From Verrucomicrobiota bacterium (GTDB taxonomy: Bacteria; Verrucomicrobiota; Verrucomicrobiia; Opitutales; Cerasicoccaceae), in the NCBI GenBank assembly GCA_039818205.1, contig JBCBUK010000014.1:32001-96000 (forward strand): a DNA stretch of 64,000 nucleotides, read 5' to 3'. Shown piece after piece: positions 1 through 64,000 of the stretch. Position 1 is the first letter of the stretch. Each line of letters opens with the position of its first letter. Below the pieces are notes generated by a model that did not search any database, had not been told where the DNA came from, and saw nothing but the letters and a program-made list of their open reading frames with translations. Position numbers and translations under genes: made by a program.

Positions 1-1547
1 AGGAAGGGCGCATAACGGAGATCCGACGAGGTCCGCAGCATGTAAAAGAGCGCAAAGAAAATTGGAATCTGCAGCAAGATGGGTAAACAACCTGCCGCTG
101 GGTTGACCTTGTTCTCCTTAAAGAGCTTGGCCATCTCCTGCTGGAGCTTCGTTGGGTTGTCTTTGAATTTCTCCTGGATCGCCTTCATCGGCTCCTGGAT
201 CGTCGCCATGCGCTTGGCGGACTTAACCTGCACCTGGGTCAGCGGCCAAAGGATACCCTTAATAATACACGTGAGCAGGATGATCGCGAAGCCCCAACCC
301 CAAGTTGGAGCTAGCGGCACGATCACCCCGTGGAGGCTTACCAAGGCCCAAAGGAGCAGCTTGCTGATCCCGCCAAAGAAGCCAAACTGCATAATCTTGT
401 CCTGGTCCTGCCCCAAAGTGTTCAAGCGGAAGTATTCCTTCGGCCCGACGTAGAAGCTTGCCTGAATCGACTTGCGATCACCGGCAGGTACTTTGCCGAG
501 ATTGAACTCCATTGCACCAGTCACCCCTTTTTGGAGGTCCGGATCTTCGATCGTTGCACTCAGGTCAACTGGACGGGCAAAAATCCCCGTTCCTTGAACG
601 CCCTGCGGCGTCAGCACTGAGGCGAAAAACTGATTCTTTATTGAAGCCCAGGTAACGGAACCTTCCAACTGTTGCTTGCTCTCGTAGATGTATTCATTTG
701 GAGAGCTTCGGCCAATCCCCAGAAAGCCGTTCGAACCGGTAAACTTGGTCATTTTGAGGAAGTCGGCGTCCCCATTGACGTAATACCCGAAGTTCAGGAA
801 TTCCTTCGTTACATCGCCCTTGGTTGGGGGCGCAGTTCCAGCATTGATATACAATGCCTTGAGCGGAAAGCTCTGGTCACCGGTGTTGACGAAGTAAGTT
901 TCGTGCTGGATCAAGTAAGGGTCGGAATCGTCCTGCGGCCCGGGAAGCTTGTAGGCACGGACAACTGCTAAACCGCTCGGATCTTTATAGATAAATTGAA
1001 TACGGCGCTCTTCCCGATCAACTTGATCGACCTCGTAGTGTGGTGCCACTTCTTCCGGGCGGCCGTCTTCGTCAGAATCCAGGCTGATCGCCAAGGCTGG
1101 AATGTCCGAACCAGCGCCAAACACATAGGGCTCCGTGGAATCCAGAGTCGCCGGATACTTCAAACGGCCATCACTCGTCTCGTCGATGAATGCCACCGAC
1201 TTAATCGCGCCACCCTTGCTGGTGAAAGTCACTTCGATGAAGTCGTTCTTGAGCAGGTAAGTTTGCTCTTCCTCCTCGCTCTTCTGCGTCAGGCTCGGGC
1301 TGAAGGTAGTCTTGCCCTCAGCGGTCGAAGCAAACACGCTTCCGCCACTCTGCTCCGCCTCGGTCGCATCGAGCTTCTCGATTGCCTCGTCTGCCGATTC
1401 CTCGACCTCCTTCGACTGAGCTTGCTGAAGTTCTTCTAGGGCCCGTTGTTCGTCCGCAGCGCGTTGTGCCTCTTTCGCTTGATGCGACATGAGGAATATG
1501 CCCGCCGCTAACAGCAGAACCCCGATAACTGTATTCTTCTTATCCAT
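1..1547 (-). CDS. yidC: Membrane protein insertase YidC (3' end runs off the window)
   Basis: My translation of the minus strand from ATG at 1547: MDKKNTVIGVLLLAAGIFLMSHQ..., a periplasmic domain, then WGWGFAIILLTCIIKGILWPLT...KENKVNPAAGCLPILLQIPIFFALFYMLRT, the conserved YidC core. Not in the ORF track because it is truncated. Confidence 0.95.
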   Translation of the reverse strand, partial: MDKKNTVIGVLLLAAGIFLMSHQAKEAQRAADEQRALEELQQAQSKEVEESADEAIEKLDATEAEQSGGSVFASTAEGKTTFSPSLTQKSEEEEQTYLLKNDFIEVTFTSKGGAIKSVAFIDETSDGRLKYPATLDSTEPYVFGAGSDIPALAISLDSDEDGRPEEVAPHYEVDQVDREERRIQFIYKDPSGLAVVRAYKLPGPQDDSDPYLIQHETYFVNTGDQSFPLKALYINAGTAPPTKGDVTKEFLNFGYYVNGDADFLKMTKFTGSNGFLGIGRSSPNEYIYESKQQLEGSVTWASIKNQFFASVLTPQGVQGTGIFARPVDLSATIEDPDLQKGVTGAMEFNLGKVPAGDRKSIQASFYVGPKEYFRLNTLGQDQDKIMQFGFFGGISKLLLWALVSLHGVIVPLAPTWGWGFAIILLTCIIKGILWPLTQVQVKSAKRMATIQEPMKAIQEKFKDNPTKLQQEMAKLFKENKVNPAAGCLPILLQIPIFFALFYMLRTSSDLRYAPF

Positions 1548-1748
1548 GGATGAAAACGCCAGCCCGGTTCAGGGCCGTCGCGAGTGAAAACGGACTAGCG
1601 AAACGCTTTCCGGGCGCGCATCAACGTTATTCTGCACCGATACGACATCGGATTTTTCGAGTTTCTCCAACAAATTGGCGATTTTCCCGGCCCAAATCGT
1701 GCTGTTGTCCAAGCGCAAACGGGCCTTGGGCGACTCCAAACGCCTAAC

Positions 1749-1763
1749 TGCAAAATATTTGCA
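1749..1763. promoter_or_regulatory. Palindrome TGCAAA-ATA-TTTGCA, putative Fur-family (Zur-like) operator
   Basis: 6-3-6 inverted repeat in an AT-rich tract ~30 bp upstream of the metal ABC operon start. Confidence 0.5.
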
Positions 1764-1793
1764 CTTTAAAAAATAGTGGCACAAGATTGCCTG

Positions 1794-2858
1794 ATGTTCC
1801 GTATCCTGATCGCATGCCTCGCCACAGGCCTACTGCCATTTTCCCTCTGGGCAAGGGTGGAAGTCGTCGCGGCTAATGCCATCATCGCAGATTGGGTCGA
1901 GCAGATCGGTGGCGACCAGGTCGCCATCACCACGCTGGTCGAAGCCGGGGAAGACCCCCATCACTTCGAGCCAAGCCCTCGGATGATACGTAAACTCGCA
2001 AAAGCCGATATTATTATCGAGTTTGGCCAAGGAATGGAGCCATGGCTCGAGGATTTGATCGCCGCCAGCGACACATCTGCTCAGATCATTACACTGACCT
2101 ACGGCCTCGACCTCATGGCGACCGGCGACCCCTATTGGTCGGAAATTCCCGAACTGCACCAAGATGCGGAAAACAAGCCACCCTGCTGCAGTGGTGACGC
2201 CATCGAGGAGAACAAAGTCTGGGCAATAATGATTGCCACGCTTGAGATAGAGCACGCAGTCGAATGCGAGGACCACGAACATGGTTACGCCGACCACCAT
2301 GCCCATGAGCACGGCGAATACGACCCTCATGTCTGGCTCGATCCGCAAATGGCTCTCATGATGGTGCTAACCATTGATGGGGCTCTAGCGGACGCCGATC
2401 CCGATTCCGCCGCCACGTTCAGCAAACGTCGCGAGGCTTACCTCGAAGAGTTGATCGACCTTGATGAATGGGCTGCCGCACAGCTCGCAACCATCCCCGT
2501 CGAGCACCGATTCCTGATCAACTACCACGACAATTTACGCTATTTCGGACGACGCTACGGATTTATCACGCCCAAGAGCGTCCTCGGGACCAACACGACC
2601 GAGGCCTCCGATCCGTCAGCCAAAGAATTTGCTACGCTGGTCAAGTGGATCCAAAAGCACCAGGTTCCAGCTCTGTTCGTGGATGCGACTGCGAATGAGA
2701 AACTCACCCGCCAAATCTCGCGAGAGGCCGGACTGCCCGACCCGTACCGACTCTACACTGGCAATTTGTCGCCCGATGCAGAAGCCAGCGACTACCTGAG
2801 CATGATGCGAACCAACGTCAACACGCTGACGGAGGCTTTGGCCCAGCCGCGACCCTGA
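1794..2858 (+). CDS. Zn/Mn ABC transporter substrate-binding protein (ZnuA/TroA/MntA family)
   Basis: Signal peptide; DPHHFEPSP and DPHVWLDP motifs; His-rich loop; ATG at 1794 preferred over GTG at 1776. Confidence 0.92.
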   Translation: MFRILIACLATGLLPFSLWARVEVVAANAIIADWVEQIGGDQVAITTLVEAGEDPHHFEPSPRMIRKLAKADIIIEFGQGMEPWLEDLIAASDTSAQIITLTYGLDLMATGDPYWSEIPELHQDAENKPPCCSGDAIEENKVWAIMIATLEIEHAVECEDHEHGYADHHAHEHGEYDPHVWLDPQMALMMVLTIDGALADADPDSAATFSKRREAYLEELIDLDEWAAAQLATIPVEHRFLINYHDNLRYFGRRYGFITPKSVLGTNTTEASDPSAKEFATLVKWIQKHQVPALFVDATANEKLTRQISREAGLPDPYRLYTGNLSPDAEASDYLSMMRTNVNTLTEALAQPRP

Positions 2859-3589
2859 TGTTTTCGGACACCAAACCCTGGCTCCGCTATCATGCGACCT
2901 GCGGCGGGCAGCATTCGATCGATGGCCCGGCCGTCAGCCTGGAAAACGTCACCCTTGGCTATCCGGGAAACCAAGAGCCAATTTTGCAGAGTCTCAATCT
3001 CACGCTCGGGCGTGGACGATGCGTCTCCCTCGTCGGAGACAATGGCGCGGGCAAATCGACCTTGCTCAAGTCGCTCGCCGGGCTCCTCAGTAAGCGTGCA
3101 GGTGAGATGAAGATTCTGGGGCATGCGGTCGGAAAATGTCACCACCAGGTGTCTTATTTGCCTCAACACCGCGAGATCGACTGGAGCTTCCCCATCAACG
3201 TCCGACGCTTTGTTGCCACGGGTGCCTACATTCACCTCGGGTGGTTTCGCCGATCGGGCAAAACGGAGCTAGAACGGGCCGAGGCGATACTCGATAATCT
3301 CCAACTGCTTGATCTGGGAAAAAAGAGGCTCAACGAGCTCTCGGGCGGCCAGCAACAGCGCGTCTTGCTTGCGCGAACACTGCTTCATGGGGCGGAGCTC
3401 CTGCTGCTGGACGAGCCATTGAACGCGGTTGACGCCGAAAACCGGGCGCGATTGATCGAGGCACTCCACGCGCTCAAAGCAGAGGGCAAGACCATGCTGA
3501 TCGCCACTCACGACCTGGATTTCGGCGCTGGGTTCTTCGATGCAAGCTACCGCGTCGGCGAAGGCACGGCAAAGGAGGAGCCCGCTTGA
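2858..3589 (+). CDS. Metal ABC transporter ATP-binding protein (ZnuC/MntB-like)
   Basis: Walker A GDNGAGKST, LSGGQQQR signature, LLLLDEP Walker B; overlaps the upstream stop. Confidence 0.95.
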   Translation: MFSDTKPWLRYHATCGGQHSIDGPAVSLENVTLGYPGNQEPILQSLNLTLGRGRCVSLVGDNGAGKSTLLKSLAGLLSKRAGEMKILGHAVGKCHHQVSYLPQHREIDWSFPINVRRFVATGAYIHLGWFRRSGKTELERAEAILDNLQLLDLGKKRLNELSGGQQQRVLLARTLLHGAELLLLDEPLNAVDAENRARLIEALHALKAEGKTMLIATHDLDFGAGFFDASYRVGEGTAKEEPA

Positions 3590-4401
3590 TCACTTGGTTA
3601 ACGGAGCCCTTCGAGCTGGACTTCATGCAGCGGGCACTAGTCGCCGGAACGCTGGCCGGGGTCAACTGCGCGGCTATTGGTGTCTATATTGTCCAGCGTC
3701 GGATGTCGTTTTTCGGCGGGGCACTTTCCCACACCGTTTTGCCCGGAATGGTATTCGCCTTCCTGCGCGGAATCGACATCTTCTGGGGAGCCCTCGCGGC
3801 TGCGCTCGCCACGGCCTTCGGTGTTGGCTGGCTAGTGAAGCGGCGTGAAGTCAGCGAAGACGCTGCCATTGGCGTATTCTTATCGGGCATGTTTGCTCTC
3901 GGAATCCTGATGATGAGCCAGGTGAACTCCTTCCGAGATTTCAATGCACTGCTTTTTGGCAGCGTACTCGGAGTCACACCCGCCGACCTCGGACTAACGG
4001 CCATTGTAACCCTCATTACCTTGGGAACACTCTTCGCCTACCACAAGGAGCTGGAGCTGGCTTCAATCGACCCAGAATACGCCCAAGTCATCGGTGCACG
4101 GCCAAACCAACTCCGAACCCTCCTCTTGGCGCTGACAGCCCTGAGCGTCGTGACCGCCGTGCGGGTGGTGGGCGCTCTGATGGCGACGGCTCTGCTGATC
4201 ACGCCCGCCGCTGCGGCTCTGCTTTGGGCCCGCTCCATTGTTGGAGCCATGCTTATTGCGACCGGGATATCAGTGTTCAGTGCCGTTTGCGGGCTGATCG
4301 TCTCCTACCACTACGATTTAAGCTCGGGCGCATCGATCGTACTCACCGCAACGGCTTGCTTTGGCTTGAGCTGGCTGTTACGAGTCGTGCTCAAACGATA
4401 G
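3586..4401 (+). CDS. Metal ABC transporter permease (ZnuB/MntC-like)
   Basis: FMQRAL...ALSHTVLPG...EDAAIG motifs; multiple TM segments; third gene of the operon. Confidence 0.93.
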   Translation: MITWLTEPFELDFMQRALVAGTLAGVNCAAIGVYIVQRRMSFFGGALSHTVLPGMVFAFLRGIDIFWGALAAALATAFGVGWLVKRREVSEDAAIGVFLSGMFALGILMMSQVNSFRDFNALLFGSVLGVTPADLGLTAIVTLITLGTLFAYHKELELASIDPEYAQVIGARPNQLRTLLLALTALSVVTAVRVVGALMATALLITPAAAALLWARSIVGAMLIATGISVFSAVCGLIVSYHYDLSSGASIVLTATACFGLSWLLRVVLKR

Positions 4402-4510
4402 GCGATACCTGGCATAAGAAACGTTCAGGTAAACTTGGGGCGAATCGGCGCTTTACACATTGCCGTTGCGCCCTACCGTAATGCGTTTTGCATAAGTATC
4501 AGCCTAGCCT

Positions 4511-5842
4511 ATGAAGCAACGGACCATATTGCGTGACGCCTCCGTCAAGGGGAAAGCTCTTCACACTGGTGAAGAGGTAACGCTCACCCTCAAGCCAGCC
4601 CCAGAAAACCACGGAATCGTTTTCCGCCGCGTCGACCTCTATGGAAAGCCTGAGCTAAAGCCCAACGTTTCCCTGGTCTCGGACGTCGTTCGCAGCACCA
4701 CGATTTCCAATGGGCACGCCAAGGTCCACACCATTGAGCACGTGTTGAGCGCGTTGCACGGCTGCGCCATCGACAATGCTGTCGTCGAAATGGACGCCTC
4801 CGAGCCGCCAATTCTGGACGGATCGGCAAAACACTACGTGAATCTCATTCAGGAGGCAGAACCCGTCGAACAGGAAGCCGAGCGGGAATACATCGAGCTG
4901 GTCGAACCCGTCAGCGTGACCAAAGGCGCCAGCTCGCTCATTGCCCTGCCCTGCGACCAATTTAAAATCACGTGCACCAGCGCGGATGACCGCGGAATCC
5001 ACACCCAGCACATTTCCCTGGATATCGATCCAGAGTCTTACGTGGCGCAAATCGCTCCCGCGCGGACATTTACTATCTACGAAGATATCGAGGAGCTCCT
5101 GAAACTCGGCAAAATCCAAGGCGGTAGCCTGGACAGCGCAATCGTAATCAAGGGTGACAAAATTCTCTCCAAAGAGCCCCTTCGGTTCAAAGAGGAATTC
5201 GCCCGACATAAAGTTCTCGATGTCGTTGGTGATCTGATGCTTCTCGGCAAACCGATCAAGGCCCACATCGTGGCTGTTCGGCCCGGACACGCCCTGAACG
5301 CCGAGCTCTGCAAGGCAATCAACGAGTCGCTGGAGAAGGCACAGAAACCCAAGAAATCCGCCGCGAAAGGCCCCCAGCAGGTGATGTCTCATGAGACGGC
5401 CCTGGATATTCGCCGGATCCTAGACACACTGCCGCACCGCTATCCATTTGTCATGATTGACCGCGTCATTGACATCCCCAATCAGGATGAATTGACCGCG
5501 ATTAAGAACGTTACGATCAACGAACCCTATTTCATGGGCCACTTCCCTGGGCAGCCGGTGATGCCGGGCGTCCTGCAAATTGAAGCGATGGCCCAAGCCG
5601 CCGGCATCCTGATGCTGCGCCGGATCAGTTCGGAGAACAAAATTGCGTTCTTTATGAGCTGCGATAAGGTGAAGTTCCGCCGTGCCGTCGTGCCCGGTGA
5701 CGTCGTCGAAATCCATGTGAAGCTGACGAAGAACCGTGGCAATAAAATCGGAGTGGCTGCCGGGACCTGTAAAGTGAATGGAAAAGCGGTTTCGTCGGCT
5801 GAATTAATGTTTACGATTGTCGACGCTGGTGGCGATATGTAA
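4511..5842 (+). CDS. lpxC-fabZ: Bifunctional UDP-3-O-acyl-GlcNAc deacetylase / 3-hydroxyacyl-ACP dehydratase (LpxC-FabZ fusion)
   Basis: LpxC motifs [23 protein letters not shown]; FabZ motifs [27 protein letters not shown]. Confidence 0.97.
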
Positions 5843-5859
5843 GGTGTAAACAGAAGAAG

Positions 5860-6636
5860 ATGCCCGCAGACATTCACTCCACCGCAATTGTCGAATCTGG
5901 AGCGCAAATCGCCGATGATGTTGTAATTGGTGCCTACGCCTACATCGGCGCAGACGTCACCCTCGGACCGGAAACCGTCGTTCACCATCACGCGACCGTT
6001 GAAGGCAAGACCATCCTTGGCGAGAAAAACGAAGTTTGGCCCTACGCGCTGATCGGAGGCAAGACTCACGACCTCAAGTTTGAAGGCGGAAAGCCCGGCC
6101 TCAAAGTGGGTGACCGCAACGTTTTCCGCGAATACGTCACCGTCCACACCGCAACCAAGGCCGACGAATTCACCACCCTAGGCGACGACAACGTCGTCTT
6201 GGCCTATAGCCACATTGCTCACGACTGCCAGATCGGCAACCACCTGATCATGAGCAGCCACGCAGCCTTTGGTGGCCACGTGATCGTGGGAGACAATGTC
6301 AACGTGGGCTGGAATGCCGGAATCCATCAATTTTGCCGCATTGGCGAACACGCCATGATCGGTGCCTGCGCCAAAGCGGTGCAGGATGTCCCACCGCTCA
6401 TGATCGCCGACGGCAACCCGGCGGAGATCAAGACGATCAACAAAGTCGGTCTTGAGCGCTCTGGTTTTACCTCGGAAGACATCACAATCGCCCGAGCAGC
6501 CTTCAAAATCCTCTATCGCGAGAGCCTCAACCGCGCTCAGGCACTGGAGAAGCTACGGCAGCACGACCAGGTAGAAGACCGCGTGATCCAGCTGATTCTA
6601 GGCTTTGCCAAAGGCAGTGTCCGCGGCTGGAGCTAG
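5860..6636 (+). CDS. lpxA: Acyl-ACP--UDP-N-acetylglucosamine O-acyltransferase
   Basis: Hexapeptide repeats, HIAHDC, IHQFCRIG; directly after fabZ. Confidence 0.97.
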   Translation: MPADIHSTAIVESGAQIADDVVIGAYAYIGADVTLGPETVVHHHATVEGKTILGEKNEVWPYALIGGKTHDLKFEGGKPGLKVGDRNVFREYVTVHTATKADEFTTLGDDNVVLAYSHIAHDCQIGNHLIMSSHAAFGGHVIVGDNVNVGWNAGIHQFCRIGEHAMIGACAKAVQDVPPLMIADGNPAEIKTINKVGLERSGFTSEDITIARAAFKILYRESLNRAQALEKLRQHDQVEDRVIQLILGFAKGSVRGWS

Positions 6637-6793
6637 GGGTCATTAGCCTGGCTCATAGAAAATTGCAGAATCATTAATACTGCCAAGCACTGAGAGATTT
6701 GAGACTGATTTCTTCGGCCTGTGTGAAAATCTCGCAACATAAGCACCTGCCTATCAAAAGATAAGGAATCTTGAGCCAAACTTTTACTTGCTT

Positions 6794-6812
6794 TGGCAAA
6801 GTGACTTTGCCA
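6794..6812. promoter_or_regulatory. Perfect 9-1-9 inverted repeat TGGCAAAGT-G-ACTTTGCCA, putative operator
   Basis: Ends 10 bp before the ATG of a two-gene operon that encodes a winged-HTH regulator. Confidence 0.6.
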
Positions 6813-6822
6813 TACAAAGAGA

Positions 6823-7467
6823 ATGTCCTTTGGCCTGCACAACGCCCTCCGCGAAGTGCGCGAGTTGAAACACCGAATCCTCGCCAAGCAGCGCTTTAAA
6901 GGGTATTCCGGCCGGGCTCGAGCCCTGGGGGGCTGTGTCGCATTCGCGGCTGCCCTGCTCCTACAAGGTGGCTATTTCTCCGTTTCCTTGACCACTTTGC
7001 TCGTAACCTGGGGGCTAGTCCTGGCAGCCAGCCTCGCCCTCAACTACGGTGCGCTGGTGTATTGGTTTCTCTATGACGAGGAGGTCGGGCGCGATTGGTC
7101 CAAGCTCAAGCCAGCTTTGGAAGTCATTCCCACGTATGTAGTTGGAGTATTTGCAACCGTAGCCTGTATCGACCAGCGAGCGCCCGAGCTATTGCCAGGG
7201 ATCTGGATGTCCCTCTACGGCCTGGCGAATCTCGCCTCCCGCCATATACTGCCGCGGCGTATTGGCTGGGTTGGCGCGTGGTATGTTGCGACTGGGGCAA
7301 TATGTCTCGCCTGGCCAACCTGGGCCTGGCATACGCCGCTGGCCATGGGCAGCGCGTTCTTCATCGGAGAATGGCTAGGCGGATTGGTTTTACACTATGA
7401 CGAAGAGGAGGGCCGCACGGTTTGGTCCTTCTTTGGACTCCCAAATTTCAATCAGAACTATGAGTAA
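6823..7467 (+). CDS. Hypothetical integral membrane protein (~6 TM)
   Basis: Hydrophobic helices; overlaps the downstream regulator start. Confidence 0.75.
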   Translation: MSFGLHNALREVRELKHRILAKQRFKGYSGRARALGGCVAFAAALLLQGGYFSVSLTTLLVTWGLVLAASLALNYGALVYWFLYDEEVGRDWSKLKPALEVIPTYVVGVFATVACIDQRAPELLPGIWMSLYGLANLASRHILPRRIGWVGAWYVATGAICLAWPTWAWHTPLAMGSAFFIGEWLGGLVLHYDEEEGRTVWSFFGLPNFNQNYE

Positions 7468-7831
7468 GAAAGACGAAAATCCCTACGACAAACTCGCCCG
7501 TATTTTCCACGAGCCAAAGCGCCTGGCTATGATCGCAGCCGTGGCCGATTCGGAGAAAGGGCTGAGCTTCAGCGAGATTAAAGAGGCCTGCGGCCTGACG
7601 GACGGCAACCTGAACCGCCACCTGAAAATCTTGGAAGAGGAGAAGATCGTCATCGCGAAAAAGTCACTGGCCGGTAACCGCGCTCGGACGATTGTCAAAC
7701 TGTCTGCCTCTGGCCGCCGCAAATTTGTAAAGTATCTGGAGTCGTTGGAATCCGCACTTAAGCAAGCCGCCCAATCGGTCGGTGCGAAGTCGCCTGGCAA
7801 GACCACACTGCTCAAAGGGCTGACGACCTAA
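7460..7831 (+). CDS. Winged-HTH transcriptional regulator (ArsR/MarR-like, HTH_34 type)
   Basis: IFHEPKRLAMI...LSFSEIKEACGLTDGNLNRHLKILEE; ATG at 7460. Confidence 0.88.
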   Translation: MSKKDENPYDKLARIFHEPKRLAMIAAVADSEKGLSFSEIKEACGLTDGNLNRHLKILEEEKIVIAKKSLAGNRARTIVKLSASGRRKFVKYLESLESALKQAAQSVGAKSPGKTTLLKGLTT

Positions 7832-7875
7832 CCAGCCCTCAACAATTCGGCGCTCGGCGGAGTCTCGCCGGCGCC

Positions 7876-8868
7876 TCAGAAACCGGATCCGGCTGATACC
7901 ATCAATGCTCCGACCAGCAGAACGATGACGAATACCATGATCCAGACGAGCACAAGGGAGACAATCCGGGCGATGATGGCGATTGCGAATGCAGTCCCGG
8001 GCTTTTGAACATCGGTCAGCCCAATAATCAAGCCCATCAAAATACCCAGCTTGATGAAATAGAGGACAAATCCGAGGTGGAATTCAAAGTAGTCCACCGC
8101 GACGTCAACACCGATCGAGGCAATCGCCATGAGTAAGCCGACCAACAGGATCTGCCGCCACATGACCGGGAATCCTTTGACTCCGAAAGCGATCTTTAAA
8201 ACAAGCGTCGTGACGACGAATTCAACGAGGAAGCCGATGGCAAACACGATCAGGAGCCCCCACCAAGGCAGCGGTTCGTCCTCCCAGTCCTCGTCAAACT
8301 CACTATACTCGCCATATTCATCGTATTCGCCGCTATCGATGTCATCGAGCATCTGCTCAAATTCCGCAATAGCATCATCAACCGACGTGTCCTCGTTGCC
8401 AGCCGCTGGCTCGAGTGCCGGCTGCACAACCGGCTCCGCCACCGGAGGAGCGACGGTTTTAGGTGATGGTGGGTCACGAACAACAGCGGGTGCCTGCGCT
8501 TCGGCTTCTTCTCCCTCAACGGGAATGGAGGTCGCGCGATAGTTTTTGTCGACCGAGTCGCCGTTCAAGCGCCACCCCTGGCCGGATCGGTAAGTAAACT
8601 GGCCCGATCCATCAGGCGTCGTATACTCCATTTTGATGCCCTTGGTTTTGAAAACACGCCCATCGCGCAATTCAATGGTATTGCCACCATAGAGCATAAA
8701 GGCGGCGCCTGACCGCGCCAACTCGGACGATGGCGGCCCTAAAGTCTCGATCACCTCCGCGGCGGTCATTCCGCGAAACACGGGCCCCGTTTCACTCTGG
8801 CCAAAGACCTGAGGACCCATTATCGAATAGAACAGAAGTAAGACTAGGGTTAAATAGTTGCGAGACAT
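7876..8868 (-). CDS. Hypothetical membrane protein (exported N-terminal domain, Pro-rich/acidic linker, 4 C-terminal TM)
   Basis: Signal peptide, GMTAAEVIETLGPP motif, low-complexity linker, hydrophobic C-terminus. Confidence 0.75.
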   Translation of the reverse strand: MSRNYLTLVLLLFYSIMGPQVFGQSETGPVFRGMTAAEVIETLGPPSSELARSGAAFMLYGGNTIELRDGRVFKTKGIKMEYTTPDGSGQFTYRSGQGWRLNGDSVDKNYRATSIPVEGEEAEAQAPAVVRDPPSPKTVAPPVAEPVVQPALEPAAGNEDTSVDDAIAEFEQMLDDIDSGEYDEYGEYSEFDEDWEDEPLPWWGLLIVFAIGFLVEFVVTTLVLKIAFGVKGFPVMWRQILLVGLLMAIASIGVDVAVDYFEFHLGFVLYFIKLGILMGLIIGLTDVQKPGTAFAIAIIARIVSLVLVWIMVFVIVLLVGALMVSAGSGF

Positions 8869-8923
8869 TGTCGATAATCCTTACTGATAGAAATTAAACG
8901 CGCAACGCGTCTTTTTTAGAATC

Positions 8924-10045
8924 ATGACCCCAAACCCCGACGAATTGTACATGCAGCAGGCGATCGATACCGCTATGCGCGCATGGGGCGACACGCATCC
9001 CAACCCGATGGTTGGCGCGTTGATCGTTAAAAATGACGAAGTTATCGCTGAAGGTTGCCACCTTCGCGCCGGTGAATCTCACGCAGAAGTTGCGGCCTTT
9101 ATGGACCTGGGCTTTGAAACCTGCGAAGATTCCACGCTGTATGTCACACTTGAGCCCTGCTCGACCCACGGTCGGACTGGCCCCTGCACGGAAGTCATCA
9201 TCGAAAGCGGCATCCAGCGAGTGGTCGTTGGCGCCATCGATCCGAACCCCAAACACGCGGGCGAAGGCCTGACCATCCTCCGCGAGGCTGGAATCGAAGT
9301 CGCCCATGGCGTTTTGGCGGAAGAATGCGCTGAAATGAACTTCATCTTCAACCATGCGATCGTGAACGACTCCCCGCTGATGGCGGGCAAGGTCGCCATG
9401 ACCATGGATGGAAAAATTGCCACCCGCTCCAGCCACTCCCATTGGGTTACGGGCACCGAAGCCCGAGAAGATGTGATGCGCTGGCGCCGGCTTTTCCCCG
9501 CAATCGCGGTCGGGGCTGGCACCTTGATAGCGGACAACCCGTCGCTGACCGCCAGATTACCCGGAGTCGATCCATTTTGCCACACACGCTTTGTGTTCGA
9601 TCGCCAACTGCTCTCGGTCGATCACCTTGACAAACAGGTATTTAACGACGAGTGGCGGGAGAAAACTGTAGTTATCACCCAATCGGATGCCTCTCCCGAG
9701 GGCCTGCAGAAGCTCAAGGACCACGGTATCGTCTGTTGGCAACCGAGCATCGAACCCTCGGAAGCGTTTTTTCACCAATTCGAACGGAAATGCCTCGATC
9801 TCGGCATCAATGGCGTCCTGGTCGAAGGCGGCAGCGGCTTGCTCAGCGATTTGCTCGCCGAGAAGCGCCTGGACTACCTCCTCTCGTATCGCGCTCCCAA
9901 AATCCTCGCGGACGACCAGGCCCTCCCAGCTTTTCGCGGCATAACTCCCGATAAGATTTCCGACGCAATCACGCTCGAGGAAATCAAACATACTGTTTTT
10001 GGACCTGACGTTCTCACTCGAGGGTACATTGTTTACCCAGAATGA
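8924..10045 (+). CDS. ribD: Riboflavin biosynthesis deaminase/reductase RibD
   Basis: PNPMVGA, HAE, YVTLEPCS...PC, DNPSLTAR, VEGG motifs. Confidence 0.97.
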   Translation: MTPNPDELYMQQAIDTAMRAWGDTHPNPMVGALIVKNDEVIAEGCHLRAGESHAEVAAFMDLGFETCEDSTLYVTLEPCSTHGRTGPCTEVIIESGIQRVVVGAIDPNPKHAGEGLTILREAGIEVAHGVLAEECAEMNFIFNHAIVNDSPLMAGKVAMTMDGKIATRSSHSHWVTGTEAREDVMRWRRLFPAIAVGAGTLIADNPSLTARLPGVDPFCHTRFVFDRQLLSVDHLDKQVFNDEWREKTVVITQSDASPEGLQKLKDHGIVCWQPSIEPSEAFFHQFERKCLDLGINGVLVEGGSGLLSDLLAEKRLDYLLSYRAPKILADDQALPAFRGITPDKISDAITLEEIKHTVFGPDVLTRGYIVYPE

Positions 10046-10653
10046 GTCACCAGCCCCGAATCGTTGTCGCCACCGGAAACGCCCACAAAACTGAGGAAAT
10101 CGCTGCGGCCCTCGCTCGCCAAGGATGCGCCGTGACTGTCGTCTCCGCACGCGAGCTCGGAGGAATGCCCGAGGTGGACGAAAACGGCAACACATTTGAG
10201 GCGAACGCTCGGCTTAAGGTCGAAGCTCTCCAAGCCAAAGCGGGCACCTCCGACTGGATACTTGCGGACGACAGCGGCCTAGAAGTCGAAGTTCTAGATG
10301 GCGCACCCGGCATCTACTCCGCCCGCTACGCGGGTCCCAATGCCACCGACGCCGATAACAACGCAAAGCTCCTGCGCGAGCTTGGATGCACCCCCAGCCC
10401 ATGCCGAAAGGCCCGCTTCGTGTGCACTCTGGTGCTCCTGGGCGGAGGGGTCGATGCAGTCTTCAACGGCGTGTGCGCGGGTCGTATGCTTGAGCAAGCC
10501 GCCGGCAACGCTGGATTTGGCTACGATCCATTATTCGTTCCCGACGATTACGAACAAACATTTGCCGAGCTGGGCTCGAGCGTAAAAGACGAGATCAGCC
10601 ACCGGGCTCGGGCCTGCCAGCAACTTGCTGGGTGGCTCAATGCCAGAAAGTAA
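10042..10653 (+). CDS. rdgB: Non-canonical purine NTP pyrophosphatase (RdgB/HAM1)
   Basis: ATGNAHK, ADDSGLEV, PGIYSARY, GFGYDPLF, SHRARA. Confidence 0.96.
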   Translation: MSHQPRIVVATGNAHKTEEIAAALARQGCAVTVVSARELGGMPEVDENGNTFEANARLKVEALQAKAGTSDWILADDSGLEVEVLDGAPGIYSARYAGPNATDADNNAKLLRELGCTPSPCRKARFVCTLVLLGGGVDAVFNGVCAGRMLEQAAGNAGFGYDPLFVPDDYEQTFAELGSSVKDEISHRARACQQLAGWLNARK

Positions 10654-10687
10654 ATTCGCTAAAAGCAGCCCAGGAAAACTCGCCTGG

Positions 10688-11248
10688 CTACGCGTCCTTC
10701 GACTTTCGGCGACGCGCTTTACGGAGGCCAACGCCAGCTGCCAACGTTGCCAGTCCAGCGAGAGCAATCGTTGTTGAGGTTTCTGGAACTGTACCCACGG
10801 CACCACCGCCGGAGATAATCGACTGACCCGGAGTATCGTTCCAGGCACCGGCCACATTTGTGATTGGGCCACCGAGGCCACCGAACTGAAGTTGAATCCA
10901 ACCCACCTGATTCGCCGCGGTTATAAAACCAAAATTCGCGGTAAAGCTAGCCCCAGAACTGAAGGAAAAAGCGGTTCCAAAAGCGGCTCCGGTCGAAACG
11001 GTCGCCCCGGGAGCAAAGGAGGCAAAACCCGTAATACCAGCTGCGGTACCAAAACCCTTCACCCCATTATTGATTTCGAAGACTAAGCCTATTGGCGCGC
11101 CGAGTGTGTCAGAAACCGAGATAAAATTACTCGACCCGGTCGCTACAGAGGTGGGGGAGAAACTGAGACTAACTATAGCGGCGGAAGCGGGCGAACCCGC
11201 GATAGCCGCGCTCGCAAGCGCGGCACCGAATTTCACATTGGTATTCAT
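10688..11248 (-). CDS. Small exported protein with PEP-CTERM-like (VPET) C-terminal sorting signal, copy 1
   Basis: Signal peptide from ATG 11248; Gly/Ser/Thr-rich body; VPETSTTIALAGLATLAAGVGL + RKARRRK. Confidence 0.85.
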   Translation of the reverse strand: MNTNVKFGAALASAAIAGSPASAAIVSLSFSPTSVATGSSNFISVSDTLGAPIGLVFEINNGVKGFGTAAGITGFASFAPGATVSTGAAFGTAFSFSSGASFTANFGFITAANQVGWIQLQFGGLGGPITNVAGAWNDTPGQSIISGGGAVGTVPETSTTIALAGLATLAAGVGLRKARRRKSKDA

Positions 11249-11519
11249 AGCAGTTTGGTAGATGAGTGTCCTTAAAAGTAGGTGGCAAATCGGTGATTGC
11301 AAATCGATACCAATCAGCATTCGGAGATGCTTGGAAGTCGATATCAGCTAGCCGATACTGACTTCATCTTGCGGCGACGCGCCTTGCGAATCCCAACGCC
11401 AGCAGCCAACGTTGCCAGACCAGCGAGAGCAATCGTTGTTGAGGTTTCTGGAACTGCTCCCACGGCACCACCACCGGAGATGATTGCGCCGCCAGGCGTA
11501 TTGTTCCAGGCACCGGCCA
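10707..11519. repeat. 148-bp imperfect direct repeat (10707-10854 and 11372-11519) encoding the shared C-terminal sorting cassette
   Basis: Includes a 37-bp identical core ccagcgagagcaatcgttgttgaggtttctggaactg. Confidence 0.85.
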
Positions 11520-11934
11520 GGTAAGTAACGGGACCACCAGCACCACCAAAATTAACCCGGATCCAACCCACATTATTCGTTGCGGTGAGGAAGGCAAATG
11601 TACCGGTATCACCAACCGTAGCCCCGATTGAAATCAGAGAAAAGAATGTTGCTCCCGTCGTAATTGGCTGGCCTACGGTGATATACGCAAATCCTGAAAT
11701 TGGCGGCAGGTCGGCTGAGAGGGTCTTTCCATCAGAATTATTGAACTGCTGAAACTGCGCTACCGGAGCAGCCAATGTGTCCGTTATTGAGACCGTTTGA
11801 GTCGGACCGTATGTAACGGGATTCGGCGTGAAATTCAAGCCGACAATGGCGCCAGAAGCCTGGGGAGCCGCAAGAGCGACGCCCGCTAGCGCAGCACTAA
11901 ATTTGGCAGCCGAATCAAGAGCTTTTGTGTCCAT
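11344..11934 (-). CDS. Small exported protein with PEP-CTERM-like (VPET) C-terminal sorting signal, copy 2
   Basis: Paralog of the neighbour: AIVGLNFTP...VGWIRVNFGG...AGAWNNTPG...VPETSTTIALAGLATLAAGVGIRKARRRK. Confidence 0.85.
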   Translation of the reverse strand: MDTKALDSAAKFSAALAGVALAAPQASGAIVGLNFTPNPVTYGPTQTVSITDTLAAPVAQFQQFNNSDGKTLSADLPPISGFAYITVGQPITTGATFFSLISIGATVGDTGTFAFLTATNNVGWIRVNFGGAGGPVTYLAGAWNNTPGGAIISGGGAVGAVPETSTTIALAGLATLAAGVGIRKARRRKMKSVSAS

Positions 11935-12137
11935 GTGCAGAAATGTAGTCGTTTAGAGGAGCGGTGTTTCCTCCAGAACTGACCACAAAAAAACGCTGAG
12001 TCAAGGCAAGCAATCAAACACCATCAAAATTAATTAAATATTAATGATACTGTCCGAGGTGGTAGCGTTGCGGGCGTGCAAACGGGCAACGAGCCGAGAA
12101 AACGCGTCCTCAGATGCGACTGAGGGGCCAATCGCAA

Positions 12138-12980
12138 CTACGGCTGATCGTTAATCAGATTCTTGGGCATGTCGGTGATCAGGTTGTCCGACATATCTTG
12201 AATCGGATCCGCCGGCATGTCCTGAATTGGATCCGCTGGCATGTCCTGAATCGGGTTTGGGCTCATGTCTGAGACCAAATTAGTGGGCATATTCGGCAGC
12301 AGATTGGCGTAACCGGTTCCCACGGCATCCTCTGCCTTCTGATTGGTAACGGTGATCTTAACCGAGGCTGGATCGTTATTGAAGACATAGAGGTCAGGAG
12401 AGACACTTGCACCGTCGCGCGAGTGGATCTGACGGCGCATCCCTTCCTGCTCAAAGCGGATAATCAAGTAGCGATTGGGCATGTTGCGCTCAAACAATGA
12501 CGAGGCATCAATTACTTTGATACCGGGCTCCGAGTGGAGGTCGAGCACACGGTTTGCCTGGTGAATCGGCGAGCGTTCGAATTGTGCGGTAAGGCTACGC
12601 TTGGAATCGAGTTCTCCAGTGGTTCCGATATATTCTACACGAAGCGGGCGCGGCTCGCCCTTTACGCCCTCAAGAGCGAAGCTGAGCAGAAGCTTTTTTC
12701 CCTCGGCAGCCTTAATCGCCTGACCGAGCCCATTGGATTGAAGGTCAAAAATCGCGATTCCCTTGCAGGTCAGCGTGCTCCGCTGCACCCAGTTGATCCC
12801 GGTGGATGTGAGGACATCTCCAGCCTCGAAATGGGCGTGGTCAACCGCTCCGAAGCGGTTGTTGGTCCCGAGTTTACCAGTCATTGAGTAGACATGATAG
12901 GCCGGGAAAACTGACTCCGCTGATAGCGAGAGTGAAGTGACAGCAAAAAGCAGAGAAATTGCAGCTAGGCGTAAGGTCAT
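12138..12980 (-). CDS. Secreted hypothetical protein with C-terminal 8-aa tandem repeats
   Basis: Signal peptide from ATG 12980 (MTLRLAAISLLFAVTSLSLSA); tail of ~7 [N/D][L/P]IxDMP repeats. Confidence 0.8.
   Translation of the reverse strand: MTLRLAAISLLFAVTSLSLSAESVFPAYHVYSMTGKLGTNNRFGAVDHAHFEAGDVLTSTGINWVQRSTLTCKGIAIFDLQSNGLGQAIKAAEGKKLLLSFALEGVKGEPRPLRVEYIGTTGELDSKRSLTAQFERSPIHQANRVLDLHSEPGIKVIDASSLFERNMPNRYLIIRFEQEGMRRQIHSRDGASVSPDLYVFNNDPASVKITVTNQKAEDAVGTGYANLLPNMPTNLVSDMSPNPIQDMPADPIQDMPADPIQDMSDNLITDMPKNLINDQP
12141..12305 (-). repeat. 24-bp coding tandem repeat, ~7 units
   Basis: NLLPNMPT NLVSDMSP NPIQDMPA DPIQDMPA DPIQDMSD NLITDMPK NLINDQP. Confidence 0.85.
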
Positions 12981-13158
12981 GGTGGGCTGGTTGTTAGGGT
13001 CGAGATTTAATATCACCTTGGGGCCTAGATTGTCGCTAGGCAACCTGAAAAGAGGGATATTGAATCCAGCCGGGGCGTTGATTTATGCTTTACTGTAGTG
13101 TAGGTATTCTCCAATTTTGTGCTTTAACCAGTCTTGTACACAGTTTAGATTTACTAGA

Positions 13159-13461
13159 ATGCAGTCGTCCGACCAAGCAACCCCCGGTTCCGAGCTCAGC
13201 CGGGAATTTACGGTTCAAAATAAAATGGGCATCCACGCACGCCCCGCCGCGATGATTGTGCGTGTCGCAAATAAATTCAACGACGTCGATGTTTGGGTGG
13301 ATAAGGATGACGAGCAGGTCAATGGCCGGAGCATTATGGGTTTGATGATGCTCGCCGCTGGCCAGGGTGCTAAATTGCGCTTCATCGCCACTGGCCCAGA
13401 TGCAGAGTCGCTCCTCGCCGAGCTTGAGGACCTGTTCTCCCGTAAGTTCGAAGAGGCCTAG
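13159..13461 (+). CDS. ptsH: HPr family phosphocarrier protein
   Basis: GIHARPAA (His15 motif) and NGRSIMGLMML (Ser46 motif). Confidence 0.95.
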   Translation: MQSSDQATPGSELSREFTVQNKMGIHARPAAMIVRVANKFNDVDVWVDKDDEQVNGRSIMGLMMLAAGQGAKLRFIATGPDAESLLAELEDLFSRKFEEA

Positions 13462-13479
13462 CGCAATTGGCTAGCAGTT

Positions 13480-14001
13480 TTAAGCAAGCTCCACCCCTAG
13501 GATGGAGGATGCTTTAGTTTTGTCCCCGCCACAGAGATCAACCACGTATCCAACGTAATTCTCCTCGGACAGCTGCAAGTGCTCAGCCAATGTGGGCAGG
13601 TTATTGAGCTCCTTCTCCTTAAGGTTTCCCTTTCGGCTTAAGGCCATTTCGTAGGCATTGTCGACCGCGATCATCAGCGAATCGACTTGGATTGGCTTCT
13701 CAATCACCAAATAGACGCCCGCATCAAGCGCCTCCCGGCTCAAATCTTCGTTGCTAAAGCCCGACATGAGGATGATCACCACATTGGGATCGGTTTCCAA
13801 CAGCCGCTGGCTCAGCTCGATTCCGTTCATCGGCTCCATCGCGTAGTCAATAAGGACAACGTCGAAACGCGTCTGATGATAGCGCAAGAGCGCCTCTTCG
13901 CCGGAGGATGCTCCGGCACAGAGGTAACCCGATGCGCTAATCAAGCTAGTCAGCATCTCATGGATGGCTGGCAGGTCATCAACTATCAATAAACTGGGCA
14001 T
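13480..14001 (-). CDS. Response regulator (REC domain + short Fis-like HTH)
   Basis: LLIVDD, D-YAMEPMNG, KP; C-terminal GGDKTKASSILGV resembles Fis/HTH_8. Confidence 0.85.
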   Translation of the reverse strand: MPSLLIVDDLPAIHEMLTSLISASGYLCAGASSGEEALLRYHQTRFDVVLIDYAMEPMNGIELSQRLLETDPNVVIILMSGFSNEDLSREALDAGVYLVIEKPIQVDSLMIAVDNAYEMALSRKGNLKEKELNNLPTLAEHLQLSEENYVGYVVDLCGGDKTKASSILGVELA

Positions 14002-14031
14002 GAGCGAAAGTAAGCTTATTCGGTAGCGTCC

Positions 14032-15192
14032 TTAGCCACCAACCACGCTGGAAAGTTGGAAGATCGGCAGGAACATCGCCATAACAATACCACCGATGAT
14101 CACACCGAGCACACAAATCAGGATCGGCTCCATCAGCGAGGTCAGCGACTCCACGATATTATTAACCTCAACATCGTAAAAATCCGCGATCTTATTCATC
14201 ATGCCGTCGACGTTACCCGTTTGCTCACCGGCTTTAGCCATGTGCTTAACCATCGATGGGAAGTAAGGCGTATCGGCGATAATTTCCGATAGCTGGCCAC
14301 CTTGACTAATGTGGCGGCTAAAATTGACGCAGGCATTTTCAACAAAGGTATTGTTGGATGCACTTGAACAGATTTCCAGCGTGCGAAGAATCGGAACACC
14401 ACTGCGCAGGAGAATTGCGTAGGTGCGGCAGAAACGGGAGATATTAACCTTTTGGGAAAGATTCCCAATGATCGGCATTTTGCTGAAGAAAACATCCTTT
14501 GCACGACGCCCACGCGGGGTGGCAGTCACTCGCTTCAAGGTCCAGACGAACGCTACGGCCCCCAGAATAATCCAGTGGATGTTGTATTTCAAAAAGTTCG
14601 AAATATCGATCAACATCTGGGTCGGCTTGGGCAGCTCTGCTCCAAAGTCGGCAAACATTTCCGAGAAGACCGGAATCACAAAGATCAGCAGGACGTTCAC
14701 CAGGATGACAGCCAAACCGATGACCGCAATCGGGTAGGTCATGGCACTCTTCACCTTTTTGATCAGCGCCAACGACTCTTCGAAGTAAAGGGCAACCTTG
14801 CCCATAATGTCAGCCAAGGCACCCGAAGCTTCACCAGCCTCTACCATGGAAACGAACAAATTCGGAAATGCCTTCGGAAACTTGCGCACCGCATCGGAGA
14901 ATGAAGTACCACCTGCAATATCGTTTCGGACATCACGGATAATGATCTGAAAAACGGGATTCTCCGTTTGGTCCTGCAAGGCCTCAAGCGCACTCACCAA
15001 GGGGAGGCCGGCCTCAAGCATCGAGGAAATCTGCTGGGTAAAAACCGTAATTTCATCCAGCTTGATTTTTTTGCGGTGAGCCTGCTTTTCGTAGGCCTTG
15101 AGCTTCGCCAGCCGTTGCGATTCCGCAAACGACATTTTCTTTTTCGAGCCGGCAGCCGTGGAACTGGCCGCACTTTGACTTAACATCGCCAT
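14032..15192 (-). CDS. pilC: Type IV pilus / type II secretion inner-membrane platform protein (PilC/GspF)
   Basis: FTQQISSMLEAGLPLV, AGEASG, KVKSAMTYP, GEQTG, EPILI...AMFLPIF. Confidence 0.93.
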   Translation of the reverse strand: MAMLSQSAASSTAAGSKKKMSFAESQRLAKLKAYEKQAHRKKIKLDEITVFTQQISSMLEAGLPLVSALEALQDQTENPVFQIIIRDVRNDIAGGTSFSDAVRKFPKAFPNLFVSMVEAGEASGALADIMGKVALYFEESLALIKKVKSAMTYPIAVIGLAVILVNVLLIFVIPVFSEMFADFGAELPKPTQMLIDISNFLKYNIHWIILGAVAFVWTLKRVTATPRGRRAKDVFFSKMPIIGNLSQKVNISRFCRTYAILLRSGVPILRTLEICSSASNNTFVENACVNFSRHISQGGQLSEIIADTPYFPSMVKHMAKAGEQTGNVDGMMNKIADFYDVEVNNIVESLTSLMEPILICVLGVIIGGIVMAMFLPIFQLSSVVGG

Positions 15193-15309
15193 AATATGTG
15201 CAGGATCAAAAATTCAAGTGGTACAATAGAATCGGGCAAATGACTAAAAGCCATTTCAGAAAATAGCTTGACCTAAAACGCCAAGGAGGTCAAGCCTTCC
15301 AGTTTACAA

Positions 15310-15384
15310 GCGGGCGTAGTACAACGGCTAGTATACGAGTCTTCCAAACTTGGGATGAGGGTTCGATTCCCTCCGCCCGCACCA
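15310..15384 (+). tRNA. tRNA-Gly (anticodon TCC)
   Basis: GCGGGCG/CGCCCGC acceptor stem, anticodon arm CGAGT-CTTCCAA-ACTTG, GGTTCGATT T-loop, encoded CCA. Confidence 0.97.
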
Positions 15385-15783
15385 AGTAAGCATTGATATC
15401 GCCAAATCCCCCAAAGATTAAGGCGTTAACAATCAAAACCTTACGAAAGCTATCATTGCCCTGCTAGCGATTGTTTCCCTCTCGAAGTGACGGGTGAACG
15501 TCGGTCTGACCGACCCACGCATTAACATCTTGCTTACATATTTCTGCAATCGGCGGTAGCAACACATACAGCAGCTCAGATCAGCAATTTGCCAATCCCA
15601 AGCCCCAGGGATCATTCGAACAGGGCCACTCCACTACGACAACCCTTGAGCGAAGCCACAAAAGCTTCTGCCCGGAATGCCAGGGTAATCATACAAACGC
15701 AGATTGAACACCGGGGACCAACCACTCTGCCCCACACAATTCTCCCTTGAGATGACTCGATTGGGAGATTACCGTTGGTCATC

Positions 15784-16152
15784 ATGGCTACCCATTACAA
15801 GATGATCGATGATAACGGCACCTCGTCGATTGAGACGCTTGATGCCCCCGTTTTTACCCCTACCGACCATGAAGGCTGGTTTGGCCAAGCCTTTGAAGCC
15901 TCAGGCCTTTTCTGCTTCATTCTCAAAGTCGAATCCGAGGCAGCGGAATTTCCGCTCCACGCGGCGCCCGAGGCCTGGATCGGTTATGTAGTTGCGGGAA
16001 ACGGCACGCTCTACTCCGGCGATGGCGCTGGCGACAAGCTTAAGGAGGTCTCCTATAACACGGGCGACTTCTTTACCTTCGAGCCCAAGACCCAGCACGC
16101 TTGGAAAAATGGCGTAGGCGAATCCAAGATATTTTTTGCTAAAGTTGCTTAG
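15784..16152 (+). CDS. Cupin domain protein
   Basis: PLHAAPEAWIGYVVAGNG...GDFFTFEPKTQHAWKN cupin motifs. Confidence 0.8.
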   Translation: MATHYKMIDDNGTSSIETLDAPVFTPTDHEGWFGQAFEASGLFCFILKVESEAAEFPLHAAPEAWIGYVVAGNGTLYSGDGAGDKLKEVSYNTGDFFTFEPKTQHAWKNGVGESKIFFAKVA

Positions 16153-16328
16153 AATAAATGACCGGACGAACGCTCGAGTGTGATTGGCGAATTAATTCGC
16201 CTAATAACCATTCCAAGGTAAGTTTCTGACTGCGAGTCAGCGTTGCTGAATCCAAGATTTTATTATTTCTAAGCATGAGCCGAGACGGCTCGCTGAAACC
16301 ATTCATTAACCATCACCTTATTGATATC

Positions 16329-16712
16329 ATGAAAGTCACCGAAGCCGCCTTTGTCGGTTACCCTGTTACTGACATCAAACGCGCCCGCGAGTTCTACGAG
16401 GGAGTCCTTGGACTTACCACCGGAGAGTTCGATCAAGAAATCGAGAGCATGCCCGGCAAGTATTGGATCGAATACGAACTCAGCAATGTAACCCTAGCCA
16501 TTTCTAACACGTGGGAACCGGGCAGCGAAGGGGGACCATCGGTCGCACTTGAGGTCGAAGACCTGAGCGCCGCCATGACCAAGCTCAAGGAAGCCGGAGC
16601 CAACATCATCGTTGAGCACATGGAATCTCCGGTCTGCGAATTTGCCCTGATCACTGATCCAGATGGCAATGGAATCACCATCCACAAGCGCAAGGAAGGC
16701 TGCCAACACTAA
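16329..16712 (+). CDS. VOC (glyoxalase/bleomycin resistance) family protein
   Basis: YPVTDIKRAREFYEGVLGL...VALEVEDL...DPDGNGITIH. Confidence 0.9.
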   Translation: MKVTEAAFVGYPVTDIKRAREFYEGVLGLTTGEFDQEIESMPGKYWIEYELSNVTLAISNTWEPGSEGGPSVALEVEDLSAAMTKLKEAGANIIVEHMESPVCEFALITDPDGNGITIHKRKEGCQH

Positions 16713-16738
16713 CGCCTCCAAATCAACTGCTACCAGCT

Positions 16739-17296
16739 ATGAAAACAACTCAAACCATTGCTTTCTGTGCCGCCATCGGACTGTTGTCCAGTGGCGGATT
16801 CACAGAAACTAAAGCCCAAACCGAAGATTCTAACTACATCCTCGTCGATGAAGATTCACTTGTCGATCTGGGTGTTGCTGAGGCCAAGGAAACGATCGCC
16901 GATTTCGACCATGCATTCAAAAACCGAGACGACTCAATGACTGAGTTCGCCGTCAAAAAACCGTTCCCCTATGGAGATGGTAGCCACGAACACATGTGGG
17001 TCGCAGTAACCGAAGTTACCCCGGAAGGATATCAAGGCTACCTAAACAACACGCCATACGATGCGACCTATGTTGAGATTGGCCAGGAGATGTTTGTTAA
17101 GCGCGACGAGATTTCTGATTGGATGTACAACAAAGACGATAAGTTGATCGGCGGCTATACCATCGCGGCGATCGTCTTCGAAAGCCCACCCGAGCAGCGG
17201 GCGGCCTACTCCAAACAAATGGGCATCGACTGGAAACGCTACAAATTCCTCAGCAAACCCATCAAAGAAGAGATGGAAGCCAGGAAGAAAAAGTGA
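16739..17296 (+). CDS. Exported DUF2314 (YegJ-like) protein
   Basis: Signal peptide; FAVKKPF...EHMWV...GYLNNTP...ISDWMY...GGYTI pattern. Confidence 0.8.
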   Translation: MKTTQTIAFCAAIGLLSSGGFTETKAQTEDSNYILVDEDSLVDLGVAEAKETIADFDHAFKNRDDSMTEFAVKKPFPYGDGSHEHMWVAVTEVTPEGYQGYLNNTPYDATYVEIGQEMFVKRDEISDWMYNKDDKLIGGYTIAAIVFESPPEQRAAYSKQMGIDWKRYKFLSKPIKEEMEARKKK

Positions 17297-17309
17297 CACC
17301 TTGAATCGA

Positions 17310-17345
17310 CAAAAAAATCCTCCGACCACATCGGAGGATTTTTTG
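17310..17345. terminator. Bidirectional rho-independent terminator
   Basis: CAAAAAAATCCTCCGA-CCACA-TCGGAGGATTTTTTG between convergent genes. Confidence 0.85.
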
Positions 17346-17368
17346 TAAAGCGCTCATCGAGAAGTGCC

Positions 17369-19210
17369 CTAATCGGGCGTTTCGGTAAGCAGAACCACAG
17401 AGCTCACGCGACCACCATCGTCCGGAAATACGAGCTTCACGGTGGTCGTCGGCTTGAGGAGATTCGCCGCAAATGGAATCGGGATCGCGCCAAAGAAATC
17501 CTTGCGATTGCCCTGATCATAACCTGCCCAGTTTTTCGGCATTTCAACCTCGGTGCCATTCACATAAACCTTGGGCTCCTTGGACATCTTCGGCTTCCGG
17601 CCGATACTCATCCGCAAGCTTGCAAGTGAGGCGTTGGCAGGAACCTCTTCGAATGTAAACTCAATCGGCTCATTCGCCTTGATCGGCACAAGGTGAGTCT
17701 TCGAGTAGCTGGTCTCAGCGCGAATACCCCGCTTCATCTGAATGGGTTCCGCAAATTCGTAAACAATAACGATCGTCTCGTAGGGCTGAATCGTCACCTC
17801 TCCCAACTCAGCACTCAACAGCTCATCCGAATATTTGGCTGCTTCACGAGGAGGAACGTTCAAGCGACGAATCGAGCCCGACTTCAAATCGCCCTGCCCT
17901 GAGAGCGACTTCAACGAGACAGTTTGTGGAAAATCATCATAATTATTCAGGCAGACAAACGCACGATTGCCATCTACGAAAGTCTGGATCGCGATGTCCG
18001 GGTTGTCAGAAACTGATGCCGTCCGGACACCGCCCACATCCTTCCACAGGTCATAGAACGCAATTTTCTCGGTCGGCAGGTAACGAGTGATCTGACCATC
18101 CACGACAGAATCGGGATCCGGGCGCCAGAGGTCGGCAAGGTATGGCTCCAAGCGGCCCACTTCTTCATAGTACCAAGGCGACTTACTGGTAATAAAGGGA
18201 ACCGAGGTCATGATGCGGTCCTGACGCTCAAGCAACTGGAACAAGATATGGTTGTAGGCGCGGTGCTCCTGAGAGCTCTTCTCGGGCGTGTAGCCCTCGG
18301 GATACCCCTTCGGAATGTCGCCATATTCGGTGATAGCGAGCGGCTTAACCTTGCCCCACTTAATGAAGCTATAGGTTTCAACCAAATCCATAATCGCATC
18401 GGCATTGGACCCCGAGCGGCGATTGTCCTGCCCCGTCACGTTGGTGCCATCGTACAAGTGAATCGAGATACCGTCCATGTAGTCGCCCGCGACATCCATG
18501 AACATTTTCATATTCGTATCCCAGTGCCAGAAGTCATTGAGCTCCATTGATGGCCAGGCACTGGCATAGCCAATGACTTGAACATCGAGGCCGGATTTGT
18601 CGAAGGCGATACCGATATCGCGGTAAAGTTCGGCCATGCGACGTTTAACCGCGTTGTTGTCCTTGCCATAGTCCTTCGCGTGCACGAACGGCTCGTTCAT
18701 CGGCTCATAAAAAAGTGGTCGATCCTCGTCCGTGTAAAAGTGCTTAAAGAAGGCAACGGTCCAATCGGCAGCTGCCTCGGTATCCATATCCATATGAAAG
18801 GTATCGTACGGATGATCGGTCACCACGAGACGTCGATCCCGATAGGGATAGGTCAGCGAGGTGGTGTAAAGATCCGTAATGGCGCGGGACATTGCTGCGG
18901 CTTGGGTTTCCGATGGAAACGGCGCGTCCAACGATTTCTTTCCTGGATAATACCAAAACGGGCCATTGAATCCGCGACCAAAGCCGACATCGAGTTGCCG
19001 GAGCAACTCGTGATCCTCGCGATCAATCGGGTTGTAGGCTGCATTGGTATGGATGTTGAAATACTTATCTCGTTGGAGCTCGGACTCTCCAGCAATCGAG
19101 CGCTGTGTGCTCAGGTCGTAGGTGACCGATGGATTGCTGGCGTCTTTGCCACAAAGGGGCAATGCGGACAACGCGGCAAGGGAGGTGATCGACAATGTCT
19201 TCGAATTCAT
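17369..19210 (-). CDS. Secreted GH86-like beta-agarase/beta-porphyranase
   Basis: Signal peptide; clan GH-A catalytic motifs YEPMNEP and ITEYG; SIHLYD, RSGSN, VPFI; C-terminal beta-sandwich ending SSVVL. Confidence 0.8.
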   Translation of the reverse strand: MNSKTLSITSLAALSALPLCGKDASNPSVTYDLSTQRSIAGESELQRDKYFNIHTNAAYNPIDREDHELLRQLDVGFGRGFNGPFWYYPGKKSLDAPFPSETQAAAMSRAITDLYTTSLTYPYRDRRLVVTDHPYDTFHMDMDTEAAADWTVAFFKHFYTDEDRPLFYEPMNEPFVHAKDYGKDNNAVKRRMAELYRDIGIAFDKSGLDVQVIGYASAWPSMELNDFWHWDTNMKMFMDVAGDYMDGISIHLYDGTNVTGQDNRRSGSNADAIMDLVETYSFIKWGKVKPLAITEYGDIPKGYPEGYTPEKSSQEHRAYNHILFQLLERQDRIMTSVPFITSKSPWYYEEVGRLEPYLADLWRPDPDSVVDGQITRYLPTEKIAFYDLWKDVGGVRTASVSDNPDIAIQTFVDGNRAFVCLNNYDDFPQTVSLKSLSGQGDLKSGSIRRLNVPPREAAKYSDELLSAELGEVTIQPYETIVIVYEFAEPIQMKRGIRAETSYSKTHLVPIKANEPIEFTFEEVPANASLASLRMSIGRKPKMSKEPKVYVNGTEVEMPKNWAGYDQGNRKDFFGAIPIPFAANLLKPTTTVKLVFPDDGGRVSSVVLLTETPD

Positions 19211-19455
19211 GGATTCGGGATATTCTTGACTAAGGTTGGATTACACGTGAATAGTCACGGATAGAATTTATATATCGGGATTTTCCTGGATCAAACTGTT
19301 GAATAAGGATTGAAGCACAATCTTAATTCGTACACCCCTACTTAACACGTTAACAATTCTCAAACTATCGATAGATATATGTGCACGTTTTGGTATTACG
19401 ATATAATGCCGCGATTAAGTAAACTTTTTTAGAAACCGCAAACATCACCCTAAAT

Positions 19456-20988
19456 ATGACAACCCACGAACTTGATCACCTTGCTGATAAATATAAGCAG
19501 ATCCGCTCGGAGATGCTCCAGCAAGACATCACAGCCGGCGAAGGCCCCTTTAAGGCCAGCCCTGAATCTTTACAGCAATTCACCTGTCCCGAATGGTTTC
19601 GTGATGCAAAATTTGGTATTTGGGCTCATTGGGGCCCTCAAGGAGGCCCAAAGAACGGTGATTGGTATGCACGTAATCTATACATGCAGGACTTCGATCC
19701 CGGTGATGGACCGCACCGCAATGTCTACGATTACCACTGTGAGCGGTTTGGCCACCCCTCCGAGGTCGGCTACAAGGACGTGATCAAATGTTGGCAGGCC
19801 GAAAACTTTGACCCCGACGCCCTGATCAGCCTCTACAAGCGTGTGGGCGCAAAGTACTTCATGGCCCTAGCGGTCCACACGGACAACGTTGATTGCTGGG
19901 ACTCGAAATATCATCGCTGGAATTCGGTCAACATTGGGCCGAAGAAAGACATCGTCGCCCTGTGGCGCGATGCGGTTCGCAAGCACGGCCTGCGCTTTGG
20001 CGTTTCCGAGCATACCTCAAACTACTACCACTGGTTTGGCACCAGCCACGGTGCCGACAAGACCGGCCCACTTGCGGGCGTCCCATACGACGGAAACGAT
20101 GAGCGGTATCAGGACCTATACAATTCGGTTTACGTCGATAAGAAGGACGAATGGCTGACCCCCGCCGACTATCCAAAGGAGTGGGCCAAGGAATGGTATT
20201 TCCGCATGAAGGACCTGCTCGACAAGTATGAGCCAGACCTTTTCTACAGCGATGGCGCATTTGCCTTGGACGAATACAGCCTGGCCATTGTTGCCTACTA
20301 CTACAACGAGAGCATCCGCCTGAACGGCAAGCTTGAGGGCGCCTACACGCAAAAGAACCACCCTGGTCTGGGCACATTTATCCCTGGAGCCGGCATCTTT
20401 GACATCGAGCGCGGCTTGGCTCAGGGCATCACCGAAGACCCGTGGCAGATCGACACTTGCCTGGGCAATTGGTTCTACGAGGAAGGATTCGAGTACAAGA
20501 CGCCCGAGATGGTGCTTCACTTCCTAATCGATGTCGTCAGCAAGAACGGCAACATGATGCTCAGCGTGCCACTTCGCCCGGAAGGCACCCTCGACGAAGG
20601 CTGCACCCACATTCTCAACGAGATGCAGGAATGGCTCGACACCAATGGTGAAGGTATCTTTTCGAGCCGCCCATGGAAGGTATTCGGCGAAGGCGGCGTG
20701 ACCGCGTATGAGTCGAAGTGCCACAACGAAGCACCCATCGAGGCTCAGGAAAATGAGTTCCGCTTCACAAAGTCTAAGGGCGGTGACACCATTTATGCAT
20801 TTATTATGAAATATCCGGGTGCCAAGGAGATCGCCATAAACTCGTTTGCCAACGAAGAGAAAGTGGGTAGCGTCGAATTGTTAGGCTACGGACCCGTGAG
20901 CTTCTCGCAGGATGCAAGCAGCCTCAAAGTAACCCTTCCAGAGAACGCCCCGTCCAAGTACGCAAGTACCCTGAAGATTCAGTTCTAA
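19456..20988 (+). CDS. GH29 alpha-L-fucosidase family protein (possibly alpha-L-galactosidase)
   Basis: PEWFRDAKFGIWAHWGP, YSDG nucleophile region, DVVSKNGNMML; no obvious signal peptide. Confidence 0.9.
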   Translation: MTTHELDHLADKYKQIRSEMLQQDITAGEGPFKASPESLQQFTCPEWFRDAKFGIWAHWGPQGGPKNGDWYARNLYMQDFDPGDGPHRNVYDYHCERFGHPSEVGYKDVIKCWQAENFDPDALISLYKRVGAKYFMALAVHTDNVDCWDSKYHRWNSVNIGPKKDIVALWRDAVRKHGLRFGVSEHTSNYYHWFGTSHGADKTGPLAGVPYDGNDERYQDLYNSVYVDKKDEWLTPADYPKEWAKEWYFRMKDLLDKYEPDLFYSDGAFALDEYSLAIVAYYYNESIRLNGKLEGAYTQKNHPGLGTFIPGAGIFDIERGLAQGITEDPWQIDTCLGNWFYEEGFEYKTPEMVLHFLIDVVSKNGNMMLSVPLRPEGTLDEGCTHILNEMQEWLDTNGEGIFSSRPWKVFGEGGVTAYESKCHNEAPIEAQENEFRFTKSKGGDTIYAFIMKYPGAKEIAINSFANEEKVGSVELLGYGPVSFSQDASSLKVTLPENAPSKYASTLKIQF

Positions 20989-21081
20989 TTCATTCGCTGC
21001 CGGATTCGTGCATATTGCAACGGATTCTACACGTGAACGAATTTTTCGCCTAATTGCGGGCTGGATGGGGTAATTAATAGT

Positions 21082-21618
21082 ATGACCCCTCCCCAGCCCT
21101 CAGATAGTTCCGACAAAACCGAGGTCCTGTTGCGCAGATTCTATGCACAGCAGAGTAAGCTTCGGGGTTATGTGTTTTCGGCAACCCGCGACTATCACGC
21201 GACCGAGGACATCCTGCAGTCGACCGCTATTGTGGTCGCACAGAAAGCCACCGAATTCGACTTTACCAAGCCAGAGACGCCCTGGTTTATTGGCATTGCT
21301 CGAAATTACATCAGCAAGTGGTATCGCACGCAAGGGCGGGCGAATCGCTATGTAAGTCTGGATATTCTAGAAGAATACATGCCGGACTACGAATCTTTCG
21401 AGAGCGAGCCCATATCGGAACGCCGCTATGCGCTCAAAATTTGCATCGATCGCCTCCCCAACAAGCAAAAGGAGGTTGTTCGCTTGCGCTACCAGGACGG
21501 TATGGACTGCCAGAATATTGCTGAGCAGCTGGATCGTCCTATCCAAGGCATCTACTCACTACTAAAACGCATTAAAATCGAGCTACGTAAGTGTGTCGAA
21601 TTTCGACTCGGCACCTAG
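21082..21618 (+). CDS. ECF sigma-70 factor
   Basis: EDILQ...WFIGIARN (region 2); CIDRLP...VRLRY...IAEQL...LRKCVE (region 4). Confidence 0.92.
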   Translation: MTPPQPSDSSDKTEVLLRRFYAQQSKLRGYVFSATRDYHATEDILQSTAIVVAQKATEFDFTKPETPWFIGIARNYISKWYRTQGRANRYVSLDILEEYMPDYESFESEPISERRYALKICIDRLPNKQKEVVRLRYQDGMDCQNIAEQLDRPIQGIYSLLKRIKIELRKCVEFRLGT

Positions 21619-21630
21619 AGGAATATCGCG

Positions 21631-22947
21631 ATGAAACCATCAGGAAACAAAGCTGAACAACTGGTCGACGCTTACTTTCTGGGGCAACTCAGTGAAAGTG
21701 AAATCGCTGACCTGCAAGAGCTGCTGAAAACCGATTTTCGCGCGCGCAACTATTTTGCGTCCGCTGCCCGCGACGAATGGCTACTGCACCACCTGCACTC
21801 CGACCTAGACGCTCAACTCGTTGAAGACGAGGGCAGGAGCCGAATTATTTCCGCCCCGATGATGCTGTTCGTTCGCGCTGCGGCCATCATCGTGGTTATG
21901 CTAACCGTCGCTAGCCTATTCATTTACCACGACGGCTCCCATCCCTCCGGGCGCTCACTAGGAGACCGTTCATTCGCGGCTCTTGTGACCGATAACGAGT
22001 CCAAAGCTGTCGCTACCGTGACCGACATCTTTACCCTGGTAAACGACAACATCACCGCGACAATCAACAATGAGTCGCGTAATCTCAATGCTGGCATGCC
22101 ACTTAGAAATGGCGATGAGATCGAGCTTCCTACCGGTGCCCGCCTGACCTTTCAATATGACGGCGAAGAAACCTACGTGAAGATGGGCAGCGGAACACGC
22201 TTCACCCTAGCGGAATCCAATGGCGCTAAATACATTCTCTTGGATACAGGCGAAATGTCTGCCGATGTCGCTCCCCAGCCCGTTGGCAAACCAATGACGA
22301 TTCGCACCAAGGACGCTGAGGCCGTGGTGCTCGGGACGGAGTTTGAGGTCAAGACCGGCGAGGTGACTCGCTTAGCCGTGCTCTCTGGCAAAGTCGGGTT
22401 TCAATCCCCGGACAAAGTGCAGAACATCGAAGTCGATGCCGGACAGTTCGCAACCTCCACCACTGACCAAGACTGGGTCGCTCGCCCATTCATCGAAAAG
22501 GTGCTAACGCCAGTCTTTGACCGCACGCTCAACACCGAGCAACACGATCGCTACATCATTATCGATCCAAAGCGGAATTTCGAGGCCCTCCTTCGCTTTG
22601 ATTTCGGCGATTTAGACGGCTCCTTGATGGAAGCGAAACTTCAGCTGCGAGTCGAAGCCTTTGGCCAAGACTATGGCGGCGCAGGAACGGTTCGTTTATA
22701 CATGGACCCAACAAACGCAACCGACGGTGATCCTGCTCGCGACTCGTTGGTGGAGATCGCTTCCTACTCCGGACGTGTCGACGCGAAGATGAATCTTGAA
22801 TTTGAGATCGATCCTTCGGACCTGAAAGAAGGAATTAACACTTTTATCGTCAAGCTGGACGAAAAGGGAAATGACTTTTGGTTCAGCTCAAGCCGAGGTC
22901 CAAATCCGCCCAAGTTCATTTTGAAGATCGTAAACACCAAGGCTTAA
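21631..22947 (+). CDS. FecR-domain anti-sigma factor with extra C-terminal domain
   Basis: N-terminal helical anti-sigma region, single TM, FecR motif [10 protein letters not shown]...LAVLSGKV; C-terminal ALLRFD...AKLQL...FSS..GPNPPK domain. Confidence 0.85.
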
Positions 22948-22964
22948 CCCCTCAAAAACCATAT

Positions 22965-25900
22965 ATGCGACCCTGTACTAAAACTCGCCATTTTCTGGCA
23001 GTTGGTGCGATAATATCCGCGTTGTTACAATCAGCAGTTGCTCAGCAGGCCGTGACCTCGCTGACGCTCATGAACGCCGATACCGACCAACCAATTGCTG
23101 GACACGATCCGTTTACCAGCGGAGCCACGCTTGACCTGAATACCCTTCCGACGAGGAATCTAAACATTCGGGCCAACACCAACCCAGATCCGGTTGGAAG
23201 TGTCCGTTTTGCCTATGATGGAAATGCAAATTTCCGCACCGAAAGTACCGCACCCTATGCTTTCGCCGGTGACGGTTCCGGTGACTACTTTGATTGGACA
23301 CCAACAGTTGGCAGCCACAGTGTAATCGCAACTCCCTTTACCGCAGCAAGCGGTGGCGGAACCGCCGGGACAGCGCTAACAGTCAACTTTACTGTCACCG
23401 ATTCCGGCAGCGGAGGCGGGGGTGGTGTAACCCCAACCGAAGACACCGTTGACTGCGGCCAACTGCCACTTTCAATTGCGCCACAGGCTTCCTACACGGT
23501 CAACGTCCCTTATACCGCAACGGAATCACGCGATGTCGTCGTCGAGTTTTGGGATGCGGGTTGGCTTGGCCAATCCACCCAGACTGTTGATCCTGGCACG
23601 GGCACTGCGAGCATCTCGATCACCCTAAATGGTGGGGCACCGACTGCAGGCTCCAACTATCTATGGAAGGCTAGCATTCGCCCCGTTGGCGCGAATTGGA
23701 TGGAGAACATCGACGCCTGTAACTCAACGGCAGTAACCGTCACCTCGGCTGGCGGTGGCGGCGGAGGCGGTGGCGGAAGCACCGGCGCCTGGCTCGAACA
23801 GAACGGCATCGTTGTTATCGAGCCTGAAAATGGTGACTTGCTTTCCGACTGGGTCGCTCGCCCGACCACACATCCCGGTGACCCATCGATGGCCGGTAGC
23901 CTTGGCAACGGTTGGCTCGAATGGACGGGTGCACAATCCTTTGGCAATACTCTAAGTGAGTCTCAGGTAAACGGTATCCTCACCTACAATTTCGTCATCG
24001 AAACCGAGGGCGTCTACTACTTCCGTTGGCGCTCCAAACAATACAATGTCGGCACCTTTGACTCCGGCAACGACAACTTCGTCAACTTCGCTACCGGAAC
24101 TCCAGTTAGTGGTTTCCAAGACTTCGGACAGTTCCACAAGGTCTGGGTTCAAAGCAAGCAAGACTGGTCCTGGAGGACTACCTTTGAGCCTCACCATGGT
24201 GATCACTACGCGGATAACCTAATCCGCCGCTATTATACCCCTGGTGTTCACACGATCCGAATCGCTGCCCGCTCACCTGGCCACTCGATCGATCGAATCG
24301 TCCTTTTCCACGAAAGTGTCGATTTCAACCAATCCGCATTTGAAAGCGCCGCTGAATCGCCGCGCGATGGCAGCGGTGGCGGAGGCGGCAGCGACCTCGT
24401 CTTCGATGCCCGAGAAGATTTTCCGAGCCTGGACTCGGGTGAAGTCCCCTACTACGTCGACAATACCTACAATGCGCTCGCGATCAATGCGGGCAACGTC
24501 AACTACCGCGACAAGTTCGCGCGTGCTGAGTTAACCTTCGATGGCGACTCAGACGAATACGATGTCACCATCACCACAGTCGTCGAATACGACGGTGAGT
24601 CGATCTATCGCCTCTTGATCAACGGCACTCAAGTTGCCACCTACACGAACCCACGCGTGGACGAAGCTGGCGACCTGCAACCAAACACCCACACTTGGTC
24701 AGGTATCACGATCAACAATGGCGACACCATCGCGATCGAATCGAACACCGCTTCCAACGGTTTGATACCGGAAGATGATGCGTTCGCCTGGGCGCGCGGT
24801 CGTTGGCGTCAACTTGAACTGACGCCAACCGTCGGACCTCCTCCACCATCGTCTGCACAAAGCACCACCTCTGCTGGTATCTACGGCGAAGATGATGGCA
24901 ATGGAAACTATAAGAAGTGGCACCGCGTTACCGTCGCATTCGAAGGGCCATCCACTTCGGAAACCGCGAATCCAAATCCATTCACGGACTATCGCCTGAA
25001 CGTTACGTTCACCCATCCGGGCACTGGCAAGTCCTACTTGGTTCCCGGCTACTATGCCGCTGATGGAAACGCTGGTGAAACCAGTGCCACGAGCGGAAAC
25101 ATCTGGCGCGTCCACTTCTCGCCCGACGAAACTGGCACCTGGAACTACACCGCCTCCTTCCGCACGGGAACCAACGTCGCCGTCAATGGCAGCCCTACCG
25201 CGGGCACAGCCACATCATTCGATGGCGCGAATGGATCGTTCGACGTGGTTGCTTCCGACAAGGCCGGGCGCGACTTCCGTGGGAAAGGCCGACTCCAATA
25301 CGACGGCACCCGCTACCTTAAGTTTGCCGAAAACGGTGAACCGTTTTTGAAGACTGGCGCGGATGCTCCAGAGAACTTCCTGAACTGCACTGACTTCGAC
25401 GGCACCTATAACCACGGTGGTACCAGTTACCTGAAGGATTGGGGAGCACACGCCCAAGACTGGAATCAAGGCGACCCAACCTGGAAAGGCGGCATCGGAA
25501 AGGGAATCATTGGAGCGGTGAACTATCTCGCGTCCGAAGGACAGAACGTATTCTCCTTCCTCACCTACAATGCAGGTGGCGACAGTAAAGACGTGTGGAT
25601 GTATACGGCCCACGACAACCCGCTTCGCTTCGATTGCTCGAAACTCGACCAGTGGGAGATCGTTTTCACTCATGCGGACGTCACGGGTATGTATCTGCAC
25701 TTCAAGACCCAAGAGACTGAGAACGATGACCTCAATGGTCCCGGCGGCGCCTTCGCGCTCGACGATGGAAATCTGGGCAATGAGCGCAAGCTCTACTACC
25801 GCGAATTGATGGCGCGCTTTGGCCACCACTTAGCACTGAACTGGAACCTCGGTGAAGAGAATACCCAGACAACCGCTCAGGAGCAAGATATGGCATTGTA

Positions 25901-27665
25901 TTTCCATGACAATGATCCGTATAGCCACCACATCGTTCTCCACACCTATCCGAACCAACAAGATCTACGGTATGTCCCTCTGCTCGGCAACAATTCGGAA
26001 TTAACCGGTGTGTCATTGCAGACGAACTATAGCAACGTTCACGCCCACACACTCAAGTGGCTCTCCCAGTCTGCGAACGCGGGTAAACAATGGGTTGTTG
26101 CCAACGATGAACAAGGCCCAGCAAACTTAGCCAATCCGCCTGACACCGGCTTCGCTGGCTACGGTGGCAACACGACCCCCAGCCAAAAGCAAATGCGTTG
26201 GATGGTTGTCTGGGGTAATCTCATGGCCGGAGGTGCTGGCGTCGAACTCTATGCCGGATATCAAAATCCGCACAGTGACTTGACCCTAACTGATTTCCGC
26301 AGCCGTGATCGCATGTGGGACTATTGCCGCCACGCTCTCAACTTCTTCGAGGACAACCTTCCCTACACGGAGATGGAAAGCGCCAACGCGCTGATCGGCA
26401 ACAATAGCAATAATAACGACAAGTATTGCTTTGCAAAAGACGGCGAAGTGTACGCGGTCTACCTGCCCAACGGTGGAACCACCAACCTCGACCTATCGGG
26501 TGCTACGGGAACGTTTGACGTTCGTTGGTTCAACCCACGCGATGGTGGTGCCTTGCAAACCGGCTCCGTTGCTCAGGTAACGGGCGGCTCGAGTGTCTCA
26601 CTCGGGAATGCCCCATCCGACGCCAACGAAGACTGGGCCATCCTGGTCAAGAAGCTCACCGTAGTTAACAGTCTGCCTTTTAGTGACGATTTCGAGGGCC
26701 ACCAAAATGGCGACGGCGTCTTCCAACAAGACGGCTGGAGCGTTGGTGGTAGCGGAAGCGCAGTTGCGCAAAACACCACCGCTTACGAAGGCGACTTAGC
26801 CATGGAGCTGAGCGATCAGGTTACTGCAACGCAGAACCTGGCGAGCGCGGCGGACGTGATTTGGTGCGACCTGCAGGTGCGTTTCGCTTCAACGGAGACC
26901 GGCACCGAACCAAATCTCCCAAACGATGCGAGTGCTGCGGTCTTCCTCGATGAAGCCGGCCTACTCAATGTCGCCGACGGTTCCAGCTGGACAGTTCCAG
27001 CTGGGCTCCAAGCCGTAGCGCCGACCGAATGGCAACGCGTCACGGTTCGCTTAGACTACGGCGCGCAAACCTATTCGGTGTGGCTAAATGATGTCCGCAT
27101 CGCCCAGGATCTTGCCTTCGCCAACAGTGTGTCTTCGTTCGGTGGCATTGAGTTTATCCACAACTCAGCGAACTCAACCTTTGTCGACAACATCCTTGCC
27201 GAGCTCACGGAGCCGCCGTTGCTCGACAACGATGGCGACCAGCTCACCAACTCCTGGGAGCGGGCGCACGGCTTGGACGAAGAAGACAACGGCAGCACCG
27301 ACCCGAATCAGGGCTTTGCCGGCAATGCCGATGGAGACTTGTTCAACAACTTCCTTGAGCTCGCCTTTGACTTAAACCCATCGATCAATGACTCGGAGAA
27401 GGGCCCCTACCCGCACATGTCGACCGAGAACTCCACCGAATATATTGGCATCGTTTATCGCGAAAGCACGGGTGCCGGTCAGTTCGATTTCGTTCCGGAG
27501 TGCACCTACGATTTGGGTATCGCAAGCTGGAGTCCCATAACCACCGAGCGCATCGTTTTGGACCCTGATCCAGATGGTGATGGCTCCTGCCAGTTGGTAG
27601 AAGTTCGCACCCCGATCGACGCCAATCGCAAATTCATCCGCATGCTTGTTCAACTCAGCCAATAG
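22965..27665 (+). CDS. Large secreted multimodular protein with DUF5060 / GH-like TIM barrel / collagen-binding-like domains
   Basis: Signal peptide from ATG 22965; Gly-rich linkers; [12 protein letters not shown]...NPFTDY...WRVHFSPD (DUF5060-like); WNLGEEN and VANDEQG putative catalytic Glu motifs; YAVYLP..G...VRWFNPRDG; DxDGD repeats near the C-terminus. Confidence 0.85.
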
Positions 27666-27685
27666 CGGCACATCCCATAATTCCC

Positions 27686-28474
27686 ATGCACAAGAAGCTT
27701 ATCACCATCGGCCTTTCAATCGGCCTTGCAACGGCGGCCCATGCGGCCGTCATCATCGACGAAGATTTTGAGAGCTACACGAACGGTGACGGTCTGCAAA
27801 CAATCACCGATTGGTCCGTGGCAACTTCGCCAGCTGCCGGGCTCTATACAATTGCTGGCGGCGCCATAAGCCTCGACACCGGCACTGCCCAAAGAAACTA
27901 CCATGCCGTAAACTCCAACGGCTTCGCGATGAGCAGCGGCGATGTCGCAATCTTATCGGTTGAGTTCCGGTATACCCACACCAGTGGCGGCGATATAACC
28001 ACCAACTTCAATAAGGAGGCTTTTGGGCTCTTGGTTAGCTCAACCCCAAACACCACCGGAGGCACCGTGGCCAAGTTCACCATGACCAACCGCGGCGGCG
28101 CCATTGGAACTCGTCTCCCGATCTCCCCGTGGATTGAAGGTTGGGTCCCCCACACTTCGGTCGGCGTTGATACCACTGCCGGAGGAACCAGTGACTGGGT
28201 CCGGCTGGTGTTGACCTTGACGGACAACGGGACGGACATTCAAGCCCAAGGGGCGGTTTATAACGTCGGCAACAACCAGCTGATTTATACCGGCACTGCC
28301 TACTCTACCGGCATCTCCAGTGGCTCAACCATCTATGCAGGGCTCACCACTGGCTACAATGACGTGGGTGACGTTAGCATCGAGAGCTTCAGTAAATTCA
28401 GCGAAGTCGAATTCGACAATCTCCAGTTCGAGTCAATCGACAATGCCGAAGTATCACTGCTGATTTTCAAGTAA
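27686..28474 (+). CDS. Secreted hypothetical protein (lectin/beta-sandwich-like)
   Basis: Signal peptide ending AHA; EDFESY start; Thr/Gly/Ser-rich; ends EVSLLIFK. Confidence 0.8.
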   Translation: MHKKLITIGLSIGLATAAHAAVIIDEDFESYTNGDGLQTITDWSVATSPAAGLYTIAGGAISLDTGTAQRNYHAVNSNGFAMSSGDVAILSVEFRYTHTSGGDITTNFNKEAFGLLVSSTPNTTGGTVAKFTMTNRGGAIGTRLPISPWIEGWVPHTSVGVDTTAGGTSDWVRLVLTLTDNGTDIQAQGAVYNVGNNQLIYTGTAYSTGISSGSTIYAGLTTGYNDVGDVSIESFSKFSEVEFDNLQFESIDNAEVSLLIFK

Positions 28475-28484
28475 TCAAGTTGCC

Positions 28485-28523
28485 AAACGCCCGTCCGGCA
28501 GCAATGTTGGACGGGCGTTTTTT
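28485..28523 (+). terminator. Rho-independent terminator
   Basis: AAACGCCCGTCC...GGACGGGCGTTT followed by a T tract. Confidence 0.8.
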
Positions 28524-28552
28524 ATTGGCCCTAGTCGATATCAAATTTTGAA

Positions 28553-29083
28553 ATGAAAGCTATCACACCGATTCTTATCGTCGTCTTTTCCGCGATCACT
28601 GGCGTTGTTGGATTCTTCCTTGGTCAAAAAGTAGCCACCGACAAGTTCAATAGCCAAGCGGACTCACCGCCCGACACCGTACTAGCGGCCGAAGCTTCAG
28701 TTGTTGCCGAAGCACAGGCGTCCCCTGAGCCGACAGCCATCGAGGAGCCTGTAGCGATCGAACCGACGCCAATCGCAGTGGCCCCTTCCGCAGATCCCGG
28801 CAGTAAGTTTACCGAGCGGGCCATGCAAAAGACCTTTACCCTGACCAATAAGCAGGGGGTTTCGATTCGGGCTGCAATTCTCTCCATTTCAAATGATACC
28901 GTGAAACTACGCCGCGAAGACGGCCTGGAAACATCCATCAAAATCGATATCCTCAAGGACGAAGATCAGGAATTTTGCCATTACCTACGGGACAATATGC
29001 TCGTTCCCCAACCTCCGATAACGGCCGACGGCCGTCCTCCCAAAGCGGATGGAATCGATTGGGGAAAAATCTTTCAAAACTAG
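28553..29083 (+). CDS. Membrane-anchored protein with SHD1-like domain
   Basis: N-terminal TM, Pro/Ala/Glu linker, TLTNKQGVSIRAAIL...VKLRREDG...LKDEDQEF. Confidence 0.7.
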   Translation: MKAITPILIVVFSAITGVVGFFLGQKVATDKFNSQADSPPDTVLAAEASVVAEAQASPEPTAIEEPVAIEPTPIAVAPSADPGSKFTERAMQKTFTLTNKQGVSIRAAILSISNDTVKLRREDGLETSIKIDILKDEDQEFCHYLRDNMLVPQPPITADGRPPKADGIDWGKIFQN

Positions 29084-29107
29084 TCTTCGTAACCCTTCCC
29101 CGGACTC

Positions 29108-31075
29108 ATGGTTAAATTTTCACTTGGTAATCTCAAAGGCTCACCGAGCTTTACACGTGCAGCGTTACTGGGCAGCTTCTTCGCAACCCTTGGCAGTGTT
29201 AGCGCGCAAACGTATATTGATGTCTATCCAGAAGTTACCCGGCAGATTGGCGGCGTTAGTGAGTTGAATCGTTCGGCCTACTTTGGGCTTTCGCACGATG
29301 GGGAATATTTCGATGCCCGGGTTCCCACCGAGGAGATGTATGACTATCTGATTGGAGATTTAAACATCCGCTTCGGGCGCAGCCTTGGACCAATTCGCCG
29401 AGTCGCACCTCTTAGTGCCAGCAATGAAGATCCGAAGCGCCCTGGTTTTGCCGATCCACGATACGTAAAGCAGAGAGCCGAAGGGCGACTCCGGGAAAAC
29501 AGTCGGCAGATGATTCGCGACTTTGGTGACAATCTAGATGTCGCAGGACATGGTCGCGATCGGGAGTTCCCCAGATTCATGGGATCATTTACTTCGGAGC
29601 ATTCGAGTGAAGGCGGCAAACATCACCACCTTCCCCAGAATATCGAAGCGGCCTCGGAGTATGCGCTGCTCGCCATGAAGTATGGCTACGATGACTTTAC
29701 CCGGCCGCGCTATTACGAACCGATCAATGAACCTCACTGGTCTCTGTGGGGTGAGCACCTTGCCGACTGGCATCTGATGGTTCATGAGCTGTTCGAAGAA
29801 GAGCTACCCGACGTCTTAGTGGGCGGCCCATGCAGCTCCGTCGGCTACATGTATCAAAACAATTACCGTACATGGAATGGCTTCCGTGAGTTCATTGATT
29901 TGACCGAGGGCAAACTCGATTTCTATTCCTTCCACGTTTATGACTTCCTGCGCTTCGAGAATGATGACTACATCGGAAACATCCAAAGTGGTCTGCCGCT
30001 GGAGGGAGTCATTGATCTGGTCAACAACTACACGGTCAATCAGTACGGCAAAGAAACCGCAATTGTTCTCAGCGAACACGGCGGCTATGTTACCGGCAAA
30101 AGCGGTAAGAGCGAACAAGACATTCAGAACGAAATCGCCGACAAGTATTTCGATCGTAATGGCGATGACTTTGAAACGGTCTTAAAAAAGCGCTCGATCA
30201 CCAACGGCAACATGGTCCGCAGTGCCATTGGCAACACGCTCGTATTCATGGACAACCCACACACAGTGATCAAGGCCGTGCCGTTCATCCTGCTCGAATC
30301 CTTCGCCTGGGACCCCTACTACTACGCGACCGCCTATGTCATGCAGGATTTCCGAGACCGCTCCAACTGGGTCCCCACCGAAAACTTGATGTTCTATCAG
30401 CTGTTCAAAGACCTGAAGGGCCGCCGCGTATTCGCCGCCAGCGACAATCCAGCGATCCAGGTCCGTGCCTTCGCCGAGCGAGACGAGCTCTACCTCGTCC
30501 TCAACAACCTTGGCGCAACACCCGATCAGCTTAGCATCCGTCTTCCAGAAGCCTCTACATACGAGCTGCAACGCTTCGGACGGAATCGCGATTTCACTCC
30601 CTACCTGGTTGACGAGAGAATCGACAATGCCCAATCGATCACACTCGCGGGCTACGAAACCGTTGTGCTCATGGCAACCTACCCCGGACCTATCCGCGAA
30701 CGCATGGTCATTAATGAGGTCCCTTACTACGCGGATGAAACCGTAGTCGCGATTGCCGAAGGCGAGACTGAAACATTTTCAATCGAACTACCCGATCCCT
30801 ACGACGCGCTCTACGCCACACTGCGCATCGGCTTTCGCAAAGACCCAAGTGCCTCGCGCGAAATCGACGCCACCTTCAATGGCAAAACAATCTCCTTGCC
30901 CATCGAAACGAACGTCGAGCGCTATGATCGTGGGTCCGACTTTGCCACCACCCGCATGGCACATATCGATGCCGACCTGCTGAAAGAGAACAACAAAGTC
31001 AGAATCTCATTCCCCGACGATGAATCAGGAACGATTGGGTCGGTTGTTCTTCGCGTTGTCCGCAAAGTTTACTAG
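29108..31075 (+). CDS. Secreted GH86-like beta-porphyranase/agarase
   Basis: Signal peptide; YYEPINEP and LSEHGG catalytic motifs; SFHVYD, AVPFIL; divergent paralog of 17369-19210. Confidence 0.8.
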   Translation: MVKFSLGNLKGSPSFTRAALLGSFFATLGSVSAQTYIDVYPEVTRQIGGVSELNRSAYFGLSHDGEYFDARVPTEEMYDYLIGDLNIRFGRSLGPIRRVAPLSASNEDPKRPGFADPRYVKQRAEGRLRENSRQMIRDFGDNLDVAGHGRDREFPRFMGSFTSEHSSEGGKHHHLPQNIEAASEYALLAMKYGYDDFTRPRYYEPINEPHWSLWGEHLADWHLMVHELFEEELPDVLVGGPCSSVGYMYQNNYRTWNGFREFIDLTEGKLDFYSFHVYDFLRFENDDYIGNIQSGLPLEGVIDLVNNYTVNQYGKETAIVLSEHGGYVTGKSGKSEQDIQNEIADKYFDRNGDDFETVLKKRSITNGNMVRSAIGNTLVFMDNPHTVIKAVPFILLESFAWDPYYYATAYVMQDFRDRSNWVPTENLMFYQLFKDLKGRRVFAASDNPAIQVRAFAERDELYLVLNNLGATPDQLSIRLPEASTYELQRFGRNRDFTPYLVDERIDNAQSITLAGYETVVLMATYPGPIRERMVINEVPYYADETVVAIAEGETETFSIELPDPYDALYATLRIGFRKDPSASREIDATFNGKTISLPIETNVERYDRGSDFATTRMAHIDADLLKENNKVRISFPDDESGTIGSVVLRVVRKVY

Positions 31076-31133
31076 TCTCTTTTAGTTCCAAAGCATCTCC
31101 CGCTTCAACCATCCAACCCATACGCCCTCTACC

Positions 31134-31787
31134 ATGTTAAAACTCATTTTATCTTACAGCTTGCTTATCGCTTTCGCAGCAACCGCGCAAGCAGCGCCAC
31201 TCTTCGAAGCTAAAGACGGTTTACTAATTATCGAATCCGAATCGACCCGTTCGAAACTCGGAGAGTGGCAGGAAAAATCTGCCCTCGAGGGATTCGCCGG
31301 CGAAGGCTACCTTGAGTTTACCGGGAACCGACCCGAAAATGGACCGCCAAAATCTCCGCTCAAATACCGCTTCCAAGTCGATAAAGACGGCAAGTATAAG
31401 TTGTGGATTCGGGCACACCAACGTCTTGTTGCCGACAATGGTGAAAAGGCTCGCTGGGACCACTGCAACGACTGCTATGTCCGACTCGATGGAAACTATA
31501 AGTCCGGCAATGACGTCCCTGTTGAGCAACTGGAAACCGACACCAAGCTCTACGTTAATGGCAAGGATACTTGGAACAGCACCAAGCAGTTAGACTTCCA
31601 TCATCCAGAAACGCACAAGGCGGTTAAGCGGCAGCCAGTTTATGAGTTGAAGGCCGGACGAAAATACACACTCTACATATCTGGGCGCTCTCAACGATTC
31701 AACATGGATCGCATAATCCTGCATCACGAAAGCATACCCCAATCCAAAACTACCAACCCGGAACTTCCTGAAAGCAACCGGCGCTAA
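31134..31787 (+). CDS. Secreted hypothetical protein (CBM-like beta-sandwich)
   Basis: Signal peptide; similar to an internal domain of the 22965-27665 protein. Confidence 0.78.
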   Translation: MLKLILSYSLLIAFAATAQAAPLFEAKDGLLIIESESTRSKLGEWQEKSALEGFAGEGYLEFTGNRPENGPPKSPLKYRFQVDKDGKYKLWIRAHQRLVADNGEKARWDHCNDCYVRLDGNYKSGNDVPVEQLETDTKLYVNGKDTWNSTKQLDFHHPETHKAVKRQPVYELKAGRKYTLYISGRSQRFNMDRIILHHESIPQSKTTNPELPESNRR

Positions 31788-31800
31788 GAATCCAAAAAAC

Positions 31801-32811
31801 ATGCGCGCAACCCTGACATTGTTCTCCACCCTCGCCCTCACCTCCAGCGTCGTATTTGCCGATACCGCGGTCTCAAAGCCAGACACGGAAGAAACGTGGA
31901 CTGTCGTCGATACCACCAACACGTGCACTGCTCGGCACGAAGCCAGCATGGTTACCCTGGGCGATAAATTGTATCTAATTGGTGGGCGCCGCAAGGTGCC
32001 TGTTAATGAGTATGACCCAGCGACCAAAACCTGGAAGGAGATGGCTAAGCCACCGTTTCAAATGCATCACTTCCAAGCCGTCGTCATTGACGACAAGATA
32101 GCGATCATTGGTGCGTTCACGGGCGGCTATCCCTACGAGAAGCCAATCCCCAACGTTTGGTATTTCGACCCAAAGACCAACTCTTGGGAAGAGGGCGCTG
32201 AAATCCCTGCCGAACGCCGACGCGGCGCAGCAGGCGTCGTGGTTGATGGTGACGATGTCTACGTGGTTGGTGGGATTGTTAACGGCCACTGGGATGGCTT
32301 CGTGCCGTGGCTTGATCGGTGGAATACCAAGACCGGCGAGTGGACGGTTCTTCCCGATGCACCCAACGAACGCGACCACTTCCAAGCCGGAATCATCGAC
32401 AACAAGATTGTCGCTGCTGGTGGACGCCGGACCCACGCCGCCGTCAAACAGACTTTTAATCGAACCATTGCAGAAGTCGATGCCTTCGACATAGCTAGCG
32501 GTGAATGGACCACCCTTGAACACAACCTGCCAACCAAGCGCGCAGGCACCATGGCGGCAACCTATGGTGACACAATCTTTATTGCGGGCGGCGAAAGCGG
32601 CTCCCAGAAAGAGGCTCATGCCGAAGTGGAACGGTTTTCGTTTAGCGACGGCGAATGGCACCAATGCACGCCCCTCGCTCACGGGCGCCACGGCGGCGGC
32701 ATGTGCGTCCACGGCGATGATATGTTCCTTGCTTCCGGCTCCGGAAATCGCGGTGGCGGTCCCGAGCTGGACACCATAGAAATGATAGATATTTCAGACC
32801 TGCTACAATAG
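31801..32811 (+). CDS. Secreted Kelch-repeat beta-propeller protein
   Basis: Repeated LYLIGG/VYVVGG/IFIAGG ... YDP..W Kelch motifs; signal peptide. Confidence 0.9.
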   Translation: MRATLTLFSTLALTSSVVFADTAVSKPDTEETWTVVDTTNTCTARHEASMVTLGDKLYLIGGRRKVPVNEYDPATKTWKEMAKPPFQMHHFQAVVIDDKIAIIGAFTGGYPYEKPIPNVWYFDPKTNSWEEGAEIPAERRRGAAGVVVDGDDVYVVGGIVNGHWDGFVPWLDRWNTKTGEWTVLPDAPNERDHFQAGIIDNKIVAAGGRRTHAAVKQTFNRTIAEVDAFDIASGEWTTLEHNLPTKRAGTMAATYGDTIFIAGGESGSQKEAHAEVERFSFSDGEWHQCTPLAHGRHGGGMCVHGDDMFLASGSGNRGGGPELDTIEMIDISDLLQ

Positions 32812-32833
32812 TCTGATACTACGGTTGATAAAG

Positions 32834-32865
32834 AAACAGCCCCCACGAAAGTAGGGGCTGTTTTT
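32834..32865. terminator. Bidirectional rho-independent terminator
   Basis: AAACAGCCCC...GGGGCTGTTTTT between convergent genes. Confidence 0.8.
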
Positions 32866-32897
32866 GCTTCTAGAAAGTGAATGAATCCTCGAGCCAA

Positions 32898-34445
32898 TTA
32901 GTGGGCTGCCTCGAGAACCTTCGGTTTGTAGCCACCCTTGGACTTAAAGTAGAGGAACAAGCCAATGTAACCAATCAGCATGATTGCCGGGAAAATTGTC
33001 ATCTTGGTCAATGCAGCCTGTGCTCCGTGTTCGCGAATGGTTTCAATCTTTGCCTGCGCTTCTTCCGGTTGCTTGGCAACAGCCTCTCCGTCCAACGCAG
33101 TGTATTCTCCCAGCCAGATACTGCTTTGCGTCGTTACTTCACTATAGACCTGAGGCATCTCTTCTTTCAATGAACTCGTAACGGAGCCCTCTTGAAACAT
33201 TCCGATGATCGGGCCACCGACAATGCCGACTGCCAACATACCAATACCTGCAATCGCATTCAAAGTAAGCGCACCACCACGCGGTGTCTGCTCAGATGCG
33301 ACGCCAAGCATGGTCGGCCAGAAGTAGGTCTTGGCAACCGCGTAGACGGTCGCAGACCCAAAAATGAAGATCAAGCCAGCTGCTTTCGAGAGCATGAAGA
33401 GACCCACGATCGCAAGTGCGGAGCACGCCATGAGCAAGCCCAGTGGCGTTAGCGCCTTGATCACAGGCCCAGCGAAGAAGCGAAGCACCATCATAATCGC
33501 CGAAGTGTAAACCAGCACCCAGGCCGGATTCCAACCCGCTTCTTCCATTGCGCCCTCCATCAGGCCAGAAATAGCGCCATCGGTTCCGAGCTCGGTAATC
33601 GCGAGAGGCATCATGATGATCACCAACACAATCAACAGAGGATTACCAAATGAGCGGCAGTAGACTCCAAACCCGATTGTCGATACGGCGATCAAAGAAT
33701 ACATCAGCCACTCAGGCATTCCGGGAAACGCACCCGCAAGTTCACGGAAAATCAAATAGGAGGCGATGAAGGCACCAACAGCACCAAACTCAGCAAGCAT
33801 CTGGCGGTAACTCGAACCGGCAGCAACCCGCTCGTTCACTGGGAACTTCACCTTGAATAGCATGATCACGTAGATGATCGCTGGCGCGAACATGAAGATC
33901 AGCAGAATACGCCAGTCATTGGAAACCGCACCATGCAACCCAATTGCAATGATACCACCCACGACCAGACCAGCTGGCCAGCCAGCGTGGAGGATGTTCA
34001 ACCATTTCGATTTTTCATCCTTGTAGATCGTGGCAACCACCGGGTTGATAAACGCTTCAACCGTTCCGTTTCCAAGACCTAGAACCACCGATCCCCAATA
34101 CAAATAATTCCAAGCCGCTGCTTGAGCATCCGCACCACCCGCTTGCAGCGCACTGTGCCCCATTAAGGCGAGAACGGCAAAACCAGCATAACAGACAAAG
34201 CTGAACAACATGGCGAAGCGGTATCCCACATAATCGATAAACAGACTGAAGAGGATAATGCTAATCGCAAACGGCCAGAGACCAGCTCCGAAAAGTCGAT
34301 TCGCTTGCACGGCATCAATGCCAAGCGCTTCGGGCCACACGCCACTGCCGATCAAGATCGCGCGAAAAATAAACGCCATCGAGGTGGTAATCAGGGCAAT
34401 AAAGCAGCCCCAGAAAACTAGTTTGTCGTTCTTATTATGTTCCAT
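32898..34445 (-). CDS. MFS transporter (probable sugar/glycoside permease)
   Basis: >=12 TM; GNGTVEAFINPVVAT...LNILHAGWP motif; ATG at 34445. Confidence 0.88.
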   Translation of the reverse strand: MEHNKNDKLVFWGCFIALITTSMAFIFRAILIGSGVWPEALGIDAVQANRLFGAGLWPFAISIILFSLFIDYVGYRFAMLFSFVCYAGFAVLALMGHSALQAGGADAQAAAWNYLYWGSVVLGLGNGTVEAFINPVVATIYKDEKSKWLNILHAGWPAGLVVGGIIAIGLHGAVSNDWRILLIFMFAPAIIYVIMLFKVKFPVNERVAAGSSYRQMLAEFGAVGAFIASYLIFRELAGAFPGMPEWLMYSLIAVSTIGFGVYCRSFGNPLLIVLVIIMMPLAITELGTDGAISGLMEGAMEEAGWNPAWVLVYTSAIMMVLRFFAGPVIKALTPLGLLMACSALAIVGLFMLSKAAGLIFIFGSATVYAVAKTYFWPTMLGVASEQTPRGGALTLNAIAGIGMLAVGIVGGPIIGMFQEGSVTSSLKEEMPQVYSEVTTQSSIWLGEYTALDGEAVAKQPEEAQAKIETIREHGAQAALTKMTIFPAIMLIGYIGLFLYFKSKGGYKPKVLEAAH

Positions 34446-34510
34446 GGGAGATTGTGAGAGATTGAAGACGAGGTGAAGAAAAGGGTGCAAGGCAAGCGAA
34501 GGCTAGAGGC

Positions 34511-35284
34511 CTACTCGCTAAAACGACGACGGTAACGCATCGGGGTGATCTTCAACTCAAGGCGGAAGGCCCGCGTCATGTTGGTTTGATCATTAAAGCC
34601 ACAGTCGACGGCGATGGCAGCCAAACTGCGGTTCGTATCCCGAAGTAACTTACAAGCCGCGTTAAGCCGCGTCTTGCGTAAATACATCAACGGGGTCAGC
34701 CCAAAGGTTTTGCGGAACAGCCGCTCCTGGGAGCTGACCGAGATTCCACTGACGCTAGCCATATCGGAAACCGAAATCTTCTTGCGGTAGTTCGCCCGAA
34801 CAAAATCGACGATCTTATGCATCTCCGGGTAGTTGGCGTAAACGGTGTCCGTGTCCCGAATGATGCGGGCATATCCGAACAAACCAATAACTTCGCCTTC
34901 GGCACTGCGCAGGGGGATTTTCGTGGTGCAAAACCAATCAAGCGATCCATCCGAAGCAGGGACCAACTCAATCCGATTACGAATAACCTCACCGGTTGAC
35001 ATCACTTTTTGGTCATCCGTGTAGAAGGCGTCCGCCAGAAAATCTGGGCTGAATTCGTAGTCCGTCTTTCCTAAAACTGACGCAATCGACGTCTCCCCAA
35101 GGGTTTGGGCAAACGCAAGATTGCCTCCCATAAATCGGCTCTCGCGATCTTTGACAAAGCACAAGATGTCGGAAAGTGCTTCCGACACAACGTCGACAAT
35201 TTGCCCAGGAAGTAGCTCCGCCAAAAACGCAGACCGGGCTTCCTCAATTGCTTCATTCGCAATGGGGGTGGGTTTCATTTGCAT
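34511..35284 (-). CDS. AraC family regulator with N-terminal PAS domain
   Basis: FVKDRESRF...GKTDYEF PAS; IAVDCGFNDQTNMTRAFR AraC HTH. Confidence 0.92.
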   Translation of the reverse strand: MQMKPTPIANEAIEEARSAFLAELLPGQIVDVVSEALSDILCFVKDRESRFMGGNLAFAQTLGETSIASVLGKTDYEFSPDFLADAFYTDDQKVMSTGEVIRNRIELVPASDGSLDWFCTTKIPLRSAEGEVIGLFGYARIIRDTDTVYANYPEMHKIVDFVRANYRKKISVSDMASVSGISVSSQERLFRKTFGLTPLMYLRKTRLNAACKLLRDTNRSLAAIAVDCGFNDQTNMTRAFRLELKITPMRYRRRFSE

Positions 35285-35479
35285 AAAGAACGATTAGCGT
35301 TTGACGGCATATGACAAAATGCAAACTCAAAAAAACACATTATCCATAAGATATGAAAATGCTTAAAACTGGAACTAAGCCACTGTCAAACAATGACTTA
35401 AATCCAATTCACAAACAACTCATACTTGTCGTTTTCCGACATCGACAAACCAATCGCACTCGAAAAGTGCGGAAATATG

Positions 35480-36694
35480 TCACTTGGACAACTCGCCAAT
35501 CGCCGGGTTTTCCATCACGTGATTGATCACCGTAGCCAGGCAACCACGTAACTGATCCTCATTGGTTTGACTCACAACTACCGTCAACGGGTCAGTCATG
35601 CAGGACATCGTTTCTGCCAAAATCGCCTCCTTGATCACCGGCTCAACAAACTTCATCAGCGGACAAAGCCGACCACCCACAACGATCAATGACGGATTGA
35701 ATGCCTGAACAAGCCGCGCCGCTCCGGTACCAAATTTCTGCCCGACATCATCAAGCACTTTGAGAACCGACGAATCACCCTGCTCCGCCTTCTCAGCAAC
35801 CCAGTCAATCCAATCGACCTCGGCACCCTCTTCTTGCGGGACGTCAACACCAACATCTGCCAGTTTGCGAATGACCGCGCTTGATCCGATTTCCGTGAGC
35901 CAGCAGCCCTCCTTGCCGCATCGGCATTTCACGCCGTTTGCATCAAAGCTCGTGTGTCCTACCTGTCCCGCAAAACCGCGTTCACCTCGCATCAAATTTC
36001 CGTCGATGTAAACACCCGCGGCCAACCCGACGCCGAGACTAATATAGATGAAATTCTGTGGAGCCGCATTCGTTTCAACATAACGGGCGCCAATCGCGCC
36101 GGCATGGGCCTCGTTCTCGACGAAAACCGGAACGGCAAAACGCTTCTCCCAGTCCGCTTTCAAAGTGACATGCTCCCAACCAGAGGTCGGTCCGTAGGCC
36201 AGTTGACCATCCACGCGATCGACTAATCCAGCCCACGCGACACCAATTCCGTAACATTGTAACTCGCGATCGCGACCAACTGCGAGTGCATCTTCAATTA
36301 ATAGGGCTACTTGCTCAAGAGTTTTGCCAGGTGATTCCTTCAGGTCATAAGAGATACTTTCGCGCCACAAAACCTCTTCGCCTATATTCGTGAGAAGTAA
36401 CGAAATACGGTCCAAATCGATATCGACTGCGAGCATGCACCCTGACCACGGATTTAGCTCTAGAAGCAAACCTGGGCGACCCGCTCGGCCACCATCATAG
36501 GTCGTTTCGCTGATCAACGAGGCCTCTAGCAGGTCTGCAACGATATTCGAGACCGTGGCACGTGTCAGGCCCAGTCTAGAAGCGATGTTGGCACGCGACA
36601 ATGCGCCTTGATTCCGCAGTAGATCTAGAACATTGATCGCATTGAGTCGGCGGATATCGCTTCGATCATATCGTTGTTTGGTTAATATATCCAT
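35480..36694 (-). CDS. ROK family transcriptional repressor (XylR/NagC-like)
   Basis: SRANIASRLGLTRATVS HTH, GGRAGRP, ENEAHA, GQVGH...CRCGKEGCW. Confidence 0.93.
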   Translation of the reverse strand: MDILTKQRYDRSDIRRLNAINVLDLLRNQGALSRANIASRLGLTRATVSNIVADLLEASLISETTYDGGRAGRPGLLLELNPWSGCMLAVDIDLDRISLLLTNIGEEVLWRESISYDLKESPGKTLEQVALLIEDALAVGRDRELQCYGIGVAWAGLVDRVDGQLAYGPTSGWEHVTLKADWEKRFAVPVFVENEAHAGAIGARYVETNAAPQNFIYISLGVGLAAGVYIDGNLMRGERGFAGQVGHTSFDANGVKCRCGKEGCWLTEIGSSAVIRKLADVGVDVPQEEGAEVDWIDWVAEKAEQGDSSVLKVLDDVGQKFGTGAARLVQAFNPSLIVVGGRLCPLMKFVEPVIKEAILAETMSCMTDPLTVVVSQTNEDQLRGCLATVINHVMENPAIGELSK

Positions 36695-36726
36695 TATGGT
36701 GCTTTAGGCTTGCTTTTATTTGAAAT

Positions 36727-36751
36727 TTAGTTTGTTTAAAAACAAAACTTT
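36727..36751. promoter_or_regulatory. Putative ROK (XylR-type) operator TTAGTTTGTTTAAAAACAAAACTTT
   Basis: Imperfect palindrome in the divergent promoter between the ROK gene and the oxidoreductase operon; resembles Bacillus XylR operators (TTAGTTTGTT..AACAAACTAA). Confidence 0.6.
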
Positions 36752-36804
36752 ACCTGTTTGTGGAATAAATGAAACCTTTCTGTTTCCAATAATACAATAT
36801 TAAG

Positions 36805-38289
36805 ATGCATAGAACAAAACCCCAGCTTTCGCGTAGAAACTTCCTCAAATCTAGCGCTGCAATCGGCGCATTTACGGTTTTACCATCCTATATCGCGCTT
36901 GGCAACAAATCTTCATCGGGTAATGCACCCAGCGAGCGCGTTCGTCTTGCAGTTATTGGTATCGGCCATCAAGGGAACGGAGATCGTAAAGCATTGATGA
37001 GCTCTAAGTTATGCGATGTTGTCGCGCTATGCGACATTGATATGTTGGGCGCACATACGCATGAAGCGCGATATACCCACGGTTTGACCAATAAACCCCC
37101 CAAGATGAAAGACGGTAAGGCGGCACCCGCTCAAACCGCCATCAAGGCCCGTGGTTATCAGGATTTTCGCAAAATGTTCGACGAAATGGGCGACGATATC
37201 GACGCCGTTTTGATCGCCACTCCGGACCATTCCCACTTCGCTGCCGCCATGCTGGCGATGTCGCTCGGGAAACACGTTTACGTTGAGAAGCCCTTGGCGC
37301 ACACCTTCGGCCAGACACAGCGTTTGATGGATATCGCCGAGCGCACGGGTGTTGCCACCCAAATGGGCAATCAGGGCCACTCAGGGGCCAACTATTTTCA
37401 GTTCAAGGCCTGGCGCGAAGCAGGCATCATTAAGAACGTCCACCGTATCACCGCGCACATGAACAATTGGCGCCGCTGGCATGGCTGGGGGCAGGACGCC
37501 ACCGAGTACCCTCAACAGGCCGTTCCCGAGGGCGTTGATTGGGATCAGTGGATCGACGTGGTCGCCCAAGAACGCCCGTTCAGCAACAAACTGCATCCAC
37601 AGGAATGGCGCAGCTGGTTCGAATACGGCAGCGGAGCCTTCGGCGACTGGGGACCGCACATCCTCGATACCTGCCACGAATTTTTGGAGCTCGGTTTACC
37701 TGAGAAAGTAACCGCGGTGAAACTGGAAGGACGCAACCCACTCGTTTACCCACAAGCATCCACCATCCGATTTAGCTTTGCCGAACGCGGACCTGATCTG
37801 CCAGCTTGTGAAGTAACTTGGTATGATGGCCAAAAGAACTGGCCGCCGCTTGAACCCGAGCTAGGCGAGTTGGTCAAGGATCCCGCTACCGGCAAGGAAA
37901 CCCGGAAGAAGCTCGAGCTGGGCGGTCCAGGAAAGATCATCTACTCGGATGACCTGGTCTTCAAGGGCGGCTCGCACGCGCGCCCACTCACGATTGTGCC
38001 CAAGGAAAAATTCCTGGAAATGCGGAAGTCGCTGCCAAAGTTTCCCCAGAAGAACTCTAGCCACTACGCAAACTTCATCCTGGCCTGTAAGGGCGAGGAG
38101 GAGACCCGGTCCCCATTCAGCGTTAGTGGCGAACTGACTCAAGTCTTCAACCTCGGAGTTCTGGCCCAGCGATTTGGCGGGGAACTGGAGTTTGATCAGA
38201 AGACAAAAACGATTACGAACAATCCATCAGCCCAAGCATTGCTCGACCCAGCTCCGCGCAAAGGCTGGGAAGAATTCTACAGTCTCTAA
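36805..38289 (+). CDS. Tat-exported Gfo/Idh/MocA family oxidoreductase
   Basis: SRRNFLK twin-arginine signal; GIGHQG Rossmann; ATPDHSH, VEKP, GDWGPHILD. Confidence 0.93.
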   Translation: MHRTKPQLSRRNFLKSSAAIGAFTVLPSYIALGNKSSSGNAPSERVRLAVIGIGHQGNGDRKALMSSKLCDVVALCDIDMLGAHTHEARYTHGLTNKPPKMKDGKAAPAQTAIKARGYQDFRKMFDEMGDDIDAVLIATPDHSHFAAAMLAMSLGKHVYVEKPLAHTFGQTQRLMDIAERTGVATQMGNQGHSGANYFQFKAWREAGIIKNVHRITAHMNNWRRWHGWGQDATEYPQQAVPEGVDWDQWIDVVAQERPFSNKLHPQEWRSWFEYGSGAFGDWGPHILDTCHEFLELGLPEKVTAVKLEGRNPLVYPQASTIRFSFAERGPDLPACEVTWYDGQKNWPPLEPELGELVKDPATGKETRKKLELGGPGKIIYSDDLVFKGGSHARPLTIVPKEKFLEMRKSLPKFPQKNSSHYANFILACKGEEETRSPFSVSGELTQVFNLGVLAQRFGGELEFDQKTKTITNNPSAQALLDPAPRKGWEEFYSL

Positions 38290-38312
38290 CCCTTCCACCT
38301 TTACCTGATCCT

Positions 38313-39065
38313 ATGAAAACAATCCTTCTCACAGGCTTGTCCCTGCTGTGTACCCTGGGTGCATCCGCCAACCAGATATCGGCAGAACAGCAAAAATACG
38401 TCGACCAGTATAAGAAACAGAAACACATCGTTGCTCCAGAAGACGCACTCCTCAACACCGAGCCCGAGCCAAACCTAACCGAGGGGTTCACGAACCTTTA
38501 TAATGGGAAAAACCTCGATGGCTGGACTCCCCGTGGCGGTTTCTGCACCTTTGAAGCTGACGGCGATAGCATTCTGGGCACCTGTGTAAAAGGCTCCCCA
38601 AGCACCTACCTGTGCACCGACAAGGACTACAGCAATTTCATTTTCACCGCCGAGCTCAAATGGGAGGTCGATGGCAATAGCGGAATCCTCTACCGCTCGC
38701 GCTACAAGACCAATCCCGACAAGGAGCACGAAATCGTCTACGGCCCTCAGTGCGAAATGGAAGGCTTTGCCCGCGATCGTCAGTGGTCCGGTGGAATCTA
38801 TGGTCAAGGTACGGTCGCCTGGCAATATCCGCTGTGGCTGGAAGCTCACGAAGAAGCCCGCGCTGCCTTAAAGAAGGATGACTGGAACCGCATCACCATC
38901 CAGGCCAACGGTCCCGTCATTAAGACGTGGATCAATGGCGTGCCTGCCGCACATTTTATTGACGACAAGTTTCTCGATGGCTTCTTCGGCCTTCAAGTGC
39001 ACTCGGGGCACCAGGGTACCATTCGTTTCCGCAACCTAAAGGTCAAAGAGCTGGAACCACACTGA
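38313..39065 (+). CDS. Secreted DUF1080 (3-keto-disaccharide hydrolase/lyase family) protein
   Basis: Signal peptide; LYNGKNLDGW, NSGILYR, WN...GLQVH, FRNLKVKEL. Confidence 0.9.
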   Translation: MKTILLTGLSLLCTLGASANQISAEQQKYVDQYKKQKHIVAPEDALLNTEPEPNLTEGFTNLYNGKNLDGWTPRGGFCTFEADGDSILGTCVKGSPSTYLCTDKDYSNFIFTAELKWEVDGNSGILYRSRYKTNPDKEHEIVYGPQCEMEGFARDRQWSGGIYGQGTVAWQYPLWLEAHEEARAALKKDDWNRITIQANGPVIKTWINGVPAAHFIDDKFLDGFFGLQVHSGHQGTIRFRNLKVKELEPH

Positions 39066-39635
39066 AAGGATCTCTTTGCCAACAGTGACTTTTCTGAGTG
39101 GACCCAAGTGAATGGCAAACCGGTCGGTGGCGGTTGGTCCATCGAAGACGGCGTTATCCATCGCGGAAAGCTTATAGCGGGTTCTATCATCACGAAGGAA
39201 CACTACACGGACTTTGAGCTTATTTTTGACTGGAAGATTTCCGGCTCCGGCAACTCTGGTGTGAAGTATCGTGCGCGCAAAAACCTTGGCTTGGAGTATC
39301 AAGTGCTCGACGACAAGGGCCATCCCAACGGTAAAAATCCACTAACCCGTGCTGGGTCGATCTATGCACTATACCCGGCTTCGGACGACAAAACACTCAA
39401 GCCCGTTGGCGAATGGAATACCGGACGCATTCTCGTGCAGGGAAACCATGTTGAGCATTGGCTCAATGGCGAACAAGTCCTTGAAGCAGAGATCGGCAGC
39501 GACGAATGGAAAAAACGTTTTGCGGCGAGCAAGTACCACAAACATGATGGATTTGGCACGTGGACCGGAAACATTCTCCTCCAGGATCATAGCGATCCCG
39601 TCTGGTACCGCAATGTTCGCATCCGCGAGCTTTAA
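39066..39635 (+). CDS. Second DUF1080 domain, in frame with the upstream gene after a single TGA (split gene or readthrough)
   Basis: KDLFANSDFSEW...NSGVKYR...EYQVLDD...LQDH...YRNVRIREL; same frame as 38313; only GTG 39108 available as an independent start. Confidence 0.8.
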   Translation, partial: KDLFANSDFSEWTQVNGKPVGGGWSIEDGVIHRGKLIAGSIITKEHYTDFELIFDWKISGSGNSGVKYRARKNLGLEYQVLDDKGHPNGKNPLTRAGSIYALYPASDDKTLKPVGEWNTGRILVQGNHVEHWLNGEQVLEAEIGSDEWKKRFAASKYHKHDGFGTWTGNILLQDHSDPVWYRNVRIREL

Positions 39636-39670
39636 TCGACTCAAACTATCTCTCTACGACTGCGTTCAAC

Positions 39671-41275
39671 ATGAGCAACGAAAGCCCTCGTGAGGCCATT
39701 CTTGCTGCCCAGGAAAAAGGCGGCTTACACAAATTCCTGACCTACGCCAAGCTCTCCGGCCCCGGCTGGATGCAAGGCGCTATTACGCTCGGCGGCGGCT
39801 CGCTTGCTGGCGCAATGTATCTGGGCATTATCTCCGGCTTCGGGCTGCTCTGGTTGCAACCGCTGGCGATGATCTGCGGGATCATCATGCTCTCCGCGAT
39901 TGCCTATGTCACGCTGTCAACCGAAGCCGCGCCCTTTGGTTTAGTTAACAAGCACCTGACACCTGCACTAGGCTGGGCTTGGCTAATTGCAACCGTGATG
40001 GCCAACATCGTTTGGTGCATGCCTCAGTTCAATCTGGGCCGCGCAGCGATTCAGCAGAACCTGATACCCGCCGTCGGCGATGGTAACGTTTCAACGATCG
40101 TCATTTGCTTGATCCTCCTTGTCATCGCACTCGGAGTAAACGTGCTTTATGAGTCTGAGGGCAAGGGTCGCCAATTGTTTGACCTCATCATCAAATGCAT
40201 GGTGGGCCTCATTGTCCTATCGTTTATCCTCGTAGTGATTACTCTGGCGAGCAACGGCTTGATCGATGTCGGAGCCATCTTCGGCAACCTCATCCCAGAC
40301 CCCTCGCTACTGTTCAAACCGGCGGAAGGATACAGCGCCTTGATCGCTCAATCCAGCCAACCCGAGTGGTGGACGAATCGCATCGTCAACGACCAACGCG
40401 ACATCATCATAACCGCGTTCGGAACAGCCGTCGGCATCAACATGACCTGGCTGCTCCCCTACTCTCTGCTCAAAAAACGCTGGGGTAAAGTGGAGCGCGG
40501 TCTTTCGATTTTTGACTTATCAATCGGTTTGTTCGTGCCTTTCTTTTTGGCCACGAGCTGCGTCGTAATTGCCGCCGCATCCCAATTCCACGCCAAGACA
40601 CTTGATGTCCCTCCTGGCTCGGGTGACGAAACAATTGCGGCTCTCGTCGCCGCGCATCCCGGCGTTCCAAGTGAAGCGGACCAGTCCCTGGCTTTGATGC
40701 TCGTTAAGCGCGATAATTTCCAACTGGCAACCGCTCTGGAGCCCCTTGCTGGCAAAGCCGTTTCGCAATGGATTTTTGGCTTCGGTGTTTTGGGAATGGC
40801 GCTTTCTACCATCATCATCTTGATGCTCATGAATGGCCTTGCGTTCCAGGAACTGCTGGGGCAACGAGGCAAACCGGGTGAGAAGCGTGCGCACTATATC
40901 GGCTGTCTGATCTCTGGCCTCGCCGGATTTGTTGGTCCCTTCATCTGGACCGGAAAAGCCAAGGCCGCCCTGGCAATTCCAACCTCGGTAATTGGTGGCT
41001 CGTTAATCCCGATCGCCTATTTCACATTCTTCCTAATGATGAACTCCAAGAAGGTCCTCGGAGACAATCGCCCAGAAGGCACTCAACGGATCATCTGGAA
41101 TGTCCTGATGGGCGGCGCAACCCTGATCGCCTCAATTGGTTCCGTTTGGGTCCTGTCGGGCAAGAGTCACTTTGAGAACTGGAAGGGTATGATCCCGGCA
41201 GCGGGACTTGGTCTGCTTGTTGCCCTGTTCATTGTTGGAACGATTTCCTTTATCAAAAACGAGAAAGAGTCATGA
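39671..41275 (+). CDS. Nramp/MntH-like (APC superfamily) transporter
   Basis: GPGWMQGAITLGGGSL N-terminus, ~12 TM; lacks the canonical DPGN metal motif. Confidence 0.75.
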   Translation: MSNESPREAILAAQEKGGLHKFLTYAKLSGPGWMQGAITLGGGSLAGAMYLGIISGFGLLWLQPLAMICGIIMLSAIAYVTLSTEAAPFGLVNKHLTPALGWAWLIATVMANIVWCMPQFNLGRAAIQQNLIPAVGDGNVSTIVICLILLVIALGVNVLYESEGKGRQLFDLIIKCMVGLIVLSFILVVITLASNGLIDVGAIFGNLIPDPSLLFKPAEGYSALIAQSSQPEWWTNRIVNDQRDIIITAFGTAVGINMTWLLPYSLLKKRWGKVERGLSIFDLSIGLFVPFFLATSCVVIAAASQFHAKTLDVPPGSGDETIAALVAAHPGVPSEADQSLALMLVKRDNFQLATALEPLAGKAVSQWIFGFGVLGMALSTIIILMLMNGLAFQELLGQRGKPGEKRAHYIGCLISGLAGFVGPFIWTGKAKAALAIPTSVIGGSLIPIAYFTFFLMMNSKKVLGDNRPEGTQRIIWNVLMGGATLIASIGSVWVLSGKSHFENWKGMIPAAGLGLLVALFIVGTISFIKNEKES

Positions 41276-42333
41276 AGTTCGGAATCATCGGCACCGGCAT
41301 GATTGCCAATGTCCACGCGCATGCTATTCAGGACATGCCCAACGGCGAGCTTGTCGGGGTCTACGGCAGCAATCCAGCCAAGACAACGGCTTTGGCGGAG
41401 AAGTTTGGCGTAACGGCATTCTCGACTCTCGATGAGATGCTCAACGACGACTCGATCGATATCGTCACCGTCGCCACACCATCAGGTGCTCACCTGAATC
41501 CGACACTCGCGGCAATTGCAGCCGGCAAGCATCTGGCGATCGAGAAGCCGCTCGAAATTACGACCGAACGGATCGACCAGATGATCGCAGCAGCCAAAAG
41601 CAAGGGTGTGATGCTTTCGGCCATTTTGAACCGCCGCTTTCACCCCGCCATGGGTGTTTTCAAGCAGGCGGCGGAGAACAACCGCTTTGGTCGGCTGACC
41701 TCGGCGTCGGCCTACATCAAATGGTACCGAGACCAGGCCTACTACGACTCTGGCGCCTGGCGGGGCACCTGGGAGCTTGATGGCGGTGGAGCGCTCATGA
41801 ATCAATCAATCCACACGATCGACGCGCTGATTTACCTGGCTGGGCCCGTGAAGTCTGTCCAGGCAACCACCGCGTGCCTCGCCCATGAGAATATCGATGT
41901 CGAAGACATTGGCGTCGCCGTAGTCGAATTTGCGAACGGAGCCCGTGGGGTCATCGAAGGCTCCACCTGCACCTGGTCGAAGGACGGGCACCCAGCCCGG
42001 GTTCAACTCGCCGGTACCGAAGGTTCGGCGTTCCTCGCCGATGAGTCGTTCGAGGTGTGGGACTTCATGCATGAAACTGCTGAAGACGACGCCATCCGTG
42101 CTCAATATATGATGGGCGCGACTCCCGGCCTTGGTGCCAACGACCCGAAAGCGATCAATACGATTCAGCACCAGCGAAATTTTGAGGAAATCGTTGCCGC
42201 GGTCCAGGAGAACCGTGCACCCAGTACCTCTGCCGAAACCGCGCGCCAAAGTGTTGAACTGATTGAAGCAATCTACCACTCTGCCCAAAATAATGGCGAA
42301 AAAGTCGCGCTTTCTTCCGTCCTCGTTGGTTAG
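41272..42333 (+). CDS. Cytoplasmic Gfo/Idh/MocA family oxidoreductase
   Basis: GIIGTGMIA, TPSGAH, IEKP, WRGTWELDGGGALMNQSIHTID; no signal peptide. Confidence 0.93.
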   Translation: MKFGIIGTGMIANVHAHAIQDMPNGELVGVYGSNPAKTTALAEKFGVTAFSTLDEMLNDDSIDIVTVATPSGAHLNPTLAAIAAGKHLAIEKPLEITTERIDQMIAAAKSKGVMLSAILNRRFHPAMGVFKQAAENNRFGRLTSASAYIKWYRDQAYYDSGAWRGTWELDGGGALMNQSIHTIDALIYLAGPVKSVQATTACLAHENIDVEDIGVAVVEFANGARGVIEGSTCTWSKDGHPARVQLAGTEGSAFLADESFEVWDFMHETAEDDAIRAQYMMGATPGLGANDPKAINTIQHQRNFEEIVAAVQENRAPSTSAETARQSVELIEAIYHSAQNNGEKVALSSVLVG

Positions 42334-42654
42334 GATGAGTTTAGATTATTTCACCAGCAGTGGTGGAAAACTGGTTTAACCTCGCCCAGATTGACGATAT
42401 ATGACAATACCGACCACTATCTATAGATAGCGTTTTATACCATTATCGGCAACCCACAGAGGTGACTACTTTTCCGTATACTCCTAAACAACAATATTTT
42501 ACATAGAAAAAAACCGTCTATTAAATTTACAATTATCGGCATTATTAGATTTTTTACACTTCCACTATTTGGTTGATTTATCGCCGTTTTGTTGCATCGA
42601 TTGGTTTTTACACCCCCACACCCTTTCGCTTCACCCACATCACGATATACACCT

Positions 42655-43173
42655 ATGAGTTCAAACGAATCTGGCGGTAACGACCTAGGACTAACCCTGG
42701 GAATGCTCACCCTCCGCATCTGGTTGGCAATGCGGTCCTTCCAAACCGGCCTCGAAAAGTATGCTGGTATGAAGGCCGACGACACCGCTGTCGAGTTAGA
42801 TGGGGAACCCAACACCTACGGCCTGACCGAGGAGACCATGGAGAAAACCTACTCGTTTTCCGATTACCATGGCGTTCCCGCCGCCCTGGCAGACAAGTTC
42901 GCCAAGGAGCCCCTCATCCCTGGCTTTTTCCTGAAAATCTACGACGCCACCCTGGGACCCATCCTAATCATCCTGGGCATCACACTTCTCATTGGCATCT
43001 GCACCCGCTTTACGCTGTTCGCTATGGGTCTGGTCTACTGCAGCCTGACTTTTGGTCTAATCCTCATCAAGCAAGACGCTGGCGTTGCCTGGCTCGGCAT
43101 CCATATCATCATGGTTGTGCTGGCGCTCACGCTTGCAAGATACAATCGACTGGCTATAATGAATAAATTCTAG
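42655..43173 (+). CDS. DoxX-like membrane protein
   Basis: LTLRIWLA...GLEK motif, periplasmic loop, LLIGICTR, 4 TM. Confidence 0.72.
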   Translation: MSSNESGGNDLGLTLGMLTLRIWLAMRSFQTGLEKYAGMKADDTAVELDGEPNTYGLTEETMEKTYSFSDYHGVPAALADKFAKEPLIPGFFLKIYDATLGPILIILGITLLIGICTRFTLFAMGLVYCSLTFGLILIKQDAGVAWLGIHIIMVVLALTLARYNRLAIMNKF

Positions 43174-43193
43174 CCACGTGACTCATACATAAG

Positions 43194-44603
43194 ATGAATA
43201 AGCAACAATCCCCTATCCACCGCCGCGATTTCCTCTCGAAATCCACGTTGGGAGCCGGGCTCTTGCTCGGTGCGCCCGCTATCCTGAAGGCCTCGACCTC
43301 TGACTCTTCAAAGGACGCTCCAGCAGCGTCCGGTGCTGACGACATTCGTGTTGGCTTTATTGGATGCGGGAAACAACACATCGTCCTCCGGGACGCGATG
43401 CTCGACCTGCCCGGTGTTCGCTACGTAGCGGCTGCCGACATTATGAAATCCCGTCTCCAAGAAACGACGGGCACGATCTACAAGAAATTTGACTACCGTC
43501 CGAAGCCTTACCTGAGCGCCGAAGAGATGCTCGAAAAGGAAGACTTGGATGCCGTCTTCGTCGCAACGCCCGATTTCTGGCACGCACCGCATACCGTGAT
43601 GGCCCTTGAAGCCGGCTGCCACGTTTATTGCGAAAAGATGATGTCCAACACCATCGAAGGCGCGCGCAGCATGGTTGAAGCGATGGACCGCACTGGTAAA
43701 CTTTGCCAAATTGGTCACCAACGTCGCAGCAACCCACGCTATTTGTTCACCCTCAATGAGCTCATTCGCAAGAATCAGCTCTGCGGGCAAATCGTGAACA
43801 TCAACGGCCAATGGAACCGCTCGCTCTCTGCTTCGCAGCCGATCGGTGCTCAGATGAAGAAGTCGCTGCTGCCGAAGGATGATATCATCCAAGAGTATGG
43901 CTTTGCCGCAGGTGCCGAAGGCAAACTAAGCAAAGAAGACCTGCAGGACCGCTTCCTCAACTGGCGCTTCTACAAGGCCCTCTCTGGCGGACCCATCTCC
44001 GACCTTGGTGCCCACCAGATCGACATCTTCAACTGGTTCCTGGGCACTCAACCCACCTCGGTCATGGCATCGGGCGGGCACAATTACTTCAAGGACCGCG
44101 AACACTTCGACAACGTGATGTGTGTATTCGACTACGATACACCCGATGGCGGTGCCCGCGCATTCTACCAAGTGTTGACCACGACGAGCGCTGGCGGCGG
44201 CTACTACGAGTCCTTCATGGGCACGGATGGCACCATCGAAATCTCGGAGCGCGAAGCCTACACGAACATTTACAAGGAATCGGGAGCCGACGGCAAAAAG
44301 TGGGACGACCTCGTTCGCCGTGGATACCTCAAGAAAGAAGCTGACGGGAAGGCCGCGGGCGGCGCAGACGCAATCGCGTCCTACGCATCGGCTCCACCCG
44401 ACAAATATGCCCTACCGGGCGGCTTGAACAAGCCACCGCACCAGCCGCATATTGCAAACTTCTTGGCGGCAATTCGTGGAGAAGCGAAGTTGACGTGTGA
44501 TGCCCGTCATGCCTTAGAATCCGAAGCTCCCATTTATTGGGTCAACCCGGCTGCTGAAAACCGGGGAACTATCATTCTTACTGAAGAGCACCTGCATACC
44601 TAA
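43194..44603 (+). CDS. Tat-exported Gfo/Idh/MocA family oxidoreductase
   Basis: HRRDFLS signal; [33 protein letters not shown]...DLGAHQID. Confidence 0.93.
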
Positions 44604-44607
44604 CGAT

Positions 44608-45333
<726 letters not shown>

Positions 45334-45355
45334 GCTCAACAGCCACTTTTTATGC

Positions 45356-45385
45356 AAAAGGACACCGCTCGAGCGGTGTCCTTTT
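45356..45385. terminator. Perfect 30-bp palindrome, bidirectional terminator
   Basis: AAAAGGACACCGCTCGAGCGGTGTCCTTTT between convergent genes. Confidence 0.8.
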
Positions 45386-45435
45386 TTGTTAAATCGGTTT
45401 ACCGGAGTTCCTCGCTCCAGCATCGGGCACTCTAG

Positions 45436-46269
45436 CTATTTGGCGCGATTGACCGACTGTACTTGGGCGCTGCGATCAATATTTAGATTGGCGGCGCGGC
45501 CGTCTTCATCATCGGGAATGTAGACGATCAGCTTATTACACAGGTCGAGGTGCGCTTTCACATCGTCGCCGGTGGTGAAGGTCAAACAGTGGCCTCCAAA
45601 GTCCTTGGCGTCATTGAGAAAGTGGAGGTGGAAGCCTGGTGGGTTGAGCGTCGAGGCGTACTGCGGATAGTAGAAGCCAACCAAGCTGCCCTTAACATCA
45701 TCTTGTTCGAAGATGGACTGAACCTTGGTGATATCCGCCAGGCTCGGGTAAGGTTTCTCGTTCTGCTTGGGGATACTGCGGCACTTCATATATTTGAAGG
45801 TGCCCGAAATCTGGATCGCGTAGGGTGTGTTGATGTTCGGGAGCTGTTTCTCCACAAACTTCGAAACCTCATCGTAGGTCAACCCCTCTGGAATATCGAT
45901 CACTTGATCTGGCTGGAAGTTGGCCATCGTGATGTAAGGCGTCGTGGCGCTGTACGGCATCTCGTGCACCTTGCCATCGTAATCAATTTGGTAGATGACC
46001 CCATCAATCATGTAGAGCTCACCGTCGAGCTTATCGAAAGTGCCGAGACCAAAATTTCCGTAAGGTCTCAGCTCTTCGAAGCTGACGGATCCATCATACA
46101 GACCGGCAAGGAGACCGTTGTAGGACGACACTTGAGTCACACAATTGCGATGGAGATCAAGTGTCTCGTGCGAGCCCGCAGGCTTCGGTTCGCTGTGCGG
46201 CGCTTTGGCAAAGCAGGCAGCAGCGAGCGTTAAGGCGACAAAGGAGAAGAGATAATTGTTTCGAACCAT
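45436..46269 (-). CDS. budA: Alpha-acetolactate decarboxylase family protein with N-terminal signal peptide
   Basis: GLYDG...GNFGLGTFDKLDGE, RSIPKQ..PY, GFHLHFL...GGH metal-binding motif. Confidence 0.85.
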   Translation of the reverse strand: MVRNNYLFSFVALTLAAACFAKAPHSEPKPAGSHETLDLHRNCVTQVSSYNGLLAGLYDGSVSFEELRPYGNFGLGTFDKLDGELYMIDGVIYQIDYDGKVHEMPYSATTPYITMANFQPDQVIDIPEGLTYDEVSKFVEKQLPNINTPYAIQISGTFKYMKCRSIPKQNEKPYPSLADITKVQSIFEQDDVKGSLVGFYYPQYASTLNPPGFHLHFLNDAKDFGGHCLTFTTGDDVKAHLDLCNKLIVYIPDDEDGRAANLNIDRSAQVQSVNRAK

Positions 46270-46339
46270 AGGAGTGATTGAGTTCGAAGAATAGATACGA
46301 CCTTTGCCGCCATAAGGCTAGCCCGAATATATCAACACT

Positions 46340-47632
46340 CTAGGTCTTGATGCGGATCTCTTTCGCTTCGCCTTGAATTGCTGGCACCTCTTCCGGCAGA
46401 ACAACCTCACCGCGCTCAAAGTCGATTGGGCGAGGCGACATCTCCATCGAGTAGAACGGTGATTTCTTGTTCTCAGTAAGATCAACCCAGCGAATAAATT
46501 TTCCAGTGTATGCAGACATGCGACCACCGATCGCCGCCAGGCTCGCTTCGGCGATTTCCTGTGCTCCGTTGATGGGCTTATCCGTGCGGATCGCCCGAAT
46601 CAATTCAACCTGCTGCTGGATATTGCCATCATCAAATTCCTGCTCGATTGGATCAATTGAAACCTCTTTGCCGACGACCTTCATTCCGTTGGTGTAACCA
46701 TCGACGCCGCGGAAGGTTTCTCCGACCCGATTGTAGCAACCGCTGATTTGACGGCACTGGCTTTGAACGTGAATGCCATCACCGTAGTCACAATCGACGG
46801 CAAAGAAGTCGAACTGGTTACCGGTTTCACGGCGAGCGCGACCACCCATTCCCATAAATGAGATCGGATTTCGGCCCAGATACCAACGGGCGATGTCAAA
46901 CTGGTGGACGTGTTGCTCGGCAATATGATCGCCTGAGAGTTCAACGAAGTTGAGCCAGTTGCGGGTAATGTAGTCGGCATCACTTTGGCCCGGCTGACGG
47001 GGTGAAATCCAAGGCACTTGACCATTCCAATAGATGCTTCCGCCAACGATCTCTCCGATCGCGCCTTGGTCAATCTTGGCCTTTTGCTCACGGTACTTCT
47101 TATCGGAGCGGCGCTGCGTGCCAACGCCAATCGAAAGCCCCTTGTGGTCAGCCAACTCGCCCAGCTCCATGACCTTTCTTGCGCCGACTGGATCCACGGC
47201 AACGGGCTTCTGCACAAACAAATGCTTGTCCGCATTCAGGCAGGCCTCCATATGCAACGGTCGGAAATTCGGTGGAGTCGCCATGAGGACCAGTTCAGCA
47301 TCCGATTCGGCAACCTTATGGTAGGCATCGAAGCCGACATGTCCCACCGCAGGATCAATCTGATGCTTTTCCGCGAAGGCTTTTACACGATCGGCAAACG
47401 GATCCGCGATTGCCACGAATTCGGGTTCGATGCCCAAAATCTCACAGGCCTTGCGGACCTGCCAAACATCGCCACCACTGCGGCCTCCGCAACCGATAAC
47501 ACCGACCTTGAGTTTGCTGGTGTTTAGGCCGTTGTTTGTTTGCGCTCCAAGAATGTTAAAGCTGGCAACCGCGGCCGAGCCGAGTGCAGCTGTCTTCACA
47601 AAATTACGTCGGGTGAGGTTATACGTGTTCAT
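46340..47632 (-). CDS. Tat-exported Gfo/Idh/MocA family oxidoreductase
   Basis: TRRNFVK signal; GVIGCGGR, ATPPNFRP, QKPVAVD, SGDHIAEQHVHQFD. Confidence 0.93.
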   Translation of the reverse strand: MNTYNLTRRNFVKTAALGSAAVASFNILGAQTNNGLNTSKLKVGVIGCGGRSGGDVWQVRKACEILGIEPEFVAIADPFADRVKAFAEKHQIDPAVGHVGFDAYHKVAESDAELVLMATPPNFRPLHMEACLNADKHLFVQKPVAVDPVGARKVMELGELADHKGLSIGVGTQRRSDKKYREQKAKIDQGAIGEIVGGSIYWNGQVPWISPRQPGQSDADYITRNWLNFVELSGDHIAEQHVHQFDIARWYLGRNPISFMGMGGRARRETGNQFDFFAVDCDYGDGIHVQSQCRQISGCYNRVGETFRGVDGYTNGMKVVGKEVSIDPIEQEFDDGNIQQQVELIRAIRTDKPINGAQEIAEASLAAIGGRMSAYTGKFIRWVDLTENKKSPFYSMEMSPRPIDFERGEVVLPEEVPAIQGEAKEIRIKT

Positions 47633-47648
47633 TATTGTATTGGCTTAA

Positions 47649-48434
47649 TTATTTGCTGCGAACGTTCTCGCTAACGGGTTTCCCTGCAGCCCACAGGAAG
47701 CCACGGGTAAGCATGTCCATGTAGTTTGGATCGAGCATCGTTTCATTGTGATGCCCAATCGACGTGGCGAAAACACGGGTCTTATTGGGGCCGTATTCAT
47801 TCACCCAAACAGTCGAATGAGATTCTCCATTCTTCTCCGAGGTCGATTCCGCTAACGAAGTCATGGTCGGATAGATGGTCTTAATAAAATAGAGTTCGCC
47901 CTGCGGAGTGGTCCAATTGCTCATCCCCTCCGTGATCTCGTGATCAGGGTTCACGATCCGGACTTCGAACGGGTGCTTGGCGCCATGTCCCGGCGAATGG
48001 ACGCCGCAGAACTTCCACCAGTCTTCAGCGGTCGAGCCCTCGCGATAGCAATGCATCGAGCAATGGATCATCACGGCAGGCACACCATCAAGGTGTGGTT
48101 GCAGAATACCGGCAATATACTCCTCGTCGCTAATGTGGGCAAAACACTCGTTGTGCACAACGACATCATAGCCTTTGGCCCAATCGGGATTCTTATAGAA
48201 ATCAAGCAACACATCGCCTGCTTTCGTTCGCTGGTGCAATATCGTCCATTGAACTCGAAGCTTGGAGTTATCATCGATGCCACTAGGAATAATCTCCTGC
48301 TGCGTATCGTAGTCATGGCAGCAGCCACCGGTAATCAGAAGTGCTTTAACATCCGGCTTTGGGCTTGGCTTGGGCTTTGCCACCAAACTACTGGCGACAA
48401 AGAAACTAAGCATGAGGGTAACAATGATCTTCAT
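47649..48434 (-). CDS. Secreted ThuA-like domain protein
   Basis: Signal peptide; [35 protein letters not shown]. Confidence 0.88.
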
Positions 48435-48441
48435 GGTAAAA

Positions 48442-49995
48442 TTAGCCGTCTTTCTTGGGTTTTGGATAGTCTTGATTCAATTCCATATCGGCCTCACTCG
48501 GAGTCCGTGACTCGACGCCCTTCTCAGGCACTTCTGACTTTGCAGTCCAAAGTAATGCGTTAAGCACCGTCTTTCGAAAATCGTCGTGCATCCAGTTTTG
48601 ATGAAAGTGTCCTCCGGTAAAACCGAAGGCGCGCCCGCCATCGGGCCGATCATAGGCCCAGGCAACCACCTGCGGTTTTCCTGCCTTAACCTCCGAGAGT
48701 ACGGTTGGATTGCTACCGCGATTCTTATCTTTGGATCGCGAGGTTAAACTACGAACCGGTGGCAGAGCGGAGAGAATCGGTGTGACACCAGCCATTTCGG
48801 GTTGAAACCGCATATGATAATACCACTCGTCGCGGATCGTAAACGGCTCCACGCCCTGGGTGATCGGATGATCGGGAAACTCGGTGAATTCAGCATCCCA
48901 ATGTGGGTTCACCGACCAACCAATCTCAAAGTATCCACCCATCCAATCCAAAAATGTCGGCCCCAATACCTCCGGCTCAACCTCGACCGCAAAGTGTAGG
49001 CAGGCCACTCCGACACCGTCATCGACCAAGGCTTGAATCTTGTCTTGATGCTTCTTTGCCATGTGCCCTTTAAACCCGTCACAATACATTACCACCGTAT
49101 CCGGTTGTTGGTAGCCAACCCATCGCTGCGGCCACTCGCCTTCGGTCACCACTTGAGCAACGACATCGGTATTGCTTTCATTCAAACTTCGGGCCAAGAG
49201 CAAACTTCCCGCCTTGTGTTCGTGTGCGTTGTAACCGTGACTTTTCTCTCCGGCCAGAAACAGGATTTCTTTCTTATCCTCAGGCTCAAGCACGCGCAAC
49301 TGAATGTTACGGAAACGCACTTGCATCGGTGGACCCTGATGCAACTGCAATGCGATTAGACCGTCTTCCAAACGATCATCGGCATTCTCGGAAAACTCTG
49401 AAACCACGACTCCGTTGATCTTCTGGATACATTGGTTACCCCGAGCGATGATGTGGTAGGTATTCCATCCATCAAGATCGATGGCCTCAAGGATCTCATC
49501 AGCATCGCCCACGCGGGCGACAACCTCAACGTCTCCCTTCTTCGATCCGACAACCGTCTTCTCACCGCGCCTAGCGAGCACACCCTTGTGGCGTTCGCCA
49601 TAGGCGGCGCCCATCCACTGAGGATCTTCGGCGATATCGGCCTGATACCCACCGACGACCCATTGGCCCTTTTCTTCAACCGGGAAACTGCGGTATTGAA
49701 TCCCGCTGTTGTGGTTAACCAACTTAAAATCGACCTTGAGCTCGAAGTCTTTAACGTTGTCACCCTCCCAGATTAGAAAGGTGTTCGCGGGCGTGCGGTT
49801 ATCTGCCGTGGTTTCGCCAACAATGTCACCATCTTCAACGCGCCAAAACTTGGGATCGCCATCCCAACCATCCAACGTCTTTCCATCAAACAGCTCGACG
49901 AAAACACTGTCATCAGCAACGGCGACAGCCACGCCAAGCAGGCTTGGCAGCAGCCAAGTCAATGCTCGTTTGAAATGGGGTTTGGAGAAAAACAT
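48442..49995 (-). CDS. Secreted DUF1080 + ThuA fusion protein
   Basis: [10 protein letters not shown]...NSGIQYRS...GYQADI...LQLHQG...FRNI, then AGEKSHG..HEH...DEWYY...FTGGHFH. Confidence 0.9.
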
Positions 49996-49999
49996 AGAA

Positions 50000-50875
50000 C
50001 TACACTTCGACTCGTTTCGAGTTCTCGATGGCTTTCCATTTGGTTCTTAAAAACTGTAAGCCTTCGGTCGCCAATTGTTCCGGACTATCGTAAAGCTGTC
50101 GCCAAATCGAGGCTGCTTTGGCAATAACATGATTCTCCTCCGAGAAACTCTCGATGATGATGTCTCCATCGTAATCGATATCCGAGAGTGCGCCCAAAAC
50201 ACCATCCCAGTCGACCTGGTCATGCCCGAGAAGACCACGATGGCTCGCACTCGCGTGGACGTGGCCAATTAAACTACCCGCCTGGCGAATCGCCTCTCCG
50301 GAGTCCATCTCCTCGATATTCATGTGAAACGTATCGAGGTGGATCTTCAGCGCATTACTTCCCACTTCGTTGATTAGTTCTGTGGCCTGCCCCAAGGTGT
50401 TGATGCAGTCGGTTTCAAAGCGATTGAGCGGCTCCAGCGCCAATATAACACCTGCATCTTCTGCTTTCGCACAAAGTGGGCGGAGTGCGTCACAGATCTG
50501 TGCCCGTTGTCGCGCCCGCTCCGATTCCGTATGCGAACCGGTGCGGCCGGTCTCCGAATAGAATGGCCCACAGATCACCTTCGAATTCAAGCTGACGGCA
50601 AGGTCGATCAACTCACAAACATAGTGAACCGTGGCCGCGCAGTCCTGCGGCGAACCCCGAAGATCACGACCTGGACCAAAGGCGCCGCAGATCACAGGCT
50701 CATCAAGCCCAGCAACTTCCAACTGATCCTTGAGCCGGATCGGATCAACCGATTCTGGATCAACAATGGCCAGCTCCACGGCCTCAGCCCCATAAGACTT
50801 GAAGGTCTCAATCAAGGGTAGATCCGCATTGGTAAAACCAGGACTGACGAGAAAGGTATTTAAGCCAAATCGCAT
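50000..50875 (-). CDS. Sugar phosphate isomerase/epimerase family TIM barrel (ketose 3-epimerase-like)
   Basis: LEPLNRFE, DTFHMNIEE, HVHAS...RG, IESF metal-binding motifs. Confidence 0.9.
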   Translation of the reverse strand: MRFGLNTFLVSPGFTNADLPLIETFKSYGAEAVELAIVDPESVDPIRLKDQLEVAGLDEPVICGAFGPGRDLRGSPQDCAATVHYVCELIDLAVSLNSKVICGPFYSETGRTGSHTESERARQRAQICDALRPLCAKAEDAGVILALEPLNRFETDCINTLGQATELINEVGSNALKIHLDTFHMNIEEMDSGEAIRQAGSLIGHVHASASHRGLLGHDQVDWDGVLGALSDIDYDGDIIIESFSEENHVIAKAASIWRQLYDSPEQLATEGLQFLRTKWKAIENSKRVEV

Positions 50876-50969
50876 AAGGTAACGGTGATAAGCTTACACG
50901 AAATAGGAGTAATATAGCTTGTAAATATTCCGCAATTTTGTGTATAGATTCGGCAACCCGCTAATTGTC

Positions 50970-51716
50970 ATGCCTCAACTGGAATCCGTCGTCGATCGCT
51001 CGGAATACGATCCAACCTCCATCTTGGCTCTATTTTCCGCCTTAAAGGACGTGTATCTATTCATAAAGGATCGAGACGGGTGCTTCATTGGGGCAAATGC
51101 CCTGCAGCTCGAAAAACTCGGGCTGAAGTCGGAAAACGAACTCATTGGCAAAACGGATTTCGATTTTTTTCCGAGCTACATGATCGCCCACTACGCGCAA
51201 GACGACGCGAAGGTGATGCGCGATGGCGAACCGATCCTGCAACGGGTGGAGCTCGTGGCCAACCCCGATGGCTCAGTGTCCTGGCACGTCACGAGCAAAT
51301 TCCCCCTACGTGATCGGTCGGGTGATTGCATTGGCATCATTGGCTGCATGCGCGATTTCGTCCGAAGCGACAGCGCTTGGCAACCCTACCGCAGCATGAA
51401 CGATGTCGTGGGCTACATCAACGAACACTATGCGGACTCCATTGAGATCGCGGACCTGGCTAAGATTGCTGGCTTGTCCGTCAGTCAATTTGAACGCCGC
51501 TTCAAAAGCGTTTTCCAGAAAACCCCGACAAGGTTCCTGATCCAATATCGCCTAACCTGTGCTAGCCGTTTGCTGATCAACACCAACGATACCCTCAGCA
51601 GTATCGCCCACGAAGTTGGTTTCTATGACCACAGTCACTTTTCTCGCGAGTTCCAGAAACTGTTCGGAACTCCTCCGGGCGTCTATCGCCGGGAGCACAG
51701 CGCCAGCGCCTCATGA
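50970..51716 (+). CDS. AraC family regulator with N-terminal PAS domain
   Basis: FIKDRDG...GKTDFDFF PAS; IAHEVGFYDHSHFSREF; paralog of 34511-35284. Confidence 0.92.
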   Translation: MPQLESVVDRSEYDPTSILALFSALKDVYLFIKDRDGCFIGANALQLEKLGLKSENELIGKTDFDFFPSYMIAHYAQDDAKVMRDGEPILQRVELVANPDGSVSWHVTSKFPLRDRSGDCIGIIGCMRDFVRSDSAWQPYRSMNDVVGYINEHYADSIEIADLAKIAGLSVSQFERRFKSVFQKTPTRFLIQYRLTCASRLLINTNDTLSSIAHEVGFYDHSHFSREFQKLFGTPPGVYRREHSASAS

Positions 51717-53239
51717 AGCAGAGTCTGACCTACATTTCTCTGTGGTTTGGCGTTCTGTTTGTTGGTCTATTCCTAAGGTCCGATGATCTGCTCGATCGGC
51801 CCATCCACTTCGATGAAGCAACCGGCGCACGCCTCTTGGGCAAACACCTTGAAGGCAATGGGTTCGATTTCAACCCGCAGCATTTTCACGGGCCCATACT
51901 AGCATACGTCACCGCGCCAATCGCCAAGGCGCGCGGGGAAAACTCCTGGGCAGAGCTTTCATTAACCACGCTGCGTGTTAGCCCCATCATCGCGGGCATG
52001 CTCCTCATCATCACGCCGCTGCTTTGGATTCGGGAGATTGGCCACCGCGCCACACTCGCCTCCAGCCTGTTTATCGCAACCTCGCCGTTGATCGTCTACT
52101 ACAACCGTATGTTCATCCACGAAAGTTGGCTGGCCTTGTTTGGAATGATCTCCGCAGCATTGCTTTTTCAACTGCTGTGCAAACCAACATTGCGCATCGG
52201 CGCTCTTACGGGTTTGGCGATGGCGCTCATGTTTGCCACCAAGGAGTCCTTTGCAATCTCGGTGCTTAGCTGGGGCGGAGGTATCGTGATCTACCTGGGC
52301 TACCGATTTTTTACCCGGGATAGCAATCCGATCAAGGATTGGAAACTCTACTTTAAACCTGGAATCGCCCTCGTGGTGGTCGGTTTCCTCGTCTCCGCGT
52401 TTTTCTACACCGATGGATTCCGCAACCCCAAGGGTATCGTCGATGCCGTGATGACCTACTTTGTCTACGAGACAACCGCAGGCCACGACAAAGCGTTTAC
52501 CTATTATCTGGAATTGTTGCTCTGGCCCAAACATCTGCTCGGTCAGTGGTGGAGTGAGGGCTTGATTGCGATACTCGCATTGGTCGGGATCGTTCTTGCA
52601 GTCGTCCGCAAACACCAATCACGGGGACCCATTCTTTTCGTCTCCGCGATCGTCGTCGGGCATTTCCTCATCTACAGTCTGATCGGTTACAAAACTCCCT
52701 GGCTGATGGTACTGCCATGGTGCTACGCCTGCCTCCTGGCCGGTATGGTATTTCATGCGGCCAGCGGGTTGCGTCCGATTTCTGAATGGGGCCTGTATTT
52801 GGTAACTGCACTCGCACTCGTTTTCCAGATCGCCCAAAGCCGCACAAGTAGCGGACGCTTTGCTAACGATTTCCGCAATCCCTATACCTACGTTCCTACC
52901 AGTAAGAACGCGCAGCAAATTGGCTCTTGGTTGAGCACGGTCGATTCGACAATTCAACCGCTCGGAACGATTGCCATCATCGGTCAGGAGTATTGGCCGC
53001 TGCCATGGTATTTGCGGCAGTTTGAATCCGTTGGTTACTGGGCAGAGCTCCCCGCTGAAGCTGAGAATTTTTCAGTCTTGATCGCGACACCCTCAAAGTC
53101 GGCCGAAGCCGACGCCATGCTTGAGGCAACACACACCGCCTTGCCCCATGGCTTGAGGACAAACGTTGCCGTAACCATCTATCTAAAGAACGATCTCTGG
53201 GACCAATGGATCCATCGACCCGAAACAGTGGACCGATAA
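51713..53239 (+). CDS. GT-C fold integral membrane protein (PMT/GT39-like, TIGR03663/Agl23-like)
   Basis: RPIHFDEA first-loop acidic motif, HGP, YNRMFIHE, ATKE, YKTPW, WPLPWYLR; ~11-13 TM. Confidence 0.8.
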   Translation: MKQSLTYISLWFGVLFVGLFLRSDDLLDRPIHFDEATGARLLGKHLEGNGFDFNPQHFHGPILAYVTAPIAKARGENSWAELSLTTLRVSPIIAGMLLIITPLLWIREIGHRATLASSLFIATSPLIVYYNRMFIHESWLALFGMISAALLFQLLCKPTLRIGALTGLAMALMFATKESFAISVLSWGGGIVIYLGYRFFTRDSNPIKDWKLYFKPGIALVVVGFLVSAFFYTDGFRNPKGIVDAVMTYFVYETTAGHDKAFTYYLELLLWPKHLLGQWWSEGLIAILALVGIVLAVVRKHQSRGPILFVSAIVVGHFLIYSLIGYKTPWLMVLPWCYACLLAGMVFHAASGLRPISEWGLYLVTALALVFQIAQSRTSSGRFANDFRNPYTYVPTSKNAQQIGSWLSTVDSTIQPLGTIAIIGQEYWPLPWYLRQFESVGYWAELPAEAENFSVLIATPSKSAEADAMLEATHTALPHGLRTNVAVTIYLKNDLWDQWIHRPETVDR

Positions 53240-54051
53240 ACCATCGCTTCGATCATGAGGCGATGAAAACGACTTTTTCTTTGCGGATAGGTTGCGAGGA
53301 TCGCTCGTTGGCTTTAGCCGCAGCGAGCGAGTGCATCGATCAGATTGATCAGATAGAAAACAAACTAAGCCGCTATTTGCCTGGGAGCGATATCTGGCAG
53401 ATCAACCACCTCAACGCAGGTGAGTCGCTCTTTGTTAGCGAACTTACCTACGAGTGTTTGCGACTCGCTCTTGAGGTCTATCAGGAAACCCAGGGCCTGT
53501 TCGACATCACCCTGGGCCAGCAGATAGAACACCGAAAAAATGAACAAGGCGGACCCCTTCCGGCATTAAGCGGTCAACTCATGATCGACCCCGATCGACC
53601 TCGAGTTCACTGCGTCGAGGCGGGGCGACAGATCGACCTCGGTGGCATTGGAAAAGGCTTCGCTCTGGACCACTTGATGAAAATTTTGCGCGACGGCGGT
53701 ATCAGCTCGGCCCTGCTGGCAGCTGGCGCAAGCACCCAATTGGCCCACGGAGCCACACCATGGCCGATTCAGCTAACCGGCCAGACGGGAACGACAACGA
53801 TCGACCTGGTCAACCAATCACTTAGTGCGTCCGGCACGGCCATTCAAGGGAGCCATATTATTTCCCCTTACGACCAAGAGAGTGCCTACCCAAGAGAGAA
53901 CATCTGGCTGGTCCACGACAGCGCAGCCAAGGCTGATGCCTACACGACTGCCGCCTTGCTCATGCCGGACGATATGCTTGCTGAGTTCGCGGAATCAGTT
54001 GCTGCCATTTACTTGGAAACCACCGACGGAATCACAACCCTAAGAAGCTAG
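53206..54051 (+). CDS. apbE: FAD:protein FMN transferase (ApbE family), no signal peptide
   Basis: AMKT, LSRY..GSDI..IN, TQGLFDIT, DLGGIGKG, HIISP, ADAYTTA. Confidence 0.88.
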   Translation: MDPSTRNSGPINHRFDHEAMKTTFSLRIGCEDRSLALAAASECIDQIDQIENKLSRYLPGSDIWQINHLNAGESLFVSELTYECLRLALEVYQETQGLFDITLGQQIEHRKNEQGGPLPALSGQLMIDPDRPRVHCVEAGRQIDLGGIGKGFALDHLMKILRDGGISSALLAAGASTQLAHGATPWPIQLTGQTGTTTIDLVNQSLSASGTAIQGSHIISPYDQESAYPRENIWLVHDSAAKADAYTTAALLMPDDMLAEFAESVAAIYLETTDGITTLRS

Positions 54052-54191
54052 GCTAATCGCTTCGGCTCTCTTTGGATATACTTCGCCGTAAAAGGCTTGA
54101 AGGCATTGGCTTTATACGTGTAACTCTGGAATTTTGTGTAAATTCAATTTTGCGCCCGGGGAGAATCTCCTGTTGCCTCCCCTGTTCAACC

Positions 54192-55202
54192 ATGAAACTC
54201 GAAATTCCTAAGATCGTTTTTGGATCCAGCTCGCTGGGTAACCTTTACGAAGTCGTACCCTACGAGCGAAAGCTGGCGACTATTGAAAACTGCATCCGCC
54301 ACCAATCGCCTTTGACGGTGATTGACTCGGCCGGGAAATACGGTGCTGGCCTCTCGTTGGAATGCATCGGCCGGACCTTGTCCGATCTAAACGTTGCCCC
54401 GGATCGAGTGTTGATCAGCAATAAGTTAGGGTGGAAGCGTGTGCCCTTAACTGGCCCTGAGCCGACCTTTGAAAAAGGTGCCTGGTTTGGGCTCGAGAAC
54501 GACGCAGTCCAATGCATGGGCTATGATGGAATTTTGGAGTGCTACGAGCAAGGCAATGAGCTGCTCGGAGACTACACCGCTAAGCTGCTCTCCGTGCACG
54601 ATCCCGATGAATACCTTGCTGCGGCTCCCAATGCGGAGGAAGCCGAGTCTCGCTATCAGGAAGTCCTGGAAAGCTACCGCGCCCTTGCGGAACTCAAGGC
54701 TGCTGGCAAAGCCTATGGCATTGGAGTTGGCTCCAAGGATTGGACCATTATCAAGCGCCTGTTTGACGACCAAGTGCCGCTGGACTGGGTCATGTTTGCC
54801 AACACGTTCACCCTCTACTCACATCCAGCTGACGTCATCGAGTTCATATTGCAACTCCATGAGGCTGGCGTCTCGATCATCAATTCGGCCATTTTCAACG
54901 GTGGATTTTTGATCGGTTCGGAGTGGTATAACTATAAACCGGTCACCCGGGAATCGCACGCGGAGCTTTTCGCCTGGCGGGATAGCTTCAATGCCTTGTG
55001 CGATGAGCACAACGTGAAGCCTGCTTTGGCTTGCGCCGAATTTGGCCTGTCTGTGCCTGGCATTGCGGCGCTTGCTCTTAACACCACAAAGCCCGAGCGC
55101 GTGGAAAAGAACGTCGCCCTCGTCAATGAAAAGGCACCTGCCGCCTTCTGGGCTGCGATGAAAGATAAACAACTGCTTGAAGCCGACTACCCTTACCTCT
55201 AA
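54192..55202 (+). CDS. Aldo/keto reductase (L-galactose / D-threo-aldose 1-dehydrogenase-like)
   Basis: [44 protein letters not shown]. Confidence 0.85.
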
Positions 55203-55231
55203 AAATTCTCCTCTCATTTTACCAAAAGCCC

Positions 55232-56251
55232 ATGAAAGCAATCTCCATAACCGAGCCCAACCAAGCGACTCTTATTGACATTCCGGAGCCGAGCGCCCCA
55301 GCAGCTGGCGAAGTGCAACTGCGCATCCACCAAGTGGGTTATTGCGGGTCGGACTTAACGTCTTTCCGCGGATTAAATCCGCTGGTGAGCTACCCTCGAA
55401 TTCCGGGCCACGAGATTGGTGCCTCCATCGTCCAAGTTGGCGACGGTGTCCCCGAAAAATGGTCGGTAGGCCAAAACGTTTTGGTATCCCCGTACACGAG
55501 CTGCGGAAAATGCGCCGCTTGTAAAGCAGGCCGCTACAATACCTGCCGCTACAATCAAACGATGGGCGTGCAGCGCGATGGCGCGATGACCGAGCTGGCT
55601 AACGTCCCACACGAAAAACTCTTTTCCTCGGAAAAACTCAGCGTCGCCGAAATGGCCTTGGTTGAGCCACTAACCGTTGGCTTCCACGCAGTTGCTCGCG
55701 GTGAGGTGACCTCCGACGATGTCGTTGTTGTCTTTGGCTGCGGCGCGATTGGCCTTGGCGTTATCGCGGGAGCCTCAGCGCGCAAAGCCCGGGTCATTGC
55801 CGTTGATATCGACGACAAGAAACTTGAGCTCGCGAAACGCTGCGGTGCAACCGACACCATCAACTCCATGAACGACAACCTGCATGATCGCTTGCAGGAA
55901 ATGACCGATGGTGAGGGCCCGAATGTCATGATCGAAGCCGTCGGCCTCCCCGCGACCTTCCGCGCCTGCGTCGAAGAAGTCTGCTTCGCCGGACGTGTCG
56001 TTTACATCGGCTACGCCAAAGCAGCTGTTGACTACGAAACTAAGTTTTTCGTGATGAAGGAACTCGACATTCGCGGTTCCCGTAATGCGATGCCCGAAGA
56101 CTTTGAAGCCGTGATAGCCCACCTTGAAAGTGGCGCTTTCCCAACGGACGAAGTAATTACTAAGACCGTGCCACTAGCAGAGGCACCCGCAGCCCTCACC
56201 GCCTGGAGCGAGAATCCCGGCGAGATCACGAAGATTCACGTAAAGTTTTAA
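55232..56251 (+). CDS. Zn-dependent MDR dehydrogenase (L-galactonate 5-dehydrogenase, LgoD/YjjN-like)
   Basis: CGSD...[11 protein letters not shown]...C structural Zn site, [22 protein letters not shown]. Confidence 0.85.
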
Positions 56252-56279
56252 TCCTTCCCCCCGCAAGAAACCCAAGACC

Positions 56280-57524
56280 ATGCAGATCAAAAAATATACG
56301 ATGGGTATGGGCGACCGATTCGCCCACCAAGGTAAAGCACAACTTCAAGCAGTGCTCAACGCACAAGCCGCAGGCCTCGACGTCTACCCGACTTGGAACA
56401 AGTCCTTCCGCGAGCACAGTATCGTTAAGAGCCAACCCGACGATCTTCGCACTGAAGCCGATGCCGCCGTCGCAGCGTTGGGATGGGACAAAGACTACTA
56501 CGTCGATGCCGACCATATCGGCCTTAAAACCGTCGATGGTTTTATCGCTGGCAGTAACTTCTACACGCTAGACGTCGCTGACTTCGTCGGTGAAACGCCA
56601 GAAGCAGCTGATGTTGACGCCTTTGTTTCCGCGAACCAGAAATACGTTGGCTCGCTGCAAATCCCGGGTATCGATAGCCCGTTCGAGGTTTCAGAAGACA
56701 CCCTACGCGAAGTTGCTGGCAAGTTCCTGGTCGCAATCAAGGGCGCGAAGGCAATCTACAATCACATCTTGGCCGCCAAGGGTGAAGGCAACTTCGTAAC
56801 TGAAGTTTCCGTCGACGAAACCGACCTGCCGCAAACCCCGATCGATCTCTTCCTGATTCTTTCGATGATCGCGGCCGAAGGCATCCCGGCTCAAACGATT
56901 GCGCCAAAGTTTACCGGCCGGTTTAACAAGGGTGTCGATTACGTGGGTGACCTCGTTCAGTTTGAGAAAGAATTCGATGAAGACCTTTATGTAATCGCTT
57001 TCGCGGTCAAGGAATTTGGCTTGCCCGAAACCCTCAAGCTCAGTGTACACTCCGGCTCAGACAAGTTCTCAATTTATCCGATCATAAAGAAGCTCGTGGC
57101 CAAACACAGTGCTGGCCTCCACGTGAAGACCGCAGGCACGACCTGGCTGGAAGAAGTCATTGGACTCGCCGAAGCTGGTGGCGCGGCACTCGAAATCGCC
57201 AAAGAGGTTTACGCCGGCGCCTACGCTCGCTTTGACGAATTGACCGGACCCTACGCAACCGTGATCGACATCGACAAGGCGGCGCTACCAACACCCGAAG
57301 AGGTTAACGGCTGGGACTCCGATAAATACGTCAACACCCTCCGCCACGTTCAGAGCCACCCGGACTACAACCAGAATTTCCGCCAGCTCATTCACGTTGG
57401 CTTCAAGGTGGCCGCCGAGATGAAGGAACGCTACACCGACGCCCTCAAAACCAACGAAGCCATCATCGCCAAGAACGTGACCGAAAATCTCTGGGATCGT
57501 CACATTCAGCCGATCTTTGCTTAG
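56280..57524 (+). CDS. uxaE: D-tagaturonate/D-fructuronate epimerase
   Basis: GMGDRF, DADHI, EVSVDET, APKFTGRFNKGVDY, KLSVHSGSDKFSIY, HVKTAGTTWLE. Confidence 0.9.
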   Translation: MQIKKYTMGMGDRFAHQGKAQLQAVLNAQAAGLDVYPTWNKSFREHSIVKSQPDDLRTEADAAVAALGWDKDYYVDADHIGLKTVDGFIAGSNFYTLDVADFVGETPEAADVDAFVSANQKYVGSLQIPGIDSPFEVSEDTLREVAGKFLVAIKGAKAIYNHILAAKGEGNFVTEVSVDETDLPQTPIDLFLILSMIAAEGIPAQTIAPKFTGRFNKGVDYVGDLVQFEKEFDEDLYVIAFAVKEFGLPETLKLSVHSGSDKFSIYPIIKKLVAKHSAGLHVKTAGTTWLEEVIGLAEAGGAALEIAKEVYAGAYARFDELTGPYATVIDIDKAALPTPEEVNGWDSDKYVNTLRHVQSHPDYNQNFRQLIHVGFKVAAEMKERYTDALKTNEAIIAKNVTENLWDRHIQPIFA

Positions 57525-57549
57525 AACAAGCAGGCATACAGATCCTTTT

Positions 57550-57587
57550 GATGGGCAGCACGCAGTTGGCGTGCTGCCTATCTTTTT
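57550..57587 (+). terminator. Rho-independent terminator after uxaE
   Basis: GATGGGCAGCACGC-AGTTG-GCGTGCTGCCTATC followed by TTTTT. Confidence 0.8.
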
Positions 57588-57653
57588 ATACCTGCCAGCG
57601 GTTGATCTGCAGGGTTGCAATACACGTGAAACATCGTCACAAATGGCGACACT

Positions 57654-59534
57654 TTGCACGCCCTCGACTGGATTATCTTCGTTGCTTTTATCGGCGGGTC
57701 CATGGCTATCGGTCTCATGTTTACGAGACGAGCCAGCGCCAGCGTCGATTCCTTTTTCGTATCCGGACGCACCCTTACGTGGTACGTCTGCGGCATGGCC
57801 TGGGTGGCCAGTGGCTTCGCCTCGGACACCCCGCTGTGGGTCAGCGCCCTGGTTCGTAGCCAAGGGCTCCACTACGCCTGGAAGTATTGGGCCGCGCTCT
57901 TCGGCTGGACACTTGCTGCGGTGCTCTTCGCCCGGATGTGGCGACGCCTTAGCGTAGTAACTGATGTCGAACTCCTTGAGAATCGCTACGACACGAAGCT
58001 CGGTAGCTTCTTACGCTTGTGGGAAGGTGGCTTTAAGGCGCTCATCTATTGCCCCTTGATTATCGCCTGGGTCGTGAAGGCGATGGAAGTCATCACCCGG
58101 GAAACCATGGGGCTGCCACAGGAATACCAAGTTGTTACAACCGTTATCGTGGTTGGGCTTGGATTGCTCATGTGCACGATGGCTGGTCTATGGGGCGTAG
58201 TCGCAACGGGCGTTCTTCAGTTCGTTATCGCAACGCTCGGCACCATCATGCTCGCGGTGCTTGCCGTGCATCACGTTGGTGGCCTCGATGCGTTGGTTAC
58301 CCACTTGAAGTCGATGGATGGCTGGGCAGGCAAAGACTTGAATTTCATTCCCAAGTTTGGGGACGGCGTCGATATCGGAACCATGCCCTTCTGGAACATC
58401 ATCGGTTTGTTCGGCGTATTGTGGTGGGGTGGTGCCTATTGTGGTGACTACGCAGCCCAACGTGTTCTGGCGTGCAAGGACAGCCGGCACGCCAGCATGG
58501 GCGTGCTCTTCTTCGCCCTACTCTATTTTCCAATCATGGCTTGGCCCTGGTTGATGGTCGGTCTTTGTTCGCTGGTTTCTTTCCCACTTGAGATGGGCGC
58601 CGACGGTAAGTTGTTCGACCCTCTGGGCGATAGCGCATACCCGCGCATGATGGTTGAGGTGCTCCCGATTGGTCTCAAAGGCTTCATGGTGGCGGCGCTC
58701 GTTGCGGCGTTCATATCAACGATTACAACCCTCTTCAATTGGGGCTCCTCCTACACGGTTAACGACATTTACCGACGCTTCCTGGTCAAGAGCGCACCCG
58801 ACAAGCACTACGTGATGGTCTCGCGAATCACAACCGTGGGCATCGCGATCCTCGGTGGATTCATTTCGTTTCAAGCCACCAGTATCGAGCAGCTATTGAA
58901 AATTAGTTGGGTGATCATGCCAGCGGCAACGGTGGTTGGGCTGATGCGTTGGTTGTGGTGGCGACAAACCGCGGCCGGTGATCTGGCAGGAACCATTACC
59001 GCCTGGCTGCTCGGATCTACCATGGCGGTGTTAAGCTTCGATGCGATCGGCTGGACGGCAGGACCAAGGGAGGCCATCGATTCATTCGCCGCCAACGTGT
59101 TCAACGCAATTGGTCTTTCGACGAATGCGAGTTTCATTTTGAGTGATGAGCTGCTTGGCGCACGTATGCTGTTTCTGGCGTCGATGGTCGGGGGAATGTC
59201 GGTCGTTGTGTCGCTGCTCGGCAAGCCCACTAACCTCGAGCACCTCAAACGTTTTGTCCTGAAGGCACGCCCACCGAAATTTCTTTGGCGCCCAGTCTTG
59301 GAGCGCGCCGAGATCGACTACGAATCAAGTGACACACTTGGCCGTGTATTTGTCTCCTGGGTGATCGCAACGACCTCAGTGGTCAGCCTAGTGTTCGCCA
59401 TTGGCAAACTCATGCTCGGAGAGCCTTGGATTGGCGTGATGAACCTCGTGATCTTCGCTGGTTCGACCTATTGGATTGTCAAACGCTTCCGAGCGGACTT
59501 TGCCCGCGAGAGCGCGATCGAGCAAAGCAGCTAG
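57654..59534 (+). CDS. Sodium:solute symporter (SSS) family protein
   Basis: FFVSGRTLTW, FASDTP, AQRVLACK, AAFISTI..LFNWGSSY.VNDIY; ~14 TM; TTG start uncertain. Confidence 0.9.
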   Translation: MHALDWIIFVAFIGGSMAIGLMFTRRASASVDSFFVSGRTLTWYVCGMAWVASGFASDTPLWVSALVRSQGLHYAWKYWAALFGWTLAAVLFARMWRRLSVVTDVELLENRYDTKLGSFLRLWEGGFKALIYCPLIIAWVVKAMEVITRETMGLPQEYQVVTTVIVVGLGLLMCTMAGLWGVVATGVLQFVIATLGTIMLAVLAVHHVGGLDALVTHLKSMDGWAGKDLNFIPKFGDGVDIGTMPFWNIIGLFGVLWWGGAYCGDYAAQRVLACKDSRHASMGVLFFALLYFPIMAWPWLMVGLCSLVSFPLEMGADGKLFDPLGDSAYPRMMVEVLPIGLKGFMVAALVAAFISTITTLFNWGSSYTVNDIYRRFLVKSAPDKHYVMVSRITTVGIAILGGFISFQATSIEQLLKISWVIMPAATVVGLMRWLWWRQTAAGDLAGTITAWLLGSTMAVLSFDAIGWTAGPREAIDSFAANVFNAIGLSTNASFILSDELLGARMLFLASMVGGMSVVVSLLGKPTNLEHLKRFVLKARPPKFLWRPVLERAEIDYESSDTLGRVFVSWVIATTSVVSLVFAIGKLMLGEPWIGVMNLVIFAGSTYWIVKRFRADFARESAIEQSS

Positions 59535-61696
59535 TGCGAGGAAGAGAACTTCTTGATGCGGCTGTGTAAGACCGACTCTGGAAACTCACCAGGTTTAGCA
59601 CTACGAGACATCTCGATATCAGCTTCGGCATAGTCAGTTAGCGCCCCATCCCAATCAGTCCAACTCGTGCGAGCCAGCAATTGTTCTTCGTAGAGGCTGG
59701 AGACAAGCGACGCATACGCCTTCCAATGATCCAAGGCATCTTCAAGGTGTGCAATCGCTGCCTGCTGGTCTTTCTCTTCGCCGTTAACCCGATAGCGATG
59801 CACCTTCGTGCTTCCGCGAAATTTGTCCGCATAGTATTGTGCCAAGTAGGCCATTGATTCGAAGTCCTTCAAGGTCTTTTGAAACTCCTTGGCCGACGAT
59901 TCTTCTTGGAGCTTGGCTACGTTCGACAGCGTGCGTTCGGCAAGGTAATCGAGCTCCGCTGCCACCGTCATTGGATTACGGGAGTCGCCACTGGGATTCC
60001 GGACAAACTCTTTGATCGACTGAATGCCCTGCCCTTTCAATGGCCCGAACTCGATGAAGTGATCAACACTGTGGTAGCCTTCTTTCTTCGACGTACAGGC
60101 TTCCACCGACCACATGTGGTCCCAATCTCGCCAATGGGCAACGTTAACCAAGGGGATGATCTTTGAAGCCGTCTGCCAAGTACTATAGAGCAAACTCGAA
60201 TCAACACCGGGGAAACGATCCTGCAATTCAGCCTCAAAGAACGCGCGACCCAAGCTCGGATCATATCCCAGCCGTCCCCACAACATGAAGCGATACCAGT
60301 GCTTATCGATCTCGAGCTGACGAGGCGATTGTGGGTCTTTATCGATGAACTCACGCCCCCAAACATAGCCATCCGACCCCATATGATAGCCTGCCATCAG
60401 TGGCTCCGGTGGCATATTCTTCATATACTCCCGAACGTAATCAGGGTCTCCCCACCGGAAGTGAAAGATGTCGTCGTTGCGTAAATTCATCCACGTCGCG
60501 AGATCGTATTCCTCGGCGTCAGATTGCAGCTGCTCTTTATAAAAAGGCGGGTTAGGAATCGAATACAAACGGGCGCGCGCATACTTAAAACCGAGATCAA
60601 TCGGGTCCGGATACTTGGAGATAAAGTCGTCCACCATTACGTCCATTCCGCTATACCAGACGCGGTGAATAAAATGCACTTCGCGATCCGGGTCTTCCTG
60701 CTTCGCGTCCATGATCCCTTTGCCATAGGTATTCCACATCCAATTCTCGACGGAATTCTCGCCCTCAAGTTTGTTCTGCATGTGTTCGCCGCAGGTGATG
60801 CCGATCCCTTTGAGGTCCGGATAAGTCAGCACGAATTCCTTCACGCTCTCACGCATGTAGTCGCGCGTCTTGGGATTGGTTTGCGATGTATCGATTCCGT
60901 ATTTTCCTTCCGCACCATGAACCCAAATGTTCCAAGTGATGAAATAGATATCGATGCCACGATCTTTGGCGTAGCTCATCACCTCTCGCCAAAACTCGAT
61001 CTTCTCTTCGATGGGCATCTCCTTGACGATCTTGTAGTTTTTGGGATTTTGCAGCTGCCCCTGCATGTATTGCGGCAAGATGTGGTCGTCTAACTCGTAG
61101 GTGGGCACCGCTACATCATCCAAGGCTACATCCGGATACTTATCCAACTTCACCATCGCGCTGAACGGATGATTGGACCACAAGGTCAATGTATTATAGC
61201 GATGCTCGGCCATGCGGTCGAGGAAGCCACGCCAGAAGTCCATGGACCATACCTGCTCGACGTTCATCCGCGCTGACGTGCCTGAGTCATCATAGCTCGG
61301 GCAACGCGCATCAAGCGGAATGTTCATTTTCAGGCCTCGCCGCTTGATGAATGGACTCTTCTCGATAGCCAGATTGGTGATGTCGTGGCCATGGCGAATC
61401 TGTTCTGCCAAGGCTAAACCGCCATACATCAATCCGATCGGATCGCTGCCGAAAACCTCGATCACATCCGGGCTTCCGTTGATCACAAACGATTGCTCAC
61501 CCAGCGACTCATCGATGGCCAGGTTAACCGTTTGCGACAAACCAGCATCCGCAATTGCGGGTTCCAACTGGCTCAACGCAAATTGAACCGACGGTGAATC
61601 GTCAACGACGTTCAGCTTCGCGAAAAGAGTTGGAGCAATAAGGGCACAACCAAGGAGCACCTTGGCAGCCAGAGAGGCAAGCGAGACGTTGGGCAT
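59531..61696 (-). CDS. Secreted uncharacterised glycoside hydrolase-like protein (GH20/GH67/GH115-type N-domain + TIM barrel)
   Basis: Signal peptide; GSDPIGLMYG...P.IKRRG N-domain pattern; LDRMAEHRYNTLTLW; PDLKGIGITCGE. Confidence 0.7.
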   Translation of the reverse strand: MPNVSLASLAAKVLLGCALIAPTLFAKLNVVDDSPSVQFALSQLEPAIADAGLSQTVNLAIDESLGEQSFVINGSPDVIEVFGSDPIGLMYGGLALAEQIRHGHDITNLAIEKSPFIKRRGLKMNIPLDARCPSYDDSGTSARMNVEQVWSMDFWRGFLDRMAEHRYNTLTLWSNHPFSAMVKLDKYPDVALDDVAVPTYELDDHILPQYMQGQLQNPKNYKIVKEMPIEEKIEFWREVMSYAKDRGIDIYFITWNIWVHGAEGKYGIDTSQTNPKTRDYMRESVKEFVLTYPDLKGIGITCGEHMQNKLEGENSVENWMWNTYGKGIMDAKQEDPDREVHFIHRVWYSGMDVMVDDFISKYPDPIDLGFKYARARLYSIPNPPFYKEQLQSDAEEYDLATWMNLRNDDIFHFRWGDPDYVREYMKNMPPEPLMAGYHMGSDGYVWGREFIDKDPQSPRQLEIDKHWYRFMLWGRLGYDPSLGRAFFEAELQDRFPGVDSSLLYSTWQTASKIIPLVNVAHWRDWDHMWSVEACTSKKEGYHSVDHFIEFGPLKGQGIQSIKEFVRNPSGDSRNPMTVAAELDYLAERTLSNVAKLQEESSAKEFQKTLKDFESMAYLAQYYADKFRGSTKVHRYRVNGEEKDQQAAIAHLEDALDHWKAYASLVSSLYEEQLLARTSWTDWDGALTDYAEADIEMSRSAKPGEFPESVLHSRIKKFSSSH

Positions 61697-61726
61697 GGGA
61701 TGAATAGATTTACTTGGGAGGTATTT

Positions 61727-61758
61727 AAAAGCCGGTTAGCATTAACAGGCTAACCGGC
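61727..61758 (-). terminator. Hairpin/terminator between the GH2 gene and the downstream GH-like gene
   Basis: GCCGGTTAGC-N8-GCTAACCGGC with a short T tract on the minus strand. Confidence 0.55.
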
Positions 61759-61775
61759 GAAAATCAACGAAAACA

Positions 61776-64000
61776 CTAAAGCGCACCGTCAATGGCACTG
61801 ACGTGCTTGCTGTCGGACTCTTCAGCGATCGTGGCGCGGAATATCTCGCGGAGCGGAGCTGGACTAGACTCGAGAGTGAGTTCCAAAGCCGTCGGCGCGA
61901 GACCACTTGATGTTGCCGTAACCGTAACGGTGCCGGCCTCACGGCCTGCTAACAATAGTAGCTGAGCCAAACCATGATAGGCTTTGCGCTTTGGTTCTTT
62001 ATCGGACTCATGGCTGATTGGGTCACCGTTGCCGACACCGAGCAAGCTCATCTCACCTGAAATCTCGAAATCGATTTCATTGTTTGCCGTTGGCACTACA
62101 CGGCCAGCATCATCAATGACTTCAACTTGAACAATCGCTGTATCGCGTGCGTCGGCGACCAAGGTGTCGCGATCAGCAACCAGGCGGATACCCGCAGGCG
62201 CACCGGTTGTTTCGATCACCTTGCGCAAGATCTCTTCTCCCGCCGCATTGAAACCGATAGCTTCAAGTTTGCCGGGTTGGAATGGCACCTTCCATTCGAT
62301 CTTTCCATTGATCGGCATCGCCTCGCGGCCAAGGCTCTCACCATTGAGAAACAGTTCAACCTCGGTGCAATTACTGTAGCACCAAACATCGATGACTTTG
62401 CCTTCCTCACCTTCCCAATTCCAATGCGGAAAGATATGCAACATCGGCGTATCCGACCACCAAGCTTGATGGTAATAGAACGCGTCCTTCGGGAAGCCAC
62501 ACAAGTCCATGATGCCATAGCGAGTTACCACCGCAGGCCAGCTAAACGGATAAGTTTCTCCCCGGTAGTCAAAACCCGTCCAGAGGAATGTCCCTCCAAG
62601 GAAGTCCCGATTGGCACAATCTTGCCAGGTATCCTCGATCGAACGCCCCCACGGCGTCATCGTTTCATTGTAAGCTGTCGAATCGCCTTCACGCTCTGGA
62701 TTCAAGTCCACGTAATCGTCGATACCCAAGTCATCGGAATCCGGCAGGTGTGGTTTGCCGTTGTAGAACTCGCGGCCATAGAGTCCACGGGTTGCTCCAG
62801 AGCCACCAGTCTCGCCACCCAAGAGCGGCCAGTCCGGGAAGCGGGCATGGAATTCATCGTAACGCTCGCCTTCGCAATAGAGCTTACCGTCCTCGCCGCG
62901 GCGGGCGGTGTAGTTTGCCCCGAACACATCGACACGGAAACCATGACGATCGAAGTTTGCCGCAACTTCGTTGAAGTCGCAGTTCGCCGAGTAGGTGCAA
63001 AGACGGGTCGGATCCATCTGGTGGATGCGGTCCTGCATGCGTTGCAAGATACGCGCTCCAATCGATGTTTCTTGGATCATCATCTCCTCATTGCCCAACG
63101 ACCACAGAATTACACTCGGATGGTTCCGGTCGCGCAATACGACAGACTCCATTTGCCCCATCAGTTCGGGAGTCGTACCCGGCATGCGGAACTCATCCAT
63201 AACGAGGATTCCCAGACGGTCACACACATCAAGCAAGGCCGGTGTTGGCGGATTGTGTGCGGTTCGCATCGCATTGCAGCCCATGAGCTTCATTTGCTCC
63301 ATGCGCCACTCTTGCAAACGATCGGTGATCGCGATGCCAACGCCCGAATGGTCCTGGTGGTTGCAAACACCCTTCAACTTAATTGCCTTACCATTCAAGG
63401 AAACGCCGGTCTTGGCATCAAAAGTAATCGAACGCACACCAAAGTTTGTGTGGATCTCATCGATCGCTACATCGCCGACTTTGATGACCGTTTTCAGCGA
63501 ATACAAATAAGGTTGCTCAGGGGACCAGAGCTGAGGGGCCTGAAGGTGGAAAATTTGATCAATCGAACCCGCCGTCATCAACTCCAACGTCACGTCACTC
63601 TCCAACTGACTGAGCTCATTGCCGTCGGCGTCGACTACCGTGTTAACGACAGTCGCGGTCGCAGCCGTGCGTCCGTCGTTCTTAACCTGCACCGAGACCC
63701 CAACTTTAGCGGACTCCGGTGCCTCGCAGTGCTCCACCTCAGGCCGGATGCAAATACCCCAGTTATCGACGTGCACATCGTGAGTCTTGACCAGACGGAC
63801 ATCTCGGTAGATTCCGCCACCTTCGTAAGACCAAAGTTCAAAGCCGCGAGCATCGACCCGAATCGCCAAAGCATTGAGCCCGCCGAATTCGCACAGCTCC
63901 GTGACATCGAAGCTGAAGCTCGTGTAACCAGAGATGTGCCGGCCAACGAAATGTCCGTTGAGCCAGATTTCGCAATCACGGTAGATTCCATCGAACTCCA
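61776..64000 (-). CDS. GH2 beta-galactosidase (5' end beyond the window)
   Basis: Frame stays open to the window edge ([15 protein letters not shown]...SGYTSF); [48 protein letters not shown]. Confidence 0.93.

Follow-up and report, generated by a model that had tools for sequence, protein, structure and literature searches.

Five genes in the 64,000-nucleotide stretch of Verrucomicrobiota DNA analyzed here (the window), encoding a DoxX-like membrane protein, a Tat-exported oxidoreductase (GfoC), a discoidin-fold lipoprotein (F58), a GT-C fold protein, and the flavin transferase ApbE, form one conserved module across Verrucomicrobiota together with a GT2 glycosyltransferase gene located elsewhere in the genome. 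We found no earlier description of this module in a literature search. The locus is two things, the conserved module and the variable sugar-catabolism cargo in which it is embedded (Table 1). Reading function from sequence, neighborhood, and structure models, we propose that the five genes and GT2 may constitute a membrane-wired periplasmic sugar dehydrogenase module, to which we assign a probability of about 0.5. Scans for promoters and terminators gave no signal above chance level.

Table 1. Features of the locus, with positions in the window
Feature	Position	Strand	Remarks
MFS transporter, PAS-AraC and ROK regulators	32898..36694	-	Accessory
GfoA, Tat Gfo/Idh/MocA, closest to glycoside 3-dehydrogenases	36805..38289	+	Accessory
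Tandem DUF1080 gene	38313..39635	+	Accessory; in-frame TGA at 39063-39065
Nramp-like transporter	39671..41275	+	Accessory; PF01566
GfoB, Gfo/Idh/MocA without signal	41272..42333	+	Accessory
DoxX-like small membrane protein	42655..43173	+	Core; likely quinone-side electron conduit
GfoC, Tat-exported Gfo/Idh/MocA NAD(P) oxidoreductase	43194..44603	+	Core; PF01408, Tat motif, Gfo fold
GfoC Ser399 in DAIASYAS	44388..44390	+	Candidate FMN attachment site
F58, exported CBM32/discoidin-fold lipoprotein	44608..45333	+	Core; PF00754/PF22633 weak
F58 Thr61, G-T-P in Pro-rich arm	44788..44790	+	Candidate O-glycosylation site
Acetolactate decarboxylase, signal-like N terminus	45436..46269	-	Unrelated insertion; TIGR01252 over cutoff
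GfoD, Tat Gfo/Idh/MocA	46340..47632	-	Accessory
ThuA protein and DUF1080-ThuA protein	47649..49995	-	Accessory
TIM-barrel protein, ketose 3-epimerase-like	50000..50875	-	Accessory
PAS-AraC regulator	50940..51716	+	Accessory
GT-C fold membrane protein, TIGR03663/Agl23-like	51713..53239	+	Core
ApbE flavin transferase, no signal peptide	53206..54051	+	Core; PF02424

All five window proteins were found in 43 of 150 genomes of the order and none of them in 98, counts in which related genomes are not independent and for which the thresholds were our choice. The first-pass annotation of this DNA had expected DoxX, GT-C, and ApbE genes to accompany such oxidoreductases in other genomes, and together with F58 they do co-occur with GfoC almost all-or-none. 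The DoxX and GT-C genes lie within 10 kb of each other in 20 of 47 cases, and six codirectional module genes are seen in loci L185, L194, and L196. F58, whose family comprises at least 7,912 protein clusters, was present in 50 of 250 genomes of the phylum, 49 of which also have GT-C, making the module a widespread one; a search of plasmids gave no match to F58. Partial sets also occur: DoxX-GfoC pairs stand without neighboring F58, GT-C, or ApbE genes in G078 and as a second copy in the source genome (C5:241840-243834), and G030 has F58, GT-C, and ApbE and lacks DoxX and GfoC. Long GT-C or DoxX “fusions” in G142 and G013 contained no extra family and were dismissed as start-codon artifacts, and a neighbor count at ≥45% identity was set aside as biased by divergence.

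DUF1080 was present in 44 of 46 module genomes (G059 and G142 had no match), so that the module is nested within DUF1080-bearing genomes. Of 78 DUF1080 genomes, 34 lay outside the 46 module genomes, and in families f2 (7/7) and f23 (6/6, with up to ~20 DUF1080 matches per member) DUF1080 was present and the module absent among the genomes searched, so that a requirement for the module in 3-keto cleavage is not supported. Around the ApbE loci of five genomes rich in DUF1080 but negative for the module, no Gfo gene lay within 1.5 kb, and our reading of the ORFs pointed to canonical targets or FGE-sulfatase-like neighbors. LacABC was considered as a nonorthologous replacement and rejected: PF13618 (gluconate-2-dehydrogenase subunit 3-like) had matches in 17 of the 151 genomes, of which most carry the module and none belongs to f2 or f23, the distribution of this LacB-type family was not complementary to that of the module, and the source genome (G000) had no match.

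As had been proposed, the GT-C protein, which is single copy in the source genome, exceeded the TIGR03663 cutoff (137.2 versus 126.25 bits). It carries the DE and HGP motifs of that family, and D34-E35, H59-G60-P61, and R88 were ≥95% conserved in 77 sequences. TIGR03662 is expected in the same genome as TIGR03663; it was found in 0 of 5 genomes tested. The polyprenyl-phosphate GT2 gene (C6:213443-214201 in the source genome) was detected in 33 of 150 genomes, 31 of which are module genomes, and it is adjacent in the loci of 22 of 45 genomes. Neither F58 nor GT-C has a solved relative by sequence, but the best fold match of F58 (Z 17.3, rmsd 2.6, 152 aligned; CBM32s, Z ~15) identifies a CBM32/discoidin fold, in keeping with the F5/8 protein first described. 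The Thr61 column of F58 contains T in 139 and S in 5 of 146 sequences. This residue has no counterpart in an FMN-motif paralogue; it aligns with G-Y-P and not with the paralogue's TRAT threonine, and homology of the two threonines was unsupported by MAFFT or hhalign. Since the arm was modeled at pLDDT 79 to 88, Thr61 may be structural. The predicted GfoC-F58 complex (0.55 versus 0.00 for the best control; ≥90% contact agreement among runs; partner pLDDT ≥90) weakly supports an interaction. Among reference pairs, 116 of the 157 solved ones attained the mark, as did 2 of the 215 mismatched ones, but only 18 of the 157 did so at a value of ≤0.60, where both mismatches also fell.

These glycosyltransferases could also serve envelope biosynthesis, with GfoC redox-editing the GT2-made polyprenyl-phosphate-hexose at the periplasmic face, DoxX acting as electron sink, and GT-C passing the edited hexose on to a lipid or polymer, in which case the tie to glycoside catabolism would be incidental. 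Mycobacterial DprE1 is a working analogue for such editing. The nearest solved relatives of GT2 (ArnC, DPMS, and GtrB) fit this reading, as does the Agl23-family membership of GT-C, archaeal Agl23 being described in the accessible part of PMC11182771 as flipping lipid-linked sugars. The module is also single copy, occurs in genomes of 1.8 to 2.3 Mb with few Gfo candidates, and is found in two genomes without DUF1080. However, searches of two genomes from the same genus did not find it, nor did those of 98 of 150 genomes, a pattern unlike that of a core envelope pathway. The genes around it belong to catabolism (Gfo, DUF1080, and TIM) rather than to the envelope, and it is nested in DUF1080 genomes. 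We consider envelope biosynthesis an unlikely function.

The gene first annotated as DoxX is present, but its product had no Pfam match of its own, including PF07681; because 11 of 26 aligned orthologues matched DoxX (best E value, 2.1e-6), we call it DoxX-like. MauE was matched by 11 orthologues. The gene adjoins GfoC in 70 of 74 GfoC loci, and a last-helix His was found in 106 of 117 DoxX-like proteins. A seven-heme cytochrome occupies the DoxX slot in six genome loci and in 13 of the 17 GfoC loci taken from metagenomes. In L303, NqrD/E/F/B/C-like genes directly follow GfoC and an NqrC-like domain is fused to the F58 paralogue; an FMN-binding (NqrC-like) domain is likewise fused in G303. Since bona fide electron carriers fill the slot in other lineages, the comparison makes it very probable that the DoxX slot is an electron conduit. 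The envelope electron-transfer module postulated in the first-pass annotation is thus likely, but its direct service to all four oxidoreductases is not supported, as only GfoC tracks the module. Electrons might also run the other way, with quinol or cytoplasmic NADH driving GfoC to reduce a keto-sugar, or some other acceptor, in the periplasm. An NqrF-like NAD/FAD/2Fe-2S protein forms part of the Nqr-type variant, and comparable systems have been proposed with NAD(P)H as the donor; NqrF-like systems are thought to pass electrons outward (PMC8238504), so that the flow may run either way. The bottleneck reported for these Tat-exported dehydrogenases is re-oxidation, and we regard the reverse reading as improbable.

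A Tat motif was present in 105 of the 106 GfoC orthologues. GfoC belongs to a separate subfamily, scoring 50 bits against glycoside 3-dehydrogenase model NF058561 (cutoff, 750). Of 127 orthologues, 126 carry Ser or Thr at position 399, which lies inside a variable loop, after the sole stretch of the structure model with a pLDDT below 50 (residues 386 to 391). The S/T loop was absent in just 2 of 145 GfoCs, both Nqr-type (L303 and G303), a natural experiment consisting of two loci possibly of shared ancestry. Because these Nqr-type loci supply an FMN-binding domain and their GfoCs lack the loop, Ser399 is probably the FMN attachment site. The canonical D-x-x-[ST]-G-A-[ST] motif was absent from the module proteins of the window and was seen only in the Nqr-type fusion, the GfoC loop being a noncanonical variant. 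Among 150 distant GfoC representatives, 48 were parsable; none had the canonical motif at the loop, and 13 had a DxRE[ST]/SYES form.

The ApbE of the window keeps the catalytic Ser/His/Asp residues (S209, H217, and D244; triad as given in the accessible part of PMC12052999), each of which, like T248, was ≥95% conserved in 75 sequences. The flavin transferase named in the first-pass annotation is present; it has no signal peptide, and a hydrophobic N-terminal stretch was found in 1 of 69 orthologues. (The one ApbE seen in G303 has a hydrophobic N terminus.) With a Tat signal on GfoC and no signal on ApbE, GfoC is the only one of the exported partners to fold in the same compartment as ApbE. Alternatively, Ser399 could be glycosylated by GT-C, and the signal-less ApbE could have another target or reaction. 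The motif is noncanonical, and the interchange of Ser and Thr within a flexible loop would be compatible with O-linked modification of any kind. However, L303 and G303 keep GT-C, lack the GfoC loop, and supply an FMN-binding domain, so that the loop tracks cytoplasmic ApbE and not GT-C; glycosylation of Ser399 is accordingly quite improbable.

We hypothesize that ApbE puts FMN on Ser399 before Tat export and that GfoC, with tightly bound NAD(P), would then oxidize a sugar, its FMN arm handing electrons to DoxX and then the quinone pool. GT2 would make polyprenyl-phosphate-hexose, and GT-C would deliver the hexose to a periplasmic acceptor, for which Thr61 of F58 is the best candidate. In the weakest step, a keto-sugar made by GfoC, tethered or free, would be the hydride acceptor that re-oxidizes the other Tat-exported dehydrogenases of the cell, which cannot exchange NAD in the periplasm; the module would in this way hold a pool of keto-sugar in the oxidized state for them. 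In a tentative and rather doubtful version of this step, a hexose on Thr61 of mobile F58 would cycle between hydroxy and keto forms as a periplasmic substitute for free NAD, taking up hydride from the many Tat-exported, NAD-bound dehydrogenases and giving it up to GfoC; the FMN arm of GfoC would pass the electrons to DoxX, the cytochrome, or the Nqr-like complex. If so, the glycan on F58 would be a protein-bound redox cofactor. The available portion of the Nasseri preprint states that dehydrogenases of this type become trapped in their reduced state and that a 3-ketoglucoside re-oxidant raises rates >100-fold, and it leaves in vivo re-oxidation by proteins open. Known 3-keto clusters, insofar as the accessible literature describes them, recycle NAD through their own 3-ketoglucose.

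ApbE flavinylation systems (PMC8238504; 10.1101/2024.03.13.584918) have in common with the module ApbE, an exported S/T partner, a variable conduit, and, in one module variant, Nqr-like subunits with an FMN-binding domain. In the module, by contrast, ApbE is signal-less, the predicted target is a Tat NAD enzyme with a noncanonical motif, the conduit is DoxX-like or heptaheme, and the set constantly includes GT2, GT-C, and a protein of CBM32 fold. GfoC likely represents an ApbE target of a new class, one that would receive its flavin ahead of Tat export and at a noncanonical motif, and that surveys restricted to exported ApbE would have missed. The published survey dropped genes without a signal, “gfo” is absent from the main texts of both papers, and “doxx” is absent from the latter. 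The BT2156-BT2160 and Alistipes AL1-5 clusters (PMC8121099; 10.1101/2024.03.25.586180) share Tat Gfo/Idh/MocA, DUF1080, and TIM genes but lack an electron link to the membrane and regenerate NAD through the exchange of keto-sugars; GfoA is nearest to structures 8TDF (E value, 9e-48) and 8TDH (5.5e-46), GfoC standing apart and the window's TIM protein being epimerase-like. The periplasmic glycoside 3-dehydrogenases LacABC/ThuAB, as far as the accessible text of PMC9007349 goes, would work alike, by membrane-linked periplasmic sugar oxidation feeding DUF1080, but from other parts, the module relying on an NAD enzyme for which an FMN arm is predicted. Haloarcula Agl22/Agl23 (PMC11182771, in part) likewise pairs a lipid-phosphate GT2 with a TIGR03663 protein, whereas the module is bacterial, tied to redox genes, and came without a TIGR03662 match in 5 of 5 genomes tested. 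Zymomonas glucose-fructose oxidoreductase has the Tat-exported Gfo fold and bound nicotinamide cofactor but is a self-contained ping-pong enzyme without flavin arm, membrane partner, or glycosyltransferases. The papers defining the 3-keto glycoside pathway left open how Tat-exported, NAD-bound sugar dehydrogenases are re-oxidized in the periplasm. The module would be a directly testable answer. It also suggests a specific function that can be tested in DoxX-like proteins, and it places bacterial TIGR03663 proteins in a context for the first time.

The cargo matched its first description in part. Positions 32898 to 54051 (0.44% of the genome) are truly enriched, with 4 of 30 PF01408, 3 of 11 PF06439, and 2 of 8 over-cutoff ThuA matches of the genome; they also hold the two transporters, ROK and two PAS-AraC regulators, and no GH family; RRxF Tat motifs were confirmed at 36805, 43194, and 46340, with none at 41272. 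The MFS and first PAS-AraC genes are frequent DoxX flankers in close relatives. Some details changed. What had been listed as separate ORFs at 38313 and 39108 is a single tandem DUF1080 gene split by the in-frame TGA, where an unbroken relative (444 aa, 60% identical) has Trp. The single AP_endonuc_2 TIM protein has its nearest relatives among ketose 3-epimerases rather than in the keto-glucal hydratase type; a TIM protein related to the 8RO4 hydratase is encoded on C7 of the source genome, and in 12 of the 45 genomes such a gene stands beside the module. GfoA scored 275.9 bits against NF058561 (cutoff, 750). It is very unlikely that the whole 21 kb is one nonhydrolytic machine for red-algal galactan products, as first proposed: although a porphyranase-like gene (PF18206/PF18040; 29108, 1.8 kb to the left) and AKR/Zn-ADH/UxaE genes (54072-57524) flank the range and one relative (L061) keeps GT-C, PAS-AraC, TIM, DUF1080-ThuA, ThuA, and GfoD in identical order, just one of the 33 long loci has ThuA next to the module, and the same count applies to TIM and to DUF1080-ThuA, the tandem DUF1080 gene is broken, the module loci of 45 other genomes contain no porphyranase-like gene, and related records include Lacunisphaera, Luteolibacter, Chthoniobacter, and Opitutaceae. 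A further Gfo gene lies near the module in 27 of the 33 long loci. A GH2 gene is located outside the range, at 61776. The acetolactate decarboxylase gene, the GT2 partner, and the Ser399 loop are additions to the first-pass annotation.

The window proteins DoxX-like, GfoC (a Tat-exported Gfo/Idh/MocA oxidoreductase), F58 (a CBM32/discoidin-fold lipoprotein), GT-C, and ApbE were each searched against a common set of 150 genomes from the order, at thresholds that we chose (E of 1e-3 for GT-C and DoxX, 1e-8 for F58, 1e-20 for ApbE, and 1e-85 for GfoC). All five were present in 43 genomes, four in 3, three in 1, two in 2, one in 3, and none in 98, related genomes not being independent; DoxX and GT-C lay within 10 kb of each other in 20 of the 47 genomes carrying both. 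When sixty 20-kb stretches taken from 45 genomes were surveyed for neighboring genes, the module loci of 22 genomes proved to include a sixth gene, GT2. At E 1e-40, GT2 was found in 33/150 genomes, and 31 of these belong to the 47 with DoxX and GT-C. F58 had at least 564 relatives in species genomes; the best 80 of these loci contained GfoC in 74 cases (DoxX in 70 of those 74), all five genes in 24, and all six in 16, with many loci ending at contig edges. Across the phylum, F58 occurred in 50/250 genomes, 49 of which had GT-C, and GT-C occurred without F58 in 13. The core is conserved and is surrounded by variable cargo genes. We conclude that these six genes form a real and widespread envelope redox-plus-glycosylation module, although its function is inferred throughout.

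Features of the module and of related loci, with their coordinates
Feature	Sequence	Position
DoxX-like	window	42655-43173
GfoC	window	43194-44603
F58	window	44608-45333
GT-C	window	51713-53239
ApbE	window	53206-54051
GT2	source genome, C6	213443-214201
Interrupted tandem-DUF1080 gene, TGA	window	39063-39065
Acetolactate decarboxylase gene	window	45436-46269
AKR, Zn-dependent dehydrogenase, and UxaE genes	window	54072-57524
Second DoxX-GfoC pair	source genome (G000), C5	241840-243834
GT2, one subfamily	L239	12241-12933
GT2, same subfamily	L240	6708-7466
GT2, other subfamily	L062	10601-11350
ETF and ETF-quinone oxidoreductase genes	L228	16573-19899
ETF and ETF-quinone oxidoreductase genes	L232	15445-17085
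Stand-alone F58 paralogue	L307	7878-9574
Stand-alone F58 paralogue	L309	370-2148
Stand-alone F58 paralogue	L317	2967-4710
Stand-alone F58 paralogue	L319	2024-3812

None of the five module proteins was found in either of the same-genus genomes searched, and the closest matches to the window module (42655-54051) lay in other families (for GfoC, 77% versus 71% within its own family), so the module may have been gained horizontally. Two distinct subfamilies, 18% identical, fill the GT2 slot, and in one locus (L238) ApbE and GT2 read as a single ORF.

On the glycosyl side, the solved structures nearest to GT2 are ArnC, Dol-P-mannose synthase, and GtrB. TIGR03663, the Agl23-like GT-C family, is associated with TIGR03662; here, TIGR03662 was found in none of five genomes tested. 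The F58 model has a CBM32 fold; a lipobox-like motif was found in 62/146 orthologues, and position 61, a candidate O-glycosylation site, is Thr or Ser in 144/146. An F58 paralogue with an FMN-like motif lacks Thr61 and has other pocket residues. Complex prediction for GfoC-F58 gave 0.55 (best control, 0.00), with at least 90% of contacts in agreement between runs and partner pLDDT of at least 90. The benchmark mark was reached by 116/157 solved and 2/215 mismatched pairs, with 18/157 solved pairs and both mismatched ones at 0.60 or under; the models thus weakly suggest a complex. An unlikely alternative is that the module edits a lipid-linked sugar, for which a likeness to mycobacterial DprE1 can be invoked. 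Archaeal Agl23 flips a lipid-linked sugar, according to one report (PMC11182771), so the substrate of GT-C may be lipid-linked too.

The position beside GfoC, held by DoxX in the window, is predicted with good confidence to serve as an electron conduit. Six loci belonging to other classes of the phylum have, next after GfoC, a gene for an 870- to 950-aa protein; in the five of these proteins that were examined, CxxCH occurs seven times and membrane helices lie at the C terminus. In a metagenome scan, biased away from DoxX by its query (an Nqr-type F58-paralogue fusion protein), GfoC was present in 17 of 80 loci, accompanied by a seven-CxxCH cytochrome in 13, by Nqr-like genes in 1, and by neither in 3. 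In L303, GfoC is followed by NqrD-, E-, F-, and B-like genes (assignments mostly under the Nqr equivalog cutoffs), then by a fusion of an NqrC-like FMN-binding domain with an F58 paralogue, and later by F58 and GT-C. Genome G303 has such a fusion too, in which the motif is the canonical DAITGAS and the linker reads DAVTRAT. GfoC, F58, and GT-C are constant across conduit types, and the conduit changes. Reversed electron flow through the module is improbable. GfoC is immediately preceded by ETF and ETF-quinone oxidoreductase genes in two cytochrome-type loci. Some F58 paralogues stand alone, carry DAVTRAT-like motifs, and neighbor Tat-signal proteins without a Pfam match, aldo-keto-reductase-like by eye; together they are perhaps a second FMN-arm system.

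Position 399 of GfoC is Ser or Thr in 106/106 orthologues in a first alignment and in 126/127 in a second, the sole gap being a truncated ORF. The residues upstream are variable (2 to 3 bits), and Ser399 follows the sole stretch of pLDDT <50 in a model averaging 90.9 overall. A strict Ser-loop motif was found in 141/145 pooled orthologues, and two more have Ser there by eye; both remaining proteins, without Ser/Thr, are those of L303 and G303, the Nqr-type loci, a loss resting on n=2. The single ApbE seen in G303 has a hydrophobic N terminus. The module ApbE retains Ser209, His217, and Asp244 and has no signal peptide. Tat substrates, such as GFOR, fold in the cytoplasm, and GfoC would therefore be a natural target of an ApbE without a signal. 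We put the probability that Ser399 is an FMN attachment site at roughly 0.6. Against this, the loop motif is noncanonical; distant relatives retain it partly (13/48). That Ser399 is instead glycosylated seems quite improbable. In its presumed working, the module resembles ApbE-linked extracytosolic electron-transfer systems but lacks two of their defining features, an extracytosolic ApbE and a canonical target motif.

The module is apparently new to the literature: the gene set was absent from the literature searched, which left subscription papers mostly out of reach, and searches for TIGR03663, and for flavinylation with Gfo/MocA/ApbE/DoxX combinations, returned only unrelated work. The supplements of both flavinylation surveys (PMC8238504; 10.1101/2024.03.13.584918) may contain such clusters. 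Comparison drew on these surveys and on work on the ApbE triad (PMC12052999), Agl23 (PMC11182771), the 3-keto pathway (PMC8121099; 10.1101/2024.03.25.586180), and LacABC/ThuAB (PMC9007349).

DUF1080 was found in 78/150 genomes, among them 44 of the 46 that have four or more of the module genes, and families f2 (7/7) and f23 (6/6) have DUF1080 and no module; the module therefore accompanies the 3-keto pathway, which does not require it. LacB-type subunits as a filler in module-less DUF1080 genomes were ruled out by their distribution. In f23, by our reading of the ORFs, secreted ApbE lies beside cytochrome-c/FGE-sulfatase-like genes (L298 to L301), possibly an alternative system. An Alistipes fosmid with a 3-keto cluster also has GT2 and GT39 genes, perhaps by chance (10.1101/2024.03.25.586180, Fig. 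3 legend).

The first-pass annotation had taken the whole of 32898-54051 for one machine, possibly for red-algal galactan. Its gene list was borne out by annotation of the window, with several individual entries corrected, and the single-machine reading is very improbable: among the 33 loci of at least 18 kb from the best 80 F58 loci, GfoC and DoxX each occurred in 31, GT-C in 17, ApbE in 16, GT2 in 13, and another Gfo in 27, with ThuA, TIM, and DUF1080-ThuA in 1 each.

Profile searches of the source genome gave 30 matches to PF01408 (Gfo/Idh/MocA), 11 to PF06439 (DUF1080), 8 to ThuA over the cutoff, one to TIGR03663, and three to ApbE; 15/25 Gfo proteins found with our own profile have a Tat motif. 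Among the matches listed, the nearest relatives of the window F58 (~82% identical) are in records titled Coraliomargarita, Puniceicoccaceae, and Opitutales. The in-frame TGA, where a relative has Trp, is either a nonsense mutation or an assembly error. The acetolactate decarboxylase, with a signal-peptide-like N terminus, is encoded between the module's two halves. The AKR, dehydrogenase, and UxaE genes presumably form an L-galactose-to-tagaturonate route, which, together with the porphyranase-like gene at 29108, would fit growth on porphyran. The second DoxX-GfoC pair, with identities of 52% and 69%, keeps the Ser loop, has no F58 adjoining, and adjoins an MFS gene and a large porphyranase-like gene.
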